The position numbers were made by a program, and so were the translations under genes. The notes beneath the pieces are model-generated. The model had not been told where the DNA came from. It worked only from the letters and a program-made list of their open reading frames with translations, and made no database searches. Shown here in pieces: positions 1 through 42,624 of a stretch of DNA of 42,624 bases (positions within the stretch are counted from its first letter, which is position 1; every line of letters begins with the position of its first letter). Source of the stretch: Escherichia phage vB_Eco_Maverick; sequence record NC_073077.1, one strand, 5' to 3'.

Positions 1-127
1 GGGGCGGGACAAAGCGGGACAGCACCCAGTCCCCGCCAGTGCTGCCGCGGTTTTCAGCCGATCGGGACAAGCGGGACAAAGCCCAGTCTTTCAGACTAGA
101 CGGGGGTCAACGGCCCCCCTCGTCTGA
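1..127. repeat. terminal exact repeat; bases 1-127 are identical to 42498-42624 (assembly overlap of a circular or terminally redundant genome)
   Basis: Direct comparison of the first and last 127 nt of the window shows identity; 127 nt is also a common assembler k-mer length. Confidence 0.85.
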
Positions 128-200
128 GACTGAATAAGGTTTGTTTGAAATTCGCTGATACAATGACAGTCGGCAACTGCATAAAAAAGGGGACTGCATA

Positions 201-2843
201 ATGGCAGATCAAGCAGCAGGCATCACGCTGAAGGCTGATGTTGCACAAATCAGAACGGCAAATACTGTGCTGGACTCCTTCGCACAGAAATCCGAGAACA
301 CAGAAAACAAGGTTAAGAAATTAAACGACACCCTCGGCAAATCAAAAAAGGTGACGAGTGACGCCGCGGGCGGAATGGAGAAGCTGGCGACTGAATCGCA
401 GCGCGCTGCCGATGGCATGACGAAACAGGAGCGACTTGCCAACAGGTTAGGCATGTCGACCAAAAACCTGGGCTTTGCCTCGCGTAACGCCGCATTCCAG
501 TTACAGGATATCGCAGTTACGCTTGAGATGGGGATGCCAGTACACCGCGTTATGCTTCAGCAGTTACCGCAGTTAACTGGGGCGTTCGGCGGACTGGGTA
601 ACACGCTGCGTTATGTTGCGGGATTCCTCGGCCCAGTAGGGATCGGCCTTGCCGCCGTAACGGCAACGTTAGGCGTGGGCGTGGCAATTACGTCCCGCGC
701 AGAGAACCAGGTCGCCGCGCTTAACAAGACGCTGGCGCTGTCAGGTAACATTTCCGGCCTCACTGCAAACCAGATCCTGGTGTTATCCGAGAACGCCGAG
801 CGCATGGGCGGATCATTCCGCAAGACGCGTGACACAATCCAGGCGCTGGCGGCGGCGGGTGTGAAAGCGGGTGGTGACTTCGGCGCATTGGCTAAGGTAG
901 TTAATGACTTTGCGAAGGTGTCCAGCCAGCCGATCGAGGATGTGGTGGCGGCGGTGGCGAAGCTGTCAACCGACCCCGTTGGCGGACTGCGTGCGCTGGC
1001 GGATAAGTATCACGTCGTAAACGAAGCGCAGATCCAGCAGGTGCAGTCACTAGTGACGGCTGGTCGCGAAACCGAAGCGGTGGCGCTGGCTAACAAAACA
1101 GCCGCAGCGTCGTTTACCACTATGACCAATGAGATCAAGTCCAACATGGGTACGCTTGAGCGGTCGATGAACGTCGTTACATCGGCAGCTAAATCTATGT
1201 GGGATGCCATCCTGGATGTCGGGCGCGCGCAGTCCTCGAATGAGTCAGAGATGAAAGCGCGTGAATCATTGCAGCGACTGACCACGGCTTACTATGCCGA
1301 GATGAAAGCGGTAAACGCTGCCGGTGGGGTGATGACCGAAGCGCAGAAAGCGCGTATTAACATGCTTTACAGCGAACTGGTAGCCCAGGAAAAAGTAGTG
1401 GCGTCGCTCACCCTGCGCAACCGTGCAGAGCGAGACAACGCAAGTGCCGCTGACGAAGCAGCAAAGGCGAACGAAGAGGCAAACCGCACCGCCCGCGACC
1501 GCGCCGCGTTTGAGAAGGAGTACGCAACCAACGCGAAGAGGCGCGCCGACGAGATCGCCCGCCTCAATTTGCTTAATAAGCGCGGCGTGATTGACGAGAA
1601 AGAGCTTGCCGAGGCGGTGAAGCAGGTCAACGAGCGGTACAAAGACCCCGCCCCGAAGAAGGCCGCCGCTGTTCGAGTCGATGCCGGGCTGAAAATGCTG
1701 GAAGTAGCACGGAGCGAACTGGCCCAGCTTCGAGAATCCGGCAAGCAGATCGAAGCCAACGCATCGACGCAGACCCGCACGCAACGCGCGCAGGCGGCCC
1801 TAAACAAGCTGATCGCGGATAATGAGCAGTTAATCGCAGCAAGCAAAGAAAGAGCACTAACGGCAGCAGAAAAGCAGCAGATGGTCGAATTCGGACGCGT
1901 GAAGGAAGTACGCGAGCAGATCGTCGAAGAAGCCAAATTGCTGGACGCGAAAGAGAAGCAGGTCAAGGCGCACGCGCAGATCGACGCCTTCGTTAAGAAC
2001 CAGAACGCCGAGCTAAAAGCCACCGCGGCGGGCTATGCGCTTTCCACTCGCGAAGCGGCTAACCTGCGCGAAGAATTACAGCTGATTGACCGCCTTAAGC
2101 GCGTTGGTGCTAACGATACCGATATTGACCTGGCGGTGTCTAAGCTGCGCGAAGTGCAGGAAGCACAGACCGGTGCTAACGCCTCGCTATGGGATGGCTT
2201 CAGCCGCGGGCTTAAGGATAGCGTGGATGAAATGGGTAACGGCTACACGCAGATGACGTCACTCACAAAATTCACGTTCGGCGCTATGCAGGACACGATG
2301 AACGAGTTTTTCGAGACTGGCAAGCTGAACGCAAAGGATATGGTTAAGTCCATCCTGAGCGAATTAATCAAGCTGGCTACCTCGCAGGCATTCAAGTCCA
2401 TCGTTAGCGCTTTCGGTGGCGACGGCGGCAAAAACGGATTGTTCGGCGCTATCTTCTCTGGCCTAACTAAGAATGCGGACGGAGGAGCGTACGCAGGGGG
2501 CAATCTCGCGGCCTATTCGGGGCAAGTGGTAAGCCAGCCCACCTTTTTCAGTTACGGCGTCCAGGCGTTCGCAAAGGGCGCGGGATTGATGGGGGAGGCC
2601 GGACCCGAGGCCATCATGCCACTGAAGCGCGGCCCGGACGGCAAACTGGGCGTTGCCGCTGCCGGTGTAGGCGGGGGGATGATTGTAACGACCAACGTTA
2701 ACATGGGGACCGGTAAGACGGATACCAGTGTTAGCGGACCAGACCCGCGCACCGCGCAGGCGTTCGGGAAGCAAATCACCGAGTCGGTCAAGGCCGAGAT
2801 CGTGAAGGCGACGAAACCGGGTGGTGTACTTTACAAACGATGA
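201..2843 (+). CDS. tail tape measure protein
   Basis: 880-aa ORF, Ala/Gln/Lys/Glu-rich with long predicted coiled coils and a Gly-rich C-terminus; lies between tail chaperone G/G-T and M/L/K/I/J-like genes; AAGGGGA Shine-Dalgarno before ATG 201. Confidence 0.8.
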   Translation: MADQAAGITLKADVAQIRTANTVLDSFAQKSENTENKVKKLNDTLGKSKKVTSDAAGGMEKLATESQRAADGMTKQERLANRLGMSTKNLGFASRNAAFQLQDIAVTLEMGMPVHRVMLQQLPQLTGAFGGLGNTLRYVAGFLGPVGIGLAAVTATLGVGVAITSRAENQVAALNKTLALSGNISGLTANQILVLSENAERMGGSFRKTRDTIQALAAAGVKAGGDFGALAKVVNDFAKVSSQPIEDVVAAVAKLSTDPVGGLRALADKYHVVNEAQIQQVQSLVTAGRETEAVALANKTAAASFTTMTNEIKSNMGTLERSMNVVTSAAKSMWDAILDVGRAQSSNESEMKARESLQRLTTAYYAEMKAVNAAGGVMTEAQKARINMLYSELVAQEKVVASLTLRNRAERDNASAADEAAKANEEANRTARDRAAFEKEYATNAKRRADEIARLNLLNKRGVIDEKELAEAVKQVNERYKDPAPKKAAAVRVDAGLKMLEVARSELAQLRESGKQIEANASTQTRTQRAQAALNKLIADNEQLIAASKERALTAAEKQQMVEFGRVKEVREQIVEEAKLLDAKEKQVKAHAQIDAFVKNQNAELKATAAGYALSTREAANLREELQLIDRLKRVGANDTDIDLAVSKLREVQEAQTGANASLWDGFSRGLKDSVDEMGNGYTQMTSLTKFTFGAMQDTMNEFFETGKLNAKDMVKSILSELIKLATSQAFKSIVSAFGGDGGKNGLFGAIFSGLTKNADGGAYAGGNLAAYSGQVVSQPTFFSYGVQAFAKGAGLMGEAGPEAIMPLKRGPDGKLGVAAAGVGGGMIVTTNVNMGTGKTDTSVSGPDPRTAQAFGKQITESVKAEIVKATKPGGVLYKR

Positions 2844-2850
2844 TAAAATG

Positions 2851-2878
2851 GCCCTCACTACAACGTGGGGGCTTTTTT
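2851..2878 (+). terminator. hairpin plus T6 directly after the tape-measure stop (possible attenuator)
   Basis: gccctcac-tacaac-gtgggggc stem-loop (7 of 8 pairs) followed by tttttt, ending 1 nt before ATG 2879. Confidence 0.35.
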
Positions 2879-3478
2879 ATGTCACAAGGTACAATCACAC
2901 TAACGAAAGGAAGTAAGACCGTCACGGGCGCGGGGACGGCGTTCCTGAGCGAGATTGGGAAGGTCCGCGTATTTGCCCGCATCGACGGCAACGACTACAC
3001 CGGCAAAATTGCAGCATTCAACTCTAACACCGTCATCACCCTGGCGGATAACTGGGCAGGTCCGACAAAAGCCGGTGTGGCTTATGAGCTAATCGAAGCG
3101 CACGACCCGCGGTCAAACGAATGGCCATATTACTGGCACATGCAATTGCAAGGCGGCGGGGACGTGCAGTTAGCTTTCCGGTCCGAGGAATTGCAATTTG
3201 GTAACGGTTACGGTCAGAACATCGCGGACGGCCCGAACGCCGAAACGAAACAGTTCCCCGTGCAATTCATCGGACTTACTACTGACAAGTGGTGCGACCC
3301 TAAACTGGTTTACAACTTTCTTCGCGGTCACTTCGTCAAGCCGTTTGTTGTCACCGCGCCGGATGGCGAAACAGGTTTATTCGTGGTCGAGCGTTCGAGC
3401 TTGTCGTACACTGACAACGGGCACTACACGGCAACTGTGTCCGCCACCCTTAAGACAGCTATTGGATTCGTAAGATGA
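2879..3478 (+). CDS. minor tail protein in the lambda gpM (distal tail) position
   Basis: ORF directly after the tape measure in the tail operon; ATG 2879 follows the hairpin/T-run, alternative overlapping ATG at 2840; N-terminal ~70 aa (GTITLTKGSKTVTGAGTAF) is paralogous to ORF 9784-10272. Confidence 0.55.
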   Translation: MSQGTITLTKGSKTVTGAGTAFLSEIGKVRVFARIDGNDYTGKIAAFNSNTVITLADNWAGPTKAGVAYELIEAHDPRSNEWPYYWHMQLQGGGDVQLAFRSEELQFGNGYGQNIADGPNAETKQFPVQFIGLTTDKWCDPKLVYNFLRGHFVKPFVVTAPDGETGLFVVERSSLSYTDNGHYTATVSATLKTAIGFVR

Positions 3479-4263
3479 ATAAACTCTATCGTGAAGCGAC
3501 GCGCTTTGACCCATCGGGCCGCGTTCGCCTGATTCACATTGACGCGCAGGACGTGGAACCCGGCGACGGCGCGATCGGCGCGGGGCACCACTATTTTCAC
3601 TACTGCTTTATTCCGCACACTGCCGAGGATATTGCTGCCGCTGGGGGTGACGAGGATAAGCTAAAACCTAAATCAATCTTCTTCGGCGGGCAGGAGTTCG
3701 AATTTTGGCCCTTTGATTTGTCCGGCCTCAACTTCTCCACGACAACGGCAGCGGAACCGCAGCTGACCATTGTCGATATCGGCGGCATAATCACCCGGCT
3801 GTCGCTGAATCACGACCAGCTACTGGGCGCGAAGGTTGAGATCATTGATACGTTCGCGAAGTTCCTGGACAACGGGACAGATCCAGACCCGACGCAGAAA
3901 CGAGTTCAGGAGTATTACATCGACTCGCAGGTCGGGCGCAATCCGGGCAAGCAAATCACCTTCGCACTATCCTCACCCGCGGATATGGAAGGGCAGGTCG
4001 TCCCGCGTCGCCAAATCATGAACATGTGCGAATGGGCGTTAAATGGGAAGTACGCCAGCGGGGACGGTTGCACGTGGAACCTTGCGAAGCCAGGCATCAA
4101 ATACTACGACGAGCGCGGAAACGAAGTCATCTCTATGAATATGGACCGCTGCGGCGGATGCTTGTCTGACTGCTACCTTCGTTTCGGTCAAGGTCTTGCG
4201 GATCCGAAAGCTGCGGTGCTGGACTTCGGCGGTTTTCCAGGGTCCAAATTGATTAAGGGGTAG
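3475..4263 (+). CDS. minor tail protein L-like
   Basis: 262 aa; C-terminal cysteine cluster (C-x..-CGGCLSDC) like the Fe-S region of lambda gpL; gene order M-L-K-I-J; start overlaps previous stop (ATGA). Confidence 0.7.
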   Translation: MNKLYREATRFDPSGRVRLIHIDAQDVEPGDGAIGAGHHYFHYCFIPHTAEDIAAAGGDEDKLKPKSIFFGGQEFEFWPFDLSGLNFSTTTAAEPQLTIVDIGGIITRLSLNHDQLLGAKVEIIDTFAKFLDNGTDPDPTQKRVQEYYIDSQVGRNPGKQITFALSSPADMEGQVVPRRQIMNMCEWALNGKYASGDGCTWNLAKPGIKYYDERGNEVISMNMDRCGGCLSDCYLRFGQGLADPKAAVLDFGGFPGSKLIKG

Positions 4264-4265
4264 TC

Positions 4266-5006
4266 ATGTTGACTAAAAAGGTTAAAAGCGATATCGCCGC
4301 ACATGTCGCGGCATGTCTGCCGGAAGAAGCCTGCGGCCTTGTCGTCATGGTGGGCCGTAAGCAAGTATTCGTCCCGTGCCTTAACGTGTTTGAAGACCCG
4401 ACCGGCGTGCGCTCACGCAAAGACGCTTTCACGATTAGCGATATGGCCTGGATGGATGCCGAGGATATGGGCGACGTCGTGCGAGTAGTCCACTCGCATC
4501 CAGGCCAGCGAGAGCTTACACCCTCACTTGGCGACGTTAACGGATGCAACGGCAGCGGCGTAGTCTGGACCATCACTAACGAATATGGCGACTTTATCGA
4601 GATCGACCCTGAAGACCCGCCGCTGGTAGGCCGCCGATTTGTTCTCGGAATTACAGATTGTTATGGCCTCGTCATGGACTGGCACAAAAAGCAGGGTGTA
4701 AACCTGCCAGACTTCCGCGTGCCGTATAACTGGTGGGAGACAGGCGAAAATCTGTATATGGATAATTGGTACGGTGCTGGCTTCAGGGAATGCGAGGAGA
4801 ATACGCCGGGGGCAATGGTCATCATGCAGATTAGCGCGCCTGTGCCTAACCACGCTGGGATATTCCTTCCGGGCAACCAACTACTACACCATATCTACGG
4901 CAGCCTGTCGAGCGTGATTCCCTTCCGGGCAGGATTTTTCCGCGACAATGTGGTTAAATGGGTACGTCATAAAGACCTACCAGGGAATATCACAGAATGG
5001 CAATGA
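4266..5006 (+). CDS. tail assembly protein K-like (JAB/MPN plus NlpC/P60 domains)
   Basis: JAMM-like motif VHSHPGQRELTPSLGD (H-x-H-x7-S-x2-D) followed by a Cys/His-containing C-terminal half; position after the L-like gene. Confidence 0.75.
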   Translation: MLTKKVKSDIAAHVAACLPEEACGLVVMVGRKQVFVPCLNVFEDPTGVRSRKDAFTISDMAWMDAEDMGDVVRVVHSHPGQRELTPSLGDVNGCNGSGVVWTITNEYGDFIEIDPEDPPLVGRRFVLGITDCYGLVMDWHKKQGVNLPDFRVPYNWWETGENLYMDNWYGAGFRECEENTPGAMVIMQISAPVPNHAGIFLPGNQLLHHIYGSLSSVIPFRAGFFRDNVVKWVRHKDLPGNITEWQ

Positions 5007-5614
5007 CCACGTTTAAATTGTACGGCGTCTTAGGGCGTCGTTTTGGTAAAGTGCATAAGCTGGACTGCTTCACACCGGGAGAAGGCATCACCGGCCTGTG
5101 TGTGAAGTTGCCAGGGTTACAAGACTTTTTAATGTCGGCCCACCTGGACAATATGATGTTCAAGGTGCGCAAAGGCAACCACACGATGACCGGTTATGAT
5201 GAGCTTGGCGAGTTCCACGGCGACCGCGTCGTTACCATCGCGCCGGTTATGACGGGGGCAAAAAGCGGACTGGGCCAATTGCTGGCGGGTGTCGCGATTG
5301 TAGTGGCGTCGTTCTATACTGGCGGACTTGCTACTGCCGCTTTCGGGGCTTCGGCTGCAACCGCTGCCGCTATCGGTACGGCTACATTTTCGTTTGGCAT
5401 GTCGCTTGCGCTGGGCGGTGCTATGCAATTGCTGTCGCCGCAGCCGAAAGGATTGCAGACCCGGCAGGACGTGGATAACAAAGCGTCGTACGCGTTCGGC
5501 GGGCCAGTGAATACAACAGCGCAAGGCACGGCGCTTGGTGTATTATGGGGCGAGCGTGAGATCGGCGGCGCTATTATTTCAGCCGGAATCGTAACCGAGG
5601 ACTTGAACGAATGA
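4997..5614 (+). CDS. tail assembly protein I-like
   Basis: 205 aa; C-terminal half is Gly/Ala-rich and hydrophobic (GLATAAFGASAATAAAIGTATFSFG); located between the K-like and J-like genes. Confidence 0.6.
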   Translation: MAMTTFKLYGVLGRRFGKVHKLDCFTPGEGITGLCVKLPGLQDFLMSAHLDNMMFKVRKGNHTMTGYDELGEFHGDRVVTIAPVMTGAKSGLGQLLAGVAIVVASFYTGGLATAAFGASAATAAAIGTATFSFGMSLALGGAMQLLSPQPKGLQTRQDVDNKASYAFGGPVNTTAQGTALGVLWGEREIGGAIISAGIVTEDLNE

Positions 5615-8600
5615 CGATTATCTACGACGTCACTGGGCATAAAGGCGGCGGCGGCAAACAGCACACCCCGCAGGAAACGCCGGATAGCCTGCATTCCCTG
5701 GCTAAAATTCGCATCTTGCTTGCGCTAGGGGAAGGGGAATTCGAAAGTATTACCAGCGACAGCGAATTACGGCAGCGTGTATATCTGGACGGCACGCCGA
5801 TCCAGAACGCCGACCTGTCGGAAAACTTCCCCGGCGCGCGCGTGGAGTTCCGCCCAGGCACACAGCACCAGGACGTGATCCACGGATTTTCAGCGGTGGA
5901 AAGTGAGCAATCCGTAGGCGTAAAACTGGAAAACGGCACGCCGTGGGTGCGCCAGATTAACGACACCAGTCTTGACGCCGTGCGCATTCGAATCGGCATT
6001 CCGGCCCTGTACACCAACGAAGACAACGGCGACCTGGTGGGCGGGCGCATCGACTATAAGATAGTTGTGTATACGGATAACGCCGACCCGCGTGAGTTCA
6101 GATTCGCCGCCGTTGGTAAAACAATGTCGCTATATGAGCGCGACCACCGCATCGAATTACCTCCGAACGTTAACACCGGCTGGCGCGTGGAGGTGCACCG
6201 CATAACGGCAGACTCCACATCGGCGAAAGTGGTTAATGATATCCGGGTGCAGTCCATCACTGAGATTATTGACGCCCGCCTGCGTTACCCGCTAACCGCG
6301 CTGTTGTTTGTGGAGTTCGACGCCAAAGCGTTCCAGAACATCCCGCGCGTGTCCATTAAGTGCAAAGGTCGCAAAGTTCTAATACCGAACAACTACGACC
6401 CGATCAATCATACCTATTCCGGGGACTGGGACGGCACGTTTAAACGCGCATGGACGGATAACCCTGCGTGGCACTGGTACGATATTTGTATTACTGAGCG
6501 CTTCGGCCTCGGTCGGCGTATCAAACCGCAAATGCTAAACCGATACGCGCTCTACCAGATTGCGCAGCGCTGCGATCAGTTGGTCAGCGACGGCAACGGT
6601 GGTCGAGAAATCCGCTTTAAGAATGATATGTACATTCAGTCACAGACGGATGCCTGGACCGTGCTTAAGGATTTAGCCGCTATCTTTGCCGGTATGACCT
6701 GGTGGGGAAATCAGATGTTGAATATCGTCAGTGACCAGCCGGTCGCAGCGGTATCGCACACCATCACCAACGCCTCGGTCATTGATGGTCGATTCGACTA
6801 CGCGTCCGGCAGCCAGAAAACTCGATATTCCACATTCGCGGTAGCATACGGCAACCCGAAGAACCACTATGAAGATGCCATTGCTACGGGGCAGCGTGTC
6901 GAACTGGTACGCCGCCATAAGATTAACCGTCTGGACATCACGGCGATCGGCTGTACGCGTGAATCTGAAGCGCAACGCCGCGGGCACTGGGCGCTAATCT
7001 CCAACCAGCTTGACCAGCAAGTTAGCTTTAAGGTTGGCATGGAGGGACTTTTCTTTATTCCGGGTAGCGTAGTCGCGATCGCGGATACAAACATTTCTGG
7101 CGGCTTCGAGACTCGCGGCGGTCGCCTGTTGTCGGATCCTGGCACGCGGACGGTGCTGAACACAGACAGCGAAATCACGTTCCGCCCTGGCGATAAATTC
7201 CTGGTACGCACCGATAGCGGTAATGTGGAGACTCGCGAGATCGCCAGCGTCAACGGCAACAAGGTTACGCTAAAAACCGCACTGGATGCCGACCCGATTC
7301 CGGACCAGCCGTTTTGCGTCGATGGCAACGATATCCAGTTGCAGAAGTTCCGCATCACCGACCTGGAATATGACGACTCTACCAGCACTTTTTCAGTGCG
7401 CGGGATTGAGTACAACGATAGTAAATATGATGCCGTTGATAATGGCGCTCGCCTTGATCCGGGCATCTTTACTCAAGTGCCTGACGGCGTAATGAAGGGG
7501 CCGGAGTCCGTGACCATCACCCCGTCGCAGATTTCATCGCAAGGCCAGCTAATCACCAACGTGGATATTGTATTCCCTCCGGTGAAGGACGCCGTGGTGT
7601 ATGAAATCCAGTGGCGGCGTACCAGCTTGCAGAATATGGAAATCCAGTGGGGTAACGACTGGGTTAACATCCCACGTACGGCGTCGAACGGCGCGCACAT
7701 CCCTAACGTGTTCTCAGGTAACTACCAAGCACGCGTCCGCGCAATCGGTATGGGCGAGATTTCATCCCCGTGGGTGTCGTCTGCCATCACGCCGATAGAA
7801 GGTCGTCTCGGCGGGCTTAACGCGCCTATCATCACCAACGCGATTTCTGGCCTCCACCAAATTTTGTGGAAGTGGAACCACAACAACGCCGCGACGGATA
7901 TTTCGTACACCGAGCTTGAAGTGCGCAAGACCGGTGAAACGGAATGGAAATTTCTTACCAACGTCCCATACCCAGGGTCAGATTATGCGCAAACGTCTCT
8001 GGAGTTCGGGATCTATCAGCAGTTGCGCGCCCGTGTAGCGGATAAAATCGGCAACCTATCGGACTGGTCCGCACCGTTTGAAGGCCAGGTGAGTGACAAA
8101 GTTGACGAGTACATGAAGGGGCTTGATGACGAGTTCTTGACTTCCGAGGATGGTAAACACTTCCAGGAAGCTATTAACACGATCCCGCAAGGCATTTATG
8201 AGTCAATGCTCACCGACGCCCAGCAGCTATTCAACGCCCGCGCCGAGTACAAAGGGATTTATGCGGAAATCAAGGTGGCGTATAACGTGGCGGCAGACGC
8301 CAACAAGGCGGTAGCACAACTGGAGACGTTGATCGGCACGCGACTTGAAGACGCCGAAGCGGCGATCCACACGTTGCAGACGGCGCAGAGTACGCAAGAG
8401 CAGGCCTTCGCCCAGTATCAGCAGACTGTTGCCGCTAAGTTTTCGGAACAGGAAGCCGCCATACAGCAGGTACAAACGGCAACTGCAGACGTCGCGGGCG
8501 CACTGGCGGAGTATAAGACCCAGGTCGCGGCACAGTTCGGTCAGCAGTCCGCCGCTATCGAGCAGAAGATGACGTCTTCGTTTAACCACTCCGGTGGTAG

Positions 8601-9429
8601 CGCCACGTACAGCCTTAAGGCGGGCGTGACGTACAACGGGACTTACTACGATGCAGGTATGCAGCTTTCCGTTGTGACGTCGGGCAGCGCTGTTAAATCA
8701 CGCATCGCGTTCAAGGCGGACCAGTTCTACATCATGCACCCGTCTAATGGGTCGCTTTCGTCTGCGTTTATCGTGGATGGCGGGCAGGTGTATATCAACA
8801 CGGCGCGCATTAAAGACGCATCTATCAACTTTGCGCAGATCACGGACACGCTGCAATCCAACAACTGGATTGCAGGGAGCAGGGGTTGGCGTATCGCGAA
8901 AGATGGAGGCGCGGAGTTTAACGCAGTAACGGTACGCGGCAACGTGTATGCGAATGATGGCGTGTTTAATGGTACGGTTTATGCAAGGGATGGGGTATTT
9001 ACCGGAACGGTCGAAGCTACCAGCTTTGTCGGTGACGTTGCAAATATGTGTGTTATTGGTGCGAAAGCAATACCTAACACAGGCAGGAATGGATCGAGGT
9101 CGTGGTCAGTGACTTTCAACGACTCGTCCAGGTCATCAAAACTAAAAGACTTTGTGTTGTTGTTAAGTTACTCACTGGTTGGGTACACCGCAAGCCAGTC
9201 AAGCCGCATTGCTGTTACCGCCAATATTGGTGGGAAAGTAGTCTCAAGGACTATTGAGCGGGCGGCAAGCGGAAACGCAATCCATACGATGATTCCTTTA
9301 GCTGCGAAAGGTGTAACGGCGGGAAGTGTAACAATTACAGTGACGGAAGAGTATACAAACGTCTACGGCAGCACATTGCATCCATCGGTAATATTAATGA
9401 CTCGCGGCACTGGTAGCTGGTCGCAATAA
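5611..9429 (+). CDS. host specificity protein J-like (central tail fibre / tail tip)
   Basis: 1272-aa ORF as last large gene of the tail operon; coiled-coil stretch and beta-rich C-terminal third typical of J-type receptor-binding proteins; translationally coupled to the I-like gene. Confidence 0.85.
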   Translation: MTIIYDVTGHKGGGGKQHTPQETPDSLHSLAKIRILLALGEGEFESITSDSELRQRVYLDGTPIQNADLSENFPGARVEFRPGTQHQDVIHGFSAVESEQSVGVKLENGTPWVRQINDTSLDAVRIRIGIPALYTNEDNGDLVGGRIDYKIVVYTDNADPREFRFAAVGKTMSLYERDHRIELPPNVNTGWRVEVHRITADSTSAKVVNDIRVQSITEIIDARLRYPLTALLFVEFDAKAFQNIPRVSIKCKGRKVLIPNNYDPINHTYSGDWDGTFKRAWTDNPAWHWYDICITERFGLGRRIKPQMLNRYALYQIAQRCDQLVSDGNGGREIRFKNDMYIQSQTDAWTVLKDLAAIFAGMTWWGNQMLNIVSDQPVAAVSHTITNASVIDGRFDYASGSQKTRYSTFAVAYGNPKNHYEDAIATGQRVELVRRHKINRLDITAIGCTRESEAQRRGHWALISNQLDQQVSFKVGMEGLFFIPGSVVAIADTNISGGFETRGGRLLSDPGTRTVLNTDSEITFRPGDKFLVRTDSGNVETREIASVNGNKVTLKTALDADPIPDQPFCVDGNDIQLQKFRITDLEYDDSTSTFSVRGIEYNDSKYDAVDNGARLDPGIFTQVPDGVMKGPESVTITPSQISSQGQLITNVDIVFPPVKDAVVYEIQWRRTSLQNMEIQWGNDWVNIPRTASNGAHIPNVFSGNYQARVRAIGMGEISSPWVSSAITPIEGRLGGLNAPIITNAISGLHQILWKWNHNNAATDISYTELEVRKTGETEWKFLTNVPYPGSDYAQTSLEFGIYQQLRARVADKIGNLSDWSAPFEGQVSDKVDEYMKGLDDEFLTSEDGKHFQEAINTIPQGIYESMLTDAQQLFNARAEYKGIYAEIKVAYNVAADANKAVAQLETLIGTRLEDAEAAIHTLQTAQSTQEQAFAQYQQTVAAKFSEQEAAIQQVQTATADVAGALAEYKTQVAAQFGQQSAAIEQKMTSSFNHSGGSATYSLKAGVTYNGTYYDAGMQLSVVTSGSAVKSRIAFKADQFYIMHPSNGSLSSAFIVDGGQVYINTARIKDASINFAQITDTLQSNNWIAGSRGWRIAKDGGAEFNAVTVRGNVYANDGVFNGTVYARDGVFTGTVEATSFVGDVANMCVIGAKAIPNTGRNGSRSWSVTFNDSSRSSKLKDFVLLLSYSLVGYTASQSSRIAVTANIGGKVVSRTIERAASGNAIHTMIPLAAKGVTAGSVTITVTEEYTNVYGSTLHPSVILMTRGTGSWSQ

Positions 9430-9435
9430 GCAAAT

Positions 9436-9462
9436 AGCCCCTCGCTGGAGGGGCTATCTTTT
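9436..9462 (+). terminator. rho-independent terminator after the J-like gene
   Basis: agcccctc-gctg-gaggggct perfect 8-bp stem followed by atctttt. Confidence 0.75.
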
Positions 9463-9703
9463 AATAATCAATGACGCAGTTTGATGGGGAGCCAATCCTG
9501 CGGTGTTCGTGGCTAATCTCCTGACACCACTGACCGGTATAGGGTAGCTTTTCGGTATCGTAAACCAAAGACCCGTCTTCATGTCGCTCAATAGGCTTAG
9601 GTATTACGCCGGAATTCGGAACGCCGGTGTCTAAGCCGTTGCCACATGCTGCCATTAGAAGGCACGCCGCTGGTATTATCAGATTTTTGATTAAAGTTTT
9701 CAT
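9461..9703 (-). CDS. small lipoprotein, Cor/Llp-like superinfection-exclusion candidate
   Basis: 80-aa product MKTLIKNLIIPAACLLMAACGNG with signal peptide and lipobox LMAAC; GGAG Shine-Dalgarno 8 nt upstream of the ATG at 9703; sits head-to-head next to the receptor-binding J gene. Confidence 0.6.
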   Translation of the reverse strand: MKTLIKNLIIPAACLLMAACGNGLDTGVPNSGVIPKPIERHEDGSLVYDTEKLPYTGQWCQEISHEHRRIGSPSNCVIDY

Positions 9704-9783
9704 GGTATCATCTCCGGTATTGGGTTGAGTTTTAGTATTACACCGCTCAATCAAGAATGCAACCAATTTATGAGGATTCAGCT

Positions 9784-10272
9784 ATGGCAGCGGGCACACT
9801 ATCCGTAACGAATAACAGCAAGGCGGTTGTCGGAGTAGGCACAACGTTTACCGCGTTTAAAGCTGGCGACTTCTTAACGCTGGTGGTAGGGCAAGTCCCC
9901 TACACCGTGGCAATCGCGTCCATTGAAAGCGCAACCGAGCTTACGCTGGTGCTGCCGTTCGACGGCCCAACGGCAACCGGCCTTGCGTGGGATGGCGTTA
10001 AGCGCGATACCATGTCGCTGGCAACGATGGGCGTTACCGTACAGGCCCAAAAAGCATTGCGCTTGATGATTGCAGATGAAAACAACTGGCGTGCAATCTT
10101 CGGCGACGCTGAAGAAATCACAGTGACGTTACCTACCGGGCAAGTTATGCAGGGTATGTCGTGGGGCTACCTGTCGCAGCTAATGAAGCAGATTCGCCCC
10201 GTTGAAATCGCGGAATTAAAAGCTGCCGTTGAGGAGTTGAAAGCCGCGGTCGCGGCACTGACAAAAGCATAA
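9784..10272 (+). CDS. hypothetical tail-associated protein (N-terminal domain paralogous to 2879-3478)
   Basis: GAGGA Shine-Dalgarno before ATG 9784; N-terminus GTLSVTNNSKAVVGVGTTF resembles 2879 ORF; C-terminal coiled-coil (EIAELKAAVEELKAAVAAL); followed by terminator. Confidence 0.5.
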   Translation: MAAGTLSVTNNSKAVVGVGTTFTAFKAGDFLTLVVGQVPYTVAIASIESATELTLVLPFDGPTATGLAWDGVKRDTMSLATMGVTVQAQKALRLMIADENNWRAIFGDAEEITVTLPTGQVMQGMSWGYLSQLMKQIRPVEIAELKAAVEELKAAVAALTKA

Positions 10273-10277
10273 TGAGA

Positions 10278-10299
10278 AGGGGCCAAACGGCCCCTTTTT
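10278..10299. terminator. bidirectional rho-independent terminator
   Basis: aggggcc-aaac-ggcccct stem followed by ttttt, between convergent genes 9784-10272 (+) and 10300-10875 (-). Confidence 0.7.
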
Positions 10300-10875
10300 C
10301 TAGTTTGAGTTTTCCCAGTCCATTTTGCGCCGCACCAGCGGGCTTTCGTAATATTCCTTGCCCTCAACTTCCACTAATGGCCAGTCATTAACAATCACGT
10401 ACGGCTCCGCGATATCTTCAATAACGCCGTGCGCGCTTTGTGGCCCTAACGACACACCCACCAGGATAACACCGGCAACGCGACGGGTAAGATACTCGCG
10501 AGCGCAACGCGCCTCTACCAGTCCGCGACGGATGCCGCTGGTGGCCTTAATTTCGTAGGTCCATACGGCATCGACCACATGCTCGCGGAAGTCGGGACCG
10601 GACTTTACCTTGCGCTTGCCGACCATGATAATATCGCCGCGGTCAATGGTATTGGCGCTAAACAGGCCGGTACGCATAAGCAAACCTTGCGGGATGCAAC
10701 TACGCCCGCCCGCCTGCCCTTCAAGGTACATGCCTGCAAACATTTCGCCAAGCACACCGACCAGTCGGCTTTGCTTGCACGCGTCAGACTTTAAGCGCCA
10801 CTGATCAAACTCGATGCTTGCTATCATTGCCGCCAGGTGGAATTGTTTACCGGATATTTCATATTCGCCGTACAT
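10300..10875 (-). CDS. hypothetical protein, possible PD-(D/E)xK-type nuclease
   Basis: 191-aa ORF; segment GDIIMVGKRK...VDAVWTYEIKA fits a D...E-x-K nuclease signature; assignment tentative. Confidence 0.45.
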   Translation of the reverse strand: MYGEYEISGKQFHLAAMIASIEFDQWRLKSDACKQSRLVGVLGEMFAGMYLEGQAGGRSCIPQGLLMRTGLFSANTIDRGDIIMVGKRKVKSGPDFREHVVDAVWTYEIKATSGIRRGLVEARCAREYLTRRVAGVILVGVSLGPQSAHGVIEDIAEPYVIVNDWPLVEVEGKEYYESPLVRRKMDWENSN

Positions 10876-10917
10876 CGTGTGGTCCTCATTGATGCGGGCC
10901 GAAGCCCGCGATTAGAA

Positions 10918-11439
10918 TTATTTCAGTGCGCCAGTCACCAGTGTTTTTTCCATGTTGCGGAAGTCTTCCGGCGTCATGAGGATTTTGGACCCGTCTTCGC
11001 CAGTTAGAACGACCATAGGCTGGACGTCTTGATCTGCAATGCCGAAATTGGCGGCTTTAACCATCTTGCCAGCCGATGCAGAAGGATGCCGCGTCCCCGC
11101 GGTGGCGATGGGCCAACCTTTAAGGCTATCGTATTGCGCTGCCGTCGTATCGACCTGAATCTCATCATGAACGGTCATGTAGGATTCGCCCAGCAAGGCC
11201 GCATACGCTACCAGGTCGACGATATTGTCTTCCTGGTGCTTACGGTGCTGGCGCACCAGCTTCAGGCAGATCAAGAAGGTCCAGGCTTCTTGCTCGGTAA
11301 GGTTGCGCCCGGTAAGCGCGTTAAACACGGCGGCGACCTGTTTAGCGCTGCGTTCGTCTTTCGCGTTGTCATAGCCGTTTTCTTTCCCGCGCTGTTCCAT
11401 AGTGGTGGCGGCGTTTTTGCAGTATTCGTATGCTTTCAT
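10918..11439 (-). CDS. hypothetical protein, possibly nucleotide-metabolism related
   Basis: 173-aa ORF with AAGGA Shine-Dalgarno; all-alpha-looking N-terminal region; no firm motif recognised. Confidence 0.45.
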   Translation of the reverse strand: MKAYEYCKNAATTMEQRGKENGYDNAKDERSAKQVAAVFNALTGRNLTEQEAWTFLICLKLVRQHRKHQEDNIVDLVAYAALLGESYMTVHDEIQVDTTAAQYDSLKGWPIATAGTRHPSASAGKMVKAANFGIADQDVQPMVVLTGEDGSKILMTPEDFRNMEKTLVTGALK

Positions 11440-11502
11440 TATGTGGTCCTTTTTATGGGAGGCCGTATTGCCTCCCGACGCGTTAACTATAGTGCAACCA
11501 AC

Positions 11503-11973
11503 CTATTGGTTGCAAGTGAATTTTGCAACGTTTATTGCGTAAATTTTCGGGACCAAATCGCTACACGCCCGACGAATTGCCGCGATGTTCTTCTCGCAAT
11601 CTTCAATGATGACCAGTTCCGACACGTCTGCATAGCAGACCATCTTGAACACGGCACACGCTTTAAACTCTGGCGGCGGGGTGTCATCCAGCATGTGGCG
11701 CATAAACAACCGGCCTGTCGGGAATACTTCCAGTTGCTCGGCGGTAGTCTCCCAACATTCGCGCTGCCGGTTAGTCAGATACGCTATCTCGAAGCCTTGC
11801 TCTTTGTACATGCGCAGCAGCGGCAGCATATCCATGTTCAGGTCTTCGCGTACGTGCGCTTTGTGCCACTTTGCCCAAAAGGTTGATTTCGTTTTTATCC
11901 CCGGCACCAGGTCGGCACGCGCATCGCTTGAGCCATTAATAACGCCATCCAAATCGCAAATCAGTAATTTCAT
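11503..11973 (-). CDS. HAD-superfamily phosphatase-like protein
   Basis: N-terminal MKLLICDLDGVI matches HAD motif I (DxDG); downstream Thr and acidic motifs present; 156 aa. Confidence 0.6.
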   Translation of the reverse strand: MKLLICDLDGVINGSSDARADLVPGIKTKSTFWAKWHKAHVREDLNMDMLPLLRMYKEQGFEIAYLTNRQRECWETTAEQLEVFPTGRLFMRHMLDDTPPPEFKACAVFKMVCYADVSELVIIEDCEKNIAAIRRACSDLVPKIYAINVAKFTCNQ

Positions 11974-12194
11974 TTTAAACTCTCAATAAGGGTGTAACGG
12001 GCGCTTCGCGCAGTAAAGGAGTTGCACACGAAATGGCAACGCTGAGTCATGACAAGCCATCCGGTGAGGTCAAGGCCCAGGATGTATTCGGGGCGAGAAG
12101 CGCGCACCACACGATCTCGGCGCGGGTCGATGTTATAGTCTCTTTGCATTCGGTCTACTACCGCAGGGTCGCGGTCAACGATTAAGATATTCAA
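11970..12194 (-). CDS. hypothetical protein
   Basis: 74-aa ORF translationally coupled to flanking minus-strand genes. Confidence 0.4.
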   Translation of the reverse strand: MNILIVDRDPAVVDRMQRDYNIDPRRDRVVRASRPEYILGLDLTGWLVMTQRCHFVCNSFTARSARYTLIESLK

Positions 12195-12660
12195 GGAGTT
12201 CTCCTTCGCTCATTATTTCAATTTGTGCGCTGCCGATTGGTGGCGCTTCGTCAAAGATTATCAATTGCTGGCACTTGTTATTGCTCGGCCCGACTTCACC
12301 GGAGACGGCGTGAATGAATCTAATCCGCCAGTCCAGAAGAATTATCAGGTTTGCAGTCTTCCGGGCAAGCCTCGCCCACTTCGTCGACGTGTCCTGATTC
12401 AGTAGCATGACAGTCCGTCGTCCGTGCGCGGCACACTCTACCCACGGCAGCGGATCGGAATACGGCGGATTGCACCACTTCCACCCTTTCAACTCGGACC
12501 AGTCCACATCAAGCGCGCTGTGTTCCGCCGTGAAGTAACGCGGTAGCAGATGATTGGCGTCGCTTGCCGCCATATCGTAACGGAATCGGTATTTCCGACG
12601 AAGCGGTTTGAATAAAGCTGGCGGCGTGCGCCAGCTATCTTTTTGCTCACTCTTCTGCAT
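12175..12660 (-). CDS. DNA N6-adenine methyltransferase (phage Dam-like)
   Basis: 161 aa containing the catalytic NPPY tetrapeptide (WCNPPYSD) and the overall shape of small phage Dam methyltransferases. Confidence 0.75.
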   Translation of the reverse strand: MQKSEQKDSWRTPPALFKPLRRKYRFRYDMAASDANHLLPRYFTAEHSALDVDWSELKGWKWCNPPYSDPLPWVECAAHGRRTVMLLNQDTSTKWARLARKTANLIILLDWRIRFIHAVSGEVGPSNNKCQQLIIFDEAPPIGSAQIEIMSEGELLEYLNR

Positions 12661-13111
12661 GACCTGGATCTATCGCGTATAAAGGGACTTTATTGCCGGT
12701 TTTCATAACGCGCTGGACGCGCTTTGACTCCTCGGCGCTCATTGGGCGCATATCAGTGCTATAACCACCGTTTGATGTGTGCCGCCACGCTATCAGCACC
12801 AGATCTTTCCGGTCGATCTTAGACTGGCGGCCCTTCGGTCGCACGTACGCCTCGGCCCGTTTGCAATGCTCGCGCAGACCTTCGGCAGTGATGCGGTTTA
12901 GCGAGACGGTGGTTGTGTACCCGGTGCGCTGCATAATACCCATCAACTCATACAGCAGTTCGAAGCGCTCCTCTAATTCCTTGCGCGCCTTCTCCTCGCC
13001 TTCATAGCTCGCCAGGTAGGTGTCCGCCAGCGCGTTCGCGCGTTCGGCCTGTTCGCGGGCTTCGAGGCATTGCGCGGCCCAGTAATTTTTCTCTTCTTGT
13101 AAAATTTTCAT
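12647..13111 (-). CDS. hypothetical protein (coiled-coil)
   Basis: 154-aa ORF overlapping its neighbours by a few nt; no motif recognised. Confidence 0.5.
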   Translation of the reverse strand: MKILQEEKNYWAAQCLEAREQAERANALADTYLASYEGEEKARKELEERFELLYELMGIMQRTGYTTTVSLNRITAEGLREHCKRAEAYVRPKGRQSKIDRKDLVLIAWRHTSNGGYSTDMRPMSAEESKRVQRVMKTGNKVPLYAIDPGHAEE

Positions 13112-13354
13112 TTATTTAATCTCCGTAGTGCGGATTTCCTTGCGAGGAATAAATTTGCCGTCTTTCTCGACCCAGCAAGTTCCGTAACGCCATTGGGTAT
13201 TACGGCCTGTTTGCTCGGCATATACGGTCTTGCATTCGTAGCGTTCCGTGTAGTAAATAGCCGCGGTAGGTACGAAAATACAAACGGCAAACATGAGGGT
13301 GAGTATCACCCAAAATCGAAGGTCGCCGTCGTAGTCGAAAAATAATGATCTCAT
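13112..13354 (-). CDS. small membrane protein
   Basis: 80 aa with one strongly hydrophobic helix (FWVILTLMFAVCIFVPTAAIYY); GGAG Shine-Dalgarno; own promoter upstream. Confidence 0.5.
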   Translation of the reverse strand: MRSLFFDYDGDLRFWVILTLMFAVCIFVPTAAIYYTERYECKTVYAEQTGRNTQWRYGTCWVEKDGKFIPRKEIRTTEIK

Positions 13355-13370
13355 TGTGTCGTCTCCGGGT

Positions 13371-13398
13371 ATTAAAAAGGGCGTCCAAACCGGACACC
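13371..13398 (-). terminator. minus-strand rho-independent terminator overlapping the downstream promoter
   Basis: On the minus strand gggtgtcc-ggttt-ggacgccc (one G-U pair) followed by ttttt; lies between the -10 box at 13402-13407 and the RBS of gene 13112-13354. Confidence 0.5.
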
Positions 13399-13401
13399 CT
13401 C

Positions 13402-13430
13402 AATATAATGCAACCAATCTAATTATGCAA
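13402..13430 (-). promoter_or_regulatory. sigma70-like promoter TTGCAT-N17-TATATT embedded in tandem ATTGGTTGCAT motifs
   Basis: Minus-strand reading aTTGGTTGCATaattagaTTGGTTGCATTATATT; -35 and -10 hexamers separated by 17 nt. Confidence 0.4.
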
Positions 13431-13435
13431 CCAAT

Positions 13436-13753
13436 TTACGAATAAAAATTTGGGTCGCGTGCAACGTCTACCAGATACAGATTGCTGATTCGGTTGCCGT
13501 AGTGCCCTGGGGTGCGCTGGCGGCACACAACGGCGAAGCCTGGAGGGATTGTATTGCCCGTCGCAATAATCCACGCCACGCGTGCGCCAGACAGCGTCTT
13601 GCCGTTGCATTCGATACGGGTTCCGCCATCGGCGGTGTTGATGTTGCCAATCTTGCATCCGGTGGACTTCAGACGGATGACTCCGGTTTTGCTGTCGTAG
13701 GTGAATAGCTGGTTAGTCATTGCGACCGAAAAATCAATGGCTTCGAATGTCAT
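13436..13753 (-). CDS. hypothetical protein, possibly a degenerate HNH/homing-endonuclease-like DNA-binding protein
   Basis: 105 aa, Gly/Cys-containing beta-rich sequence (GCKIGNINTADGGTRIECNGK...HYGNRISNLYL); weak resemblance only. Confidence 0.35.
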   Translation of the reverse strand: MTFEAIDFSVAMTNQLFTYDSKTGVIRLKSTGCKIGNINTADGGTRIECNGKTLSGARVAWIIATGNTIPPGFAVVCRQRTPGHYGNRISNLYLVDVARDPNFYS

Positions 13754-14445
13754 TTTAAATTTTCCTCGTTAACCGCTATCGCGAAGCCGCGCGGAGTGAG
13801 CGACCGGATTAATTTTGTGCGGGCTGATTTACCACCGAGGCGACTATACTGCTTCGAGTACCCTTTTTCAACGAATACAGGCTTTTTCTCTGGCATACGA
13901 AAGCCGTTGCCGGTCCATAAGCAGGTCCGCTTCGGATATGAATCGCGGGCGTTGATGTATTCCGGGAAGAGCGGGTGTACGTCATCCTCCGGCAGATAGC
14001 CCCCATACTCCCACGGATCAAACGAGTGGTCTGGCTTGCGCCACTGGGAGGAGAGCACACTGCGCGGATTCTCAATCATATATGGCACTTCGAAGAAGTC
14101 ACCCAGGTAAGCGGCGATCTTCGCGGTGCGCACCGCCTTAAGCTGAAAGGCTGGGTCTTTCGCACGCTTGCGCGGGAAAGCTGGCGCGCCGCTCACTGCC
14201 AGATCCGTACACGGAGGGAATGCATAGATGATATCCGGCGTACCGAAATCGCCATTCATCGCGCGGTCCACAAAGTCCATATCTATAAACTCATTGCGAT
14301 ATCGGATTCCGCGACCATAAATCCGGTAGTCAAGGTAAGACCCGTGATCGGCTTCGGAATAGTTGAAGCAATAACACTTATGCCCCATCTCGGCAGCACG
14401 CTCAATCATCAAGCCGCTGCCGTCAAACAATGACCAGATTATCAT
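13750..14445 (-). CDS. DNA cytosine-5 methyltransferase-like protein (short)
   Basis: Motif I-like SLFDGSG, motif IV-like FPPCTDL (catalytic Pro-Cys), motif VI-like MIENP in the canonical order; only 231 aa, so the target-recognition region would be minimal. Confidence 0.55.
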   Translation of the reverse strand: MIIWSLFDGSGLMIERAAEMGHKCYCFNYSEADHGSYLDYRIYGRGIRYRNEFIDMDFVDRAMNGDFGTPDIIYAFPPCTDLAVSGAPAFPRKRAKDPAFQLKAVRTAKIAAYLGDFFEVPYMIENPRSVLSSQWRKPDHSFDPWEYGGYLPEDDVHPLFPEYINARDSYPKRTCLWTGNGFRMPEKKPVFVEKGYSKQYSRLGGKSARTKLIRSLTPRGFAIAVNEENLK

Positions 14446-15866
14446 TTGCGCGCCTTCTTAGCTTTCATGTATTCCATCAAGTCGTCCTGAATGTCTCGCT
14501 TACTGTCGCGACGCTCGGCGACCAGTTCGTCCAGCGTCCCGCGAGCCTGGATAATGTAGACGAATACCGGTCGAGGGTGTCCCGCCTGCATCTGGCGAAC
14601 CGGCCCGATACGTTCAACGATCTGCGAAAAGTGCTCAAAGTTCCAGGTATCGGAGAAGATTGCCAGGTGATGTCCGCCATCCTGCAGGTTGAGGCCGTGG
14701 CCCGCCGACGCCGGGTGTGCAAACATGATGGGGATCTCGCCCCTGTTCCACGCTTCCATATCCTTATTGCCCTGCTTACCTTTACCCAACGCAACGCCGT
14801 GCGGAAATTTCTTCTTAAGACGAGCCAGGTCATGTTTATACTGATATGCGACGAGCAACGGCGCACCGTTCAACTCCTCCACGATACTTTCCAGCGCGTC
14901 CAGCTTCGCGTCGTGAATTTTCACCCACTCGTCGGTCCGTTCGCCGTCTTCGTCCACCTTATACACGGCCCCGGATGCAAGCTGAAGGCACTTAATTGTC
15001 TTCGATGCCGCGTTCGCCGCTTCCACTGTTCCGCTTTCCAGTTCGGCAAATAGCTCGCTTTCAAACTGGTCATAAATCTTGCGCGCTTTCTTCGGCAGGT
15101 CCACAACAACCGGCGTATAGATTGGCTTGTCGCACCCGAAGTATTCCGCCGCGTCAACGGTGAGGGATACATCTGACAGACGTTGTTGTATTTCTTTCTC
15201 GGAGTTCTTAAGCGGGGCGTGCTGCATCGTGAAGCTGCCAGGCTTAACAGGCTTGCTAATAAACCAGCGGTCCGTGAACGCCTTATAGCTACTGCCGAGG
15301 CGTTCGCCGCCGTCGACAAACCACGTCTGGCCCCATAGGTCTTTCAGCCCGTTAGGTGCGGGTGTGCCGGTAAGGTTAATCCAGCGCTTGACGTGCTTAT
15401 GAGCGATCGCTGCCAGCGCACGGGCGCGCTTACTTCCCTGCTTGCTTCTATAGCCTTTCAGCTTAGTGGATTCATCGGCAACCACGACCGTAAATGGCCA
15501 CTCGTCGCCGCAATACTCGACAAGCCACTCAACTACATCATAGTTAATACAAACCACGTTAGCGTCGCTCTCAAGCGCAGCGATGCGGTCCTTCTCTGAC
15601 CCAGTGCCGTCTACTACCAGCAAGGCTGGGAAGCGCCATTTCTCCTGTTCCGGGGGCCATGTACCGGACGCAACGCGCAGCGGGGCCAGCACCAGTACGC
15701 GGTCATCCTGGTTGGACAGGATGCCGGTCTGGAACATTTTATTCAGCGCCCACATGGTCGCGCCGGTTTTACCCGACCCCATTGTCGCCCAAATATTGCA
15801 GCGCTTATGCTTGAGGATGAACGCGGTTATCAACTTCTGATATTCGCGGCGTCGGAATCGTGCCAT
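14442..15866 (-). CDS. SNF2/DEAD-like superfamily II DNA helicase
   Basis: Walker A ATMGSGKTGAT, Walker B VVVADESTKL, later helicase motifs (LTGTPAPNGL...); start chosen at the ATG for MARFRRREY, the longest frame begins at GTG 15902. Confidence 0.8.
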   Translation of the reverse strand: MARFRRREYQKLITAFILKHKRCNIWATMGSGKTGATMWALNKMFQTGILSNQDDRVLVLAPLRVASGTWPPEQEKWRFPALLVVDGTGSEKDRIAALESDANVVCINYDVVEWLVEYCGDEWPFTVVVADESTKLKGYRSKQGSKRARALAAIAHKHVKRWINLTGTPAPNGLKDLWGQTWFVDGGERLGSSYKAFTDRWFISKPVKPGSFTMQHAPLKNSEKEIQQRLSDVSLTVDAAEYFGCDKPIYTPVVVDLPKKARKIYDQFESELFAELESGTVEAANAASKTIKCLQLASGAVYKVDEDGERTDEWVKIHDAKLDALESIVEELNGAPLLVAYQYKHDLARLKKKFPHGVALGKGKQGNKDMEAWNRGEIPIMFAHPASAGHGLNLQDGGHHLAIFSDTWNFEHFSQIVERIGPVRQMQAGHPRPVFVYIIQARGTLDELVAERRDSKRDIQDDLMEYMKAKKARK

Positions 15867-15870
15867 TTCT

Positions 15871-16104
15871 TTATTCCGCCTTTTTCCAGACTTCGGTTTC
15901 ACTGTTCCAGTTCCTTTTTGTGGCGTCGTAGTTGGTGGCGTGTCCGATGTGCACGCCGGTCGCCCGGAAGCTCTTAAATTTTTGCCAGCACACCGTCAAC
16001 GGCAGCGGGTAGTTCATGCCCGCGATAAACCATACGCGATCGCCTGGTTTGCATTCGCCCAGTGTGGTGAGTCGGTAGTGTTCTTTCATCGTCATGTCTC
16101 CCAA
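15871..16104 (-). CDS. hypothetical protein
   Basis: 77-aa ORF immediately upstream of the helicase gene on the same strand. Confidence 0.4.
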   Translation of the reverse strand: MGDMTMKEHYRLTTLGECKPGDRVWFIAGMNYPLPLTVCWQKFKSFRATGVHIGHATNYDATKRNWNSETEVWKKAE

Positions 16105-16132
16105 AAATGGCGGGACAAGCCCGCCGTATTAA

Positions 16133-16306
16133 TTATTCTTGCGCTGCGCGGTAGCGGCGCTGCCGTTCGCGCTCTTTCTTATTGCGGCATGATTTGCACT
16201 CGGCCCGATACCCGTCTGGACTTCGCGCAGTCTTACCGGTGTATTTGTGGAACTGGGATAACGGCTTGATGCAACCGCAATTACTGCAGCGTTTTTCTTC
16301 AATCAT
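16133..16306 (-). CDS. small zinc-ribbon protein
   Basis: 57-aa product MIEEKRCSNCGCIKPLSQFH...ECKSCRNKK with two CxxC pairs; GAGGA Shine-Dalgarno; the longer frame to 16378 lacks an RBS. Confidence 0.4.
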   Translation of the reverse strand: MIEEKRCSNCGCIKPLSQFHKYTGKTARSPDGYRAECKSCRNKKERERQRRYRAAQE

Positions 16307-16346
16307 TTCTAAAATCCTCGTTAGTGCTAACCTGCTCACTATACTG

Positions 16347-16625
16347 TTAAGCGACCAATTCAGCAACCAATAAATCACAGTCGGCTATGTTGTCGATGAC
16401 GCGAACGTCCGCACCGCGGCGGGCCATCCGCTCATGTTCTCGTACCTGGTGCGGCTTCGGTTTGCCTCCGGGGCGCTTCACTTCGACGAAAACTATTCTG
16501 CCGTTGATGATGATAATCAGATCGGGAGCACCTGCGCGCCCCTCCCAAGCAACTTTGCGGCAGAATCCGCCGACGGCTTTCACCCGTCTCATCAAGTGAC
16601 TTTGAATCTTGCCTTCTGGTGTCAT
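16347..16625 (-). CDS. VRR-NUC domain nuclease
   Basis: 92-aa product MTPEGKIQSHLMRRVKAVGGFCRKVAWEGRAGAPDLIIIINGRIVFVEVKRPGGK with PD...E-x-K core; ATG overlaps the polymerase stop (TAATG). Confidence 0.7.
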   Translation of the reverse strand: MTPEGKIQSHLMRRVKAVGGFCRKVAWEGRAGAPDLIIIINGRIVFVEVKRPGGKPKPHQVREHERMARRGADVRVIDNIADCDLLVAELVA

Positions 16626-18916
16626 TATTTCCTGTACCTGTACATAATGTCGCCTTCCGCGGCAAGCGGGAAGCCTTTCGCCCAAACAGGCAGGTCGCAC
16701 ATCAGCGCGCACAACTCCTCGGTTGTGTAGTCGTCAGTATCCGGAACTTCGGTTATCAGTTCATCGTGTACGGACAGTACGATCTCATATCCCGCAGCTT
16801 CAACGCCAGGCATGGACCATGCGAGGATATCGCGACACAGCGCCTGTACGATGTTTTCCGTGAGTTTGCCGCCGTAGGTGTACTGGAAGCCCCACTGGCG
16901 GGTCGTCTGATTCTCGCCCTGATATTTAATGCGGGTGCTGGTGCGTTTCTTGCCAGTATCTTCGTCGATCTCGGTAGTGACAGACAGCGCAATGCCCGGA
17001 TAACTCATAATACGCCCCGACGGCAACTCAATTTTCAACCACCACCCCGCGGCGTTCGGGTCGTCGCGTTCCTCGTCGAAGGTTGGGTCATGCTTCGCCT
17101 TCGTGCGGACTATCTTGAGCGCTTTCTTACCATCCGGGCGAACGTTCGCGCCAGCCCAGTACGCTTTGCCAGGATTGCGGATTGCACACAACACCGCGTC
17201 CTCAAGCTCGGCCCAAAAGGCTACCGTCTTCGGGTGGGCCTCACGCCACATGCGTTTGATCGCGTCGCAGGTCAGCCAAACGTTTTTAGGCAGTATGTAA
17301 GTCGGGCGCTCGTCCTTCTTGCCCGGCTTCGGCGGTCGCTTCGCTTCGTTAATGCGGGCGTACTCATAACCCCGTTTAGCCGCTGCCCAAATGTGATCGG
17401 GGAATGTGCCCTTCATGACGTCCGCCATCGCGTAAAGGTCGAGGCCCAGGTTTTTAGCGAACTGCAAGAACGCAGCCACGCCGCCGCCATAGCCAAGTCC
17501 CAACTCACACGCCTTACCAATCTGGCGTAGGTCTTTGCGGTTGGCTTTAATGTATTCCGGGTCAAGGCCGAACATCTTACCGGCAGTTTCACAATAAATA
17601 TCGCGACCGGCCCTAAACACCATTAGCGCGGTTTTCTCACCAGCGATCCAGGCGAGGCCACGCCCTTCCACGTTAGAGTAGTCCGCTACGACAAACTTCT
17701 TGCCCTTAGCCGGGATAATGCACCCGCGAACGGTCGAGGCTGTTAGCTTAGATATGTCATACGCCCAGTGCGCGGTCCCGCGTAACAGGGAATTGATGCC
17801 GTTGGTGAGCATGTGCGACCGGACCCAAAAAGCAACGTCGCTCTCGCCTTCGCGGCGCTTAATCTTCCCTTCGTGATCGTCGCTATACTCGCCGCGTGCC
17901 AGGTTTTGAGGCTGGAAGCCTTTACCAGCCCAGCGCAGCGTGCGCTTTGCGCCACCATACTGAAGACACCCACGGCGGCGACCATCTGCGGATAAGCCGT
18001 TAACTAGCGGATTGTACTTAGTCGATGCCGTTGATGACGCACCGAGGCGCATTTCGATAAGCGCTTTGCCTTCGTCGGGGAAGTCCGGGTCTTCAAGCAG
18101 GTCGTTAAGTGTGGATTTCTGCGCGTTGTGTATCGTGAATGCTGGCGCAATATCACGCAGGATTGGCAGGAAGTCATTGCCGGTCAGCTTACCGCCAAAC
18201 CGCTCCCAGGCTTCTTCCTTCAATTCTTCCTTATGCGCCTGCACCGCTTTGATCGCGGCGTTCGCCAGGTCAACGTCAACGTAGAAGCCGCGGTCGTTAA
18301 TCAACTGGTCGATGAGCAGGATTTCATCTTCCTTCGGTGAGTTGCCCCAGTCCGGTATGCGCCAGTAGACTTCACGCATGGCAACAATATCCAGCGCGGC
18401 ATAGCGCAAGAATTTGGCCCATTCTTCGGGGTGCGTCTCGCGTGTGTAGCGGCGGATTTTGTAGGTCTTAGGGGTGGGCTTACAGAATCGTTTAATCAGC
18501 GCCTTGCCTGCCTTATCCTTCGCGTGCTCTGCGTCAACGCCCAGCACCTGACACTGCATATCGAGGCTGCCCGGCAGCGCGTGCCGAAAGGCCATAATCA
18601 TGGTATCTTCGATCTGGCTTACCGGCAGGTCGATGCCCCACTTCTCACGGATAACCAGGCGGTCAAACAGGAGGCCGTTAGCCATCACTATTTTTGCTTT
18701 CTTGCGGGATACATGGCGGAGCGCCTTGCGCAGTTCACGCGGCATTGTGGGGGATTCAGTGCAATCCCATGTCTGCACGCGGCCTTCGTCGATGGCGTAG
18801 GTGCAAATCATAATCTCGGTGGTTGGGTGCTCTGCGTAGGCGTACGCCCCTACTTTCTTCAGGTCCACCCCGCTAAATGTCTCGGTGTCGAGAAACAGAC
18901 GTTCGAAGTCTTTCAT
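16625..18916 (-). CDS. family A DNA polymerase (Pol I-like, with 3'-5' exonuclease domain)
   Basis: Exo I motif FLDTETFS at the N-terminus; polymerase motif A VADYSNVEGRGLAWIAGE, motif B KACELGLGYGGGVAAF, motif C LSVHDELITEV. Confidence 0.95.
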   Translation of the reverse strand: MKDFERLFLDTETFSGVDLKKVGAYAYAEHPTTEIMICTYAIDEGRVQTWDCTESPTMPRELRKALRHVSRKKAKIVMANGLLFDRLVIREKWGIDLPVSQIEDTMIMAFRHALPGSLDMQCQVLGVDAEHAKDKAGKALIKRFCKPTPKTYKIRRYTRETHPEEWAKFLRYAALDIVAMREVYWRIPDWGNSPKEDEILLIDQLINDRGFYVDVDLANAAIKAVQAHKEELKEEAWERFGGKLTGNDFLPILRDIAPAFTIHNAQKSTLNDLLEDPDFPDEGKALIEMRLGASSTASTKYNPLVNGLSADGRRRGCLQYGGAKRTLRWAGKGFQPQNLARGEYSDDHEGKIKRREGESDVAFWVRSHMLTNGINSLLRGTAHWAYDISKLTASTVRGCIIPAKGKKFVVADYSNVEGRGLAWIAGEKTALMVFRAGRDIYCETAGKMFGLDPEYIKANRKDLRQIGKACELGLGYGGGVAAFLQFAKNLGLDLYAMADVMKGTFPDHIWAAAKRGYEYARINEAKRPPKPGKKDERPTYILPKNVWLTCDAIKRMWREAHPKTVAFWAELEDAVLCAIRNPGKAYWAGANVRPDGKKALKIVRTKAKHDPTFDEERDDPNAAGWWLKIELPSGRIMSYPGIALSVTTEIDEDTGKKRTSTRIKYQGENQTTRQWGFQYTYGGKLTENIVQALCRDILAWSMPGVEAAGYEIVLSVHDELITEVPDTDDYTTEELCALMCDLPVWAKGFPLAAEGDIMYRYRK

Positions 18917-19083
18917 TGCTTTATCCTCACTACGGCGTCAGCGCTGCCGATCATGGAGAAGATGCCGTCTGACAGGGTGATCTCTTCGCCGTTGTTGCGA
19001 ATCTCGGCAACTGTGAAATATTCCCCCAGTAGCTTGGACCATACTTTCATCCCGACTTTTACTTCGCTGGCTTTAATACGCAT
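18913..19083 (-). CDS. small hypothetical protein
   Basis: 56-aa ORF (below the track cutoff) MRIKASEVKVGMKVWSK..., AGGA Shine-Dalgarno, stop overlaps the polymerase start. Confidence 0.3.
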   Translation of the reverse strand: MRIKASEVKVGMKVWSKLLGEYFTVAEIRNNGEEITLSDGIFSMIGSADAVVRIKQ

Positions 19084-19096
19084 TTTTCATTGTCCT

Positions 19097-19122
19097 ATTA
19101 AAAAGCCCGCATTAAGCGGGCT
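19097..19122 (-). terminator. minus-strand rho-independent terminator after the SSB-like gene
   Basis: On the minus strand agcccgc-ttaat-gcgggct followed by ttttt. Confidence 0.65.
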
Positions 19123-19141
19123 TGAATAGTGGGCTTTGCCC

Positions 19142-19924
19142 TTAACGGCGGCGACGTTTACGTGGCGCTTCGTCTTCGTCGTCGTCCTCATCTTCGTCAT
19201 CGCGTGGCTTACGACGTTTGCGAGGTTTTTCATCTTCCTCATCGTCGTCGTCATCGCGGCGCTTGGATTTCTTGGACTTGCGCGGCTTGTCATCTTCATC
19301 ATCGTCATCACGACGTTTTGACTTCTTAGCCTTGCGCGGTGCTTCGTCTTCGTCGTCGTTGTCCAGGTCTTCATCGGAGCAAGAAGACCCGCCACCGCCG
19401 AAGGCTTCACCGTCATCACGGAAGCGTAAACCCAGCAAGCCAGCACCGAGTCCCTTGCCGTTGGTGTTGTTCCACGCCCAAATATCAAGGGACACGTTGC
19501 AATAACAACCAGAGTAGATCTCCTGGCCTTCAATCTCGTCGCCGTCGATGGTCAGACCTTGTTCAGTCTGCTTCTCGCCGAGTGACGTTTGAATGATTGG
19601 TTGTTTGAACGATTTGGCGTTGATATACAACATGCCTTCGAATTCTTCGGTTACTTCATCGCGCTCGTCGCCGTCGCGCACTGCGCATTCCTTAGAATCC
19701 TGGGCGTAGTGGCGGTCCATCCACTTATCGGCATTCTTCTCGGATTTCAGCTTGTCGGTGAGCACTGCGCGCGCTGCCGCTTCCACTTTGTCCACCTGCG
19801 GATCTTCTTTATCCAGAAGAATCACGGCACGGTATGCCGGTTTTTGTCCATCCTGTTTAGGGGTATCACGTTCCCAAATTTTCAGGAAACATACGCGCAC
19901 ATTTTTCAGGTTGACTTTAGCCAT
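19142..19924 (-). CDS. DUF2815-like single-stranded DNA-binding protein with repetitive charged C-terminal tail
   Basis: N-terminus MAKVNLKNVRVCFLKIWE matches the conserved start of DUF2815 proteins found beside DUF2800 nucleases and PolA; C-terminal 90 aa are alternating poly-D/E and poly-K/R blocks encoded by DNA tandem repeats. Confidence 0.65.
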   Translation of the reverse strand: MAKVNLKNVRVCFLKIWERDTPKQDGQKPAYRAVILLDKEDPQVDKVEAAARAVLTDKLKSEKNADKWMDRHYAQDSKECAVRDGDERDEVTEEFEGMLYINAKSFKQPIIQTSLGEKQTEQGLTIDGDEIEGQEIYSGCYCNVSLDIWAWNNTNGKGLGAGLLGLRFRDDGEAFGGGGSSCSDEDLDNDDEDEAPRKAKKSKRRDDDDEDDKPRKSKKSKRRDDDDDEEDEKPRKRRKPRDDEDEDDDEDEAPRKRRRR

Positions 19925-20014
19925 TTTCCAATTCCTCATTTTCACATGCATCGGGGTTATTGGAAGCCACCCCGTTCGGCTTGGTTGCCAATTTACTTGG
20001 TTGCGCCTAAGCGG

Positions 20015-20257
20015 TCAAGCATTTTCATTAAAAAGATTTCTGGTAACGTAGTCGGTAGCGTTCTCGATCCAGCTTAATGGCGGGCGGTCGATATTCTTCT
20101 CCACCCAATCGGCGGCAGCGTCGCTATAACCGTCATCCAGCCAGCGGGTCGGATGCCGAATCATCCACGCCACCATTAACACGCCATGCACACAATGCAG
20201 GATAAAGCACAGCGCGCCGATAACAAACATCAATAATATTGCGAATACTTTATTCAT
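20015..20257 (-). CDS. small membrane protein
   Basis: 80 aa with two hydrophobic helices (VFAILLMFVIGALCFILHCVHGVLMVAWMI). Confidence 0.4.
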   Translation of the reverse strand: MNKVFAILLMFVIGALCFILHCVHGVLMVAWMIRHPTRWLDDGYSDAAADWVEKNIDRPPLSWIENATDYVTRNLFNENA

Positions 20258-21680
20258 TGCTTAAGTCCTCGTCAGTAGCTACAGACCACGCAGGGCGCGG
20301 GTCGTCGATGGGTGCTAATACCGGTTTAGCTGGTGCGCGCGTTATTTTATCACACAACTTTGCCCACACTTTCGGCTTCTCGTCCTTCAGTACCTTCTCG
20401 GCATCAGTAGGGCTGAGTAATGTTTCTTTGTACATAACATCGCGCTTGATCCGGGCCTTCGTGAAGATTTCAATCACTTCGCTTTCGTCCGCCCACTTGC
20501 GGATCCCTTCCTTACCGGCAACCATTTTGAGGCCCAGAGATTCGCCTTCGCCAGCCATAACCGCCTTGAATACCGCGGACTCTATAGCCTTGATGTGCTG
20601 GCGCATTGCGTCTAAACCTTCATATGCCTTGCGCAGTTCTGCGGCGGTCATAGCGCCTGGGGCCGCTTCTTTCTTACCACGCTTCGCACGTCGTGCCGCT
20701 TTGCGGGCTTCGCGGGCCATATTGCGGTCGTGATTGGCGCATTCTTCCTCTGTCGCAATACTCACGTCGTCGCCCAGGTCTTCGTCTGTTGCCGTTGGTG
20801 GGGCCATCGTGTCGATTGCGGCCTTAGCGCGGGCGCTACACTGATCCGCAAATCTGCACCACTGACACGCATCAACGCTCGGTCGGAAGTCGGCGCGGGT
20901 GAGTCCTTTCTTACCGCGGGCGTACGCTTCCAGGGCGGCGATAGCACGCTTGGACGCAAACTTCGCGAATATCTCCAGGGCTTCTACCGAAATATCCCAC
21001 TCCGACGCCCCGCCGCAATACGGCTGGAAGATAACCAGGCGCACGGTCGTAATGTCGTACATGGTTTTCAGCTTGCGCAGCAGGCCCAGCGCATACAACA
21101 TAAGCTGTTTGTTTTCTTTCGCCTCGACCTTATGCCGCCCAGTCTTCAGGTCGCCAACAATCAGCATGTACGTGCCGTCGGTCTTCTTCATGACCATGAC
21201 CATATCTGCAGTACCGAACGTCTTAACCCGGTTGCCGTCGATCTCGAAGCCAGAGTGTAGGACGCGGGTCAGATCGGCGCGCATCTCAAGCTGAACAAAC
21301 TCCGCCACTTCGAGGAGCGGTCGCCAGTGGTCGATGTATGCGTCGCACTGTTTCACCATGTCGTCGTTGACCAGCACGCCGCCTTTCGGTGCTTTCGGGT
21401 GTGCCTTTACCGGTCCCTTACCCTCGTTCTCGACGTAGCACCCTTTGTACGTCTTCGCGGTTATCAGCTTCTCACCGGCAATGATGCGGTTGAGCACGAC
21501 TTCAGATACGGTGTGCATACTCGTACCGTTAATCGCCGCTTGCCCTGATTCGTTCGGGATATCTTTTTCCACCACCAGGGCGGCGGGGCAACCCATCCAT
21601 TTTTTAGCACCGGATGGGCCGAGTAATGAGTGTTCCGTGTTGCTGCCGGATTGCGTTTTACGTTTTGGTTTAATCGCCAT
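20250..21680 (-). CDS. DUF2800-like PD-(D/E)xK exonuclease (Cas4/RecB-like)
   Basis: N-terminal HSLLGPSGAKKWMGCPA signature, central D...E-x-K region, and C-terminal Cys cluster CQWCRFADQC; adjacent to DUF2815-like and PolA genes. Confidence 0.75.
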   Translation of the reverse strand: MAIKPKRKTQSGSNTEHSLLGPSGAKKWMGCPAALVVEKDIPNESGQAAINGTSMHTVSEVVLNRIIAGEKLITAKTYKGCYVENEGKGPVKAHPKAPKGGVLVNDDMVKQCDAYIDHWRPLLEVAEFVQLEMRADLTRVLHSGFEIDGNRVKTFGTADMVMVMKKTDGTYMLIVGDLKTGRHKVEAKENKQLMLYALGLLRKLKTMYDITTVRLVIFQPYCGGASEWDISVEALEIFAKFASKRAIAALEAYARGKKGLTRADFRPSVDACQWCRFADQCSARAKAAIDTMAPPTATDEDLGDDVSIATEEECANHDRNMAREARKAARRAKRGKKEAAPGAMTAAELRKAYEGLDAMRQHIKAIESAVFKAVMAGEGESLGLKMVAGKEGIRKWADESEVIEIFTKARIKRDVMYKETLLSPTDAEKVLKDEKPKVWAKLCDKITRAPAKPVLAPIDDPRPAWSVATDEDLSNE

Positions 21681-21868
21681 TATTCCACCCTTGAAAATTG
21701 AGCAATGTAATAATCGTGTTCAACATTGGCCCGCTTCGCGGCTTCGTTCATGGTCGAGGCGAGTTCGCAGGCTTGCGTCCAGCAACGGATACAGTCCACA
21801 TTCATAACAATTTCCGGTTGCTCGTCGCCGGTAATACGGCAACGAAATAAAACAAAGAATATAGCCAT
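21680..21868 (-). CDS. hypothetical protein
   Basis: 62-aa ORF, start overlaps the stop of the upstream gene. Confidence 0.35.
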   Translation of the reverse strand: MAIFFVLFRCRITGDEQPEIVMNVDCIRCWTQACELASTMNEAAKRANVEHDYYIAQFSRVE

Positions 21869-22120
21869 TTATTTTGTCTCCCAGCGGTCAATTGTTTTTG
21901 CTTCGGATGCAACTGCGAAGCGAACATATTCCAGATTGGAATCCGCCCAAATATAAAAGTCGGGATTAGTAAAGGTGGTGCGCTTAATTTGCGCGGGGGT
22001 ATTGCGGCGCTTGTCTATTACGGCAACGCGTGACTTAAAATTGCCGATGCGTTCGAATAGCCAATAATATGGGCGCTGGTCGCGGGAGTCCACCGCCTCG
22101 ATTAGCGTGAAACGTGCCAT
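21869..22120 (-). CDS. hypothetical protein
   Basis: 83-aa ORF with GAGGA Shine-Dalgarno, preceded by a minus-strand terminator. Confidence 0.45.
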   Translation of the reverse strand: MARFTLIEAVDSRDQRPYYWLFERIGNFKSRVAVIDKRRNTPAQIKRTTFTNPDFYIWADSNLEYVRFAVASEAKTIDRWETK

Positions 22121-22132
22121 TGTCTCGTCCTC

Positions 22133-22160
22133 TAAAAATAGGCCCGCAGATTAGCGGGCC
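22133..22160 (-). terminator. minus-strand rho-independent terminator
   Basis: On the minus strand ggcccgc-taatct-gcgggcc followed by tattttt. Confidence 0.65.
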
Positions 22161-22168
22161 GGATAATA

Positions 22169-22294
22169 TTAATCTTCACCGCCGAGTTGTCTGTAAACCT
22201 CGTCCGGGTCGTCGCCTCTTTCTTCGCAGAAGGCGGTGAATGCCGCCCAATTTTCCGCTATGAAATCGAGCATGATTCTCATTTCATAGTCCAT
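22169..22294 (-). CDS. small hypothetical acidic protein
   Basis: 41-aa ORF MDYEMRIMLDFIAENWAAF... found by eye, below the track cutoff. Confidence 0.3.
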   Translation of the reverse strand: MDYEMRIMLDFIAENWAAFTAFCEERGDDPDEVYRQLGGED

Positions 22295-22298
22295 GATA

Positions 22299-22812
22299 TT
22301 AATCTTCCAGTTCGAAATAGGTTTCGACGATTTCTTTTAACTCTGTGTGGAAGTCTTCGACGTCGTCATCTTCCAGCTTGGCGATTGATTTTATCTCGAA
22401 CGATTCCAGCAGGTCGTCGAATTCGTCGTTCGCATCGTCGTCATCACCACCGGCGATAATCGCGGCATACTGTTTGATTTCGTCGCGCATCTCCGCCAGC
22501 GGATCGGCATCTTTCTTGCCTTTGCCTTTCGCTTTTTTAGCCTTAGCCGGTTTTTCGTCTTCGGCGTCTTCGTCGTCGTCATCTTCTACGACTTCTTTTT
22601 TGGCCTTACCCTTCGCCGGTGCTTTTTTAGCTTTAGCCGGTTTTTCGTCTTCGGCTTCATCGTCGCCATCTTCGACAACTTCTTTTTTGGCCTTAGACGG
22701 CTTCTTGTCGTCCTGCTTACCAACGGCAGCGCCAACGGTTTCATAATGCTTAGCGATGACTTCCAGTGCTACTACGCCGCGAGTGATCAGGTTTACGATT
22801 TGCTCAAACATG
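22299..22812 (-). CDS. charged-repeat protein (acidic blocks alternating with Lys/Ala-rich blocks)
   Basis: Start at MFEQIVNL with GGAG Shine-Dalgarno 8 nt upstream; contains two near-identical ~78-bp DNA repeats (22531-22608 and 22621-22696) encoding KKEVVEDxDDEAEDEKPAKAKKA; the longer frame to 22991 lacks an RBS. Confidence 0.55.
22531..22696. repeat. intragenic tandem repeat, two ~78-bp units with a ~90-bp period
   Basis: gcttttttagccttagccggtttttcgtcttcggc... repeated with a few substitutions. Confidence 0.8.
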
Positions 22813-23048
22813 GTATATCTCCGATTGGTTAAGTTTAGGTGTCGGCAGTTAACTTCGTCGGTGGCCTTAACATATTGCCAGGTTGCGCGTTCTCCCGTTC
22901 GGGTAGTGGACCTGGTTATATAATCACGGTTGGGAATCCTGACACTTCGATCCGGCCCCTGCGTTGCCCCTCTCCAGTTTGCGTCCTGCATCCTGTCGAC
23001 GGAGTGAATGATAGATTGGTTGCAGGATGGGTGTCAACAACTAATTTC

Positions 23049-23112
23049 AAAAAAAAAGCGCCGAGGCAAAATGCGACGGCGCTAACCAATAAGAGACAAT
23101 GAGACGGGAATT
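23049..23112 (-). ncRNA. candidate small RNA (~60 nt) ending in a strong minus-strand terminator
   Basis: Minus-strand hairpin gcgccg-N13-cggcgc followed by U9 (plus 23049-23082) with an upstream minus-strand TTGAAA-N17-AATAAT promoter (plus 23113-23141); no minus-strand gene lies upstream. Confidence 0.25.
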
Positions 23113-23141
23113 ATTATTACACGCGTGCGCGCCCGTTTCAA
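23113..23141 (-). promoter_or_regulatory. candidate sigma70-like promoter for the putative small RNA
   Basis: Minus strand TTGAAA (plus 23136-23141), 17-nt spacer, AATAAT (plus 23113-23118). Confidence 0.3.
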
Positions 23142-23213
23142 TATCCAAAGGATTTGACACCATGCAGTTTTAGGTGTAGTTTCGTTGGTCATTAACCAAC
23201 AGGAGACTGAATT

Positions 23214-23543
23214 ATGAATATCAAAGAAGCAATTGAAGTGTTATCTAATGCAATCCGCGGCGAAGCGGGTAAATCCTGGTATTACACAAATGCGGTGGAT
23301 ACTCTGTTATTTGAAGTGTCCAGATTATCGCGTGCTGAGAAGGAGCTTACCGCGAAGCTGGAATTGCTCAACGGCACGGCAGCAAGCAAGCTGCAAAAAC
23401 ACAATGAAGAAATGGAAGAATACAAAAAGCAGGTTATCCGTTTGCGCAATGAGGGAAAGTCATGGGCAATGATCGCCGAGTTGACCGGAATTAATCAGAG
23501 CACAGTGCGCTCCTGGGTACGCAATAATAAAACTTCAAAGTAA
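23214..23543 (+). CDS. helix-turn-helix DNA-binding protein (putative transcriptional regulator)
   Basis: 109 aa with coiled-coil centre and C-terminal HTH (KSWAMIAELTGINQSTVRSWV); AGGAG Shine-Dalgarno; first gene of the plus-strand block. Confidence 0.55.
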   Translation: MNIKEAIEVLSNAIRGEAGKSWYYTNAVDTLLFEVSRLSRAEKELTAKLELLNGTAASKLQKHNEEMEEYKKQVIRLRNEGKSWAMIAELTGINQSTVRSWVRNNKTSK

Positions 23544-23553
23544 GGCAACGGCA

Positions 23554-25818
23554 ATGAGCTTGATTAAATTCGCTGTAACACGACCCGCTAAAAAAGGCGA
23601 AAAAGCCAGGGCGGAAAACTTCCAGATGACTACCGAAGAGTTTTTCGAATTTATCAATGATGCGAAAGAAATCTCCTCGGTGCATATCAACAAAACGGAA
23701 GATAAAGCGGAGTATGCGCGCCGCAAGCGTAAGGCTGATGGGATTGTGGCTTATACCAGTGACGGATTACGCCGCAAGACCAGTGCGGTGGATCGCTCGA
23801 TCCTGTTCTTCGATATTGACCGTACCGACACCCGCACCCTGCGCCGCTGCCGTAAGGCGTTCATCGACGCGGGACTGGAACATGTATTTCACACCACAAC
23901 CGGCGATCGCCACCCGCTGAAAGGTGGCACGCGTTGCGCTCGTTTCCTGGTGCTCACTGACAAGCCTGTACCGGCTGAAGACCTGGGCCGCGTCCAGTAT
24001 GCACTATTACACCAACTGGGCCTGTCAGATGTGGACTTCGACGATTGCACGAAAGACACAAACCGCCTTATGTACCTGCCTCACCAGCAATCGGTTGTTA
24101 AGTGTCACTACGGCAAACGTGCCCGCGTCCGTCGTCTGCTGCGCCTGGCGGATAAGCTGGGAGTGGAAAAAGAGGAAGTACGCCGCGAACTAACCCAGGG
24201 CGATGACGGCGTGGCGGACGGCATTCTGGATTGGTGCTTCCAGGCCGGATTCGAACCGCTGTCGTCCGGTCGTGGTTATGAAGTGCCATGCCCGAACGAA
24301 CATCTGCACAGCGGCGAAGGGTCGACGGCTATCATGGTCAAGGATGGCGAGATCCGTTTCAAGTGTATGCACACCGGCAACGAGTGTTGCTCGGAACTGA
24401 ACAGACACCAGCACCTGGCGCTACGTCTTATCGGGATCCCGGACCACCTGAACGTCGAACCGCACAACATGTCACGTAAGCAAATAGCCGCCATCCTCCC
24501 AGGTCTGGACGACGAGGAAGTGGAATCGTGCTATGAACATATCGTTGATGCGGTTGGCGACGGCGACGAGTACGGCGGATGTACGGACGCAGACCTGGAC
24601 AACGAGCCGGTTGCACTGTTCAGTAAACACGACCCGATCATCGAGGGGTTGATTAACTTCAAATCGACCTGGTATATGGCGGGCGAGTCGAACATCGGTA
24701 AATCGTTCTACGTGCTGGGCCAAATGGGTGCTGTTGCCGCGGGTATTCCGTTCGGTGGTGCGAAGGTCGTCCAGTCTCATTGCTTCTATTTCGACGCGGA
24801 AGGTGGCGAAGCCTCCAACCAGCGTAAGGAAGCATTGCAGATTAAATATGAGCACGACCTGGACAAGCTGCACATTATCGATCTGCAATCACGCGGCTGG
24901 GATATCACCAGCAAATCCGGCTTGCGTGAAGTTATCAGCTTCATCAACCGCACCGCTAACGGCGAGCCGGTTGGCCTGGTGGCGTTCGACTCACTCAACC
25001 AGACTGTTGCGCTGCGGTCCGCCGATGCTAAACCGTTCGACGAGAACAACGCCAGCGATATGGGCGAAGTGGTCAAAGCGCTGAAGGCCATTGCGGAAAA
25101 TACAGGCGGCAGTGCGGGCGTCATCCACCACCCGGCGAAAGGTGCAAACGGCAGCAGATCCCCCCGCGGGTCCGGCGCGCTGCATGGTGCTGTTGATTCT
25201 GCGTTCTTCCTGGAACAGCCGGACGACAACCAGCCCGGACAACTGAACCTGTATCACGAGAAGGCACGTAACGGCATCAAGCAAGCGCCGCGCGGATTCG
25301 TCCTGCTCAAGTGCAAGGTTAAGGTGGATCTCCGCAAGTCCGAGGCGTTCGAAGCCCACCAGTCCACCAGCACCGGGCCGGACTTCGGTGACGTCGTTGC
25401 CGGTTGGGACGTCAAGCCGATTGCATCCACGCCTCGCGACGAGACTCTTTACCTCGTACCTGTCGCCCTGGCACCGTTCGCTATCGAACAGGCGAAGGCA
25501 GCGGGCAAGGCCGCAGTTAAGGAAGAGAACACCGCCGGACCGCGCACCGAAAAAGAAAAGGTACTTTACGCGGCCCTGGAAAAACTGATGGAAGATAACC
25601 CGGACCATACCGGATTCAGCAAATCGGCAATTGTCCGCCAGGCTGGGCTTGCGAAAGGTGGCACATCGACGAAGGCAATTGACGATATGGTCGAGCGCGG
25701 CGTGCTAGGTTTTTATACAGACCCACACACCGGGGCCATCTATGGGTCGTCGAATATCGTCATCAAAACGAATATACCCATCACGCTTTCGGCGACCGAC
25801 GACGACCTGAAAGATTAA
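23554..25818 (+). CDS. DNA primase-helicase (primase-polymerase-like N-terminus, RecA/DnaB-type ATPase, C-terminal DNA-binding region)
   Basis: N-terminal acidic motif FFDIDRTD and a Cys/His cluster (CPNEHLH...C..H); Walker A GESNIGKSFYVLG and Walker B LVAFDSLNQ; C-terminal winged-helix-like segment FSKSAIVRQAGLAKGG. Confidence 0.75.
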   Translation: MSLIKFAVTRPAKKGEKARAENFQMTTEEFFEFINDAKEISSVHINKTEDKAEYARRKRKADGIVAYTSDGLRRKTSAVDRSILFFDIDRTDTRTLRRCRKAFIDAGLEHVFHTTTGDRHPLKGGTRCARFLVLTDKPVPAEDLGRVQYALLHQLGLSDVDFDDCTKDTNRLMYLPHQQSVVKCHYGKRARVRRLLRLADKLGVEKEEVRRELTQGDDGVADGILDWCFQAGFEPLSSGRGYEVPCPNEHLHSGEGSTAIMVKDGEIRFKCMHTGNECCSELNRHQHLALRLIGIPDHLNVEPHNMSRKQIAAILPGLDDEEVESCYEHIVDAVGDGDEYGGCTDADLDNEPVALFSKHDPIIEGLINFKSTWYMAGESNIGKSFYVLGQMGAVAAGIPFGGAKVVQSHCFYFDAEGGEASNQRKEALQIKYEHDLDKLHIIDLQSRGWDITSKSGLREVISFINRTANGEPVGLVAFDSLNQTVALRSADAKPFDENNASDMGEVVKALKAIAENTGGSAGVIHHPAKGANGSRSPRGSGALHGAVDSAFFLEQPDDNQPGQLNLYHEKARNGIKQAPRGFVLLKCKVKVDLRKSEAFEAHQSTSTGPDFGDVVAGWDVKPIASTPRDETLYLVPVALAPFAIEQAKAAGKAAVKEENTAGPRTEKEKVLYAALEKLMEDNPDHTGFSKSAIVRQAGLAKGGTSTKAIDDMVERGVLGFYTDPHTGAIYGSSNIVIKTNIPITLSATDDDLKD

Positions 25819-25829
25819 ATTTTGCGTGT

Positions 25830-25928
25830 ATTGGTTGCCGATATGGGAATTCCCATATCGCTAAACGGTTAATTTGTGCGCGCATTGGTTGCCATTTTGA
25901 GTGTTTTTATCTGGTCGTATTGGTTGCC
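25830..25928 (+). repeat. three direct ATTGGTTGCC repeats flanking a perfect 20-bp palindrome
   Basis: ATTGGTTGCC at 25830, 25884 and 25919; GATATGGGAATTCCCATATC at 25840-25859. Confidence 0.8.
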
Positions 25929-25978
25929 GTGTAGTGTAAATATAATGAATAGTTATGCAGTTTTATTGCATAAAGTAG

Positions 25979-26128
25979 GCGGGACAGAAAGCGGGACAAA
26001 CAGGGGGCGGGACAAAGCGGGACAGCACCCCCGTCCCGCCCCGGATGACGCGGCTTCCAGAGGAGCGGGACAGCGGGACAGCACCCCAGTCTTTCAGACT
26101 AGACGGGGGTCAACGGCCCCCCTCGTCT
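25979..26128. repeat. iteron cluster: six direct GCGGGACA octamers plus one inverted copy, ending in a 28-nt GC hairpin (internal copy)
   Basis: GCGGGACA at 25979, 25991, 26007, 26017, 26065, 26073; inverted GTCCCGC at 26033; hairpin agacgggggtcaacggcccccctcgtct at 26101-26128; TGCATAAA box at 25967. Confidence 0.85.
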
Positions 26129-26295
26129 GAGACTGAATAAAATCCGGGGATTGCAAAATACACGGCAGCATGATGCGAAGTGCGGTCGTCGATGAACTAG
26201 GCAACCAATGCGGGTTGTATTATGCTGAGTGAAAAATGCAGTTTTCAGCCACAGCTGATATCGATCAACTTTTTCATGCGCGTGATTAATATTGG

Positions 26296-26324
26296 TTGCA
26301 TTCACCCCAGCACCCTGCTATATT
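26296..26324 (+). promoter_or_regulatory. sigma70-like promoter TTGCAT-N17-TATATT inside ATTGGTTGCA motifs
   Basis: TTGCAT 26296-26301, 17-nt spacer, TATATT 26319-26324, about 28 nt upstream of ATG 26353. Confidence 0.4.
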
Positions 26325-26352
26325 GGTTGCACACCAACATGAGGACTGAACA

Positions 26353-26802
26353 ATGGAACACGAAGACCTGGTCGACGAATTGCTTGAGGCTGAGAACAAA
26401 GCTGATTTGCAAGCACGCGCAGCATACATGGTCGGCAACATTAAGAAATCGCGCCACTACGCCGGATTGCGTGTAAAGGCGCAAGAGGACCGAACAATGA
26501 AAGCATTAATCTGGAATTACACAATGGCTGTGGCGAAGCTGTACGAAGCAAAACACACAAACGGCAACGCAGACGACGCGCGCCAGGCTGTCATCCTGGC
26601 CCAGCAGGGAATCATGAACGCGTTCGACGATATGTTTGCCAGCCTGGACGAACTGGAACCGCTGCGCGTGGCAATCTGCGAATATGCGATGGCATTTGCC
26701 CGTGAGCGCCTGGCGTATCGCTTTGGTATCGGCGAGACGGCAGTGACAAACGTCGCCCGGATTAAAGCCCAGCGCGAACTATTCGCCCAGCTTGCGAAAT
26801 AA
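26353..26802 (+). CDS. hypothetical protein
   Basis: 149-aa ORF with GAGGA Shine-Dalgarno; first gene after the iteron region. Confidence 0.55.
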   Translation: MEHEDLVDELLEAENKADLQARAAYMVGNIKKSRHYAGLRVKAQEDRTMKALIWNYTMAVAKLYEAKHTNGNADDARQAVILAQQGIMNAFDDMFASLDELEPLRVAICEYAMAFARERLAYRFGIGETAVTNVARIKAQRELFAQLAK

Positions 26803-26811
26803 GTGGTGAAA

Positions 26812-27093
26812 ATGGGCCGTAGACGAGCAAAACAGCTTTCGTGGCATATTCCCCTGCATTGCATACGAATATGGGCTAAGAATGCGGTTGAGGGCGAATC
26901 GGTATTCTGGTGCTATCGCGACGATGTGAAGCCGTTGACGCAGACTCGCTACTTGCACCAGTTCGCAGCACAACACGATTTCAGGGTGCGGACTTCCTTG
27001 CAACCAATGGGGATTCGTATTACATTACGCCGGAAGCCCGCCGTTGAGCGGGTAGGCAAACACTGGAGACTGAGCAAATGCAAAGAGCGCTAA
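26812..27093 (+). CDS. hypothetical protein
   Basis: 93-aa ORF starting MGRRRAKQL (longest frame begins at GTG 26803); basic, Trp/Cys-containing. Confidence 0.35.
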   Translation: MGRRRAKQLSWHIPLHCIRIWAKNAVEGESVFWCYRDDVKPLTQTRYLHQFAAQHDFRVRTSLQPMGIRITLRRKPAVERVGKHWRLSKCKER

Positions 27094-27198
27094 TGGCGGG
27101 ATTCTCGCAGAAGTTTATTTCAGCATAGCTGATTATGAGATGGACGGCATCGCTACGGTATGCGATGGCGACTATAAGACTGTTGACGAGATTGAGCA

Positions 27199-27444
27199 AT
27201 GAAATTACTATTCCGCCGTAAAGCTGACGGTCGCATCCTGAAGCCGATCCAGACCCTGGATTCCTACGTCCGCTTGCACCACGCGGCAAGCGATCGGGTA
27301 TTCCGCGCATCGAAGGGCACATTGCCGCAGTTCTTCGAAGTCCTCACACACGATATTGAGCGCGGCGATGTGTTGCGTGATATTCGCGACGGGCAATTGT
27401 CGGTCGTCATGGCCTGCGTATGCAATCCCGCAAGGATGGCGTAG
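27199..27444 (+). CDS. hypothetical protein
   Basis: 81-aa ORF in the plus-strand small-gene block. Confidence 0.4.
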   Translation: MKLLFRRKADGRILKPIQTLDSYVRLHHAASDRVFRASKGTLPQFFEVLTHDIERGDVLRDIRDGQLSVVMACVCNPARMA

Positions 27445-27698
27445 CTGGTATGACGTACTTCGGGCTAATCCACTACGTGCGCGTGGGTCGCAAGTACAGC
27501 CTTCGCGACCGCCAGCCGCATGAGCGCGCTACTTACGACGAGAACAAGGTGCGCCAGCATATCGACAACGCCAGAGCACAGGCTGCCGCTATGATTCAGG
27601 CTGGCAACGATGCCAAACGATTTGGGATTGGTGTTCTTCTGGTCTACCCCGACGGCAGCATGAAGTCTACCGATCCGCGCGGGGTCATTCTGAAATGA
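27420..27698 (+). CDS. hypothetical protein
   Basis: 92-aa ORF overlapping the previous gene. Confidence 0.4.
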   Translation: MQSRKDGVAGMTYFGLIHYVRVGRKYSLRDRQPHERATYDENKVRQHIDNARAQAAAMIQAGNDAKRFGIGVLLVYPDGSMKSTDPRGVILK

Positions 27699-27905
27699 GC
27701 GCCGTGATTCGTGATGTGCTAATGCATAACCGCTTTGAGATAGGCGGTAGGGTATTTCGCAATTACTTCGTGGCGCGAGCATGGGCGCGCCATATTGGCA
27801 AACCGGAAGGGGCAATTCGATGCTATACGTCTTCGCGGTAGTATGTGGCGGTAGTCTGGCGGCCCTGGTGTTGTTGGCGGCTGTTATTAGTCTGGTTAAA
27901 TACCT

Positions 27906-28205
27906 ATGGAGCAGATTATGATTCATGATGTGATTTATTGGTTTGGTATGGCCAGCATGTTATGCCTGGCTACGGGAGTGCTGGGCGCATTATGGGTATT
28001 CCTGGTATGGCCCGCCGTGGAAGCTGCCAGCATTACCCGCATGACGTTCGAGATATACAAGCGCCGTGGAATCACGGAGCACCCGACCAGGTTGCGCATG
28101 TGGTGGCTGTGGTATCGCGATATGATCGGCGGGCGAATGTTCGAGGCCGTCCGATCGGAAGGGTGGGAGTGGAAAGGCGTCGGCAAGTGGTCCATTTTCG
28201 ATTAA
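27906..28205 (+). CDS. small membrane protein
   Basis: 99-aa ORF with hydrophobic N-terminal region (WFGMASMLCLATGVLGALWVFLVWP); lies just upstream of the lysis cassette. Confidence 0.4.
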   Translation: MEQIMIHDVIYWFGMASMLCLATGVLGALWVFLVWPAVEAASITRMTFEIYKRRGITEHPTRLRMWWLWYRDMIGGRMFEAVRSEGWEWKGVGKWSIFD

Positions 28206-28223
28206 TTATGCAAGCGTGATATA

Positions 28224-28257
28224 GTCCCAGTGAGCTAAAACTTACTGGGACTTTTTT
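28224..28257 (+). terminator. rho-independent terminator immediately upstream of the holin start
   Basis: gtcccagtgag-ctaaaa-cttactgggac stem (one G-U pair) followed by tttttt, then ATG 28258. Confidence 0.6.
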
Positions 28258-28548
28258 ATGGATAAGCTAAACGAGTGGTTATTCGCCCTCGCATGTCTGG
28301 CAGGCGGCTTCGTAGGCGCACGCATTCATGGCGAGGCTACGAAAGGCCCGCTGAACTTCGTGTTATATATCGTGGTCGGCTTCTTGTGCGCCATTTTCGG
28401 TGCGCCAGCTATTGCCGAGTGGGCGGGCCTATCTGGCGAGCGCACTGTTGCCGGGTTGGGCTTCGTAACTGCAATCTTCTGGATGCCAATAGCCGCCCGG
28501 ATCAGGGAGACTATTGAGTCGTTCCGACTTCCGGGGGGCGCAAAATGA
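28258..28548 (+). CDS. holin
   Basis: 96 aa with three predicted transmembrane helices and a charged C-terminus; first gene of the holin/endolysin cassette. Confidence 0.6.
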   Translation: MDKLNEWLFALACLAGGFVGARIHGEATKGPLNFVLYIVVGFLCAIFGAPAIAEWAGLSGERTVAGLGFVTAIFWMPIAARIRETIESFRLPGGAK

Positions 28549-28790
28549 TTATCTCCGTCCTGTTGTTTGTTATCATAGGGGCTTCGTCCCTGTTTAACGT
28601 GTATGCGCCGTCCGTCCAGGATGGTGTTTTAGGCCGGGTGCTATATCTGCTAACGGCGATGATCTGCGTTATCGGATTGTTGCAAACAGGAGACGTATCT
28701 GACACCACCTGGACCGCGTTAATCTGGCTGTTTGCATTGCGCACGCTGCGTAATGCTGTTTTGAATGGGGTAAAACATGCGATTCAGTGA
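28545..28790 (+). CDS. second small membrane protein (holin/antiholin-like)
   Basis: 81 aa, two to three hydrophobic helices (ISVLLFVIIGASSLF, VLYLLTAMICVIGLL, ALIWLFAL); overlaps both neighbours. Confidence 0.5.
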   Translation: MIISVLLFVIIGASSLFNVYAPSVQDGVLGRVLYLLTAMICVIGLLQTGDVSDTTWTALIWLFALRTLRNAVLNGVKHAIQ

Positions 28791-29268
28791 CAACGGTCTA
28801 CGATTTACGGCAGCATGGGAGACGTTTAGCCCGGTGCCGTATTTCGCGACTAAGAAAGAGCAGGCCCGCGGCCTGTACACCTGGGGTTATGGTCACACTG
28901 GCACTAACCCGCCTCGAAGCATTACCCGCGCGGAAGCGCTGGAGCTACTTAAGCGCGATGTGGCGTATGCTGAGGACTGGGTGAACAAATACGCGCATAA
29001 GAGCATTAACCAGGCGCAATTCGACGCGCTGGTGGACCTAGTTATCAATGCAGGTCAAGGTCCGATCGTACCGGACCATATTGCCAATGACTTCGACGAC
29101 GCGGTGCGCTTGGGCGACTGGGCGAAGGTCCGTGCTACGCTGCCGCAGTTCCGCAAGCAAGGCGGCGAAGTGCTTAAGGGTCTGGTACGCCGTGCAATCG
29201 GCAGACAGGCGTTGTTTGATGGTAAGCAGTGGGACGTTGCCGAACGAATCGGTCGTAACGCTGCATAA
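28777..29268 (+). CDS. endolysin, T4-type lysozyme (glycoside hydrolase family 24-like)
   Basis: Catalytic-region signature TAAWETFSPVPY...GLYTWGYGHTG (Glu followed by Asp/Thr spacing as in phage lysozymes); 163 aa; follows holin genes. Confidence 0.8.
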   Translation: MRFSDNGLRFTAAWETFSPVPYFATKKEQARGLYTWGYGHTGTNPPRSITRAEALELLKRDVAYAEDWVNKYAHKSINQAQFDALVDLVINAGQGPIVPDHIANDFDDAVRLGDWAKVRATLPQFRKQGGEVLKGLVRRAIGRQALFDGKQWDVAERIGRNAA

Positions 29269-29284
29269 TACGAGGTGACACGAT

Positions 29285-29452
29285 ATGTTAAAAAGTATTC
29301 TTGATCATAATGCGGACGCGCTTGCCGCACTGGCTAAAACCGAAGACCCAGGCGCACGCGCTATCATCGCGGACTCTATCAACCACGCCGGGGTCTTCGA
29401 TGCGAAGCTGCCAAGCCCACCACCGCAGGAGGAATCTGGCCCCGCAGCGTAA
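29285..29452 (+). CDS. small hypothetical protein
   Basis: 55-aa ORF found by eye with GAGG Shine-Dalgarno; followed by a terminator. Confidence 0.3.
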   Translation: MLKSILDHNADALAALAKTEDPGARAIIADSINHAGVFDAKLPSPPPQEESGPAA

Positions 29453-29460
29453 ACAATTAA

Positions 29461-29484
29461 GCCCGGAATTAACCGGGCTTTTTA
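29461..29484 (+). terminator. rho-independent terminator after the lysis cassette
   Basis: gcccgg-aattaa-ccgggc stem followed by ttttt. Confidence 0.7.
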
Positions 29485-29666
29485 TTGCTTGACTCGCAAC
29501 CAATCAACGAGAGGAGTAATCAAGATGGCACGTAAAGATATTTGGGTATTAGCGATCTGGACCACCGCGGCTTTTATCGGCATGGTTATTTGCGAATTGA
29601 TATAGCCCGCCGCCATATGGACCGTGGTATATTGTCCACGGTCCACTAATCAGGAATTAATTAAAT

Positions 29667-30809
29667 ATGCACCCGCAAACTAAAATTACCGATGAGCAAT
29701 TGATCGCAGAAATTCAGGCAGGGACTACGGTTAAAGAGATTGCGAAGAAATACGGCATTGCACTTCGAAATGTCTATATGCGCAAAGCCCGCCTGTCGAA
29801 AAAGGGGATTGGTCATGGCAATGATGCCGTGATCCGTAAGCGCGTTGCCGATGGCTTTGGGGTTAAGCGCGTATCGGCCCTGGTGCGCGGTAATGGCGAA
29901 GAGGTCATGTCGTGGGTCATCACTGAGCAGGACAAGGAGCGCCAACTCGAAGCTATGCGCGCTGTTGTCGAGGGTATGAACAGCGAAATCACACCGGCAG
30001 CGCCAGTAAACGCCCCGCCAGTACCGATCCAGGCGCTAGACTTGCTCAACCTGTACACCGTGTCCGACTTCCACCTGGGTATGTTGGCATGGGGCGAGGA
30101 GACTGGCGAAGACTGGGATATGGCGATAGCCGAAGACCTGTTCTACCGCTGGTTTGTCGAAGCCTTCGCCCGCGCCCCGGACGCAGGCACTGCCGTAATT
30201 AATATCCTCGGTGATATGGCCCACTTTGATAGCCTCGATGCTGTCACTCCGGCAAGTGGTCACATACTGGACGCCGACACCCGATACCAGAAGTTGGTCC
30301 GCTACATGATTCGCATGGTGCGCAACGTCGTCGAACTTGCCCTGCAAAAACACCACAAAGTCAAACTGCTAATCGTCCAGGGGAATCATGATGAGTCGGG
30401 CATGATTTGGCTTGCTGAGATGTTCAACACGCTGTACGAGAACGAGCCGCGCGTCGATGTGGATACGTCCCCGGACGTCTACAAAATGGTGCAGCACGGC
30501 AAGACCACGCTATTTTTCCACCACGGGCATAAAGCGCGCTTTGACGCTATCGAAACCGTCATGATTTCTAAATTCAGACAGGCTTTCGGGGCCAGTGAGT
30601 ACAGCTACGCGCACGTAGGCCACTTGCACCACCAGAAGATTGTAGAATCCCGCAACATGATTGTTGAACAGCACCGGACGCTCGCAGCGAAAGACGCCTA
30701 CGCCAGTCGTGGCGGTTGGATGAGCGGTCGCAGCGCAAACGTCATCACCTATAGCGCCAACTACGGCGAAGTAGCGCGCTTAACCATTAGCCCGGAAATG
30801 TTGAAGTAA
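29667..30809 (+). CDS. HTH-containing calcineurin-like metallophosphoesterase (SbcD/Mre11-like)
   Basis: N-terminal HTH TTVKEIAKKYGIALRNVYMRKAR; phosphoesterase motifs in order SDFHLG, GDMAHFD, GNHDE, HHGH, GHLHH; lies immediately upstream of terS. Confidence 0.65.
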   Translation: MHPQTKITDEQLIAEIQAGTTVKEIAKKYGIALRNVYMRKARLSKKGIGHGNDAVIRKRVADGFGVKRVSALVRGNGEEVMSWVITEQDKERQLEAMRAVVEGMNSEITPAAPVNAPPVPIQALDLLNLYTVSDFHLGMLAWGEETGEDWDMAIAEDLFYRWFVEAFARAPDAGTAVINILGDMAHFDSLDAVTPASGHILDADTRYQKLVRYMIRMVRNVVELALQKHHKVKLLIVQGNHDESGMIWLAEMFNTLYENEPRVDVDTSPDVYKMVQHGKTTLFFHHGHKARFDAIETVMISKFRQAFGASEYSYAHVGHLHHQKIVESRNMIVEQHRTLAAKDAYASRGGWMSGRSANVITYSANYGEVARLTISPEMLK

Positions 30810-30939
30810 CGGCAACCCATAAGCCTCCCAGCCTGCCGATTTGGTGGGCTTTTTTGTGCCTGTTATAATCCCCCTTAGATGGCAGGGCCGTCTCCTATGT
30901 TGCCGATGGTCGGCGCATATGAACAAAAGGGCTTATATC

Positions 30940-31491
30940 ATGGCAGAAATTAAAGTTAAGGGCCGACGCGCCAAACTGGACGGACGAGTAGCAGTAACCC
31001 CTCGCCGTAAACCAGGCGAGCAAACCGAGCACACCAATCTCGGACCTGAAATCGAGTACGGAAAGCGCCGTAAAGGCGGCAAATGTGGACGCCCTACTGA
31101 CTACCGATCCGTTTACTGCGACCAGCTTCGCCGCTATTTTGCCGACGCCGACGCATGGCAGGTCAACTACTCCGATAAAGGCGCTGCGCAAGTAATCCCC
31201 CGGAACAAAATGCCAACCTTCGGCCGATTTGCCGCTGAAATCGGCGTGGGCGTAGCTTGCTTGTATCGCTGGGCGCGTGCGCATGAGGAGTTTGCCGAGG
31301 CGATGGCGGACGCAATGGAGTTGCAGAAAACTTTCCTGATGGAAGCTGGCGGCGTAACCATCGCGGCGGGCTTCGCTACGTTCCTGCTTAAAGCAAACCA
31401 CGGCGTCCGCGACGATGTACCGCTGGATGACGACGAAGATGATAACGGCGACGTAGTTGTCGAACCTTCCGGCAAAGGTCAGGGTGAATAA
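30940..31491 (+). CDS. terminase small subunit
   Basis: 183-aa basic N-terminus and acidic C-terminus, directly upstream of and overlapping the large terminase; start at MAEIKVKG with AAGG Shine-Dalgarno, alternative starts at 30919 or 30841. Confidence 0.6.
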   Translation: MAEIKVKGRRAKLDGRVAVTPRRKPGEQTEHTNLGPEIEYGKRRKGGKCGRPTDYRSVYCDQLRRYFADADAWQVNYSDKGAAQVIPRNKMPTFGRFAAEIGVGVACLYRWARAHEEFAEAMADAMELQKTFLMEAGGVTIAAGFATFLLKANHGVRDDVPLDDDEDDNGDVVVEPSGKGQGE

Positions 31492-32876
31492 TGCGTAACT
31501 ATGCGGCAGAACACCGCGCACTGGAACGCGCGATCGCAAAGCGCAACCGACCGCCACGCCCGACACGCGTTGCGCAGGCCGTCCGCCTTTACCAGCCTGA
31601 TTGCTTGCCGCACCAGGTTGAACTACTGCGCGACACAAAGACTAAAATCCTCGGCCTGTGCTCCGGCTTCGGCGGTGGAAAGTCGTGGGTCGCTGCGCGT
31701 AAGGTCATCCAGCTTTTAACCCTGAACCCAGGTAATGACGGCATCGTTACAGAACCGACTATTCCGCTCCTGGTTAAAATCATGTATCCGGAACTGGAGA
31801 AGGCATTCGACGAGGCTGGATTCCGGTGGAAGTTCAATAAGCAGGACAAGATTTATAGCGTGCTGGTGAAAGGGAAATGGACCCGCGTTATCTGTGAATC
31901 AATGGAGAACTATACCCGCCTGATCGGGGTCAACGCCGCATGGATTGTCGCCGATGAATTCGACACTACTAAGCAAGACGTCGCGCTGGCGGCGTATCAC
32001 AAATTGCTCGGTCGTCTGCGTGCGGGCTTCGTCCGCCAGTTCGTCATCGTGTCAACGCCTGAAGGCTACCGGGCGATGTATCAAATTTTCGAGGTGGAGA
32101 AAGACAACCAGAAACGCTTGATCCGGGCGAAGACCACGGACAACCACCATTTACCGGCAGACTTTATCGACACGCTGCGCAGTCAGTACCCGGCTAACCT
32201 GATTGATGCGTACCTGAACGGCCTGTTTGTTAACCTTACGTCGGGCGCGGTGTACAAGATGTTCAACCGAGAGGAGAACGCCAGCACCGAAGAAGTGCAG
32301 CCGGACGACACGCTGATTATCGGTATGGACTTTAACGTCACTAAGATGGCGGCGGTTGTGTACGTCAGACGGCAGCGAGTCACCGAGAACAAGGAGTTCC
32401 GCGACGAGATTCACGCGGTGGATGAATTTGTGGACCTGTTTGATACCCCGGCTATGATTGAGGCGATCGAGGAGCGATACCCCGATCATTGTGCTGCCGG
32501 TCGTGTTGTCGTTTACCCGGATAGCAGCGGCAAGTCTCGCAAGACTGTCAACGCATCGTCGTCAGATATCGCGCAACTGGAAGACGCGGGCTTCGAGGTG
32601 GAGTATGACAGCGTTAACCCGCCTGTGAAAGACCGATTGATCGCGATGAATACGATGATGTGCAACTCGAAGGGCGTGCGCCAGTATTTTGTCAACCTGG
32701 ATAAATGCCCTACACTAGCGAAATGTCTGGAACAGCAGGTTTACGACCTGAAGAAAGGCGAGCCGGATAAGACCGCCGGTGTGGACCACATGAACGATGC
32801 CGCGGGATACCCAATTGCGCACCTGTTCCCAGTGATTCGTCCGATCGCCGTTGTTCCAACTGTAGACTTCTACTAA
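31491..32876 (+). CDS. terminase large subunit
   Basis: Walker A-like LCSGFGGGKSW, Walker B WIVADEFD, C-terminal nuclease-like acidic motifs; 461 aa; followed by the portal gene. Confidence 0.9.
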   Translation: MRNYAAEHRALERAIAKRNRPPRPTRVAQAVRLYQPDCLPHQVELLRDTKTKILGLCSGFGGGKSWVAARKVIQLLTLNPGNDGIVTEPTIPLLVKIMYPELEKAFDEAGFRWKFNKQDKIYSVLVKGKWTRVICESMENYTRLIGVNAAWIVADEFDTTKQDVALAAYHKLLGRLRAGFVRQFVIVSTPEGYRAMYQIFEVEKDNQKRLIRAKTTDNHHLPADFIDTLRSQYPANLIDAYLNGLFVNLTSGAVYKMFNREENASTEEVQPDDTLIIGMDFNVTKMAAVVYVRRQRVTENKEFRDEIHAVDEFVDLFDTPAMIEAIEERYPDHCAAGRVVVYPDSSGKSRKTVNASSSDIAQLEDAGFEVEYDSVNPPVKDRLIAMNTMMCNSKGVRQYFVNLDKCPTLAKCLEQQVYDLKKGEPDKTAGVDHMNDAAGYPIAHLFPVIRPIAVVPTVDFY

Positions 32877-32886
32877 GGAAACGACC

Positions 32887-34407
32887 ATGACCGTTAACGT
32901 TGACAACCAGCACCCGCTCTATGCGCGCATCGCGCCAGAGTGGAAAATGATCCGCGATTGTGTGGCAGGGGAGCGCGCCGTGAAGGCGTGCGGCCCCTTG
33001 TACTTGCCTCATCCCGCCAGTGGCGACAATACGGACCCGAAAGCACGGGCGCGGTATAAGGCGTACAAGCAACGCGCTGTATTCCTGAACGCCACCGCCC
33101 GCACACTTAACGCGCTGTTAGGCGTTGCCTTTGCTAAACCGGTAAGTCTGGACCTTTCCGGGGCGATGGCTGACCTGATTGACGACGTAGACGGCAGCGG
33201 TATGCCTCTGCCGCAACTACTGCGCGGTGCTATGTCGGAAGTGCTGCAATCAGGCCGTGCGGGCTTTATGGTGGACTACGATCGCCAGGCGCATTTTGAT
33301 GAACTGGGTAACGTAGTTCCGCAGACAGCCGCCGAGATGGCGTCACACCGCCCTCTTATCCGCCTGTACACGGCAGAACAGATCATCAACTGGCGGCAGA
33401 CCCACGGCGTCGATACGCTAATTGTGCTGAAGGAAACGGACGAAATCAGCACCGAAGACCCGGACGACTTCGCAAACCACGAAGTAACAATCTGGACCGA
33501 GCTTCGCATGATTAACGGTGCGGCACACGCCCGCCGCTGGTACTACAACGCGGACACGTCCGAGGTGCAAATGGACTTGCCGCGCGGCTTCACCCGAACC
33601 GACCTTGTACCACTGGTGGATGCTGCCGGTAACGCGCTTACGCAACTACCGTTTTGCTGGTGCGGTGCGGTGGACAACAACGCAACGCCTGACGCCGCTC
33701 CGCTGGCGGATATCGCATCCATCAACATTAAGCACTACAACGCCGAAGCGGACGTCGCCGAGATTGCGCACATCGTGGGCCAGCCTACCCTAGTTGCGAC
33801 GGGCTTGACCCAATCATGGGCGGACAAGAACCTGAAGGGCGGCATTGCCCTCGGTGCGACTAAGGGCGTTATCCTGGGCCAGAACATGGACGCTAAACTG
33901 ATCCAGGCGGAGGAGCGCAACTTGTCTGTTGCACTGTGTGAGCGTCGCGAATTGCAAATGGCTAAACTTGGCGCGGCCCTGGTCGAGAAGGGGACCGCAC
34001 CTAAGACGGCAACGGAAGCGGCCTACGATGCGCAGACTGATAACAGTATCCTGTCACTGATCGCCGGTAACGTCGAGAAGGCTTTCAACCGTGCGCTGCA
34101 AATCGTCCAGCTATTCACGGGCGACACCGCCGACCAGCGTGTGACGCTGAATAAGTTCTACACCGAAATCACGGTTGATGCGCAGCTTATGACCGCGATG
34201 ATGTCGGGTGTGCAGACGGGTACGGTCCGCCTGGCTGACTTCATCAAGTGGATGATGGCGCAGGGTGTCATCGACGACTCGCAAACCGTCGAGCAGGTGG
34301 AAGACGAATTGCGAAATCAGAATCCATTGCCTCAAATGTCCCCTGATGCGGTAGAATCTACCGAAGAAGACCCGGACAAGGTAGCGGACAATGGCGAAGA
34401 CAATTAA
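32887..34407 (+). CDS. portal protein
   Basis: 506-aa ORF directly after the terminase with acidic C-terminus; size and position typical of portal. Confidence 0.8.
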   Translation: MTVNVDNQHPLYARIAPEWKMIRDCVAGERAVKACGPLYLPHPASGDNTDPKARARYKAYKQRAVFLNATARTLNALLGVAFAKPVSLDLSGAMADLIDDVDGSGMPLPQLLRGAMSEVLQSGRAGFMVDYDRQAHFDELGNVVPQTAAEMASHRPLIRLYTAEQIINWRQTHGVDTLIVLKETDEISTEDPDDFANHEVTIWTELRMINGAAHARRWYYNADTSEVQMDLPRGFTRTDLVPLVDAAGNALTQLPFCWCGAVDNNATPDAAPLADIASINIKHYNAEADVAEIAHIVGQPTLVATGLTQSWADKNLKGGIALGATKGVILGQNMDAKLIQAEERNLSVALCERRELQMAKLGAALVEKGTAPKTATEAAYDAQTDNSILSLIAGNVEKAFNRALQIVQLFTGDTADQRVTLNKFYTEITVDAQLMTAMMSGVQTGTVRLADFIKWMMAQGVIDDSQTVEQVEDELRNQNPLPQMSPDAVESTEEDPDKVADNGEDN

Positions 34408-35494
34408 TCAACATTTGGCGGATCGAATGATTCGCCGTCACATCTTCACCCAGCGCCTGAGCAATGATCAGGCGCGGAGGGTGCTGGCTATGTGGGAGAA
34501 GTTCCGGCCCACTTTACTTGGTAAGCTGACCGAGTTACTTGATGGCAAAAAGTCCATGAGCAACAAGGCACTTACCACACTGTTAACCCAAATCGACAAG
34601 ACCGTCAAAACGGAACTGCGCGCCGAGTTTAAAGTGCTGGCGGAGAGCCTTCAGGAGTTCGCCGACACCGAGGCTGATTATCTCGCGGACACACTAACGG
34701 CAGCGATCCAGCCCGCTGTCGCTGTACCAGCGGTTGAGGTGGTGGGTGTAGTTACGGGCGCGCAGATTGCAGCGACTGCAATGAAAAACCCGTTCCAGGG
34801 AAACACCATGATGCAATGGCCTGATTCACTTTCCGAGTGGACTAGGACGCAGATCGGCAATCAGGTGCGCGCTGGATTCATCCAGGGCAAGCCGACGATG
34901 GAAATTATCGCGGATGTGAGGCGCGCGCTAGGCGGTCGTAGTGCGCAAGCAATCTCAAGCGTTGTTAAGTCCGCGGTCAACCACTATGCGGCGACCGCCC
35001 GCGAATTAATGGTAAAAGCTAATGACGATATTCTCGAAGGTCGCCAATGGTTGGCTACATTGGACACGCATACTTCTCCCATGTGCCAGCTACGCGATCG
35101 CCTGTTTTATCCGGTTGATGTTACCCCCGACACCAAAGGAAAGCGCGGCGGGAAAGTGGTGGCGGGGTCACAATATGGCGCTGGTCCGGGCAAGCTGCAT
35201 TATTGCTGCCGTTCGACGGAGACGTGGAAAGTCAAAGGTATGGAAGATTGGCCCAGTGGTAAGCGTCCGGCACTGAAGGCTGACGCAGGCAGATTGCTGA
35301 GTGAGCAGGTCGACGCGCAGACTGATTTCTTCTCATGGGTGCAGCGCCAGCCGCGCCATATTCTGGAGGAATTATATGGGGTGCAGCGCGCCGATCAGAT
35401 TATGCGCGGCGTGAAAGTGCCGAAGATGTTCACCGATACTGGCGAACTAATGACTATTGCACAGCTTAAAAACCGGGGGTTATGGCGTGATTAA
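34391..35494 (+). CDS. minor head protein (Mu F / SPP1 gp7-like head morphogenesis protein)
   Basis: 367 aa following the portal; conserved-looking segment WLATLDTHTSPMCQLRDRLFYPVD as in head morphogenesis proteins. Confidence 0.7.
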   Translation: MAKTINQHLADRMIRRHIFTQRLSNDQARRVLAMWEKFRPTLLGKLTELLDGKKSMSNKALTTLLTQIDKTVKTELRAEFKVLAESLQEFADTEADYLADTLTAAIQPAVAVPAVEVVGVVTGAQIAATAMKNPFQGNTMMQWPDSLSEWTRTQIGNQVRAGFIQGKPTMEIIADVRRALGGRSAQAISSVVKSAVNHYAATARELMVKANDDILEGRQWLATLDTHTSPMCQLRDRLFYPVDVTPDTKGKRGGKVVAGSQYGAGPGKLHYCCRSTETWKVKGMEDWPSGKRPALKADAGRLLSEQVDAQTDFFSWVQRQPRHILEELYGVQRADQIMRGVKVPKMFTDTGELMTIAQLKNRGLWRD

Positions 35495-35816
35495 GTATGC
35501 AGCGATTGGGCTGGTTATCGGTCTGGTGGTAGGATTCTGGCTAGGTGACTCCTATCGCGCTGGCGTAGTGGCGGGGGCGGCGCAAGAAGCGCAAGCAGAA
35601 GCCCAACGGCAGCAAACTAAAGTTATTGAGCGCTCCGTGCAGGCCGAACAAGCCCGCGACGTAGAATACCGGACTATCACGAAAGAGGTTGTTAAATATG
35701 TTACGCGCCCTAACCGCCCTGATTGTAGTTTTGATGCTGAGCGCGTGCGGATCAAGCAACGTGCCGTTGATGCCGCTAACGGAGTCGGCACTGCGACCGC
35801 CGTGCAAGTTCGATAA
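35457..35816 (+). CDS. i-spanin (Rz-like) candidate
   Basis: N-terminal transmembrane helix (AAIGLVIGLVVGFWLG) followed by a charged coiled coil; contains an embedded out-of-frame lipoprotein ORF; true start may be an internal GTG. Confidence 0.5.
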   Translation: MHSLKTGGYGVIKYAAIGLVIGLVVGFWLGDSYRAGVVAGAAQEAQAEAQRQQTKVIERSVQAEQARDVEYRTITKEVVKYVTRPNRPDCSFDAERVRIKQRAVDAANGVGTATAVQVR

Positions 35817-35928
35817 CCCGTCCGCGGACCCCGACGAAGATTTGATGATTGACGTGAAAAATATGGAATGCGGCGCGAAGCTAAGGGCGCAAGTGCTGGA
35901 TTTGCAGAAAATAATTCGGGGGCTGTGA
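35689..35928 (+). CDS. o-spanin (Rz1-like outer-membrane lipoprotein) candidate
   Basis: Signal peptide plus lipobox LMLSAC, Pro-rich mature part, embedded in the +1 frame of the i-spanin candidate. Confidence 0.55.
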   Translation: MLNMLRALTALIVVLMLSACGSSNVPLMPLTESALRPPCKFDNPSADPDEDLMIDVKNMECGAKLRAQVLDLQKIIRGL

Positions 35929-35942
35929 TGGCCCCCTTTTGT
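35918..35942. terminator. hairpin terminator between convergent genes
   Basis: gggggc-tgtgatg-gccccc stem followed by tttt on the plus strand. Confidence 0.55.
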
Positions 35943-36710
35943 TAGCGCGGAATACCGCAGATTTCGTTTAACGTCTTCACGTCCAGCGCCACCGCCGTGG
36001 ATTTTGGCTTGTCAGGGTAAGGAATGAACTGTTCCACTTCAGGCCACGCCTTGATCAGCTTCTTATCGGTATTGTGCATATCCAGCACACCGGTAACGGT
36101 TAGTTTGAACGCGTCATAATTAGCTCGCAACTCGCGGCGGGCCTTGTCGTTGCGATCCAGGCACTTACAGAAATCATGGTCCGCCGGGTAGTCTACGCGA
36201 CCGCGCGGAAGATATATCGGCAGCGATTTTCCGTCCTCGTCCACTTCGCACACTGAAGCCAGCATAACTTCCTCGTACCCCGGTACGATATCACCGAGAT
36301 CGGGAGATAGCTTGTTCATATATTTCTCTTCCCAGTATCCGCGGTGCAGGCGGTATCGGTATCCATCGCCGCTCAATGATACGGTGCGAACATTACCGCC
36401 TGCGTTGATATCGAATCCGGCGCTATAAACGCTGCCGATGCCTTTTGGCCGGTCGGAGTTATAGCTATACGTCGCCTTGTCGGTGTAAACGCTAACGCCA
36501 TACATCTGCGACTGGTTATCGCGGATTTCTGCGATATATGCGCGTAACTCGGCGAACGTGCGAATGCCTTCCGGCATACAGTCCAGCGTAATGGCGTACG
36601 CCAAGTCGCGAGAGTCCATCATGATGGATTTTGCTTCGGTCGCGATTTCATGGTCGCGCAGGATGTTAGCCAGAATCTTGTTTTTAACGTCTTTTGTCAG
36701 TCTCATTTTT
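35942..36710 (-). CDS. hypothetical protein, moron-like gene on the opposite strand inside the structural module
   Basis: 256-aa product starting MRLTKDVKNKIL at ATG 36710; own promoter and leader upstream; the longer frame to 37114 is antisense to the scaffold gene. Confidence 0.55.
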
Positions 36711-36734
36711 GCGTCCTCGTTGTTGGTGTGCAAC

Positions 36735-36763
36735 CAATATATGCAACCAATACGCGGATTGCA
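36735..36763 (-). promoter_or_regulatory. sigma70-like promoter TTGCAA-N17-TATATT for the moron gene
   Basis: Palindromic TTGCAA at 36758-36763 and minus-strand TATATT at plus 36735-36740; followed by leader ggttgcacaccaaca shared with the 26353 gene. Confidence 0.4.
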
Positions 36764-36854
36764 AGCGAATTTTGCGATTATTTTTATCACTGATAATATT
36801 AGAGGCGTGAAGTCGAGCGGGTGGCCCGCTCTGCCACAATCCCAGGGGGATAGC

Positions 36855-37559
36855 ATGAAACTTACTAAAGCAGAATATGACGCGTTGCCGGAAGGTATGA
36901 AGGCGCTTTTTGTTGCCGATGGCGACGGGTATAAATCAACTTTCATGACCGCAGAAGAAGTACAGGCGGAAATCAAGGGTCTGAAAGACAACAACGCGAA
37001 GCTGGTGAGCGAGAAGAAAGCAGAAGCTGAACGCCGCGCCGAAGCTGAGCGCCTTGCGAAAGAGAAAGAGGAAGCCGCCGCGCGCAAAAATGGCGACCTC
37101 GAAGCGATCGACAAGTCCTGGAAAGATAAGTTTGCGAAACACGAAGCAGATACATCGGGAAAAATCGAAGCCTACCGCAAGCAGATCCACGATCTAACCA
37201 TCGGCAGCGCTGCCAAAGACCTGGCGTCGAAGCTGTTCGGTAAGAATGCGGGAATCATGCAACGCCACGTAATGGACCGCCTGACGCTGGAAGACGGCGA
37301 AGACGGCAGCTTGAAAGTGCGTGTCTTGCAGGATGGCAAACCGTCCGCGCTGACTATGGAAGAGCTTGAAAAAGAGTTCCGTAATAACGCCGATTTTGCA
37401 TCAGTCCTGGCTGGCACGCCAGCCGGTGGCGCGCCTAGCAAACCGACGCAGGTTGTCGAAGATGTGAAGTCTAAAATTACGATGGGCCACAGCTTCGGTA
37501 TCACTGACCTTACGAAACAGGCAGGTGAAATCATCGCTAAGATGGGCGACGACGAGTAA
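36855..37559 (+). CDS. capsid scaffolding protein
   Basis: 234 aa, highly charged coiled-coil centre (EKKAEAERRAEAERLAKEKEEAAARK), located directly upstream of the major capsid gene; AGGGGGA Shine-Dalgarno. Confidence 0.6.
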   Translation: MKLTKAEYDALPEGMKALFVADGDGYKSTFMTAEEVQAEIKGLKDNNAKLVSEKKAEAERRAEAERLAKEKEEAAARKNGDLEAIDKSWKDKFAKHEADTSGKIEAYRKQIHDLTIGSAAKDLASKLFGKNAGIMQRHVMDRLTLEDGEDGSLKVRVLQDGKPSALTMEELEKEFRNNADFASVLAGTPAGGAPSKPTQVVEDVKSKITMGHSFGITDLTKQAGEIIAKMGDDE

Positions 37560-37656
37560 GCAGATTGCCCGCGAAAGCGGGCAATTTTGCGAGCGCGTAA
37601 ATCTAAGGTAACATTAACGTCACTGGGCGAATGCTCACAACTCAAAGGATTTCGAT

Positions 37657-38757
37657 ATGTCTTTAACAGTGTTCCAGCGTAAACTCGTTACCGCGGTTAC
37701 GCAAATGATCCCCGACAACCTGAACGTTTTCAACGCCGCCGCCAATGGCGCTGTTGTTCTCGGTACTGGTGAAGTGCTGAAGGATGTTATTGAGAAAATG
37801 TCCGTAGGCTTGATCGCCAACCTCGTTACCGACCGTAACGCCTACGCCCCCGTCGGCACTCCGGCAACCGCGAAAGTTCTGGCGCGTATGCTGACCAACT
37901 CGGTTAACCTTTCCGCAAAAGTGGGTCCGGTAGCAATCACTAAGGCTATGATGGCTAAGATCGAAACCAACGTTAACAGCGTTGCGGCTGAGATTGCGGC
38001 ACAGGCTACTCAAGCGATTATGCTGCACTACCTGAAAGCTGGTATCGGCGCAAGTAAAGCGGCGATCGAAAGCAACGCAGCGGCAAAATACACCCAACCG
38101 GCGCGCGTTGATGGTGTTGGTGGTCGCACCTTCCCGACCCTGGCAGACTTCCCGCTGGCGGCTTCCAAGTTCGGCGATCAGGCGTCTTTGATTAAATCCT
38201 GGTTTATGGACGGCGTTACCTGGGCAAACTTCATTGCGTACCAGGCACTCCCTTCCGCTGAACAGGTATTCGCAATTGGCGATCTACAGGTAATGGGTGA
38301 TGGCCTGGGCCGTCGATTCATTATCTCCGATGCCGCTGCCGATGCTATGGGTGCTGGTAACATGCTGGGTCTGGTTCCTGGCGCGGTTGCAGTTACCACC
38401 AACGGCCTCGATATGCTGGCGCAGGAGAAAGGCGGTAACGAGAACATCGAACGCTGGTGGCAGGGCGAGTTCGACTTCAACGTGGCCGTTAAAGGCTACC
38501 GTCTGAAGGCGTCCGCTCGTACCCCGATCGAAGGTGTGCGCTCGTTCAAACTGGACGATATTACCACTTCCGCTAACTGGGAACTGGACCAGGGCCAGGT
38601 AGACAACGCACCGGCAACCGTGCAGGACGTTGGCGCTGTGGGTGATGGCGATACTAAAGGCCGTCGTAAGACCCAGGCCGCACAGGCAGTGCCTACCCGT
38701 CACATCAAGGAAACCGCTGGCGTACTGGTTACGCTGACGGCGACTACCGCGTCTTAA
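37657..38757 (+). CDS. major capsid protein
   Basis: 366-aa ORF after the scaffold, followed by a strong terminator; composition typical of HK97-fold capsid proteins. Confidence 0.8.
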   Translation: MSLTVFQRKLVTAVTQMIPDNLNVFNAAANGAVVLGTGEVLKDVIEKMSVGLIANLVTDRNAYAPVGTPATAKVLARMLTNSVNLSAKVGPVAITKAMMAKIETNVNSVAAEIAAQATQAIMLHYLKAGIGASKAAIESNAAAKYTQPARVDGVGGRTFPTLADFPLAASKFGDQASLIKSWFMDGVTWANFIAYQALPSAEQVFAIGDLQVMGDGLGRRFIISDAAADAMGAGNMLGLVPGAVAVTTNGLDMLAQEKGGNENIERWWQGEFDFNVAVKGYRLKASARTPIEGVRSFKLDDITTSANWELDQGQVDNAPATVQDVGAVGDGDTKGRRKTQAAQAVPTRHIKETAGVLVTLTATTAS

Positions 38758-38775
38758 CGGGCGCACATCCCAAAT

Positions 38776-38800
38776 GGGCGGGCTTATGCCCGCCTTTTTT
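38776..38800 (+). terminator. rho-independent terminator after the major capsid gene
   Basis: gggcgggc-ttat-gcccgcc stem followed by tttttt. Confidence 0.8.
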
Positions 38801-38815
38801 ATAGGAGTGAATCTA

Positions 38816-39316
38816 ATGTATGGCGACCCGCAAACCTTTGTCGATTATGCCGCTGCGCGAGGCGTTGAAGTCACGTTGGGCGATGCAACGCGACACCTCA
38901 CCATCGTTAATGACTTCCTTAACGGCATCAACTGGATCGGCGAACAGGCGGACCAGACCGGAATAGACGCATGGCCCCGCATCAATTACCCATCGGACGG
39001 GAAGCCGGTGCGCGACACGCTAACCGAAGTCGTGGCGGTAGTGCCGGTCGGGCAAATCGTATACTTTGCATCAATCCCCGTTGCCGTTGAACAAGCTGTT
39101 TACCGGCTGGCGATGTTGGTGGCGGACGAGATCGATATTTCTCCGGTCGGCGATGGTAAAGAGACTATTCGCGAAACGGTCGGCCCGATCACGATGGAGT
39201 ATGACCCGGCGTCGATTGGTAGCGGGGTGTCGTTCCCGTGGTGGGATGGCTTGTTAGGGCACTGGGTTGATTCAGGCGGCAACGCCGCAGGCAATTTCGA
39301 CGTATTCAGGGGGTAA
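38816..39316 (+). CDS. head-tail connector / head completion protein
   Basis: 166-aa ORF with AGGAG Shine-Dalgarno, first of four small genes between capsid and major tail genes. Confidence 0.45.
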   Translation: MYGDPQTFVDYAAARGVEVTLGDATRHLTIVNDFLNGINWIGEQADQTGIDAWPRINYPSDGKPVRDTLTEVVAVVPVGQIVYFASIPVAVEQAVYRLAMLVADEIDISPVGDGKETIRETVGPITMEYDPASIGSGVSFPWWDGLLGHWVDSGGNAAGNFDVFRG

Positions 39317-39420
39317 TATGAATCCGGCATTACTCGCGGCGATAATCGCCGCCAACGCTAAACGGCAATCAGAACAACCGGAGCCAGAACCAGTACCACC
39401 GGCACAGGAGAGTGAAGAAG

Positions 39421-39774
39421 ATGGCGGGCTTTAATTACGCAGGATTAAAGCGGAAAGTGAATCCGCTGATTAAAAAATTCGGCATGACCGTTACGGTTAC
39501 GCGTCCGGGATCTGTTGACCGTGTAGACGGCGACGAAGTGGTAAGACCTCCAACGTCGTTTGACGTCATCGGTCTTCGCGAGGAGTACAAGCCTAGCGAG
39601 ATCGACGGAACGCGTATCGTTGCCGGTGATGTGAAGTTTTTATGTCGGGCGGTTGAGCAATTGCGGGTGGGCGACCTGGTTAACCTGAACGGCACTGACT
39701 ACCGGGTCGTCAACCCCAACCCACTGCAACCGGCTGGCACTGCCATGCTGTTTCAACTACAGCTAAGGGGCTAA
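39421..39774 (+). CDS. head-tail adaptor / head closure protein
   Basis: 117-aa ORF with AGGAGAG Shine-Dalgarno; position in the connector cluster. Confidence 0.45.
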   Translation: MAGFNYAGLKRKVNPLIKKFGMTVTVTRPGSVDRVDGDEVVRPPTSFDVIGLREEYKPSEIDGTRIVAGDVKFLCRAVEQLRVGDLVNLNGTDYRVVNPNPLQPAGTAMLFQLQLRG

Positions 39775-39775
39775 C

Positions 39776-40369
39776 GTGGCTGAAGTCTACTCATTCGCCG
39801 CCACTATTGCTACGTGGGTGGATAAGACGAAGGAGAACAACGATAAGGCGGTGCGGGCGTACGGGATGCAAATACTCGGACGCCTTATTGAGATCTCCCC
39901 GGTGGGCGATCCTCGCCGGTGGAAGATTAACAAGGCTTATGCGATGGCCCGCCAGCACGCGAACAAGGTGAACGCCGCACAGCGCCGCAAGAATGGTGGC
40001 AAACTGAAGCGCGGGCAGAAGAAGCACGCCAGTGTGCTCATCTCATTTAAAACTAAAAACGGCAACGTCACGTTCCGCCAGCGTGGCTGGGCCGCGAAAA
40101 ATTACACCGGCGGACGCTTCCGGGGAAACTGGCAGGTTACGTTCGACCGCCCGGCTGTCGGCGCTATTGACCGCGTGGACAAGGCCGGAACGGCAACATT
40201 AGCCGCAGGGCGTGAAGTGCTGGCGCATTACGATTCTGGTGAATACGTGTCGATCTGGTTTACTAACAATGTGCCGTATGCCCAGCGACTGGAATATGGC
40301 TGGAGTAAACAAGCGCCCGCGGGGATTGTTCGCGTCGTAGCGGCAGAAATCAATTCGAAGGTGAAATAA
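39776..40369 (+). CDS. tail completion / neck protein
   Basis: 197-aa ORF, GTG start with AAGGGG Shine-Dalgarno; position in the connector cluster. Confidence 0.45.
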   Translation: MAEVYSFAATIATWVDKTKENNDKAVRAYGMQILGRLIEISPVGDPRRWKINKAYAMARQHANKVNAAQRRKNGGKLKRGQKKHASVLISFKTKNGNVTFRQRGWAAKNYTGGRFRGNWQVTFDRPAVGAIDRVDKAGTATLAAGREVLAHYDSGEYVSIWFTNNVPYAQRLEYGWSKQAPAGIVRVVAAEINSKVK

Positions 40370-40791
40370 TGAGCAATACTCTAATCCGCAAGGCGCTTAA
40401 CAGCGTTGTCGAAGAGCTATCGGTTAGCCTGAACACTAGCGCGCGCCCGATAAAGGTTAACGGGGAGAACGTGGGCGGCGACCACGCAAACGGCAGCGGT
40501 GTCTACCTGGAACCATATCTGCTTCCGGCCCCGACCCAGTTTGTGGGCTTCCAGCAGAAGGGCCGGATCTATTCAGGCGTGTATCAGGTCGCCGTGGTAT
40601 TTCCTGCGGGCACGGGCACACAGTATGCGAGCGAACTGGCTGACGCCATCGCGACGTCTGACAAGTGGCAGGCCGTAAGACTTACCGGTGCTGCGTTCCA
40701 GCTTCAGGACTCGCCATACACCAGTCCGGTGATCGAGGATGTTGATCGTGCCCGCATCGTGGTCACAGTCCCCTACACCTGTTGCGCCTGA
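40369..40791 (+). CDS. tail terminator / tail tube-head joining protein
   Basis: 140-aa ORF immediately upstream of the major tail gene. Confidence 0.45.
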   Translation: MSNTLIRKALNSVVEELSVSLNTSARPIKVNGENVGGDHANGSGVYLEPYLLPAPTQFVGFQQKGRIYSGVYQVAVVFPAGTGTQYASELADAIATSDKWQAVRLTGAAFQLQDSPYTSPVIEDVDRARIVVTVPYTCCA

Positions 40792-40851
40792 TTTGGCGCA
40801 ATTCTATGCGTGCGGTATCATTAATCCGTATATCTAAACAGGAGCTTTATT

Positions 40852-41577
40852 ATGGGTTATCAACTTCCCAACGGGTCCAGCGTCCAGATCGGGTCCGTAT
40901 TAGGCAGCGGCATCGCGGTTACGGCAGCTACCAACGCCGCGGCGTCGATCTCCGACCTTACGCAAGGTTGCGTAATTACCTGTGCGGCTTCGCATGGTCT
41001 GGTTGTTGGCGACGTTGTTATGTTCACTAAAACCCCGTGGGTCCGAGCGCTTAACCGCGCATTCATCGTGGGTAAAGTGGACACCAACGACGTTACGCTG
41101 GCGCGCTTCGACACCGAAGACGTCACAAAATACCCGACCGGCGCTTTCAGCGTAGGCACTCCAGGCGAAGTGGTGAAGGTGTCGGGCTTTATCGACTTCC
41201 CTTTCATTACTAACGTTGCCGTGTCTGGTGGCGACCAGCAGACGACTACCTTCCAGCCGTTGCAGGTGAACACCGCAATCAGTCTGAACACCACGAAAAA
41301 CCCGTTGGTACAGACTTACACTTTCACCCACGACGAAGAAGACCCGATCCGCCCAATCCTGGAAGACCTGGACGACACACAGAAAACCACTGTGATCAAG
41401 TTCACTAACCCAGCGGCAGCAAGCGGCAAAGGTGAGATTCGTATTTACCCAGCTAAGGTATCTTTCCAGAAGATTCCGTCCGCTGAAGTAAACAACGTGG
41501 AAACGGTACAATCCACTCTGACCATGCAGTCTGATATGGTTATCTACCGTAAGGATCTGGTCGAGGCATTGTCTTGA
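40852..41577 (+). CDS. major tail protein
   Basis: 241-aa beta-rich ORF with AGGAG Shine-Dalgarno, directly upstream of the G/G-T chaperone pair and followed by a terminator. Confidence 0.7.
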   Translation: MGYQLPNGSSVQIGSVLGSGIAVTAATNAAASISDLTQGCVITCAASHGLVVGDVVMFTKTPWVRALNRAFIVGKVDTNDVTLARFDTEDVTKYPTGAFSVGTPGEVVKVSGFIDFPFITNVAVSGGDQQTTTFQPLQVNTAISLNTTKNPLVQTYTFTHDEEDPIRPILEDLDDTQKTTVIKFTNPAAASGKGEIRIYPAKVSFQKIPSAEVNNVETVQSTLTMQSDMVIYRKDLVEALS

Positions 41578-41607
41578 TTTGGTCGCTTAAATAGCGAGTG
41601 ATAATAT

Positions 41608-41630
41608 GGGGCCAGCACGGCCCCTTTTTT
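41608..41630 (+). terminator. rho-independent terminator after the major tail gene
   Basis: ggggcc-agcac-ggcccc stem followed by tttttt. Confidence 0.75.
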
Positions 41631-41646
41631 ATTGGAGAATACTACA

Positions 41647-42009
41647 ATGGCTAAAGCACCACTCTTCACACTTGACCCTAAGCCAACCTTTAAGCTGCCG
41701 ATTGAGATCCCGCGCCCTGGTGAGAACGAACCAGGCAAGATGACGTTTACCGTACGCCACCGCCCGATCGACGAGTTTTCGCAGACCATGCAGGACACCG
41801 AACGCAAGCTGTCGGAATATGACGACAATGACCCGGACGGCTTTAACGTTATGGTCGAGGCCATCATGCACGTCGCAGAAGGCTGGAATCTGCCGGACGA
41901 ATTTAACGCGGAGAACGTCCGCCGCCTGGTGGTCAACTATCCACGCGCGTTCGGTGTGTTCCACACGTCGTACTATCTCGAACTGATGGGGTTGCGTGAA
42001 AAAAACTAA
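41647..42009 (+). CDS. tail assembly chaperone G
   Basis: 120-aa acidic ORF between major tail and tape-measure genes; GGAG Shine-Dalgarno; ends ...REKN-stop with slippery A_AAA_AAC at its 3' end. Confidence 0.7.
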   Translation: MAKAPLFTLDPKPTFKLPIEIPRPGENEPGKMTFTVRHRPIDEFSQTMQDTERKLSEYDDNDPDGFNVMVEAIMHVAEGWNLPDEFNAENVRRLVVNYPRAFGVFHTSYYLELMGLREKN

Positions 42010-42323
42010 TTGAGGCGGCGCGACGCTTTTATGGCCCGCCGCCACCCTCCGAAGATTTAGCCGCAAGTTTATGGGGCGCGGCCCCCGAAGATGTTTGTCC
42101 ACCTGTTGCGCTGTGGCCCGACAACGCGAAGGTAGTCGCAGTCTTCACAGATTGCTCCACGCAATGGCGCACCGGATTTGGTGGCGCATACGGCATCGAC
42201 TACGGCGTGCTGGAGTGGTTATTTAAGATGCACGGTATCGAAAACGAACAGCGCGCGTTTAAAGATATCAAGCTAATGGAACGAATAGCGCTTGATGAGA
42301 TGGCGCAGCAGAACCACGCATAA
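41647..42323 (+). CDS. tail assembly chaperone G-T fusion, made by -1 programmed frameshift at 42000-42006
   Basis: After a -1 slip on A_AAA_AAC the reading frame stays open for about 105 codons (…LIEAARRFYGPPPPSEDLAASLWG…) to the TAA at 42321-42323; this frame has no in-frame start of its own. Confidence 0.6.
42000..42006 (+). other. -1 ribosomal frameshift slippery heptamer A_AAA_AAC
   Basis: Heptamer sits in the zero frame of gene G three codons before its stop; X_XXY_YYZ pattern. Confidence 0.6.
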
Positions 42324-42327
42324 TGAA

Positions 42328-42621
42328 GCGGGACGTCCCGCTTTGTCCCGCCCTGTAAAACCGCATATCTAATCACTTTCATTGCATAAACTCAAAGCGG
42401 GACAGGCGGGACGTCCCGTTTTGTCCCACCCACGAAATGTGCATACCTATTCGAATTTCGTGCATAAAACAAGCGGGACAGAAAGCGGGACAGACAAGGG
42501 GCGGGACAAAGCGGGACAGCACCCAGTCCCCGCCAGTGCTGCCGCGGTTTTCAGCCGATCGGGACAAGCGGGACAAAGCCCAGTCTTTCAGACTAGACGG
42601 GGGTCAACGGCCCCCCTCGTC
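42328..42621. repeat. iteron cluster: GCGGGACGTCCCGC palindromes, about seven direct GCGGGACA octamers, two TGCATAAA boxes, ending in the same 28-nt hairpin (terminal copy, continues into bases 1-200)
   Basis: Palindrome at 42328-42341 and 42406-42418; GCGGGACA at 42397, 42473, 42485, 42501, 42511, 42568; TGCATAAA at 42383 and 42461; hairpin at 42594-42621. Confidence 0.85.
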
Positions 42622-42624
42622 TGA

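Follow-up and report, generated by a model that had tools for sequence, protein, structure and literature searches.

The exact 127-bp identity between the ends of a Dhillonvirus genome sequence is very probably an assembler overlap, cut at the boundary of an internal repeat

Introduction

The assembler SPAdes allows k to be set no larger than 127, and when an edge of its graph forms a loop, the k-mer vertex is written out at each end of that edge. Overlaps of this length have been met before: 127 bp is described as an artificial overlap on SPAdes contigs (PMC5923482), and in a coliphage genome announcement '127 bp terminal repeats' were removed from the SPAdes assembly (PMC8104045). In Dhillonvirus, the ends of the virion DNA have been studied in several isolates, mostly by means of PhageTerm, which indicated headful packaging for Opt-212 (PMC9022532), headful (pac) packaging with permuted DNA for BF9 (PMC10059673) and headful packaging with a preferred pac site for UDS3lw (PMC13348001). 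In a set of five bovine Dhillonviruses, the same program classified four as 'circular permutated' and one as 'fixed' (PMC8407724), and a 10-nt 5' cos end, ATCTTAAGGG, has been claimed for EE09 (PMC10673088). Headful packaging is thus not unanimous among Dhillonvirus phages, because of the cos end of EE09 and the single fixed bovine isolate.

The closest described counterpart of the DNA around the junction is found in Sodalis phage SO-1, where the annotation entry of the GenBank record (GQ502199.1) reads 'region A; direct, inverted and palindromic repeat sequences; sequence similarity with region B'. The entry, as far as it is shown, assigns the region no function, and a literature search found no paper describing these two regions of SO-1. 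Here we analyse the window, by which we mean the whole stretch of 42,624 nucleotides, whose first 127 bases recur at its end, and we propose how this identity arose and why the sequence was opened where it was.

Results

The two ends of the window were compared as strings, and bases 1–127 equal bases 42498–42624 exactly, in agreement with the original prediction. The longest prefix that is also a suffix is exactly 127 nt, which leaves a unique length of 42,497 bp and confirms the approximate figure given earlier. A match over 127 bases has a chance probability of about 4^-127 and is effectively impossible as a coincidence. All of the circular 127-mers of the unique sequence (42,497/42,497) are distinct, and therefore the 127-mer at 1–127 belongs to the genome once, its duplicate at 42498–42624 being the sequence written past its own start and the redundant stretch to be trimmed. 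The end identity is real in the file and is, biologically, no feature; its length equals the assembler k, and how large any real terminal redundancy might be cannot be read from it.

The window represents a Dhillonvirus, an HK578/SO-1-like virulent siphophage of E. coli. Its first 20 kb matched 160 phage records, the best of which was LR999870.1 (Escherichia phage vB_Eco_CS16) with 100% identity, and over the whole circle the two genomes are separated by 4 SNPs and by two indels, of 9 nt and 41 nt. An exact-protein look-up found the window's tape-measure protein in the CS16 assembly alone, a literature search found no publication on vB_Eco_CS16, and a 36-mer spanning the junction had 0 exact matches in a viral-contig collection. 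The CS16 record, of 42,656 bp, has an exact 127-nt prefix equal to its suffix as well, and was opened about 6.2 kb from the window's cut. Bases 1–127 of the window lie internally in CS16 as a single copy (6184–6310), and a 527-nt string over the window junction has one exact match there, at 5984. The 127-bp overlap of CS16 is in turn internal and single copy in the window (36315–36441), such that each assembly runs through the other's cut without duplication. An overlap of the same length at different places in two near-identical genomes is what an assembler overlap predicts and what a real terminal repeat does not. The window junction is also contiguous in 151 of 157 Dhillonvirus records. Together with CS16, these relatives agree with the earlier description of the window as a closed circular contig or a terminally redundant genome written with an overlap, and the suspicion that its linear ends are probably not the biological termini is upheld by CS16, which passes through the window junction in single copy and carries its own overlap elsewhere. 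Further overlaps of exactly 127 nt were found in the records of PNS1 (MK138527.1), CHD5UKE2 (MZ234029.1) and Lzu_P3 (PQ295796.1); in window coordinates, the cuts lie at 36315 for CS16, at about 42211 for PNS1, at 42477 for CHD5UKE2 and at about 42206 for Lzu_P3.

These comparisons bear directly on the possibility that the 127 bp are a true direct terminal repeat of the T7 type, with the physical ends of the DNA at the ends of the window. The window as written has that form, and short direct terminal repeats of 100–250 bp exist in other phage groups. However, near-identical CS16 carries the string once and internally and has a same-length overlap elsewhere, the great majority of relatives are contiguous over the junction, the length is that of the SPAdes artefact, with ends at these positions the tail operon would be divided within a non-coding element, and most congeners have been reported as headful or permuted. 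We regard this possibility as effectively refuted by the CS16 comparison, and give it almost no credence.

We consider it highly likely that the 127-bp identity is the leftover k-mer overlap of a de Bruijn assembler on a circularised genome. The assembler was probably SPAdes, as the length of the overlap is the artefact length named in the literature on that program. Since all of its circular 127-mers are distinct, the genome forms one loop without branches at k = 127. The loop edge would have been printed from one surviving vertex, the 127-mer at window 1–127, back to the same vertex, which would place that 127-mer at both ends of the contig. The closure of the loop would itself most likely reflect headful, circularly permuted and terminally redundant virion DNA.

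The junction lies inside a 375-nt non-coding repeat element, region A, which extends on the plus strand from the stop codon of the tail chaperone GT to the start of the tape-measure gene. The upstream part of region A occupies 42324–42624 and the element continues into 1–200, its remainder beyond the overlap being 128–200, up to the tape-measure ATG at 201. A paralogous repeat element, region B, is found at 25819–26221 (plus strand) after the helicase-primase gene, and its core (25967–26140) is about 87% identical to 42461–42497 plus 1–137. The motif GCGGGAC has 27 matches in the window against 8.1 expected, and is clustered at 25979–26079 and at 42328–42574, continuing into 1–77. The cut sits within the latter cluster, as the original prediction proposed in placing it inside an iteron element. 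Regions A and B are both present in 12/12 Dhillonviruses examined, from which 23 copies were aligned (the A copy of Kente being split by the record ends), and the element is confined to Dhillonvirus records (157 of 50,697 phage records). The core begins with TGCATAAA, followed by four direct GCGGGACA units at a spacing of 10–16 nt, one inverted unit and two more direct ones, with 6–7 such repeats per element copy, one of them inverted. It ends in an almost invariant imperfect hairpin of about 50 nt, CAGTCTTTCAGACTAGAC-G5-loop-C6-T-CGTCTGAGACTG, in which the loop alone varies among the 23 copies. Folding gave −27.1 kcal/mol for the hairpin as RNA (z = −3.4) and −13.4 kcal/mol as DNA (z = −3.2); covariation is silent for or against the structure because the stems are invariant. 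Concerted evolution of the A and B copies was considered and is unsupported, identity being 83.5% within a genome versus 82.9% between genomes. Since the copies resemble each other no more within than between genomes, A and B are old paralogs under separate constraint. A search of the junction region against Rfam returned only sub-threshold microRNA-family noise, and no promoter or terminator consensus in regions A and B rose above shuffled expectation.

Two further observations concern the surroundings of region B. Repeats of a second family, ATTGGTTGC(C), occur as three direct copies on the upstream side of the region-B core (25831–25930), one inverted copy downstream of it (26203–26212, minus strand) and two more copies just past window 26252 (26290–26330). 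Directly upstream of the helicase-primase gene, 23214–23543 (plus strand) encodes a 109-aa homologue of SO-1 gp47, which is assigned to PHROG 9366 'transposase' and has weak similarity to sigma-70 region 4 and HTH domains. The protein is a candidate DNA binder for the repeats of the element.

The position of the window's cut is not arbitrary; it falls exactly on the boundary of a 27-nt repeat. Copies A and B have only two long exact stretches in common. The first is the 27-nt repeat GGGGCGGGACAAAGCGGGACAGCACCC (1–27, plus strand), which is shared with 26004–26030 and whose left boundary is window base 1; it is left-maximal, as it is preceded by A (base 42497) in copy A and by G in copy B. The second, of 56 nt (82–137, plus strand), is shared with 26085–26140 and holds the conserved imperfect hairpin CAGTCTTTCAGACTAGACGGGGG-loop-CCCCCCTCGTCTGAGACTG. 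In the 42,497 bp, maximal exact repeats of at least 25 nt have only four boundaries, of which window base 1 is one; an arbitrary cut would therefore fall on such a boundary about once in 10,000 (~1e-4). When the graph logic was computed, a path leading from copy B through the 27-mer into copy A contained 99 novel 127-mers and re-entered the genome at the 127-mer beginning with base 1. We infer from this that the surviving vertex had its origin in a chimeric path. A minor path could have joined the main loop at base 1 by a switch from B to A within the shared 27-nt stretch, whether as a PCR or sequencing chimera or as a rare recombinant; pruning of that path by the assembler would then have left the loop with the junction vertex alone, from which the contig would have been printed. 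A more general rule, in which every record with a 127-nt overlap is cut at a maximal exact-repeat boundary, was rejected, as it is true for the window alone among the five. The CS16 cut (window 36315) is at no repeat, and those of PNS1, CHD5UKE2 and Lzu_P3 lie in or beside region A and off the maximal-repeat boundaries. The repeat-boundary mechanism therefore explains the window's cut specifically and not all cuts, since those of the other four records are off such boundaries. The cut position of a 'circular' contig can be set by internal repeats, and gives no information on packaging sites.

The cut might instead mark a real physical or population feature at the element, namely A/B recombinants, variation in the number of repeat units, or a site-specific nick or end. 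This would be in keeping with a cut exactly on an exact-repeat boundary shared by A and B, and with the ends of other records. In an evenly spaced sample of the 157 records, at least five (PNS1, BEK2-2, Kente, Lzu_P3 and CHD5UKE2) have ends within about 150 nt of the ~375-nt element, where a rough estimate for arbitrary cuts in this zone of ~0.6 kb gives below one; most records have been re-opened deliberately, either at the gene for the small terminase or at a single other position that they share. Of the four other records with a 127-nt overlap, three (PNS1, CHD5UKE2 and Lzu_P3) are cut in or adjoining region A. In the Kente record (OX460974.1), which shows no overlap, about 80 nt of region A are missing; the sequence stops at the 27-nt A/B repeat and resumes in the hairpin loop, which indicates that the assembly broke inside the element. 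However, it is quite general for assemblers to break, and for PCR or sequencing chimeras to arise, at repeats, palindromes and G/C-rich hairpins, and reads that merely end at a site make no new k-mers. The records also end at different bases, and so there is no common terminus at region A. A real feature behind the window's cut is in our view unlikely, and it is equally unlikely that the concentration of break points at region A reflects a molecular property of Dhillonvirus DNA such as A/B recombination or a site-specific nick or end. If it did, the element would be a recombination, replication or packaging site.

As regards packaging itself, the small terminase (TerS, 30940–31491) and the large terminase (TerL, 31491–32876) are encoded next to each other on the plus strand (30940–32876). 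TerL matches Terminase_6N/6C above the cut-off, a family that is not specific to one packaging mode, and its match to the PBSX-family model TIGR01547 is weak (41 bits, where the cut-off is 105); among PDB sequences, phmmer found no match to TerL. TerS belongs to PHROG 3064, with weak matches to the TerS of Sf6 and to P22 gp3 that lie below the Pfam cut-offs. For the window's isolate, headful packaging is the best-supported reading and is probably correct, judging from the termini reported for its relatives. The 127-bp overlap carries no information on packaging mode. It is accordingly compatible with an artefactual overlap on a virion that is non-headful, whose cohesive ends, or longer fixed terminal repeat elsewhere, would equally collapse into a loop; a k-mer overlap is uninformative on the type of end. 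The cos end reported for EE09 and the one bovine isolate called 'fixed' are in favour of such a virion, but the three headful and four permuted PhageTerm assignments are against it, and ATCTTAAGGG was rejected as the end of the window's DNA, as it is absent from the window and its lone match there has one mismatch and is at chance level. A shared start in five records points in the same direction as the EE09 report. UDS3lw, PTXU06, BMA1, Pandora71 and 101114B2, which come from different laboratories, start at the identical base (CAGCAGATAGCGATC...), corresponding to window 26252, which lies about 110 nt past the core of region B, 101 nt ahead of the next gene and 16 kb from the window ends. 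This start may be a measured, PhageTerm-derived pac terminus, or may be a copied convention; for PTXU06, the oldest of the five records, Korf et al. (2019) state no method for it. Taken together, we hold a non-headful virion to be very unlikely.

The genes on either side of the junction belong to one tail module. The major tail protein (40852–41577) is followed by the tail assembly chaperone G and its −1 frameshift extension GT (41647–42323, plus strand), identified by a match to Pfam Phage_TAC_4 (E = 1.7e-23), by translation and by the CS16 annotation, GT being the last gene before the junction. Chaperone G occupies 41647–42009 with its stop codon at 42007–42009, and a canonical −1 slippery heptamer, A_AAA_AAC, lies at 42000–42006, one codon ahead of this stop. 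The −1 frame, open to a stop at 42321–42323, lacks its own start codon, in keeping with a G/GT chaperone pair. The first gene after the junction encodes the tape-measure protein (201–2843, plus strand), with matches to Pfam TMP_2 (E = 2.3e-43) and Tape_meas_lam_C. The junction, contained in a conserved non-coding repeat element, thus falls midway through the tail gene module, and the gene order on both sides agrees with the earlier statement that the tail operon is continuous over it.

The remaining differences between the window and CS16 are observations in their own right. At 26482/26483, the window lacks 41 nt that are present in CS16 (32657–32697), where a direct AAGAGG repeat borders them. 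Through this deletion, two small ORFs are joined into one of 149 aa (26353–26802), the exact product of which was not on record elsewhere in an exact-protein look-up. At 22556–22564, the two genomes differ by 9 nt in length in a short tandem repeat of the CGTCTTCG type, within a minus-strand ORF (22299–22991), and a SNP lies 14 nt from this difference. Among the Dhillonvirus-like records, single ones are labelled as Campylobacter (A144, MG065648.1), Acinetobacter and Salmonella phages and have about 91% identity to the E. coli phages; these records possibly have mislabelled hosts or are contaminants.

Discussion

For curation, the last 127 bases of the window should be trimmed, which gives a genome length of 42,497 bp, and the contig may be regarded as complete. 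Automated completeness tools that rely on repeats tend to report such overlaps as direct terminal repeats, a biological reading that must not be given to the 127 bp. No fewer than four GenBank Dhillonvirus records (LR999870.1, MK138527.1, MZ234029.1 and PQ295796.1) contain the untrimmed 127-nt artefact, and their lengths are inflated by it. In CS16, the artefact also yields a gene that is annotated as wrapping the ends of the record.

When the locus is set beside the described systems, the repeat element corresponds to region A of Sodalis phage SO-1 both in position, between gp16 and the tape-measure gene, and in composition, with direct, inverted and palindromic repeats and a paralogous region B after the helicase-primase gene. 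The T7-like phages share the written form, some 10^2 bp directly repeated at both ends, but the repeat of the window is not reproduced at these coordinates in CS16 or in other relatives, and neither the packaging genes nor the published termini analyses point to that type. With headful phages of the P22, SPP1 and T1 type, the window has in common the closure of the circle, and most of its congeners have been assigned as headful or permuted by PhageTerm; its TerS is weakly similar, below the cut-offs, to those of P22 and Sf6, and its TerL is of the Terminase_6N/6C family. Real headful redundancy is typically of kilobase scale and varies from molecule to molecule, and the fixed 127 bp of the window are unlike it. 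The overlap that SPAdes leaves on circular contigs at k = 127 has the same exact length of 127 nt, the same perfect identity and a sequence that is single copy in independent assemblies, and its sister assemblies show the same length at other positions, as is the case here. There is no material difference between the window's identity and an ordinary SPAdes overlap, the sole notable point being that the window's cut falls on an exact-repeat boundary.

What the first reader, a model, noticed from the sequence alone, without database searches (positions are those of the whole stretch)
2879..3100. Paralogous N-terminal domain shared by two tail-region proteins
The proteins starting at 2879 (after the tape measure) and at 9784 (after J and the lipoprotein gene) begin with clearly related sequences: MSQGTITLTKGSKTVTGAGTAF... 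versus MAAGTLSVTNNSKAVVGVGTTF..., with further shared positions over about 70 residues. A common anchoring domain with different C-terminal parts suggests two alternative tail-tip or fibre-associated components.
Basis: seen in the sequence. Interest (0 to 1): 0.45.

Follow-up and report, generated by a model that had tools for sequence, protein, structure and literature searches.

The report
Fibre-anchor domain fused to distal tail protein
The ring protein at the end of this coliphage's tail tube and a deletion-shortened side-fibre gene start with the same small beta-barrel domain, a module that many phage fibres use to attach to the tail; the similarity is real but mostly explained by known tail parts.

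Summary
The proteins starting at 2879 and 9784 share a 70-residue N-terminal domain: 34% identity, BLASTP E=6e-8, Smith-Waterman z=14, 0 of 5000 shuffles as good.

The window is a Dhillonvirus, 100% identical to Escherichia phage vB_Eco_CS16 over the 8.5 kb compared; a look-up also names vB_Eco_Maverick.

Protein A (199 aa) is the distal tail protein (lambda gpM family). It is 96% identical to solved chain 23gd_B. The extra beta-barrel is fused in front of its tube-fold core, an architecture I found only in Dhillonviruses.

Protein B (162 aa) is the lateral tail fibre, cut down by an in-frame deletion of about 1.4 kb. It keeps only the anchor barrel, the proximal conserved segment and the last 22 codons.

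The barrel belongs to a very large family (4054 cluster representatives). This family includes the N-terminal domain by which F-type pyocin side fibres clamp the coiled-coil shaft of the central fibre.

The two proteins are not alternatives. Both genes occur in all 17 comparison loci that hold both.

What the Dit copy does is unproven. It is under purifying selection (dN/dS about 0.10). I favour a six-copy outer collar. A mixed collar that docks the fibre is not excluded.

Verdict: a new variant of known kinds, of moderate interest.

The parts
2879..3103 (+). N-terminal beta-barrel domain (aa 1-75) of the distal tail protein, which is the shared module
   Evidence: BLASTP to the fibre N-terminus, E=6e-8. 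Shuffle z=14. Fibre-profile hit to the 96%-identical chain 23gd_B, residues 1-74, E=5e-17. AF2 pLDDT 87-94 with six strands. 1.4 A rmsd to a predicted fibre N-domain.
3104..3478 (+). Linker plus the gpM-like tube-fold core of the distal tail protein (aa 76-199, with stop)
2850..2873 (+). Terminator-like hairpin followed by T6, between the tape-measure stop and the Dit start codon
   Evidence: The CS16 record annotates it as a terminator. It lies inside the 13 extra codons of the alternative upstream start at 2840, which argues for the 2879 start, the one used in PDB 23gd_B and the Bas18 annotation. The number of such sites is not above chance for the region.
9784..9999 (+). N-terminal beta-barrel anchor domain (aa 1-72) of the lateral tail fibre
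   Evidence: phrog_1980 tail fibre, E=2.6e-41. 93% identical to the N-terminus of Bas18 lateral tail fibre gp27. Hits 23gd_B residues 1-73 at E=1e-4.
10000..10203 (+). Conserved proximal segment of the fibre (aa 73-140), present in most family members and absent from the Dit
   Evidence: phmmer with aa 73-162 finds this segment in well over 100 of the fetched family members. Conserved columns include R93, N101, W102, T113, G124 and W127. dN/dS is 0.05 among Dhillonviruses.
10204..10272 (+). Remnant of the 3' end of the fibre gene (last 22 codons plus stop), with the deletion junction at microhomology GAAAT (10204-10208)
   Evidence: Gene nt 421-489 equal the last 69 nt of the BEK2-2, HK578-type and slur05 fibre genes. 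The 5' homology runs to nt 425-429. Sequence shown.
5611..9429 (+). J-like central fibre protein (1272 aa) with a helical shaft at about aa 860-980 (nt about 8190-8550), the inferred docking site of the fibre anchor
   Evidence: Pfam FNIII-A_GpJ, Phage-tail_3 and Phage_Tail_Tip. The closest solved relatives are 23gd_D and the F2-pyocin central fibre 25vf_A, E=2.4e-224. The helix-former-rich, Gly/Pro-poor stretch is shown. That the fibre docks here is an inference from F-pyocin structures, not shown for this phage.

Best explanation
A small six-stranded beta-barrel of about 72-75 residues normally sits at residue 1 of phage lateral fibres and tailspikes, where it serves as the attachment module. 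In this phage it occurs twice.

(1) In the lateral tail fibre gene (9784) it is the true anchor. F-type pyocin side fibres have a homologous N-domain, and two of the three barrels per trimer dock on the coiled-coil shaft of the J-like central fibre and stabilise it. By that homology, the fibre here most likely attaches to the helical shaft of J.

In this genome an in-frame deletion at a 5-nt microhomology has removed the shaft, the receptor-binding tip and the chaperone domain. What remains is a 162-aa 'headless' stub: barrel, proximal conserved segment and a 22-residue C-terminal heptad helix. I infer that the stub is kept because the anchor still clamps or stabilises the J shaft, whereas the O-antigen-binding distal part is dispensable on rough hosts.

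(2) In the distal tail protein (2879) an old, diverged copy of the same barrel is fused in front of the gpM-like core, so six copies sit on the outside of the Dit ring. They are not alternative components; both are present in all Dhillonviruses examined.

I commit to reading the Dit copy as a cis-encoded outer collar or decoration at the tube-tip junction. It would be analogous to the OB-fold decoration of T5 pb9 and to the collars of Ur-lambda and T5. It is functional, since it is under purifying selection, but it is not the primary attachment site of the fibre.

Shown: the homology, the identities of both proteins, the anatomy of the deletion, the restriction of the fusion to this lineage, and selective constraint. 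Inferred: docking on J, the clamp role of the stub, and the collar role of the Dit copy.
For: Identity of the window: 100% to vB_Eco_CS16, a Dhillonvirus.

Dit identity.

Fibre identity and deletion: residues 1-145 are 93% identical to Bas18 gp27 (606 aa), and the last 21 residues match its C-terminus.

Independent in-frame deletions that keep residues 1 to about 145 occur in Teewinot (246 aa) and in metagenomic P0012 (266 aa).

Family: 4054 cluster representatives, nearly all with the domain at residue 1 of proteins of 200-900 aa. Only the Dhillonvirus Dit carries a Dit core among the top 150. In N15 and Salmonella phage S107 the domain sits on the post-J fibre, while their 115-aa Dits lack it.

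Homology to the F2-pyocin side fibre: barrel residues 5-76, profile E=2.4e-7, and from the Dit alone E=1.4e-3.

F-pyocin structures: the N-domains dock on the central-fibre coiled coil (PMC13455828; bioRxiv 10.64898/2026.02.24.707460). [quoted passage not shown]

J here is closest to the F2-pyocin central fibre and has a helical shaft of about 120 residues.

The lateral fibre is facultative, needed only to cross O-antigen (PMC11990801, PMC8594841).

The Dit copy has dN/dS 0.10, against 0.03 for the Dit core. It has 34% variable sites against 13%. It lacks the proximal segment. It has Gly27 where the pyocin fibre has Arg30 (a shaft contact in the F7 pyocin structure) and the fibre here has Lys26 (alignments; residue roles from PMC12874032).

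The PDB entry for the Bas18 tail tip (23gd) contains Dit, hub and J chains. No chain in the PDB copy matches the 606-aa fibre along its length; its only hit in 23gd is the Dit barrel.
Against: No structure or experiment on this phage shows where the fibre anchor or the stub sits.

The proximal segment of enterobacterial fibres has no detectable sequence similarity to the pyocin 'stem', so transferring the docking mode from pyocins is an inference.

The existence of a Dit-fused paralogue of the fibre anchor is itself a hint that fibre and Dit may meet. Homotypic barrel-barrel contacts do exist in the pyocin pseudo-sixfold ring.

Three in-frame deletions are only weak evidence for selection on the stub (chance about 0.04, with search bias possible).

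The CS16 annotators called the stub a pseudogene. Neither its expression nor its presence in virions has been tested.
Confidence: 0.55

Rival explanations
1. Mixed collar. The six Dit-fused barrels are the docking platform for the lateral fibres. Fibre N-barrels (two per trimer, three fibres) slot between them through homotypic barrel-barrel contacts and form a 12-membered collar around the Dit ring. This would be a third way of building the collar seen in Ur-lambda (12 fibre N-domains) and T5 (12 copies of a separate protein, p132).
For: The two domains are paralogous.

In pyocins the barrels make lateral contacts in a pseudo-sixfold ring, and one barrel per trimer stays free (PMC13455828).

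In Ur-lambda, 12 fibre N-domains of six-strand beta structure followed by a helix encircle the gpV/gpM junction (PMC12617516).

Dit-N and a fibre with the barrel co-occur in every Dhillonvirus locus examined.

Dit-N is under purifying selection.
Against: Dit-N and fibre-N show no co-divergence across 17 loci (Spearman rho 0.02, p=0.83). One locus has a Dit only 83% identical yet a fibre anchor 94% identical.

Dit-N is the least conserved of the four segments.

Homologous fibres in N15, S107 and the T1-like phages work with plain Dits of 115-117 aa.

The solved Bas18 tip entry has no fibre chain.

In the homologous pyocins the anchor sits on the shaft, far from the Dit.
Confidence: 0.25
2. Adhesin decoration. 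The Dit barrel is an exposed, weakly binding carbohydrate or surface-adhesion module, like Ig-like or OB-fold decorations on other tails. It has no structural relation to the fibre; the similarity only reflects reuse of a common building block.
For: The family is versatile. Giant cellular proteins carry 4-13 tandem copies together with PKD domains.

Dit-N is the most variable segment, as expected for an exposed surface.

The pyocin barrel is reported to resemble the decorating OB domain of T5 Dit pb9 (PMC13455828).

Against: No ligand-binding motif or glycan-binding family was detected. A dN/dS of 0.10 is not diversifying selection. Nothing tested here distinguishes adhesion from a purely structural collar.
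Confidence: 0.15
3. Recent intragenomic duplication or gene conversion between the two genes, or plain chance similarity.
For: Both copies are in one genome, 7 kb apart, on the same strand.
Against: Chance is excluded (z=14; profile E=5e-17).

Recent duplication is excluded too. There is no DNA similarity and only 34% protein identity. Dit-N scores better against other fibre families (phrog_17834 at 5e-18, N15/HK225 fibres at 39-42%) than against its own phage's fibre family (phrog_1980 at 6e-14).
Confidence: 0.02

Closest known systems
F-type pyocin side fibre (PyoF13 / PA0643 / PA0646), N-terminal OB-like domain; PDB 25ve, 25vj
   Same: The barrel is homologous (profile E=2.4e-7, residues 5-76). 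It sits at the extreme N-terminus of a trimeric side fibre encoded downstream of a J-like central fibre. The J proteins are also close relatives (E=2.4e-224).
   Different: The pyocin Dit (113 aa) has no barrel. The segment after the barrel is not detectably similar. Docking on the shaft is shown for pyocins and only inferred here. The fibre in this window is a 162-aa deletion stub.
Lambda gpM / T1 gp37 distal tail protein (Pfam PF05939)
   Same: The C-terminal 115 residues share the fold and family. The gene order is the same: tape measure, then Dit, then gpL-like hub.
   Different: Lambda gpM (109 aa) and T1 gp37 (117 aa) consist of the tube-fold core only. Here a 75-residue barrel is fused to the N-terminus.
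T5 pb9, a Dit with an OB-fold decoration domain (PDB 4jmq)
Collars that carry side fibres: Ur-lambda Stf N-domains (12 copies) and T5 p132 (12 copies)
   Same: Small beta-rich domains form a ring around the Dit/tube junction and link the fibres to the tail (PMC12617516).
   Different: In those phages the ring domain belongs to the fibre itself or to a separate protein, and there are 12 copies. Here it is fused to the Dit in 6 copies. Whether it contacts the fibre is unknown.
Fibreless laboratory variants (lambda PaPa stf frameshift, laboratory T5 and T1)
   Same: The facultative lateral fibre has been lost while infectivity on rough hosts is kept (PMC12617516, PMC11945409, PMC11990801).
   Different: Here the loss is an in-frame internal deletion that preserves the anchor and a C-terminal helix. 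At least two other Dhillonviruses carry independent deletions of the same kind.

Membership tests
Distal tail protein, lambda gpM family (PF05939) | Sequence match to the family model above the curated threshold | tested here: met
   44.1 bits against a cut-off of 39, residues 86-187. 96% identical to PDB 23gd_B 'Distal tail protein gp20'.
Distal tail protein, lambda gpM family (PF05939) | Tail-tube fold of the core | tested here: met
Distal tail protein, lambda gpM family (PF05939) | Gene position between the tape measure and the gpL-like hub | tested here: met
   Tape measure 201-2843, Dit 2879-3478, Phage_tail_L 3475-4263.
Fibre N-terminal beta-barrel anchor (F-pyocin side-fibre type; no Pfam or NCBIfam model matched) | Significant sequence match of both N-termini to the family | tested here: met
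   A two-sequence profile finds 4054 representatives. A fibre profile hits Dit 23gd_B at 5e-17 and the pyocin fibre at 2.4e-7.
Fibre N-terminal beta-barrel anchor (F-pyocin side-fibre type; no Pfam or NCBIfam model matched) | Small six-stranded beta-barrel fold | tested here: met
   AF2 pLDDT 87-94 for residues 1-75. 1.4-3 A rmsd to the predicted N-domains of Dhillonvirus, T1-like and Rtp fibres. Resembles the N-terminal domains of tailspikes.
Fibre N-terminal beta-barrel anchor (F-pyocin side-fibre type; no Pfam or NCBIfam model matched) | Followed by the conserved proximal (stem) segment and a trimeric shaft | tested here: not met
   This applies to the Dit copy, where the barrel is followed directly by the gpM core. 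The fibre stub does meet it for the proximal segment, residues 73-140.
Fibre N-terminal beta-barrel anchor (F-pyocin side-fibre type; no Pfam or NCBIfam model matched) | Docks on the coiled-coil shaft of the central fibre | not testable with these tools
   This needs multimer modelling or cryo-EM. It is known for F2, F7 and PAO1 pyocins only (PMC13455828, PMC12874032, bioRxiv 10.64898/2026.02.24.707460).
Functional lateral tail fibre of small siphoviruses (T5 pb1-like tip with S74 intramolecular chaperone) | Coiled-coil shaft, receptor-binding tip and C-terminal Peptidase_S74 chaperone domain | tested here: not met
   The 162-aa product has no Pfam hit. Compared with Bas18 gp27 (606 aa) and BEK2-2 (645 aa), roughly residues 146-585 and 141-623 respectively are missing. 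It is annotated as a pseudogene in CS16.
Lambda Stf-type collar domain | N-terminal domain homologous to lambda Stf residues 1-94, forming a 12-mer round the Dit | tested here: inconclusive

The most novel reading that the evidence does not exclude
The Dit-fused barrels and the barrels of the lateral fibres co-assemble into a heteromeric 12-membered collar of 6 Dit barrels plus 6 fibre barrels. This would be a third, previously undescribed way of mounting side fibres on a siphovirus tail. The 'headless' stubs found in CS16/Maverick, Teewinot and a metagenomic relative would then be retained to complete this collar, or to clamp a metastable, fold-switching J shaft.
Probability: 0.25. Interest if true: 0.6.

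Novelty: new variant of a known kind. Interest (0 to 1): 0.38.

Why it matters
How lateral fibres are mounted on lambda-like tails is only now being worked out: Ur-lambda and T5 use collars round the Dit, and F-pyocins use the central-fibre shaft.

A Dit that carries its own copy of the fibre anchor is a natural experiment on that question. It either marks a new mounting mode or shows that the anchor barrel is a general-purpose decoration.

The recurrent in-frame 'headless' fibre stubs suggest that the anchor has a structural job of its own, possibly stabilising the J coiled coil, which in pyocins is a metastable fold-switch.

Practically, the barrel plus proximal segment defines the constant part to keep when swapping receptor-binding tips in Dhillonvirus and T1-like phages. 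The family (4054 cluster representatives) matched no Pfam or NCBIfam model in my searches.

Tried and rejected
1. A word-index homologue search with the 84-aa N-domain alone found nothing. With the full proteins it returned only close relatives. The exhaustive profile search was needed to see the family.

2. Single-sequence AF2 of the Dit gave an unusable model (pLDDT 41). It was repeated with a 43-row alignment.

3. Foldseek against the PDB library (entries up to April 2026) does not contain 23gd or 25ve, so there was no direct structural comparison with the solved Dit or the pyocin fibre.

4. I looked for a paper describing PDB 23gd, the Bas18 tail tip, and found none in the library. The Oekolampad PNAS paper covers only the receptor-binding protein with LptDE.

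5. I tested for co-evolution of Dit-N with fibre-N and found no signal.

6. I tested whether the fibre's proximal segment is homologous to the pyocin stem. It is not detectable by sequence.

7. Recent duplication or gene conversion is rejected.

8. Pfam and NCBIfam gave no name for the barrel.

9. The upstream start codons (2840 for the Dit, 9757 for the fibre) used in some annotations are rejected. More than 100 family members have the domain at residue 1. The PDB and Bas18 records start at MSQGT. A GAGGA Shine-Dalgarno sequence lies 7 nt before 9784.

Full report
**What the window is.** The 8.5 kb around the finding are 100% identical to Escherichia phage vB_Eco_CS16 (LR999870.1, genus Dhillonvirus). 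They are about 90-95% identical to some 150 other Dhillonvirus records. A protein look-up shows the same fibre gene product in vB_Eco_Maverick, on a contig of exactly the window's length. The region is a lambda-like tail module:
- tape measure, 201-2843
- the first protein of the finding, 2879-3478
- a gpL-like hub, 3475-4263
- a gpK-like JAB/NlpC protein
- a gpI-like protein
- a 1272-aa J-like central fibre, 5611-9429
- a small lipoprotein gene on the minus strand
- the second protein of the finding, 9784-10272

BLASTP aligns residues 1-70 of the two proteins without gaps at 34% identity, E=6e-8. The Smith-Waterman score of 96 compares with 27 +/- 5 for 5000 shuffles, none of which exceeded 56. 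Each N-terminus hits the other's PHROG family.

A profile built from 25 diverse fibre N-termini hits the solved Dit chain 23gd_B at residues 1-74 with E=5e-17. With a 43-row alignment, AlphaFold2 folds residues 1-75 of the first protein into a six-stranded small beta-barrel at pLDDT 87-94. The similarity stops at about residue 72-75.

**Protein A is the distal tail protein with an extra domain.**
- Residues 86-187 match Pfam Phage_min_tail above threshold.
- The whole protein is 96% identical to PDB chain 23gd_B, 'Distal tail protein gp20'.
- That entry also holds 'Hub protein gp21' and 'J-like tail tip protein gp24'. Those numbers coincide with the locus tags of phage Oekolampad/Bas18.

The nearest Dits lacking the N-domain are 122-125 aa and align only to the last 59% of the protein, at 55-65% identity. 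The Dits of T1, lambda, N15 and phage S107, and of the F2 pyocin, are 109-117 aa. Among the 150 best representatives of the barrel family, only the Dhillonvirus cluster contains a Dit core. Within the reach of these searches, the fusion is a hallmark of this genus.

**Protein B is a lateral tail fibre reduced to its anchor.** Residues 1-145 are 93% identical to the N-terminus of the 606-aa 'lateral tail fiber protein' gp27 of Bas18, and its last 21 residues match the last 21 of that protein.

At the DNA level, nt 1-425/429 of the 489-nt gene match the 5' ends of full-length fibre genes. Nt 420/421-489 match the last 69-70 nt of the BEK2-2, HK578-type and slur05 genes. The junction is therefore a short microhomology, GAAAT at window 10204-10208, and the deletion of about 1.4 kb is in frame.

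The shaft, the receptor-binding tip and the S74 intramolecular chaperone domain are all gone. The CS16 record calls the gene a pseudogene. In 16 other Dhillonvirus loci that hold both genes the fibre is 538-893 aa.

Two further short versions arose independently and are also in frame. Teewinot (246 aa) joins residue about 160 to the second half of the chaperone domain. A metagenomic protein (266 aa) joins residue about 149 to a complete chaperone domain. All three keep residues 1 to about 145.

**The family.** A profile of the two N-domains finds 4054 cluster representatives at E<=1e-3 in a library of 1.84 billion proteins. In nearly all of the best 150, the domain starts at residue 1 of a protein of 200-900 aa. 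Most also share the next 60-70 residues with protein B. No Pfam or NCBIfam model matches the barrel.

In phages N15 and S107 the domain heads the fibre gene that follows J. A few very large proteins, annotated as 'PKD repeat protein' or as a cyanobacterial 'baseplate assembly protein', carry 4-13 tandem copies. The barrel is therefore also used as a generic building block.

**Link to solved systems.** Both N-domains match the N-terminus of the F2-pyocin side fibre in PDB 25ve. The Dit alone gives E=1.4e-3 and the fibre profile gives 2.4e-7, over residues 5-76. Three recent cryo-EM studies show what this domain does in F-type pyocins:
- Three trimeric side fibres attach by their N-terminal domains to a kinked, acidic stretch of the coiled-coil shaft of the J-like central fibre.
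- In the F7 pyocin, an in-frame deletion of the side fibre gene gave no particles. The authors concluded that the central fibre cannot keep its coiled coil without the side fibres (PMC12874032).

The J protein of this window is, after Bas18's, most similar to the F2-pyocin central fibre (E=2.4e-224). It contains a helix-rich stretch of about 120 residues, poor in Gly and Pro, before its Phage_Tail_Tip domain.

In contrast, Ur-lambda mounts its fibres through a 12-membered collar of fibre N-domains around the gpV/gpM junction, and T5 uses 12 copies of a separate collar protein (PMC12617516).

**What the Dit copy is likely to do.** Among 17 Dhillonvirus loci:

| Segment | Variable sites | dN/dS |
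|---|---|---|
| Dit barrel | 34% | 0.10 |
| Dit core | 13% | 0.03 |
| Fibre barrel | 24% | 0.06 |
| Fibre proximal segment | 14% | 0.05 |

The Dit barrel is the most variable segment, but it is still clearly constrained.

Pairwise divergence of the Dit barrel does not track that of the fibre barrel (rho 0.02, p=0.83). One locus has a Dit only 83% identical but a fibre anchor 94% identical.

The Dit copy lacks the proximal segment. It has Gly at the position where the F2-pyocin fibre has Arg30 and the fibre here has Lys26 (alignments). Arg30 is one of the residues that contact the shaft in the F7 pyocin structure (PMC12874032).

It is more similar to other fibre families (phrog_17834, N15/HK225 fibres) than to its own phage's fibre, and the two coding segments share no DNA similarity. 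It is therefore an old graft, not a recent duplication.

The Bas18 tip entry has no fibre chain, although that phage encodes a full-length fibre. This is only weak evidence, because flexible or separately refined parts are often not deposited.

**Conclusion on mechanism.** The best-supported reading has three parts.
- The fibre anchor docks on the J shaft, as in the pyocins.
- The stub in this genome survives because the anchor still clamps that shaft, while the O-antigen-binding distal part is dispensable on rough hosts (PMC11990801, PMC8594841).
- The Dit-fused barrel forms a six-copy outer collar or decoration at the tube-tip junction. This is functionally comparable to the OB decoration of T5 pb9, which PMC13455828 reports as structurally similar to the pyocin barrel.

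A mixed collar, in which fibre barrels slot between the Dit barrels, cannot be excluded. It is the more interesting alternative, and I give it about one chance in four. Which is right needs the 23gd coordinates, multimer modelling or cryo-EM of fibre-bearing virions.

**Novelty and score.** Dits with extra domains, fibre anchor barrels and fibreless laboratory phages are all known. The Dhillonvirus Dit has even been solved, though I found no paper on it.

What I did not find described in the searched literature:
- the paralogy between the Dit N-domain and the fibre anchor
- its restriction to this genus
- the recurrent in-frame 'headless' fibre stubs

This is a new variant of known kinds, of moderate interest.

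Noticed in passing
window 9784-10272; L006:2802-3542 (Teewinot); protein P0012: There are three independent in-frame internal deletions of the lateral fibre gene in Dhillonviruses, giving products of 162, 246 and 266 aa. All keep residues 1 to about 145 plus some C-terminal helix or chaperone domain. This suggests the anchor module is retained for a structural reason.
   Followed up: partly
proteins P0015, P0016, P0017, P0027, P0037: Very large proteins (1246-2894 aa) carry 10-13 tandem copies of the same barrel, and those scanned against Pfam (P0015, P0016) also have PKD domains. One is annotated as a cyanobacterial 'baseplate assembly protein', and some lie on contigs of 89-333 kb. The copies give weak sub-threshold matches to lambda gpFII and SPP1 gp16-type head-tail adaptor models.
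   Followed up: partly
window 2850-2878: A terminator-like hairpin (9 pairs) plus T6 sits between the tape-measure stop and the Dit ATG. It could attenuate transcription into the tail-tip genes. It lies within the 13 extra codons of the alternative start at 2840 used in the CS16 and McMelon annotations (212 aa).
   Followed up: partly
window 8971-9429 (J residues about 1121-1272) and 9461-9655 (-): The J protein is 1272 aa against 1148 aa in Bas18, and similarity to Bas18 J ends at residue about 1120, so the C-terminal part is a different receptor-binding module. Here only one small lipobox protein (MKTLIKNLIIPAACLLMAACG..., possibly Cor-like) lies between J and the fibre gene. Bas18 and BEK2-2 have two or three reverse-strand genes there.
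   Followed up: no
window 8190-8550 (J residues about 860-980): This long helix-rich stretch of J precedes the Phage_Tail_Tip domain. In the F7 pyocin the equivalent coiled coil switches to a beta-prism on firing (PMC12874032). I did not check for the SxSxxMxxLxS motif.
   Followed up: no
BFVD entry A0A679F2D2 (Escherichia phage vB_EcoS-DELF2): An 82-aa 'putative minor tail protein' appears to consist of the barrel alone (TM 0.79 normalised to the target, 26% identity). It may be a stand-alone copy or a truncated gene.
   Followed up: no
protein P0019 (84 aa): Its C-terminal 'LSLIHI' is the translation of the Nextera adaptor sequence (my own knowledge). This database 'protein' is therefore a read-end artefact, not a real truncated fibre.
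   Followed up: yes

What the first reader, a model, noticed from the sequence alone, without database searches (positions are those of the whole stretch)
9461..9703. Small lipoprotein encoded head-to-head beside the receptor-binding J gene
An 80-aa protein with a classic lipobox (LMAAC) is encoded on the opposite strand right after the J-like gene and has an ATTGGTTGCAT-containing promoter. In T5 (llp) and T1/phi80-like phages (cor), small lipoproteins at this position inactivate the phage's own outer-membrane receptor and give superinfection exclusion.
Basis: partly seen in the sequence, partly recalled or inferred. Interest (0 to 1): 0.6.

Follow-up and report, generated by a model that had tools for sequence, protein, structure and literature searches.

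The report
LamB-linked phage superinfection-exclusion lipoprotein
This is a real 80-aa exported lipoprotein gene next to the tail-tip (J) gene of coliphage CS16; a 51%-identical relative has been shown to block infection by LamB-dependent phages including lambda, so it is an ordinary, poorly annotated member of a known kind of phage self-exclusion gene.

Summary
The window is Escherichia phage vB_Eco_CS16, a Dhillonvirus (100% identity). The ORF at 9461-9703 (-) is real. It has a GGAG ribosome-binding site, a lipoprotein signal peptide ending LMAA|C20, pN/pS of 0.08-0.18, and 28 invariant positions across homologues.

It is not head-to-head with J. It converges on J across a shared terminator hairpin and diverges from a truncated lateral tail-fibre gene. 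ATTGGTTGCAT is a recurrent element (11 sites against 0.79 expected) that carries a TTGCAT -35.

The protein is not Cor, Llp or Rtp45; only the signal peptides align. It belongs to PHROG 12984, as does mEp010 gp116 (Lpp010). Lpp010 expressed from a plasmid excludes the LamB-dependent phages mEp010, mEp044, mEp554 and lambda.

All four LamB-dependent BASEL Queuovirinae carry a homologue, and the three LptD-dependent ones do not. The C-terminal domain of CS16 J is 67-70% identical to three of those LamB phages. FhuA-type Dhillonviruses carry cor at the same slot.

Best reading: an outer-membrane lipoprotein that makes infected cells and their debris refractory to LamB-dependent phages. How it does so is unknown. 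It is a new member of a known kind, of modest interest.

The parts
9461..9703 (-). Lipoprotein CDS, 80 aa including the stop codon at 9461-9463. The mature protein is 61 aa starting at Cys20.
   Evidence: ORF and translation are. PHROG 12984 'lipoprotein' matches at E 6e-41. pN/pS is 0.08-0.18. The GenBank record annotates only 64 aa from Met17 and so loses the signal peptide.
9647..9703 (-). Signal peptide, aa 1-19 (MKTLIKNLIIPAACLLMAA). The lipidated Cys20 codon is at 9644-9646 and residue +2 is Gly.
   Evidence: The pattern match is and Cys20 is invariant in 17 of 17 homologues. By the E. coli '+2 rule' (established knowledge), Gly at +2 predicts sorting to the outer membrane. This is an inference.
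9464..9619 (-). Conserved mature core, aa 29-80: PNSGVIP, then a variable stretch at aa 36-48, then TEKLP.TGQWC60 ... RIGSPSNC76 ... Y80.
   Evidence: There are 28 invariant columns, and Cys60 and Cys76 are invariant in all 17 aligned homologues. One unaligned singleton hit (P0015) has Arg at Cys60. A Cys60-Cys76 disulfide is inferred.
9712..9715 (-). Shine-Dalgarno GGAG, 8 nt upstream of the ATG.
   Evidence: Read directly from the sequence.
9734..9767 (-). Putative promoter. The ATTGGTTGCAT motif is at 9757-9767 and contains TTGCAT as a -35 (9757-9762). A 17-nt spacer follows, then TGT (9740-9742) and AATACT as a -10 (9734-9739).
   Evidence: The motif occurs 11 times against 0.79 expected. 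The same TTGCAT-N17-TATATT geometry is seen at 13425 and 26291. The region is 91.5% identical in the cor-type phage SSL-2009a. The consensus scan did not call it.
9434..9457 (.). G+C-rich hairpin between the two convergent stop codons. It is a likely bidirectional terminator for J and the lipoprotein gene.
   Evidence: One search shows 10 pairs with a T-run on the + strand. The record annotates terminators here. The T-run on the minus strand is weaker (TTTGCTTATT).
8867..9429 (+). C-terminal receptor-binding part of J (whole gene 5611-9429, 1272 aa). This is the left part of the swapped host-range module.
   Evidence: DNA homology to the cor-type Dhillonvirus SSL-2009a stops at 8866 and resumes at 9690. 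The last 176 aa are 67-70% identical to the J proteins of LamB-dependent Bas21, Bas23 and Bas24, and 36-38% identical to those of Bas22 and mEp010.
9784..10272 (+). Divergently transcribed lateral tail-fibre gene remnant (162 aa). It is context, not part of the exclusion unit.
   Evidence: It matches PHROG 1980 positions 4-159 of 449. It has a deletion of about 1.17-1.19 kb relative to EP23 and SSL-2009a. The record flags it as a pseudogene.

Best explanation
The gene encodes a small secreted lipoprotein that protects the infected cell from phages using the same receptor.

Inferred steps, from sequence rules:
- The protein is exported by Sec.
- It is lipidated at Cys20 and cleaved by signal peptidase II.
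- Because residue +2 is Gly, Lol sorts it to the inner leaflet of the outer membrane.

Inferred function: it makes the cell, and the envelope debris left after lysis, refractory to phages that use the maltoporin LamB. LamB is the receptor predicted for CS16's own J tip.

The gene is a self-contained unit: its own promoter, a ribosome-binding site, the coding sequence and a terminator. It is read against the late tail operon. Its promoter motif is shared with the leftward and rightward non-structural operons, so it is probably expressed early by host RNA polymerase.

Together with the J C-terminal domain it forms an 823-bp exchangeable host-range module (8867-9689). In FhuA-type Dhillonviruses the same slot holds two small receptor-binding genes plus cor.

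Shown experimentally, for a homologue only: expression alone excludes LamB-dependent phages, including unrelated lambda.

Inferred mechanism: the conserved C-terminal half, probably disulfide-bonded between Cys60 and Cys76, binds LamB from the periplasmic side and changes or locks the extracellular loops the phage tip needs. This is by analogy with Llp on FhuA and Rtp45 on LptD.
For: Identity of the window: CS16, 100%.

The gene is real:
- Ribosome-binding site, signal peptide and lipobox are present.
- pN/pS is 0.08-0.18.
- 28 columns are invariant across the aligned homologues.

Family:
- PHROG 12984 matches the CS16 protein at E 6e-41.
- The same PHROG matches mEp010 gp116 at 1e-26 and the E. 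coli Nissle prophage homologue at 1e-56.

Experiment on a homologue:
- mEp010_116 is gp116, also called Lpp010.
- Expressed from Ptac, it excluded mEp010, mEp044, mEp554 and lambda.
- All of these need lamB (PMC11893012).

Link to the receptor:
- BASEL phages Bas21, Bas22, Bas23 and Bas24 are LamB-dependent (S5 Table of PMC8594841), and all four carry a homologue at 69-75% identity.
- The LptD-dependent Bas19, Bas20 and Bas25 are absent from the 42 hits.
- The OmpA-dependent mEp021 and mEp515 carry a different lipoprotein type.

Synteny: the gene is convergent with J in 8 of 8 loci inspected, namely CS16, EP23, HH3, PNS1, KurtStettler, mEp010, a Salmonella arizonae contig and the Nissle prophage.

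J C-terminus: 67-70% identical to Bas21, Bas23 and Bas24.

Module swap against the cor-type phage SSL-2009a: the junctions are at 8866 and 9690, the right one inside the signal-peptide codons.

The concept is established for this locus in small siphoviruses.
Against: - There is no experiment on the CS16 protein, and the tested homologue is only 51% identical overall. Identity is about 75% (24 of 32 positions) over the last 32 residues.
- LamB dependence of CS16 is inferred from J similarity, not measured.
- Even for Lpp010 only plaque and spot exclusion was shown. Binding to LamB and loss of adsorption were not tested.
- The LamB-dependent phage mEp013 escapes Lpp010.
- E. coli Nissle carries a homologue, yet lambda was reported to bind its LamB. 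Whether the gene is expressed there is unknown.
- The AlphaFold model is poor (pLDDT 63), so there is no structural support.
- The promoter fails a consensus scan.
- Lipobox position -3 is Met.
Confidence: 0.75

Rival explanations
1. The lipoprotein blocks a step after receptor binding rather than masking or re-shaping LamB. The step could be tail-tip opening, outer-membrane penetration or periplasmic DNA transit. The lipoprotein Ltp of Streptococcus phage TP-J34 acts on the tape-measure protein in this way (from my own knowledge).
For: Only plaque exclusion was measured for Lpp010. Lambda still binds to LamB of E. coli Nissle and is inactivated by it, although that strain carries a homologue in its lambdoid prophage. 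The LamB-dependent phage mEp013 escapes.
Against: Lpp010 excludes lambda, whose J C-terminal domain was left out of an alignment with LamB-type Drexlerviridae-related J proteins for lack of homology. In CS16 the lipoprotein gene is exchanged together with the J receptor-binding domain while the rest of the tail module stays in place. The lipoprotein is found with LamB-type J C-termini in four unrelated phage groups. Expression of the Nissle copy is unknown.
Confidence: 0.15
2. It is a Cor- or Llp-type protein that inactivates FhuA, as in T1, phi80 and T5. This is the specific analogy the first reader used.
For: The size, the lipoprotein signal and the position beside the host-range genes all match. 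Other Dhillonviruses do carry cor at exactly this slot, with the same promoter and the same first five codons.
Against: Cor falls in PHROG 1119 and the CS16 protein in PHROG 12984, with no cross-hit. hhalign aligns only signal-peptide and lipobox residues 11-33. A profile search of PDB at E up to 10 returned neither Llp nor any other phage lipoprotein. Every homologue whose phage has a known receptor belongs to a LamB-dependent phage.
Confidence: 0.03
3. It is a lysis protein: an Rz1-like outer-membrane spanin lipoprotein.
For: It is a small outer-membrane lipoprotein encoded by a phage.
Against: It lies about 19 kb from the lysin gene (record 34992-35483). It is not embedded in or next to an Rz gene and has no spanin PHROG hit. 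A different ORF, 35698-35928 (+), carries the Rz-like spanin signature at E 6e-26.
Confidence: 0.02
4. It is a periplasmic accessory factor for the phage's own J tip, for example an assembly or maturation helper, or a moron with a host-directed role unrelated to phage exclusion, such as modulating maltodextrin uptake.
For: It is tightly co-inherited with the J C-terminal domain. It also occurs in prophages.
Against: Tail assembly is cytoplasmic, whereas this protein is exported. It is transcribed against the tail operon. Expression of the homologue alone is sufficient for exclusion.
Confidence: 0.04

Closest known systems
Lpp010 (gp116, 'type-C lipoprotein') of temperate coliphage mEp010 (PMC11893012)
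   Same: It is in the same PHROG (12984), at 51% identity. The motifs PNSGVIP, TEKLPYTGQWC and RRIGSPSNC are the same and both conserved Cys are present. The position is the same, convergent with J across a terminator. Its phage is LamB-dependent.
   Different: It comes from a temperate, non-lambdoid siphovirus, whereas CS16 is a virulent Dhillonvirus. The stretch after the lipid Cys differs (CAVDKEAALHNL against CGNGLDTGV), as does the variable segment at aa 36-48. The promoter region is unrelated. The function of Lpp010 has been tested; that of the CS16 protein has not.
Cor of phi80, N15, HK022, T1 and cor-type Dhillonviruses (PHROG 1119)
   Same: It is a lipoprotein of about 70-80 aa. In Dhillonviruses it sits in exactly the same slot, with the same promoter and the same first five codons, MKTLI. 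It is an exclusion factor matched to the phage's own receptor.
   Different: The mature sequences show no detectable similarity. Cor is linked to FhuA and to separate receptor-binding genes downstream of J, whereas here the receptor-binding domain is fused to J.
Llp of phage T5
   Same: The mature lipoprotein is about 61 aa and the gene is next to the receptor-binding protein gene. It acts from the periplasmic face of the outer membrane to prevent receptor use (PMC9586334, as quoted). It also protects progeny from debris.
   Different: There is no sequence relationship. Its target FhuA has a plug domain that transmits the allosteric change, and LamB has no plug, so the mechanism cannot be identical.
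Rtp45 and SE_Oeko (Pfam PF24052, PHROG 4281), the LptD-directed exclusion lipoproteins of Rtp and the Dhillonvirus Oekolampad
   Same: The locus type is the same in small siphoviruses, including Dhillonvirus. The size is similar and there is an internal disulfide. Rtp45 displaces an extracellular loop by steric insertion rather than allostery, which is a plausible model for a plug-less barrel.
   Different: Only the signal peptide aligns and there is no PF24052 hit. The receptor is different.

Membership tests
PHROG 12984 / 'type-C Lpp' (Lpp010) family | Significant full-length match to the family profile | tested here: met
   E 6.2e-41 over residues 7-80 against profile positions 4-77 of 77. 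Lpp010 and the Nissle homologue hit the same PHROG.
PHROG 12984 / 'type-C Lpp' (Lpp010) family | Conserved mature-domain motifs and two internal cysteines | tested here: met
   PNSGV.P, TEKLP.TGQWC, RIGSPSNC and the terminal Y are invariant in 17 sequences.
PHROG 12984 / 'type-C Lpp' (Lpp010) family | The gene lies immediately downstream of, and convergent with, a J gene carrying a LamB-type C-terminal domain | tested here: met
   This holds in 8 of 8 loci inspected.
PHROG 12984 / 'type-C Lpp' (Lpp010) family | Expression excludes LamB-dependent phages | not testable with these tools
   This was shown only for Lpp010 (PMC11893012).
Bacterial lipoprotein (Lgt/LspA substrate) | Positively charged n-region, hydrophobic h-region and a lipobox ending in Cys within the first 35 residues or so | tested here: met
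   The protein matches the PROSITE-like pattern and the Cys is invariant. Position -3 is Met rather than L/V/I, so the strict [LVI][ASTVI][GAS]C form is not met in CS16, although most homologues have it.
Bacterial lipoprotein (Lgt/LspA substrate) | Actual lipidation, globomycin-sensitive processing and outer-membrane location | not testable with these tools
   The only indication is the sequence rule that Gly at +2 is not an inner-membrane retention signal.
Cor (PHROG 1119) | Profile or pairwise similarity of the mature protein | tested here: not met
   There is no PHROG 1119 hit at E up to 0.01. hhalign covers only residues 11-33, which are signal peptide and lipobox.
Cor (PHROG 1119) | Association with FhuA-dependent phages | tested here: not met
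   Homologues occur in LamB-dependent phages. cor-type Dhillonviruses have a different module at the same slot.
Llp (T5) | Sequence similarity to Llp | tested here: not met
   A profile search of all PDB chains at E up to 10 gave three unrelated hits and no phage lipoprotein of any kind. I did not check independently that an Llp chain is in that copy of the library.
Llp (T5) | Similar fold | tested here: inconclusive
   The AF2 model has pLDDT 63 and pTM 0.37. Foldseek against PDB gave nothing below E = 7.
Rtp45-like phage lipoprotein (Pfam PF24052) | Match to PF24052 or PHROG 4281 | tested here: not met
   There is no Pfam hit at E up to 0.1, whereas Rtp45 scores 1.3e-37. hhalign aligns only residues 1-26.
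Rz1-type o-spanin | Located in the lysis cassette or embedded in Rz, with a spanin profile match | tested here: not met
   The lysin gene is about 19 kb away and there is no spanin PHROG hit. A separate ORF at 35698-35928 carries the spanin signature.

The most novel reading that the evidence does not exclude
This narrow family would be a distinct structural solution for disabling a plug-less trimeric porin, LamB, from inside the cell. It has only about 3 clusters at 50% identity among 1.84 billion proteins. Because lambda is reported still to bind LamB of E. coli Nissle, which carries a homologue, the protein may act after binding rather than by preventing adsorption. The Nissle copy may also be the unidentified prophage factor behind that probiotic strain's complete resistance to lambda.
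Probability: 0.2. Interest if true: 0.6.

Novelty: new member of a known kind. Interest (0 to 1): 0.3.

Why it matters
- **Annotation.** The CS16 record starts the CDS at Met17 and loses the signal peptide. EP23 and PNS1 do not annotate the gene at all, and most other records call it hypothetical. The correct reading adds a receptor-specific marker: presence of this lipoprotein together with the matching J C-terminus predicts LamB use from sequence alone.
- **Phage cocktails.** Cells infected by such a phage, or lysogenic for one, are expected to become refractory to other LamB-dependent phages, including lambda.
- **Mechanism.** Structures exist for exclusion lipoproteins acting on FhuA and on LptD. 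How a 61-aa lipoprotein disables LamB is not known, and this compact, highly conserved family is a good candidate for a third structure.

Tried and rejected
- Pfam, NCBIfam and PADLOC gave nothing usable for the lipoprotein. The only NCBIfam hit was to the LptM signal/mature model at 14.5 bits against a cut-off of 27.7. It covers residues 1-22, so it reflects signal-peptide resemblance only, and I rejected it.
- A profile search of PDB sequences gave only chance hits.
- AlphaFold2 with the 15-sequence alignment gave a low-confidence model (pLDDT 63, pTM 0.37). Foldseek against PDB found nothing. I drew no structural conclusion and did not spend further fold searches on this model.
- The exhaustive HMM search of 1.84 billion representatives added only one new full-length relative, plus one frameshifted copy and two spurious repeat proteins. 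A deeper alignment was therefore not obtainable.
- The consensus sigma-70 scan did not find the upstream promoter.
- The longer TTG-initiated 101-aa ORF (9461-9766) was rejected. It has no ribosome-binding site, and every homologue starts at the MK... position.
- The overlapping 45-aa ORF at 9454-9591 was ignored as an alternative-frame artefact.
- Literature searches for CS16 itself and for a LamB/exclusion-lipoprotein structure found nothing beyond the mEp paper.

Full report
**Origin of the window.** The region 8800-10400 is 100% identical to Escherichia phage vB_Eco_CS16 (LR999870.1, genus Dhillonvirus). The surrounding genes are the lambda-like tail-tip module. These are an L-like gene, a K-like gene, an I-like gene at 4997-5614, and a 1272-aa J-like central fibre at 5611-9429. 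J carries Pfam FNIII-A_GpJ, Phage-tail_3 and Phage_Tail_Tip domains and matches PHROG 31.

**The observation.** On the minus strand an ORF runs from an ATG at 9701-9703 to a stop at 9461-9463. It encodes MKTLIKNLIIPAACLLMAACGNGLDTGVPNSGVIPKPIERHEDGSLVYDTEKLPYTGQWCQEISHEHRRIGSPSNCVIDY.
- GGAG lies 8 nt upstream of the ATG.
- The N-terminus has two lysines, a 12-residue hydrophobic stretch, and M-A-A-C20.
- A PROSITE-like lipoprotein pattern matched only 6 of 1571 start-stop combinations of at least 40 aa in the window. Two of those six are nested starts of one ORF, which turned out to be the phage's Rz-like spanin.
- Met at lipobox position -3 is unusual. Most homologues have L-[TS]-[AG]-C, and the Cys is invariant.

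**The gene is real.** Against the three closest Dhillonvirus copies (EP23, HH3, PNS1) there are 13-18 nucleotide differences but only 3-4 amino-acid differences, giving pN/pS of 0.08-0.15. Against KurtStettler and mEp010, synonymous sites are saturated (pS 0.89-0.92) while pN is 0.13-0.26. The GenBank record starts the CDS at Met17 (64 aa), which removes the signal peptide. EP23 and PNS1 do not annotate the gene at all.

**Geometry.** The title's "head-to-head beside J" is wrong.
- J ends at 9429 and the lipoprotein gene ends at 9461.
- A 10-bp-stem G+C-rich hairpin at 9434-9457 lies between them (the record also annotates terminators here).
- The two genes therefore converge.
- The divergent neighbour is the lateral tail-fibre gene at 9784-10272.
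- In CS16 that gene is a 162-aa remnant with an internal deletion of about 1.2 kb relative to EP23 and SSL-2009a.

**The promoter claim.** A consensus sigma-70 scan found nothing upstream of the gene.
- It has 11 sites (up to 1 mismatch) against 0.79 expected, and 0 of 100 shuffles reach that.
- At least seven of the 11 sites sit closely upstream of a start codon or operon start: 9757, 13408/13425, 26291/26322 and 36728/36741. I did not check the gene context of the other four.
- At 13425 and 26291 its TTGCAT lies 17 nt upstream of TATATT.
- At 9757 it lies 17 nt upstream of AATACT, which is preceded by TGT.

I read this as a family of host-polymerase promoters, with the lipoprotein gene as a monocistronic unit of promoter, RBS, CDS and terminator. 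Sharing the motif with the non-structural operons suggests early expression. That is an inference.

**What the protein is not.**
- Pfam, NCBIfam and PADLOC give nothing usable.
- Cor from the Dhillonvirus SSL-2009a falls in PHROG 1119. Rtp45 falls in PHROG 4281 and Pfam PF24052. The CS16 protein hits neither.
- Profile comparison with Cor and with Rtp45 aligns only the signal peptide and lipobox.
- A profile search of all PDB sequences at E up to 10 returned no phage lipoprotein.

**What the protein is.**
- It matches PHROG 12984 ("lipoprotein", no function assigned) at 6e-41.
- tblastn finds it in 42 phage records:
  - four Dhillonviruses, at 95-100% identity;
  - many Queuovirinae, at 69-75% (9g, Seurat, CAjan, GottfriedDienst, KurtStettler, WildeMaa, SeppeHuegi);
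  - a few Salmonella, Cronobacter and Enterobacter phages;
  - the temperate phages mEp010, mEp013, mEp044 and mEp554, at about 51%.
- The family is very narrow: 16 clusters among 5.8 billion proteins, and three real 50%-identity clusters among 1.84 billion representatives.
- The C-terminal half is almost invariant, including Cys60 and Cys76.

**Functional evidence from relatives.**
- The mEp010 hit is locus mEp010_116. This is gp116, also called Lpp010, which Negrete-Mendez et al. cloned under Ptac.
- Its expression excluded mEp010, mEp044, mEp554 and lambda, but not mEp013. All of these phages fail on a lamB knockout.
- The OmpA-dependent phages mEp021 and mEp515 carry a different lipoprotein type, which excludes only them (PMC11893012).
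- In the BASEL collection, Bas21, Bas22, Bas23 and Bas24 are listed as LamB-dependent, and all four carry the homologue.
- The LptD-dependent Queuovirinae Bas19, Bas20 and Bas25 are not among the hits.
- The gene lies convergent with J in all eight loci I inspected, including a Salmonella arizonae contig and an E. coli Nissle 1917 prophage.

**The module.**
- Compared with the cor-type Dhillonvirus SSL-2009a, DNA homology stops at 8866 inside J and resumes at 9690. That point is codon 5 of the lipoprotein gene. Both proteins begin MKTLI, and they share the promoter.
- In SSL-2009a this interval holds the end of J, two small genes and cor. In CS16 it holds a J C-terminal extension and this lipoprotein gene.
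- A solved Dhillonvirus-type J structure (PDB 23gd_D, 1148 aa) matches CS16 J up to about residue 1120 and then ends.
- The last 176 aa of CS16 J are 67-70% identical to the J proteins of Bas21, Bas23 and Bas24, and 36-38% identical to those of Bas22 and mEp010.
- Independent work assigns LamB specificity to such GpJ C-terminal domains.
- I therefore predict that CS16 uses LamB, and that receptor-binding domain and exclusion gene travel together as an 823-bp cassette.

**Mechanism.**
- Shown: exclusion by a homologue.
- Inferred from sequence rules: export, lipidation, and outer-membrane sorting (Gly at +2).
- Inferred by analogy with Llp on FhuA and Rtp45 on LptD: binding to LamB from the periplasmic side, preventing productive engagement by the J tip. 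LamB has no plug, so a steric, Rtp45-like displacement of loops is more plausible than Llp-like allostery.
- Two observations keep a post-binding block open. mEp013 escapes Lpp010. Lambda reportedly still binds LamB of E. coli Nissle, which carries a 77-aa homologue in its lambdoid prophage. Whether that copy is expressed is unknown.
- Structure prediction did not help (pLDDT 63).

**Verdict.** The family and receptor are different from those named, and the orientation was mis-stated. Because a homologue has been tested and the locus logic is already described for small siphoviruses, this is a new, poorly annotated member of a known kind. What remains open is how LamB is disabled, and whether the Nissle copy contributes to that strain's lambda resistance.

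Noticed in passing
window 9757-9767, 11505-11515, 13408-13435, 23015-23025, 26199-26332, 26998-27008, 36728-36751: ATTGGTTGCAT recurs 11 times (up to 1 mismatch) against 0.79 expected. It is often in tandem or inverted pairs just upstream of operon starts. The geometry TTGCAT-N17-TATATT is seen, and the variant TATATTGGTTGCACACCAAC contains an inverted repeat. It is probably a family of phage early promoters or operators.
   Followed up: partly
window 9784-10272: The lateral tail-fibre gene is reduced to 162 aa by an internal deletion of about 1.17-1.19 kb relative to EP23 (542 aa) and SSL-2009a (538 aa). CS16 probably lacks functional side fibres, like laboratory lambda.
   Followed up: partly
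window 35698-35928 (+): A second ORF with a canonical lipoprotein signal (MLRALTALIVVLMLSAC...) matches Rz-like spanin PHROGs 5672 and 1267. It lies about 6.4 kb from the lysin gene, and the GenBank record does not annotate it as a spanin.
   Followed up: partly
L011 6956-7189 (E. coli Nissle 1917 NZ_CP022686.1 430269-430502): A 77-aa homologue (WP_021567253.1, 'hypothetical protein') lies convergent with the J gene of a lambdoid prophage of about 43 kb between yecD and yecN. 31 of 5426 complete E. coli genomes have a match. Published work on Nissle's lambda resistance left an unidentified prophage factor besides the repressor.
   Followed up: partly
window 9461-9703; LR999870.1 15644-15838: The deposited annotation starts the CDS at Met17 (64 aa), which removes the signal peptide. 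EP23 and PNS1 leave the gene unannotated.
   Followed up: yes
window 9690-9703 and L004 1501-1514: The right-hand recombination junction of the host-range cassette falls inside the signal-peptide codons. Cor and this unrelated lipoprotein therefore share the promoter, the RBS and the first five residues, MKTLI.
   Followed up: yes
window 13354-13112 (-) and upstream 13380-13440: Downstream of the tandem motif and its TATATT, a hairpin with a T-run (GGGTGTCCGGTTTGGACGCCCTTTTT) precedes the RBS of an 80-aa membrane-protein gene. This could be a leader terminator or attenuator in the early leftward operon.
   Followed up: no

Follow-up and report, generated by a model that had tools for sequence, protein, structure and literature searches.

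The genome of Escherichia phage vB_Eco_Maverick, a virulent Dhillonvirus, contains a repeated word of 9–10 bases, ATTGGTTGC(A/C), which is a genuine, strongly conserved box found on promoters of non-structural genes and beside a likely replication origin. This word is probably the recognition box of a sequence-specific DNA-binding protein encoded by the phage, the copies forming an operator set over sigma70-type promoters of the non-structural genes. Control elements of this type are commonplace. In the literature searched, we found no published description of the motif and no published binding or transcription work on any member of the group.

Abundance and placement of the box

The window, i.e. 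the whole stretch of 42,624 nucleotides that was analysed (NC_073077.1), contains 16 exact copies of ATTGGTTGC on its two strands, against 0.54 expected (sd 0.73), and none of 100 dinucleotide shuffles reaches this number. An earlier note on this DNA had reported a motif recurring at about 20 places, almost always between genes, and this observation holds. ATTGGTTGC is the top enriched 9-mer of the window, and the 10-mer with at most one mismatch occurs 17 times, against 3.3 expected. Ten exact copies are wholly noncoding and four to five others lie in the first or last codons of genes or in doubtful ORFs, which places 14–15 of the 16 in noncoding or gene-edge DNA; with a noncoding share of just 7.4% of the genome, the expected number of noncoding copies is about 1.2. 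The final 127 nt of the window repeat its initial 127 nt, an assembly overlap that leaves the motif counts unaffected.

The term genome-wide, used in the same note, was too broad, as the forward-strand structural gene blocks have no promoter-associated copy, and the two TTGGTTGC copies within tail genes (1524 and 4873) look like chance occurrences. Its positions were off by 1 nt at most, with the last pair at 36729/36742 rather than 36728/36741; the pair at 19981 was correctly located, but its second copy starts at 19997 instead of 19998 and both copies are CTTGGTTGC, in which the leading A is missing. Searching the whole window with Rfam families at gathering thresholds gave no match to a structured RNA or tRNA-derived repeat, and the inverted copies argue for a role of the box at the DNA level rather than in RNA.

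Registers of the box on sigma70-type promoters

A PWM scan finds 16 of the 20 copies overlapping sigma70-like windows of the top 0.1%, in both orientations and in discrete registers, namely -39..-32 (with TTGCAx as the -35), the spacer (-22..-14), and over the -10/+1 region (-8..+2), although this register analysis is partly circular because the PWM picks TTGCxx as a -35. Identical registers recur in L153, L155, L156, and eiAU. Taking as operators those sites that overlap the core promoter (-35 to about +10), the same 16 of 20 copies qualify.

Several copies supply the -35 themselves. On the minus strand, TTGCAT of the ATTGGTTGCA copy at 9758..9767 (register -39..-32) provides the -35 for a weak promoter (TTGCAT-17-AATACT, 9762 to 9734, 6.3 bits) upstream of a small lipoprotein gene (9655–9461, minus strand; phrog lipoprotein), and this copy is kept in HK578, SO-1, and SSL-2009a. 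The minus-strand tandem pair at 13409..13435, with copies 17 bp apart, belongs to a promoter running from 13430 to 13402 (TTGCAT-17-TATATT, 9.9 bits), the upstream copy at -39..-32 and the downstream copy at -22..-15. At 16350..16371, also on the minus strand, ATTGGTTGCT and a degenerate ATTGGTCGCT lie within the promoter 16366 to 16338 (TTGCTG-17-TATAGT), upstream of a gene for a 56-aa Zn-ribbon protein (16306–16133, minus strand); the motif is kept in 14 genomes, and the degenerate extra copy at 16351, ATTGGTCGC, was absent from the earlier list. The plus-strand tandem pair at 26291..26337 occupies the promoter 26296-26324 (TTGCAT-17-TATATT), with the first copy at -39..-32 and the second at -8..-1, where it forms the palindrome TTGGTtgcacACCAA (26323-26337); among relatives both copies are invariant while the spacer varies freely.

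Two further sites reach the same spacing through a palindromic TTGCAA. The inverted pair TGCAACCAAC-ct-ATTGGTTGCA (11493..11514), invariant in 4 genomes, lies within a minus-strand promoter (11515 to 11486, TTGCAA-18-TATAGT, 10.2 bits), where one copy provides the palindromic -35 and the other occupies the spacer right up to the -10. The minus-strand copy at 26999..27008, inside an unannotated plus-strand ORF and invariant in 18 genomes, provides the -35 of a plus-strand site at 26998-27026 (TTGCAA-17-TACATT).

Inverted copies are found within the spacer or at +1 of strong consensus promoters that have a -35 of their own, TTGAC(A/C/G). The two plus-strand CTTGGTTGC copies at 19980..20004 are inverted relative to a minus-strand promoter (20018 to 19990, TTGACC-17-TAAATT, 12.9 bits) and lie in its spacer (-21..-14) and over -5..+2; this promoter precedes the gene of an Enc34-type ssDNA-binding protein (PF10991), and the motif is invariant in 17 genomes. 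The strong leftward early promoter (23008..23037, minus strand, TTGACA-18-TATCAT, 13.9 bits) has a plus-strand copy (23015-23024) inverted within its spacer at -22..-15, and this copy could also supply a weak rightward site, TTGCAG-16-TAATTT, with its -35; in L153, L155, and L156 the spacer of this promoter holds two abutting inverted copies. The lone minus-strand copy at 29495..29504 is what a 23-bp deletion has left of two direct copies; both persist in other genomes, where they lie inverted in the spacer and at +1 (10747/10769 in L156) of a plus-strand promoter TTGAC(T/G)-17/18-CATACT. A further minus-strand promoter, at 36723..36764, has TTGCAA as its -35 (TTGCAA-17-TATATT, 36764 to 36736, 11.2 bits); this promoter, which drives the sole minus-strand gene there (36706–35942, Nmad5), carries copies at -21..-14 (36742-36751) and -8..-1 (36729-36738), the latter forming a palindrome at 36723-36737.

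These registers qualify the suggestion that the motif often serves as a -35. The proposed arrangement of TTGCA(T/A) 17 nt upstream of TATATT or TATAGT is indeed present at 13427 and 26292 (TTGCAT-17-TATATT), with variants at 16363 (TTGCTG-17-TATAGT) and 9759 (TTGCAT-17-AATACT), and at 11506 and 27000 through the palindromic TTGCAA. A co-oriented hexamer with a spacing of 16–18 bp is found in these four directly placed copies, weakly at 23016, and via TTGCAA at 11506/27000, and it is missing from about 13 others. The -35 role stands for only about 5–6 of 20 copies (register -39..-32); others are in spacers, over -10/+1, or inverted. A constraint on the hexamer alone was rejected, ATTGG/TTGG before TTGC varying no more than TTGC does; the invariance covers all 8–10 bases, beyond TTGCA, and the word is therefore more than a -35 hexamer. 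The box is present on 6 of the 13 best noncoding promoter sites and is absent before the TerS and major-tail genes, so that the boxed promoters form a defined subset.

We consider it very unlikely that the word is nothing but promoter sequence, that is, a favoured extended -35 or UP-like word for host sigma70, spread by duplication of cassettes and lacking a dedicated binder. TTGCA(A/T)-17-TATA(T/G)T sites do rank among the best 1e-4 of windows, an extended module of about 30 nt is common to the 26296 and 36764 promoters, and boxes are found at boundaries of variable gene cassettes, but this leaves unexplained the inverted spacer copies in promoters with their own consensus -35, the +1..+10 copies, the promoter-less copies flanking the iterons described below, and the invariance of ATTGG.

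A middle-promoter activator box, which would replace or extend a poor -35 so that a bound phage activator recruits host RNA polymerase, the other copies being secondary, also seems unlikely. Ten co-oriented copies in this phage and its relatives lie exactly at -39..-32, where a sub-optimal TTGCAx hexamer is followed by a 17-bp spacer and a good -10 (TATATT, TATAGT), and the consensus promoter feeding gp47 could yield an activator early. Such a box would act in the manner of class II activators or of T4 MotA boxes, the latter likewise being asymmetric phage boxes of 9–10 bp that stand in for a good -35 and keep a constant spacing to a sigma70 -10. Against this, copies in spacers, over -10/+1, or at +3..+10 are as many or more; they occur in both orientations and within promoters that have a consensus -35, at positions where a bound protein normally represses. 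Unlike at MotA boxes, half of the copies here are in other registers or inverted and the TTG of the -35 is kept in the box, so that TTGCAx promoters may work unaided. Middle promoters of the MotA type proper were rejected, given the varying positions and orientations and the lack of any MotA or AsiA family match among the early proteins in Pfam and PHROGs scans.

A half-site palindrome after the -10

The palindrome TTGGT-N5-ACCAA occurs three times, against 0.07 expected, each time directly after a -10. One of the three, TTGGTcattaACCAA (23185-23199), follows the -10 of the consensus rightward promoter that feeds gp47 and the helicase-primase gene (23154..23199, plus strand, TTGACA-17-TAGTTT, 12.0 bits) and covers its predicted start site; in relatives, a full inverted box lies at +3..+10 of the same operon promoter. 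The palindrome at this promoter suggests that the operon may be autoregulated. Dyad symmetry is seen in these three palindromes and the inverted pair at 11493-11514, most copies being single and asymmetric.

Conservation among relatives

Across Dhillonviruses, 145 of 160 motif columns are invariant (91%; diversity 0.028), compared to 834 of 1392 neighbouring columns (60%; diversity 0.159; Fisher p ~1e-16). HK578, SO-1, and SSL-2009a have 13–14 copies each, at orthologous places, and the Edwardsiella phage eiAU has 23 copies, against 1.8 expected, in similar architectures. The TTGGTTGC core is common to phages of Escherichia, Shigella, Sodalis, and Edwardsiella. At the site following the helicase-primase gene, the word takes the form GTTGGTTGCA in eiAU and GTTGGCTG in phiEap-2 and L030, and no such word is seen at this location in other relatives. 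These lineage-specific variants at one location argue for a reader encoded by the phage over a host reader.

That the box is the site of a host (Enterobacterales) protein exploited by the phage appears highly improbable. The core is shared by phages of four host genera that have no small HTH protein in common, as a host reader would allow, but Enterobacter relatives use GTTGGCTG at the same location and others have no word. The box is not known to match the consensus of any E. coli regulator; closest to it are the FadR-type ATTGGT half-sites of PdhR and UxuR, whose dyad spacing differs.

The origin-like region

Four box copies flank an iteron-rich region after the helicase-primase gene, and this region is a likely replication origin. 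Its core (25975..26135) contains about ten GCGGGACA iterons, a repeat family separate from the motif, and a hairpin, and the SO-1 record annotates a 'region B' at this location. On the left flank, three plus-strand ATTGGTTGCC copies (25830, 25884, and 25919, within 25830..25928) are invariant in relatives while their flanks vary. On the right flank, a minus-strand ATTGGTTGCC copy (26200..26209), convergent with those on the left, belongs to a 13-nt inverted repeat whose other arm is 25881-25893 and is invariant in 18 genomes, again between variable flanks. No convincing promoter was seen for these four copies, the PWM scan giving no convincing sigma70 site at 25830 and 25884 in particular.

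Such clusters raise the question whether the boxes are replication-initiator sites, read by the helicase-primase or a partner, with the iteron cluster as the functional part and the promoter copies coupling or autoregulating transcription. In three lineages, boxes cluster at the helicase-primase gene's 3' end or directly beyond it (6 here, some 10 in eiAU, and 6 of a variant form in L030 and phiEap-2), adjoining a shared GAATAGTTATGCA box and lineage-specific iterons, and the half-site palindrome lies at the gp47/helicase-primase operon promoter. DnaA boxes and the Rep sites of iteron plasmids are similar in that asymmetric 9-mers in both orientations cluster by origin-like iterons and a replication gene, and also lie over promoters, with a half-site palindrome at the operon promoter. 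Nevertheless, we judge this quite unlikely. In contrast to those systems, the GCGGGACA iterons hold the core of the putative origin here, and most copies are at promoters distant from it. Co-variation of the box with the helicase-primase as initiator was rejected, as segment identities do not track box presence: no segment of the protein is more alike between this phage and eiAU than between this phage and box-less relatives, the C-terminal part (641-754) being 21% identical to eiAU compared to 28–31% to box-less relatives, and no DNA-binding domain was detected in it beyond AAA_25.

A candidate binding protein

Among the early genes, gp47 encodes the sole HTH protein found in the Pfam and PHROGs scans. 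The ORF, at 23214..23543 on the plus strand, encodes a gp47-like protein of 109 aa, predicted to form a long helix (residues 23-79) and to carry an HTH at its C-terminus. Its assignment as an HTH protein in the earlier note is confirmed by Pfam matches to HTH_23 and Sigma70_r4_2, by an AF2 model (pLDDT 82), and by superposition of the head on HTHs of LuxR/GerE/NarL regulators, resolvases, and transposases in Foldseek, with E-values that are not significant because the domain has only about 35 residues. The HTH is invariant across 14 family members. The modelled likeness to NarL/LuxR (GerE) regulators is one of fold only, and gp47 differs from them in lacking both a receiver and a ligand domain. 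The heptamer sites of NarL can be single, paired in inverted orientation, or directly repeated; their place in the promoter varies, and they serve for activation or repression.

gp47 and the box co-occur in relatives about 70% identical that lost the GCGGGACA iterons, a co-occurrence confounded by shared ancestry. No gp47 homolog was found in eiAU, profile search included, and a Cro/C1-type HTH protein occupies the gp47 position there. As eiAU has the box, either the reader is a protein other than gp47 or another reader took its place. The operator reading put forward in the earlier note fits all registers and orientations. The eiAU case weakens gp47 as the binder; we tentatively regard gp47 as the most likely box binder in Dhillonviruses.

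Possible mechanism and comparison with known systems

If the boxes are operators of a phage-encoded protein, this regulator would control early and middle promoters. Bound to the spacer or +1 boxes of strong consensus promoters, it would exclude or stall RNA polymerase at the leftward early promoter, the promoter of the ssDNA-binding protein gene, and the gp47/helicase-primase operon promoter, and the outcome might be shut-down of early transcription or temporal control. At promoters with a sub-optimal TTGCAx -35, the same protein could repress or replace -35 recognition. The predominance of single asymmetric boxes is unusual for a classical dimeric repressor. If gp47 formed a coiled-coil dimer whose two heads are only loosely tethered, this would account for the tolerance of direct, inverted, and variably spaced boxes.

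A close parallel is offered by the lambda-type Cro/CI operators (OR/OL), and by Cro-like early shut-off more broadly. There, too, one recognition sequence is repeated over the core elements (-35, spacer, and -10/+1) of early promoters that diverge, and the rightward operon likewise begins with the gene of a small HTH protein that has a site on its own promoter. In contrast to the 17-bp dyads of lambda, the boxes here are mostly single, asymmetric, in either orientation, and variably spaced, and they lie over about 10 promoters across 27 kb of a virulent phage instead of in two control regions. The predicted fold also differs from Cro/CI, the HTH of gp47 being C-terminal after a long helix.

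In a broader reading, which we think rather unlikely to hold in all its parts at once, one gp47-type protein reads the 9-bp box in any orientation and runs the whole non-structural programme. This coiled-coil protein would shut the strong early promoters and its own operon through spacer and +1 boxes, replace -35 recognition at TTGCAx promoters, and bracket the replication origin, coupling transcription switching to origin firing, while the boxes would double as recombination joints for accessory-gene swaps.

We also observe boxes at the borders of variable gene cassettes. The 36764 promoter is kept in HK578 and SO-1 with differing cargo genes, the first genes behind the 26296 promoter differ, and the 29495 locus has its deletion between direct boxes. 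The promoter-early stem-loop (PeSL) cassettes of T4-type phages similarly have repeated promoter modules at variable cassette borders; compared to PeSLs, the boxes here are far shorter, and recombination would be a by-product. The base-for-base conservation and the positioning of the box point to protein binding.

Dhillonviruses are common E. coli phages, with more than 150 related records in the phage collection, and they are represented in the BASEL collection and used for work on defence systems and phage therapy; we found no description of their transcription programme in the literature searched. If correct, the operator reading would provide a regulon map of about ten promoters, with a candidate master regulator and its operators. 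It would also improve annotation, as consensus scans and deposited annotations would be missing most promoters of the genus; the deposited record of HK578 has three annotated promoters and that of vB_Eco_CS16 none. The natural accessory-gene slots behind the 36764 and 26296 promoters would then be useful insertion points for engineering. Within the spacer copies, a change of TTGGTTGC to TTCCTTGC would keep the -35 and -10 intact.

Abundance, placement and conservation of the box

The window is ~100% identical to Escherichia phage vB_Eco_CS16 (LR999870.1), a Dhillonvirus of the HK578/EP23/SO-1 group, with a few small indels and with position 1 rotated to position 6184 of the CS16 record; an assembly overlap makes its last 127 nt a repeat of its first 127 nt. 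The deposited CS16 record annotates CDSs and terminators, and neither promoters nor repeats. Mapped onto the window, this annotation places the structural genes on the + strand, from 30940 across the wrap point as far as 9429; genes for replication and nucleotide metabolism form a leftward block from 22811 down to 10300, and a rightward block from 23214 comprises a gp47-like protein, the helicase-primase, small genes and the lysis genes.

The box, a word of 9-10 nt with the forms ATTGGTTGC and TTGGTTGC, ranks first among the enriched 9-mers of the genome (order-3 background). ATTGGTTGC occurs 16 times in the window, against 0.54 expected and a maximum of 3 in any shuffle, and the 10-mer with one mismatch allowed occurs 17 times (3.3 expected). 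The recurrence above expectation for base composition that the earlier note had proposed is thus borne out, with its box coordinates right to within 1 nt. The placement mostly between genes also holds: only 7.4% of the genome is non-coding, and 10 exact copies are wholly non-coding, a further 4–5 being found on terminal codons of genes or within doubtful ORFs. The leading A is missing from the copies at 19981 and 19997, and position 16351 has a degenerate form of the box, ATTGGTCGC. The Dhillonviruses HK578, SO-1 and SSL-2009a each have 13–14 exact copies at orthologous places (0.54 expected in SO-1).

In alignments of twelve motif-bearing regions from up to 18 Dhillonvirus loci, we observe that TTGGTTGC is essentially invariant, whereas neighbouring spacers and flanks vary freely, most clearly in the spacer separating the 26292 and 26323 copies and in the flanks of the 26201 copy. 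Invariant columns account for 145/160 in the box (mean pairwise diversity 0.028) versus 834/1392 in neighbouring positions (0.159; Fisher p ~1e-16), which amounts to footprinting and not to independent replication, the aligned genomes being kin. The contrast between box and flanks inside the very same alignments is strong despite this kinship. Judged from sequence, the box is a real, conserved regulon-type motif. A search of the whole window against Rfam at gathering thresholds gave no match to a known RNA family.

Position of the box relative to promoters

We scanned both strands with a sigma70 position-weight matrix, numbering the -10 hexamer -12 to -7. Sixteen of the 20 box copies overlap a top-0.1% scan window, and 14 of these fall in eight sites scoring in the top 0.01%. 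When co-oriented at -39 to -32, the box supplies TTGCAx as the -35 (9759, 13427, 16363 and 26292, and 23016 for a weak rightward site); the matrix by construction selects TTGCxx as -35, the good -10 at 17 bp being independent of that choice. Other copies lie in the spacer at -22 to -14, abutting the -10, in either orientation (direct at 11494, 13410 and 36743, inverted at 19997 and 23016), or over the -10 and start site at -8 to +2 (direct at 26323 and 36730, inverted at 19981), or inverted at -34 to -26, with the palindromic TTGCAA of the box as the -35 (11506 and 27000). The region's strongest consensus promoters, TTGACA-18-TATCAT (23037→23008, - strand) and TTGACC-17-TAAATT (20018→19990, - strand), each possess a separate -35, and the box stands inverted within their spacer. 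The earlier view of the box as the -35 of sigma70-like promoters therefore fits between roughly a quarter and a third of the copies.

Among the 13 best non-coding promoter-like sites, six are boxed, and another two at gene edges, while the promoter-like sites ahead of the TerS and major-tail genes have no box; the boxed promoters thus make up a defined subset for non-structural genes.

In its working, the box system is closest to a Cro-like operator set. It recalls T4 MotA boxes in the fixed -39 to -32 register, and DnaA/Rep boxes in the cluster at the putative origin and in the half-site palindrome at the operon promoter. Membership tests were negative both for a plain -35 element and for a MotA system, and co-variation gives no support for membership in the initiator-box class. 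A sigma54 -24/-12 element and FadR-type dyads were also rejected, the spacing in the box sequences being different from theirs.

At 13375-13402, the terminator hairpin and T-run of the upstream operon (GGGTGTCCGGTTTGGACGCCCTTTTT) start 3 nt past the -10 hexamer belonging to the promoter 13430→13402. RNA made from this promoter would begin within the 5' arm of the hairpin and escape termination, a compact terminator-promoter overlap. At 29495-29504, CS16 lacks 23 bp that other Dhillonviruses keep between two direct box copies, consistent with a deletion through recombination between box repeats; the loss takes out the -10 of a + strand promoter, TTGACT-18-CATACT, retained in other genomes. Immediately past an inverted box, a strong SD (GAGAGGAG) leads into an unannotated, hydrophobic + strand ORF of 26 aa (MARKDIWVLAIWTTAAFIGMVICELI, ~29528-29605), and the deposited record annotates the opposite strand instead (29482-29616).

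Within the + strand structural block, a single gene (35942-36706) lies on the - strand; it encodes an Nmad5-domain protein (PF18757) and has its promoter at 36764→36736. The same locus holds an unrelated 140-aa gene in HK578 and a gene annotated as a possible 'moron' in SO-1. The three genes share one boxed promoter, and homology stops a few bases past the second box, so that the slot looks like a site of cargo exchange. The first gene behind the 26296 promoter likewise varies among genomes.

Origin-like region and iterons

The non-coding stretch past the helicase-primase gene (25819-26352, 534 bp) contains six box copies. Three ATTGGTTGCC copies on the left flank and one inverted copy on the right (13-nt inverted repeat) enclose a core that consists of some ten GCGGGACA iterons, a repeat family distinct from the box, and a hairpin; the pair of boxes of the 26296 promoter comes next. 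The SO-1 GenBank record has a repeat "region B" here and a paralogous "region A" ahead of the tape-measure gene. Region A of the window (42324 to the end) has iterons and no box.

(A/G)GCGGGACA occurs 18 times (1.6 expected), concentrated in two paralogous non-coding blocks, one behind the helicase-primase gene (25975-26135, region B of SO-1) and one that separates the tape-measure gene from the tape-measure chaperone genes (42324-42624, on into 1-200, region A). Both blocks terminate in the hairpin AGTCTTTCAGACTAGACGGGGGTCAACGGCCCCCCTCGTCTGA and are candidate origins. The iteron word changes among relatives, to GGAAGACGAC in the contig L153 and to CGGACAA in phiEap-2.

Control region of gp47

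The consensus rightward promoter TTGACA-17-TAGTTT (23154-23182), which feeds gp47 (a 109-aa HTH protein) and the helicase-primase, has no full box. Directly downstream lies TTGGTcattaACCAA (23185-23199), with the TTGGT-N5-ACCAA palindrome that the full boxes at 26323 and 36730 also make; it occurs 3 times against 0.07 expected, every time right behind a -10, and is kept across Dhillonviruses.

Three contigs with divergent gp47 homologs (L153, L155 and L156; helicase-primase 66–70% identical to CS16, nucleotides ~72%) have 6–8 copies of ATTGGTTGC in 6–20 kb. The spacer of their leftward early promoter consists of two abutting inverted boxes (TTGAC-GCAACCAA-c-GCAACCAA-tc-TAGTAT), their gp47 promoter is near-consensus (14–15.5 bits) with an inverted box at +3 to +10, and the co-oriented -39 to -32 register is seen again. 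An operator in the spacer or at +1 to +10 of strong promoters, including the regulator's own, is the classical layout for repression and autoregulation. We infer that in Dhillonviruses, a genus in wide use, the boxes would repress strong promoters and autoregulate the promoter of their own regulator.

In the same region (23141→~23050, - strand), a good leftward promoter with a TG (TTGAAA-17-AATAAT, 11.7 bits) is followed after ~35 nt by a GC-rich hairpin and T9 (dG -16.7, z -3.1). The predicted transcript of ~55 nt would stop just ahead of the main leftward promoter and would run antisense to whatever is transcribed rightward from the weak site at 23019-23046. At the corresponding place, L153 shows a hairpin with an A/T-run whose sequence differs. 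This unit may act as a small RNA or else as an insulator terminator.

Candidate readers of the box

The Edwardsiella phage eiAU-183 has ~10 copies of GTTGGTTGCA at the location equivalent to the origin-like region (23 in the genome, 1.8 expected), and the Guernseyvirinae-like L030 and phiEap-2 have six copies of a variant, GTTGGCTG, which in phiEap-2 lie beside the shared GAATAGTTATGCA box and CGGACAA iterons. Other relatives, with a helicase-primase 43–45% identical, show no such word at this location. That the box differs by lineage at a homologous site speaks for a reader encoded by the phage and not by the host, and overall we consider a phage-encoded reader likely. A scan of viral contigs for tandem box copies yielded, for the most part, chance matches and tandem repeats in coding sequence, and no phage group past the Dhillonvirus relatives and eiAU. 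The literature searched on Dhillonvirus/HK578 promoters, SO-1 repeats, eiAU and Dhillonvirus/Jerseyvirus transcriptomes gave no account of the motif and no TSS data; the repeated motif in a Kagunavirus paper differs from the box.

gp47 matches HTH_23 and Sigma70_r4_2 and is the sole HTH protein found among the early genes. The gp47 family numbers just 24 clusters; the N-terminus varies among its members, and the C-terminal half hardly changes at all. The AlphaFold model (pLDDT 82) consists of a 57-residue helix followed by the HTH, whose head superposes at ~1 Å on LuxR/GerE/NarL, resolvase and transposase HTHs, with Foldseek probabilities of 0.9–0.98 and E-values that, for a domain of this short length, miss significance. 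L153 and L156 have gp47 and the box and lack GCGGGACA, so the presence of gp47 follows that of the box rather than that of the iterons; the idea that gp47 binds the GCGGGACA iterons instead was rejected, these two contigs having retained it with an invariant HTH.

In eiAU, the box occurs in similar promoter architectures, e.g. TTGCAT-17-TATAGT overlapping a second copy. Neither tblastn nor a profile search found gp47 in this phage, and a Cro/C1-type HTH stands at its position. The alternative put forward in the earlier note, an operator for a phage regulator, with the HTH protein at 23214-23543 as the one to check, is partly supported in that the HTH is found and tracks the box, but eiAU is boxed without gp47. 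We consider gp47 the leading, unproven candidate for the box reader in Dhillonviruses.

The helicase-primase was rejected as reader, since the conservation of none of its segments tracks the box and no extra domain was found; no further DNA-binding candidates common to CS16 and eiAU were found. The end of the helicase-primase gene (25780-25818) encodes an acidic tail in all homologs compared (DDDLKD, DEDLNDD, SDLED and similar), which recalls those of T7 gp4 and gp2.5, whose acidic C-terminal tails contact the polymerase.

A 56-aa Zn-ribbon protein ('Lar-like', 16133-16306, - strand) is 64% identical between CS16 and eiAU, as well conserved as the polymerase, and in each of the two phages a boxed promoter immediately precedes its gene. 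The phiEap-2 operon holding the homolog has a variant box upstream, and box-less relatives gave no tblastn match to the protein in their loci. This protein may be an outside candidate for the reader. A 380-aa calcineurin-like phosphoesterase (29667-30809) has an HTH-like N-terminal stretch (TVKEIAKKYGIALRNVYMRKARL), and the SO-1 record labels its homolog a putative transcriptional regulator. Neither eiAU nor the loci of box-less relatives gave a tblastn match to the phosphoesterase.

Apart from the box, the octamer ACGGCAGC/GCTGCCGT occurs 28 times in the whole window (~3 expected) and in each of the three reading frames; genes have 19 of the copies on their sense strand and 7 on the antisense strand. 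It is similarly enriched in distant relatives (L021-L030) and phiEap-2, and is a polar word, possibly Chi-like or tied to replication/packaging polarity.

Follow-up and report, generated by a model that had tools for sequence, protein, structure and literature searches.

Two DNA methyltransferases and a Pnkp-type HAD phosphatase, probably independent of one another, at the distal end of a Dhillonvirus replication block

Introduction

Among phage C5-cytosine methyltransferases, the closest characterised system to the one considered here is the Dcm-like protein of the Drexlerviridae phage KarlJaspers (bas06_0055, 236 aa), with its near-identical counterpart from phage K42. LC-MS demonstrated that the K42 protein makes 5-methylcytosine (5mC), and the protein was shown to trigger retron Ec86 (Eco1). 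In vivo, 5mC was detected on the msDNA by LC-MS only in the presence of the active K42 homologue, mutation of its catalytic Cys and Glu and of a basic pair abolished it, and retron defence was lost when either C of CCTGG in the msDNA was mutated.

Three further groups provide a frame for comparison. The first comprises the canonical C5 enzymes of family PF00145, namely M.HhaI (327 aa), M.HaeIII, E. coli Dcm (472 aa) and DNMT3A/B, the latter having the smallest recognition domain. The second is the phage Dam family (PF05869, TIGR01712), exemplified by HP2 dam, HK97 gp62, Stx-phage dam and T1-like Dam; its characterised members target GATC. The third is formed by Pnkp systems, that is, the 3'-phosphatase domain of T4 Pnkp and the bacterial Pnkp1 (PF25109).

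We analysed positions 11503–14445 of a window of 42,624 nucleotides (the whole stretch of DNA studied, from Escherichia phage vB_Eco_Maverick, NC_073077.1), considering gene identities, motifs, folds, homology and neighbourhood statistics; the evidence for 5mC and retron triggering comes from the literature on the homologue described above. The genes are already annotated in more than 100 public GenBank Dhillonvirus records, and the dam- and dcm-type genes of the genus have been noted in the literature.

Results

Organisation of the locus

This region is the distal end of a leftward block of replication and DNA-metabolism genes in a Dhillonvirus phage of E. coli, and its DNA identity is 90–100% over the whole length in about 150 Dhillonvirus records. 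The window matches Escherichia phage vB_Eco_CS16, a Dhillonvirus, at 100% identity. A sequence-only reading had placed here a HAD-like, a Dam-like and a C5-like gene; all three were found on the minus strand within the limits it gave, and translation of the exact coordinates reproduced the motifs it had named (NPPY in the Dam-like protein; FxGxG, PC and ENx in the C5-like one, where they read FDGSG, PC and ENP). Given the score of the Dam-like protein against PF05869 (120 bits), the 2893 homologous clusters of the C5-like protein and the conservation of the block, these are real genes and not chance open reading frames.

On their common strand the genes follow one another closely, and start and stop codons overlap between neighbours. 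Both methylase genes belong to the replication block and lie beside the helicase and the polymerase. A homologue of SNF2 helicases directly adjoins the C5 gene, and two arrangements of the pair occur among lineages; here the start codon of the C5 gene overlaps the helicase stop (ATGA). A scan for promoters and terminators yielded weak matches, barely above those in shuffled sequences, and no strong internal signals. The number of GATC sites is 150, or 0.76 of the expectation.

Four small proteins are interleaved with the enzymes, all encoded on the minus strand. The sequence-only reading had them as unknown, which does not fully hold for one of them, the 105-aa ORF (13436–13753), whose start overlaps the C5 gene stop (ATGA). 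This ORF matches the HNH endonuclease family PHROG 99 (E 7e-16), has no match in Pfam, is annotated as "putative homing endonuclease" in phage Oekolampad, and is probably a degenerate homing-endonuclease remnant. The 80-aa protein (13112–13354) has a hydrophobic stretch and is variable, being present in only five of the 14 Dhillonvirus-type loci. The 154-aa protein (12647–13111) has a coiled-coil-like N-terminus; its database label "DNA ligase" is unsupported, as the only matches were chance ones, to coiled-coil proteins and NusA. The 74-aa protein (11970–12194) starts at TTG and overlaps the 3' end of the Dam gene by 20 nt and the start of the HAD gene by 4 nt. Searches of PDB sequences with DUF6378 and the 191-aa protein returned nothing usable.

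The compact C5-cytosine methyltransferase

The 231-aa protein (13750–14445, minus strand), annotated as "Dcm-like", belongs to PHROG 757, a clade of phage proteins of about 230 aa found in 1516 phage records. Its AdoMet-binding motif I, F7-D-G9-S-G11 (14413–14427), has F7, G9, S10 and G11 invariant among 26 relatives. Motif IV, Pro-Cys with the catalytic C79 (14209–14214), lies within P77-P78-C79-T80, also invariant, and the alignment pairs C79 with C82 in the K42 Dcm-like protein. Motif VI is represented by the variant E125-N126-P127 (14065–14073) of the usual E-N-V, invariant in the family, with E125 equivalent to E128 of the K42 protein. At the expected place of motif VIII (Q-x-R-x-R) only W135-R136-x-P138 is conserved. 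The family-invariant segment IRSLTPRG (13786–13809) resembles the core of motif IX. As the protein stops 11 residues beyond this segment, there is no motif X (GNxV); E. coli Dcm carries both motifs IX and X (RRLTPRECARLMGF ... QFGNSVVVPV).

The AdoMet-methyltransferase core of seven strands is complete, and the predicted structure has the three-dimensional fold of C5 methyltransferases, with DNMT3A/B as the best structural matches. The place of the canonical target recognition domain (TRD) is taken by a conserved stretch of 31 residues inserted between strands 6 and 7 (predicted at 140–142 and 174–179), and by about 35 residues following strand 7. Thus, the protein shares with the PF00145 enzymes the class I AdoMet-methyltransferase fold and the motifs FxGxG, Pro-Cys, ENx and R-x-L-T-P-R (the core of motif IX), but it has about 100 residues fewer than M.HhaI and only about half as many as E. 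coli Dcm, and the recognition region of the canonical enzymes is replaced in this family by the segments GGYLP..D..HP..P, D-Y-K-T-W and LGGK.

Sequence searches with the protein itself gave no match in Pfam (PF00145, E<=0.1), NCBIfam or the PDB sequences (phmmer). Among its relatives, 19 of 26 match PF00145 at E<=1, and of seven scanned one by one, three score above 22 bits; these matches are confined to positions 4–94 of the 324-position profile, so that only motifs I–IV are profile-detectable. The family profile aligned among PDB sequences only with motifs I–IV of M.HaeIII (E 0.41), and hhalign against K-12 Dcm aligned no more than 25 columns, those surrounding motif IV (E 0.17); local alignments with E. 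coli Dcm did not score above shuffles. Since direct assignment by sequence failed, the protein is assigned by motifs, fold and the characterised homologue. This amounts in effect to the HHpred-type check that the sequence-only reading had proposed, and its suggestion that the short enzyme may be non-canonical is borne out, at the level of sequence, by the missing database matches and the missing motif X. The nickname "Dcm-like" refers to function and implies no kinship in sequence with E. coli Dcm.

With the KarlJaspers protein, the 231-aa protein is 53% identical over the full length; the KarlJaspers and K42 proteins have in common with it the family, the length, the PHROG 757 clade, the catalytic Cys and Glu, and the basic pair. 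The genus and the gene neighbourhood differ: in KarlJaspers about 7 kb separate the Dam-like gene from the Dcm-like one, and a "putative polynucleotide kinase" gene, whose product has no similarity to the HAD protein of the window, lies 5 kb further on.

The 231-aa protein would thus be an active, unusually compact C5-cytosine methyltransferase. Its recognition module is presumably reduced to the 31-residue insertion and the roughly 35 C-terminal residues that end in the motif IX-like helix, and its product is most likely 5mC at CCWGG sites of the Dcm type, in line with what is reported of the Drexlerviridae homologue. Alternatively, it could have a different sequence specificity, transfer a different group (e.g. 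carboxymethyl), or act on a substrate other than that of plain CCWGG methylation. We consider this improbable: the identity to the K42-type homologue extends over the full length, which makes changed chemistry unlikely, the catalytic residues are invariant throughout the family, and both the dependence of msDNA 5mC on the active homologue and the loss of defence in the CCTGG mutants argue against it. More tentatively, the PHROG 757 clade may represent a minimal C5-methyltransferase architecture, with a full catalytic core, no motif X and only about 65 family-specific residues where the TRD would be. Recognition could then be non-canonical, for example by a DNMT3-like dimer on a palindrome, and the specificity might not be strictly CCWGG, but we would put less than even trust in this suggestion.

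The Dam-family adenine methyltransferase

The 161-aa protein (12175–12660, minus strand; PHROG 111) is a phage Dam-family N6-adenine DNA methyltransferase with the catalytic motif NPPY at residues N64-P-P-Y67 (12460–12471). It matches PF05869 over residues 3–142 (E 8e-35; 120.4 bits against a cutoff of 28.1), and its score with the NCBIfam model TIGR01712 is 83.6 bits, under the equivalog cutoff of 97.05. Homologues occur in 1750 phage records, HP2 dam, HK97 gp62 and Stx-phage dam among them. It shares with the named phage Dam examples the strong Pfam match, the NPPY motif and the small size, but is only 27–39% identical to them. We infer that it would produce N6-methyladenine in phage DNA, the likely target being GATC. 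Membership of the non-specific adenine methylases Hia5 and Hin1523 in PF05869 would have undermined GATC as the target; this idea was dropped because these proteins have DPPY and are described in the corresponding paper as similar to Dam, DpnM and T4Dam.

The HAD phosphatase and the question of a common module

The third enzyme, of 156 aa (11503–11973, minus strand), is a stand-alone HAD phosphatase, in type a Pnkp 3'-phosphatase domain. It retains each of the four HAD motifs: DLDGV (D7-L-D9-G-V11; 11941–11955), T67 (S in relatives), K104 and E124-D125, with D7, D9, K104 and D125 invariant. The protein is structurally similar to the phosphatase domain of T4 Pnkp. Its own score with PF25109 (HAD_PNKP), 13.5 bits, is under the gathering score of 27.6; distant relatives retrieved with the family profile do pass, with 64–165 bits. 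The P-loop 5'-kinase domain of T4 Pnkp is absent, the whole protein being HAD, hence PHROG 415 and some GenBank records wrongly name it "polynucleotide kinase". By fold and distant relatives, the protein would be a stand-alone polynucleotide 3'-phosphatase, an end-healing domain, probably turning ends with a 3'-phosphate or a 2',3'-cyclic phosphate into 3'-OH in damaged nucleic acid. Its pairing with the 154-aa neighbour for end healing and sealing was also considered and found no backing, as the latter shows no similarity to ligases.

There are two ways to regard the relation of the HAD protein to the methylases. If the HAD, Dam, C5-like and small genes formed one module of anti-restriction or DNA (hyper)modification, as the sequence-only reading had suggested, the phosphatase would handle precursors or by-products of modification. 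Consistent with this, the genes are closely packed on the same strand with overlapping starts and stops, and they are co-conserved in 13 of the 14 Dhillonvirus-type loci. Moreover, a published defence senses m6-dAMP from Dam-methylated DNA, so a phage nucleotidase clearing modified dNMPs is conceivable; we found no support, however, for the removal of such danger signals (m6-dAMP sensing, PUA-Cal-HAD) by this HAD protein.

Neighbourhood statistics point the other way. The HAD gene is near the C5 gene in none of the 66 loci outside Dhillonvirus, and a Dhillonvirus-type locus without it keeps both methylases; we therefore see no three-part modification module. HAD homologues are found in only 190 phage records, compared to 1516 for the C5 enzyme and 1750 for Dam, and the fold and distant relatives lead to the Pnkp 3'-phosphatase domain and to RNA/DNA end-healing contexts. 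A scan of the ten proteins encoded at 10300–15902 revealed no recognisable hydroxymethylase, dNMP kinase, glycosyltransferase or amidotransferase, and the annotation of the neighbouring genes lists none either, which also argues against hypermodification. By established enzymology, post-replicative methylation does not require a phosphatase. A common module including the HAD protein is therefore very improbable. What stands of the suggestion is the presence of two DNA methyltransferases of different chemistry, for which self-methylation as a shield from restriction is a reasonable role. We detected no functional link among the three enzymes of the block, which are accompanied by small accessory genes, and the best reading is, with good though not complete confidence, that of an independent Dam, a compact C5 methylase and a Pnkp-type HAD at the distal end of the replication block.

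Possible roles of methylation

Between them, the Dam and C5 enzymes would endow phage DNA fresh from replication with the complete Dam+/Dcm+ methylation pattern. Such a pattern protects only against enzymes blocked by these marks, of the MboI/DpnII type at GATC and of the EcoRII type at CCWGG. The same marks may also make the phage vulnerable to defences that sense methylation, such as retron Ec86. A protective role of both methylases seems reasonable. Alternatively, the enzymes could be active mainly for the biology of the phage itself (packaging, replication, control of expression or evasion of mismatch repair), with anti-restriction being secondary.

Several observations fit the latter possibility. 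Published work describes Dhillonvirus phages as comparatively susceptible to the restriction systems examined, and among the related Drexlerviridae the possession of methylase genes showed no simple relation to resistance. The position of the methylase genes beside the helicase and polymerase, with the SNF2 homologue adjoining the C5 gene in both arrangements, agrees with a role in replication. Common E. coli hosts of the K-12 type themselves provide Dam and Dcm. On the other hand, the restriction systems of the BASEL test have sites other than GATC or CCWGG, and hence the test has no bearing on protection at these sites. No clusters of GATC that would hint at a regulatory site were found, and K42 escaper mutants without Dcm are viable, so the dcm-like gene is dispensable in the laboratory. 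On balance, a role chiefly in the phage's own biology seems unlikely, though less so than a different specificity, transferred group or substrate of the C5 enzyme, and we favour protection. A literature search turned up neither a methylome of Dhillonvirus DNA nor evidence from its digestion with restriction enzymes.

Discussion

The value of this analysis is mainly corrective, and it adds little as discovery. The HAD protein consists of a 3'-phosphatase domain of the Pnkp type and lacks the kinase, so that its description as a polynucleotide kinase or a nucleotidase, as well as a role in DNA modification, is unsupported; the "DNA ligase" label of its 154-aa neighbour is baseless. For the engineering of methyltransferases, the minimal architecture of the C5 enzyme could be of interest, provided that its specificity and mechanism were worked out.

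For the phage, the compact C5 enzyme is, by homology, likely a trigger of sensors of the retron Ec86 type, and carrying it would therefore be both a protection and a liability.

Organization of the methylase region

The HAD-like, Dam-like and C5-like genes noticed in the sequence-only reading were found as open reading frames on the minus strand, together with several small genes: the HAD protein (156 aa, 11503-11973), a 74-aa ORF (11970-12194), the Dam-like protein (161 aa, 12175-12660), ORFs of 154 aa (12647-13111), 80 aa (13112-13354) and 105 aa (13436-13753), the C5-like protein (231 aa, 13750-14445) and, directly upstream of the latter, an SNF2 helicase gene (14442-15902). Translation of the exact coordinates yielded the expected motifs NPPY, FDGSG, PC, ENP and DLDGV. 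Several genes of the block overlap at ATGA junctions, and a consensus scan detected no strong promoters or terminators inside it. The block forms the distal end of a run of large minus-strand ORFs extending from approximately 23.0 kb to 10.3 kb, among them genes annotated as DNA polymerase I, Holliday-junction resolvase and helicase.

Escherichia phage vB_Eco_CS16 (LR999870.1, genus Dhillonvirus) matches the 3.1-kb region at 100% identity. Dozens of further Dhillonvirus genomes match it at 90-95%, and in 140 records at least 80% of the region is covered; the gene names reached in the sequence-only reading are already in use in these records. In CS16 the methylase genes are annotated as "putative C-5 cytosine DNA methylase" and "probable DNA methylase"; the labels in the BASEL phage Oekolampad are "Dcm-like C5 cytosine methyltransferase", "Dam-like N6-adenine methyltransferase", "putative phosphatase" and "putative homing endonuclease", and published accounts of Dhillonvirus phages list both adenine and cytosine methyltransferase genes. 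Everything in this region is already annotated.

Two DNA methyltransferases, one of them non-canonical

Both enzymes are real DNA methyltransferases, the Dam-like one by its match to PF05869 (E 8e-35, 120 bits vs the cutoff of 28), the C5-like one by its motifs and a characterised homologue. The Dam-like protein also matches PHROG 111 and has homologues in 1750 phage records, HP2 dam, HK97 gp62 and Stx-phage dam being 27-39% identical. As it scores below the NCBIfam equivalog cutoff (83.6 vs 97 bits), its target sequence is only inferred; characterised members of the phage Dam family target GATC. Non-specific adenine methylases were suspected in this family, and the suggestion was dropped on the evidence of the Hia5 paper.

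Searched alone, the 231-aa protein had no match in Pfam, NCBIfam or PDB sequences, its sole match being PHROG 757, "DNA methyltransferase" (E 6e-83). The compact family is large and uniform: grouping at 90% identity gives 2893 clusters, almost all of them of 225-245 aa, and the family occurs in 1516 phage records (Dhillonvirus, Drexlerviridae such as Tls, rV5-like myoviruses, phiKO2 and many Klebsiella phages). In the alignment of 26 members, motif I (F7, G9, S10, G11), motif IV (P77-P78-C79-T80) and motif VI (E125-N126-P127) are invariant, as is I213-R-S-L-T-P-R-G220, which resembles the motif IX core R-x-L-T-P-R-E. E. coli Dcm has RRLTPRECARLMGF in the motif IX region and QFGNSVVVPV as motif X, whereas the 231-aa protein ends 11 residues past the motif IX-like core, and hence no motif X is possible. 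PF00145 is reached at E ≤ 1 by 19 of the 26 relatives and its gathering score is passed by three of the seven scanned individually, always in the part of the profile that holds motifs I-IV (positions 4-94 of 324). The same motifs account for the only match of the family profile among PDB sequences, M.HaeIII (E 0.41), and hhalign against E. coli K-12 Dcm gave E 0.17. Thus, judging from these comparisons, "Dcm-like" is a functional nickname that implies no sequence relationship to Dcm, and the suspicion that the short enzyme is non-canonical was borne out by its architecture.

The enzyme class is established for a close relative. The gene bas06_0055 of the Drexlerviridae phage KarlJaspers is the 711-bp "Dcm" gene of phage K42, a KarlJaspers strain, and its product shares 53% identity with the 231-aa protein along the entire length (E 8e-87). 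Expression of K42 Dcm increases 5mC in msDNA (LC-MS), and the C82A/E128A/K175A/K176A mutant is inactive; the four mutated residues align with C79, E125, K172 and R173. Loss of the gene allows escape from retron Ec86, mutation of CCTGG in msDNA abolishes the defence, and such a Dcm is encoded by 34 of the 35 Ec86-sensitive phages in that study. The CCWGG specificity is putative, since it is taken from the gene name and the msDNA motif mutants.

The HAD protein and the proposed module

All four HAD motifs are conserved in the HAD protein, which matches Pfam only below threshold (Acid_phosphat_B and HAD_PNKP) and PHROG 415, labelled "polynucleotide kinase". The latter label does not apply, since the protein contains no kinase domain. 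When 1.84 billion representatives were searched with a profile, 431 relatives emerged, and stand-alone proteins of 150-175 aa are the majority among the best 150. The longer relatives scanned include four AAA_33 kinase and HAD_PNKP proteins, a tandem HAD_PNKP and a fusion of HAD_PNKP to 2'-5' RNA ligase/LigT, all being end-healing architectures. The best reading is a predicted stand-alone polynucleotide 3'-phosphatase, a nucleotidase being a possible alternative. Public labels of this protein conflict ("polynucleotide kinase", "putative nucleotidase", "putative phosphatase", "hypothetical protein").

The three genes had been interpreted as one anti-restriction or DNA-modification module. We searched 80 viral contigs encoding C5-enzyme relatives, with 10-kb flanks, using all ten block proteins. 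In 14 Dhillonvirus-type loci the block is kept with variation: one locus (L016) has neither the HAD nor the 74-aa gene, the 154-aa gene is absent in two, and the 80-aa gene was detected in five. The HAD gene occurs in none of the other 66 loci within these flanks, whereas a Dam homologue lies within 10 kb of the C5 gene in 33 of them, usually on the opposite strand and 6-9 kb off, being adjacent in L028, L071 and L080. HAD relatives are restricted to 190 phage records, approximately 150 of them Dhillonvirus-level. In KarlJaspers, approximately 7 kb separate the Dam-like from the Dcm-like gene, and a "putative polynucleotide kinase" gene is another 5 kb away; the HAD protein as a query had no match in that genome. 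Methylases aside, no nucleotide-modification family was matched by the ten scanned proteins of 10300-15902, and no such gene is annotated in the CS16 genes adjoining the block. Thus, Dam and C5 methylases often share a genome, while the HAD protein has no detectable link to methylation, and the three-gene "module" is the Dhillonvirus gene order, not a functional unit.

Neighbouring genes

The SNF2 gene is immediately upstream of the C5 gene in Dhillonvirus and L028; in ten non-Dhillonvirus loci (L020, L023, L026, L032, L042, L043, L045, L052, L056, L072) its homologue (64-67% identity) is immediately downstream, so that the adjacency recurs in two arrangements. Between the C5 gene and the next genes, the 105-aa ORF matches the PHROG 99 HNH endonuclease (E 7e-16) and no Pfam model. 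HNH_3-type proteins read "dH...DNR..NL", and this ORF has "VC..GHYGNRISNL" there. The ORF is probably what remains of a homing endonuclease after truncation or degeneration. The 80-aa and 154-aa ORFs between the methylase genes form a stretch variable among Dhillonvirus-type loci; the "DNA ligase" label of the 154-aa protein (PHROG 10530, RAST) was unsupported in Pfam, NCBIfam and further searches.

Just downstream of the HAD gene, a DUF6378 protein (10918-11439, minus strand) bears a seemingly spurious PHROG label, "phosphofructokinase". DUF6378 and Dam homologues adjoin in L071 (8611-10744) and L080 (5400-7593), approximately 0.8-1 kb upstream of the C5 gene. In L071, Dam is followed in order by DUF6378, a 167-aa membrane protein and C5; a RusA-like ORF downstream suggests, by eye, a lambdoid phage. 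For the 191-aa protein at 10300-10875 (minus strand; PHROG 10558, "gp26" of Sodalis phage SO-1), Pfam, NCBIfam and PDB gave no match; its D...E-I-K pattern, noticed by eye, may recall PD-(D/E)XK nucleases.

Methylation and restriction

The window contains 150 GATC sites vs approximately 197 expected (z -3.4), and 142 CCWGG sites vs 151 expected under the maximal-order Markov model. CCWGG is not avoided, and its frequency fits protection by modification. By contrast, AAGCTT (0; 14-17 expected), CTAG (19; ~50) and GGCC (165; ~232) are depleted over the whole window and, together with CTGCAG (4; 11-14), give signs of restriction-site avoidance; GATC is only mildly depleted. CCWGG sites cluster locally at 38139-38377, in the half of the genome that carries the structural genes (at least five within 200 bp in two overlapping windows).

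Dam/Dcm marks block only MboI/DpnII-type and EcoRII-type enzymes, and neither GATC nor CCWGG is targeted by any of the restriction systems of types I and II examined in BASEL. The comparative sensitivity of Dhillonvirus phages to these systems, as described in the BASEL data, agrees with this. The two methylases plausibly have a protective role; carrying the cytosine methylase also comes at a cost, as its homologue triggers retron Ec86.

Follow-up and report, generated by a model that had tools for sequence, protein, structure and literature searches.

Can a terminator located directly behind a promoter stop the transcripts that arrive from upstream and still let the promoter's own transcripts pass? 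This question is raised by a gap of 82 bp between an HNH-like ORF and an 80-aa ORF, located in the leftward early/middle gene block of the analyzed window (the whole stretch of phage DNA, 42,624 nt). For this gap, a minus-strand TTGCAT-N17-TATATT promoter had been predicted, followed within 5 nt by a terminator hairpin and a U-run. The sequence confirms this arrangement, and the distance between the -10 hexamer and the stem is 2 nt (GA). On balance, we favor the reading in which a terminator and a box-controlled promoter are nested in one another, so that the RNA of this promoter would be immune to the terminator and incoming RNA would be stopped.

Layout and genomic setting of the module

A 5-kb query was 100% identical to Escherichia phage vB_Eco_CS16 and matched 158 related phage records. 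The phage group is Dhillonvirus (HK578-like siphophages of E. coli). Dhillonviruses are common coliphages in therapy and in studies of defence systems. According to the ORF list and the annotations, every gene between ~9.5 and 23 kb is located on the minus strand. The products encoded in this block, including DNA polymerase I, a helicase, and Dcm-like and Dam-like methylases, are related to replication and DNA modification. The following features, with their regulatory roles as predicted, were found in and around the gap:

13843-13871, minus strand: TTGAAA-N17-TATAGT, a promoter-like site (10/12 match) internal to the dcm-like gene
13436-13753, minus strand: upstream gene, a 105-aa HNH-endonuclease-like ORF (PHROG 99, HNH endonuclease, E=7e-16)
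13425-13435, minus strand: box 1, ATTGGTTGCAT, the last 6 bases of which are the -35 hexamer TTGCAT (13430-13425)
13424-13419, minus strand: 6 inter-box bases, varying freely
13408-13418, minus strand: box 2, ATTGGTTGCAT, which takes up the spacer of the promoter as far as position -13
13402-13407, minus strand: -10 hexamer TATATT, a 5/6 consensus match with a 17-nt spacer from the -35
13379-13399, minus strand: terminator stem-loop, consisting of GGGTGTCC (13399-13392), the loop GGTTT, and GGACGCCC (13386-13379)
13395, minus strand: predicted transcription start, a G preceded by T (-1), 7 nt past the -10 and at the fifth position of the 5' arm
13374-13378, minus strand: T-run T5 (U5 in RNA), directly 3' of the stem
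13112-13366, minus strand: Shine-Dalgarno (SD) sequence GGAGA (13366-13362) and the 80-aa ORF (ATG 13354; PHROG 18961, unknown function)

On the minus strand, these elements follow in the order TAA, box 1, 6 nt, box 2, TATATT, GA, stem-loop, T5, SD, and ATG. The stop codon TAA of the HNH-like ORF (13438-13436) directly abuts box 1, and this ORF is translationally coupled to the dcm-like gene (13750-14445). The 105-aa ORF had no match in a Pfam search; in many related records it is annotated as an HNH endonuclease. The product of the 80-aa ORF is a small predicted membrane protein. Among Dhillonviruses the gene after the module varies, its product starting with MKSLFFDYD..., MKILQEEK..., or MSKNEQ.... 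This variation of the downstream gene points to a location of the module at a mosaic junction adjoining a homing-endonuclease-like gene.

The stem contains 8 bp, including six G-C or C-G pairs, one U-A pair, and one U·G pair, and starts at about position -4, counted from the predicted start G13395. The predicted termination point (13378-13374) is therefore ~17-21 nt downstream of this start. The SD sequence is located 13 nt 3' of the stem, outside of it, and is unpaired in the fold. In the plus-strand reading, TCAATATAAT comes after the stem; a U-tract follows the stem only in the minus-strand orientation.

Neither of the standard scans listed the focal elements. The consensus promoter scan did not list the promoter, its -35 being below the scan threshold, and the standard terminator scan did not list the hairpin, the stem having been extended into the T-run with too few T left. 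These scans were replaced by our own promoter and hairpin scans, and our hairpin finder recovers the focal hairpin. The Rfam search of the module, at both thresholds, matched no family. In total, the promoter matches the consensus at 8 of 12 positions; its -35, TTGCAT, agrees with TTGACA at 3 of 6 positions, with TTG kept. Because our own scan found ~50 comparably loose promoter matches in the window, the focal promoter would, on sequence alone, be within chance. Such an 8/12 match being ordinary in the window, the case for a function must come from comparison.

Conservation and strand of the two parts

The homologous spacer was gathered from viral contigs, metagenomes, and phage records. In total, 26 distinct sequences were aligned, and 4 further variants were found. 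Third-codon positions of the upstream gene, with nucleotide diversity (pi) of 0.267, were used as the neutral reference. The following diversities were found for the elements of the module and the stretches between them:

Boxes 1 and 2: pi 0.014 each
-10 hexamer: pi 0.054
Stem arms: pi 0.010 and 0.036
T-run: pi 0.015
Six inter-box bases: pi 0.38
Loop: pi 0.19
SD-to-ATG stretch: pi 0.44

Thus, among the 26 distinct homologues, the -10, both stem arms, the T-run, and the boxes are 5-25 times less variable than neutral sites. Since these values are far below neutral and the positions between the elements have diverged, the promoter-like part and the terminator part are each under purifying selection. 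The -10 and the stem are always 2 nt apart, and indels are present in the loop, the T-run, and the inter-box spacer. The -10 hexamer is TATCTT in 5 of the 26 homologues. Variation is confined to position -9 (A or C), and neither A-11 nor T-7 changes in any of the aligned homologues or the additional variants. The T-run ranges from T5 to T8, with TTTCT in one homologue.

Pairing of the stem is intact in 200 of 200 cells (25 distinct sequences). A compensatory change from C-G to U-A was found in 3 sequences and a change from U-A to U-G in one; in phage PEC14, a G-C pair is replaced by G·U. The covariation is thin, the single compensatory pair probably representing one evolutionary event. In plus-strand RNA, the invariant U·G pair and the two independent wobble substitutions would be mismatched, as C·A or A·C. 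Because these wobble pairs fit only minus-strand RNA, the structure acts in the minus-strand transcript. The hairpin carries a terminator annotation in three records. In the CS16 record it is annotated as a plus-strand feature, contrary to the strand suggested by the wobble pairs, and in the WF5505 record the depositors annotated it as a terminator on the gene (minus) strand, with -13.6 kcal/mol. The originally predicted anatomy and strand are thus upheld both by the pairing of the variants and by the WF5505 annotation.

Two variants have lost parts of the module. In HH3, one box was lost via a 17-nt direct-repeat deletion, and the TTGCAT at the -35 position is gone. In SM_A8, a deletion starts exactly after the stem and removes the T-run together with the next genes. 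Since both isolates are viable, neither a second copy of the box nor the T-run with the downstream genes is essential, and the parts of the module appear to be separable.

The box family and the probable promoter

The original prediction missed that the -35 hexamer lies inside one of two tandem ATTGGTTGCAT boxes. The box TTGGTTGC is commoner in the window than expected by chance and is found nearly only in intergenic regions. The ATTGGTTGCA boxes mark a conserved family, including at least 7 promoters in this phage. Three types of placement were observed. For the boxes at 9762, 13430, and 16366 on the minus strand and at 26296 on the plus strand, TTGCNN is in the position of the -35, with a -10-like hexamer 16-18 nt further on. 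At 11.5, 13.4, and 36.7 kb, boxes occupy the spacer beside the -10. Finally, two near-consensus promoters, at 20018 (TTGACC-17-TAAATT) and 23037 (TTGACA-18-TATCAT), have their spacers filled by boxes in reverse orientation. A properly spaced -10-like hexamer (16-18 nt) was found for 7 of 23 boxes, compared with 3.6% of all TTG trinucleotides (P=1e-5). The box promoters at 9.76, 11.5, 13.4, 16.4, 26.3, and 36.7 kb are located 22-41 nt upstream of start codons, which corresponds to their predicted 5'UTRs. All of these box sites are conserved in Sloth, WF5505, and Opt212, three diverged genomes in which the bases separating the conserved elements vary.

These observations suggest that the focal TTGCAT-N17-TATATT is likely a real promoter. 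Moreover, it is probably regulated by a factor via the boxes rather than being a plain constitutive sigma-70 promoter, because its weak -35 is part of an 11-bp box that is present twice here and also at other promoters. Boxes, arranged in direct as well as inverted pairs, are placed over the -35, over the spacer, or over the -10/+1 region, and this variety of placement looks more like that of an operator than of a simple -35. A single DNA-binding candidate was found: the rightward early operon opens with a gene (23214-23543) for a 109-aa protein, which has an HTH_23 / Sigma70_r4_2 domain above Pfam thresholds. Its assignment as the box-binding factor is speculative. A literature search on the box motif found no description of it. 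Reading the box as a sigma-54 site (TGGCAC-N5-TTGCA) was rejected for its unfit GG-to-GC spacing.

Operator-like placement can also be turned against the promoter. Thus, the module could contain a terminator only, with the boxes binding a repressor, a roadblock, or a non-transcriptional protein, with TATATT being a part of this site or a chance match, and with the downstream genes being transcribed via partial read-through. This reading agrees with the occurrence of boxes in several orientations and positions, in inverted pairs and in the spacers of strong promoters, as well as with the weak -35 and the absence of the focal site from the consensus scan. It also agrees with the viability of HH3 without one box and, hence, without TTGCAT at the -35 position. 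However, TATATT varies in the way a -10 does, with A-11 and T-7 fixed and changes confined to -9, and the 16-18 nt spacing between TTGCNN of the box and a -10-like hexamer is far above chance (P=1e-5). Additionally, the box sites are all found within the same short distance, 22-41 nt, upstream of start codons, and the module is kept before different downstream genes, as a promoter cassette would be. A terminator without a promoter is therefore considered unlikely.

The conservation of TATATT could be partly due to a box-binding factor or to the hexamer TATAAT on the opposite strand (13404-13409). This plus-strand hexamer could represent an antisense or divergent promoter directed against the HNH-like and dcm genes, with the hairpin still being a minus-strand terminator; such a promoter would be compatible with the nested arrangement. 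TATAAT is a perfect -10, and in homologues with TATCTT on the minus strand, the plus-strand hexamer is still GATAAT. Another point for this possibility is that symmetric -10 regions are established as sites of divergent initiation in bacteria. On the other hand, neither a -35 nor a TG extension is present on the plus strand, and no plus-strand gene is located downstream, the genes at 9.5-23 kb all being on the minus strand. In the homologue L012 the plus-strand hexamer is TATAAG, with T-7 lost, whereas A-11 and T-7 of the minus-strand hexamer are invariant throughout. A plus-strand promoter as the explanation for the hexamer is improbable, and weak antisense initiation from it is possible.

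Predicted start site, proposed termination, and related arrangements

The start sites of sigma-70 promoters are set by the spacing from the -10 and prefer the context Y-1/R+1. For TTGCAT-N17-TATATT, taken as a host sigma-70 promoter of the ATTGGTTGCA-box family with boxes that probably bind a regulator, initiation would be expected at G13395, inside the 5' arm. The core hairpin has a folding energy of -14.2 kcal/mol, or -17.6 kcal/mol with two flanking A/G-U extensions, and read-through RNA accordingly folds the full hairpin at -14 to -17.6 kcal/mol. RNA starting at G13395 retains only a 4-bp GUCC/GGAC stem (-5.4 kcal/mol), located 4 nt from the U-run. Folding of 5'-truncated RNAs demonstrated that essentially no hairpin is left for starts at 13394-13391 and that the full stem is retained only by starts at 13399-13401. 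The claim that the promoter's own RNA escapes the hairpin while read-through is terminated thus agrees with the difference in folding, -5.4 versus -14 to -17.6 kcal/mol, for a start site that is predicted only.

The nested arrangement would act as follows. The stem-loop with U5 would be an intrinsic terminator for RNA coming from the promoter-like site at 13871 and from promoters further to the right. The site at 13871-13843 has the top sigma-70 consensus match in the region, and a stretch of ~38 nt around it is near-invariant in 14 homologues, with variable synonymous sites at its flanks; it is a probable nearby source of the transcripts ending at the hairpin. These incoming transcripts would be ended at least partly at the hairpin and would gain a protective 3' hairpin. 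U5 is a modest U-tract, and termination may be only partial. RNA of the focal promoter would be made without the first four bases of the stem, would form no terminator-competent hairpin, and would enter the downstream genes. The genes to the left of 13.4 kb would then depend on the box-controlled promoter and not on read-through from upstream. We infer promoter activity, the exact start site, the efficiency of the terminator, and the ligand of the boxes; a literature search on Dhillonvirus found no mapping of transcript 5' or 3' ends. With a predicted start and a weak -35 (3/6), a nested promoter immune to its terminator is a plausible interpretation.

The suggested insulation of adjacent transcription units would hold in one direction only. 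The downstream genes would be shielded from read-through, but the promoter is exposed to upstream transcription. Because the terminator is located downstream of the promoter, incoming polymerases would cross the boxes and the promoter first, and the promoter would not be protected from occlusion by them.

Immunity depends on where the RNA starts, and a start slightly further upstream would turn the hairpin into a promoter-proximal attenuator. In this alternative, the -10 would be CATTAT (13410-13405), available in the alignment TTGGTT-N18-CATTAT, and transcription would start at ~13399-13398. The promoter's own RNA, carrying a near-full hairpin, would end after ~25 nt unless this is prevented. 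RNA from these starts does still fold, at -15.4 to -11.7 kcal/mol. In addition, phage terminators located in 5'UTRs and causing premature termination, with short RNAs of ~70-250 nt, have been documented (Putzeys et al., PMC10914365). These cases resemble the focal site in that, in the genome of a virulent phage, a promoter is followed at very short distance by a terminator. They differ in that the whole terminator is transcribed from the promoter, whereas RNA of the focal promoter should not contain it, and in that their RNAs are at least 70 nt long, not ~25 nt. An attenuator would have the whole terminator in its own transcript, and from the predicted start G13395 this transcript holds only the 4-bp stem. 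Furthermore, TATATT, in which A-11 and T-7 are conserved, is a better -10 than CATTAT, no more than 3 nt would separate a start at 13399 from TATATT, and a conserved promoter making only abortive 25-nt RNAs would be without evident use. Attenuation is therefore very improbable.

Two other candidates were rejected. A promoter downstream of the T-run (GTGTCC-N17-TAATAC), as promoter-coupled terminators have it, would depend on TAATAC, the sole hexamer past the T-run, which is without T-7, and its start would fall in the SD sequence. Sigma-70-dependent pausing at a -10-like element, which could aid termination, occurs at a distance of ~10-12 nt at lambda PR', and here the U-run is located 24-28 nt from the hexamer.

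The nested arrangement is a variant of a known overlap between promoters and terminators. Promoter-coupled terminators are widespread and have their termination site within 35 bp upstream of the start, with a mode of ~10 bp; their stem DNA also serves as the -35, with the T-tract located just before the -10 (Fletcher, Forrest, ... Grainger, bioRxiv 10.64898/2026.08.19.745784). As at the focal site, one short intergenic region contains a terminator overlapping with the promoter of the following tandem gene, and this overlap saves space and couples the units. The focal site has the opposite, mirror-image order. Its predicted termination point is ~17-21 nt downstream of the predicted start rather than ~10 bp upstream, and both of its hexamers are located upstream of the stem, whereas the stem of promoter-coupled terminators provides the -35. 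The published roadblock mechanism is not directly transferable, because polymerase at the focal promoter would sit on the terminator and not just beyond it. A textbook promoter-coupled terminator was found elsewhere in the window, at 30831-30869 on the plus strand, where the -35 TTGGTG is inside the stem and is followed by T6 and, 8 nt later, by TATAAT.

The closest logic was found in phage T4. Late promoters of the genes e, I-TevI, soc, segB, and mobE are located in the 5' strand of an inhibitory hairpin, and for gene e and I-TevI a start inside this strand has been documented (PMC3014915, PMC2988022). Long RNAs from upstream hold both strands of the hairpin, and the promoters' own transcripts escape it; this logic is identical to that proposed for the focal site, where the predicted start G13395 would give the same geometry. 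Homing endonucleases are encoded by several of the T4 genes concerned, and an HNH-like gene immediately precedes the focal module. In contrast to the T4 hairpins, which block translation, the focal hairpin has a U-run and leaves the SD sequence outside the stem, so its effect would be termination. The T4 promoters are also of the late type, whereas the focal promoter is of the sigma-70 type.

Fold-back inhibition in IS10 and IS50 follows a related principle. There, incoming transcripts carry both arms of an inverted repeat, and the element's own promoter starts between the arms. As proposed for the focal site, only native transcripts are active; in IS10 and IS50, however, the effect concerns translation of the transposase in an insertion sequence, whereas at the focal site it would concern termination in a phage operon.

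If transcription truly starts inside the stem, the module would be a natural terminator that tells transcripts apart by their origin. Incoming polymerases would be stopped, and the terminator would be invisible to a promoter located 2 nt upstream of it. Such a site would complement terminator-then-promoter coupling with the opposite order and would extend the classical T4 principle from translational to transcriptional control. In engineered phages or operons, it could also serve as a very compact part of ~60 bp with which transcription is reset from one gene to the next. Additionally, it would help to define the transcription program of Dhillonviruses, including the ATTGGTTGCA-box regulon.

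Recurrence of this arrangement was analyzed by counting terminators for which the last base of a -10-like hexamer falls in the interval from 6 nt before the stem to 2 nt inside it, with the expectation obtained from flank shuffles:

Curated terminators, strict definition: 5 of 16 observed, 2.0 expected (P about 0.03)
Curated terminators, relaxed definition: 9 of 16 observed, 3.9 expected (P about 0.004)
Automated terminators in the window: 5 of 19 observed, 1.9 expected
Unrelated viral contigs, 1.09 Mb: 13 of 114 observed, 19.7 expected

The lack of enrichment in the unrelated contigs indicates that the test has no general bias. These background contigs came from a promoter-anchored pattern scan of viral contigs, which yielded almost only chance matches and was of no use for finding homologues. 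The comparison between the window and the background gave a Fisher P of 0.09, for a test designed after the pattern had been seen and with small n. Two of the abutting sites, at 22.16 and 10.28 kb, are not conserved in other genomes. An abutment of -10 hexamers and terminators as a recurring rule in this phage is thus a lead, not a result.

Of the other terminators in the window with such a hexamer, three read TGnTAnnnT:

41602-41607, plus strand: TAATAT, directly before GGGGCC...T6, after the major tail gene
28220-28225, plus strand: TATAGT, overlapping the stem
~2845-2850, plus strand: TAAAAT

Together with the focal site, these could form a recurrent Dhillonvirus class of terminator-immune nested promoters, mirroring the promoter-coupled terminators. 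The 5' base of an intrinsic terminator would be adjoined or overlapped by a -10, in some cases an extended one (TGn), initiation would take place within the stem, and transcription would be reset at each terminator under the control of the ATTGGTTGCA-box factor. The existence of such a class, with candidates at 13.4 kb (minus strand) and 41.6, 28.2, and 2.85 kb (plus strand), is doubtful at this point. The factor involved would possibly be the small sigma-region-4-like HTH protein encoded at 23214-23543. At nested sites of this kind, polymerase released at the U-run might re-engage the promoter ~25 bp behind it.

Recurrent box and a candidate binding protein

A box of 8-11 bp, (A)TTGGTTGC(A), is repeated in intergenic regulatory regions of the window, at the following sites:

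9757-9767
11492-11515
13408-13435
16344-16371
19981-20004
23015-23025
25830-25929
26291-26332
36728-36751

Direct pairs of boxes have start-to-start spacings of 13, 17, and 31 nt, an inverted pair is found at 11.5 kb, and a triplet at 25.8 kb. The spacers of both near-consensus promoters (20.0 and 23.0 kb) contain the box in reverse orientation. The box is kept in diverged Dhillonviruses, with variable adjacent bases. It looks like the operator of a phage regulon that is so far undescribed; no literature on the box motif was found.

A candidate box-binding protein is the product of the gene that opens the rightward early operon:

23214-23543, plus strand: gene for an HTH protein of 109 aa

The HTH is C-terminal, and the protein matches both HTH_23 and Sigma70_r4_2, each exceeding the Pfam cut-offs. 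In some records, the product is annotated as "Gam-like nuclease inhibitor" or "transposase."

Hairpins and terminators at promoter-like elements

Promoter-like elements close to or overlapping hairpins were found on both strands, together with one promoter-like site inside a coding sequence:

30831-30869, plus strand: terminator stem with overlapping promoter, upstream of the terminase region
23141-23008, minus strand: promoter-like TTGAAA-17-TGTAATAAT, terminator, and early promoter (divergent early control region)
2841-2878, plus strand: extended -10-like TGATAAAAT and strong terminator, after the tape-measure gene
28217-28257, plus strand: extended -10-like TGATATAGT and strong terminator, before the holin region
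41579-41630, plus strand: extended -10-like TGATAATAT and strong terminator, after the major tail protein gene
11478-11456, minus strand: conserved G+C-rich hairpin GGGAGGC-aatacg-GCCTCCC
13843-13871, minus strand: strong promoter-like TTGAAA-17-TATAGT, within the dcm-like coding sequence

The site at 30.8 kb has the geometry published as a "promoter-coupled terminator." Its stem (GCCTGCC...GGTGGGC) is followed by T6 and, 8 nt further on, by a perfect TATAAT; the -35 element TTGGTG falls within the stem, with a 17-nt spacer between it and TATAAT. This arrangement is conserved in 3 other genomes.

In the divergent early control region, the terminator GCGCCG...CGGCGC-T9 is located ~30 nt downstream of TTGAAA-17-TGTAATAAT, and the near-consensus early promoter TTGACA-18-TATCAT starts 12 nt past this terminator. 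TTGAAA-17-TGTAATAAT would yield only a ~60-nt RNA, possibly a small RNA or leader.

The three late-region -10-like elements adjoin or overlap the 5' base of their terminators, a geometry shared with the promoter-terminator module at 13.4 kb. Their enrichment at terminators relative to shuffles, in a post hoc test, is suggestive.

The 11478-11456 hairpin, of the GGGGC/GCCCC type in relatives, begins ~2 nt past the predicted start of the 11.5-kb box promoter. In contrast to the 13.4-kb hairpin, a predicted terminator with a T-run, it has no T-run and resembles a 5'-terminal stem-loop that stabilises the RNA rather than a terminator.

The 13843-13871 site lies in a stretch almost free of synonymous variation and probably serves the HNH-like gene as an internal promoter.

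Duplicated hairpin near the window ends

Near each end of the window, at 81-101 and 42578-42598 (minus strand), lies a copy of one 21-nt hairpin, flanks included (GGCCGTTGACCCCC GTCTAGTCTGAAAGACTGGGC TTTGTCCC), suggesting that the sequence has a terminal repeat or was assembled in circularly permuted form. The coordinates of record LR999870.1 and of the window are not related by simple rotation.

Natural deletions at the 13.4-kb module

Two homologous phage sequences carry deletions at this module. In SM_A8 (L155 440-470, own coordinates), the left end of the deletion is the exact 3' end of the terminator stem, and the T-run is removed together with the next two genes. In HH3 (L157 400-440, own coordinates), a deletion between direct repeats has removed one box. 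These deletions, along with the differences among phages in the genes downstream, mark the module as a recombination junction adjoining the homing-endonuclease-like gene.
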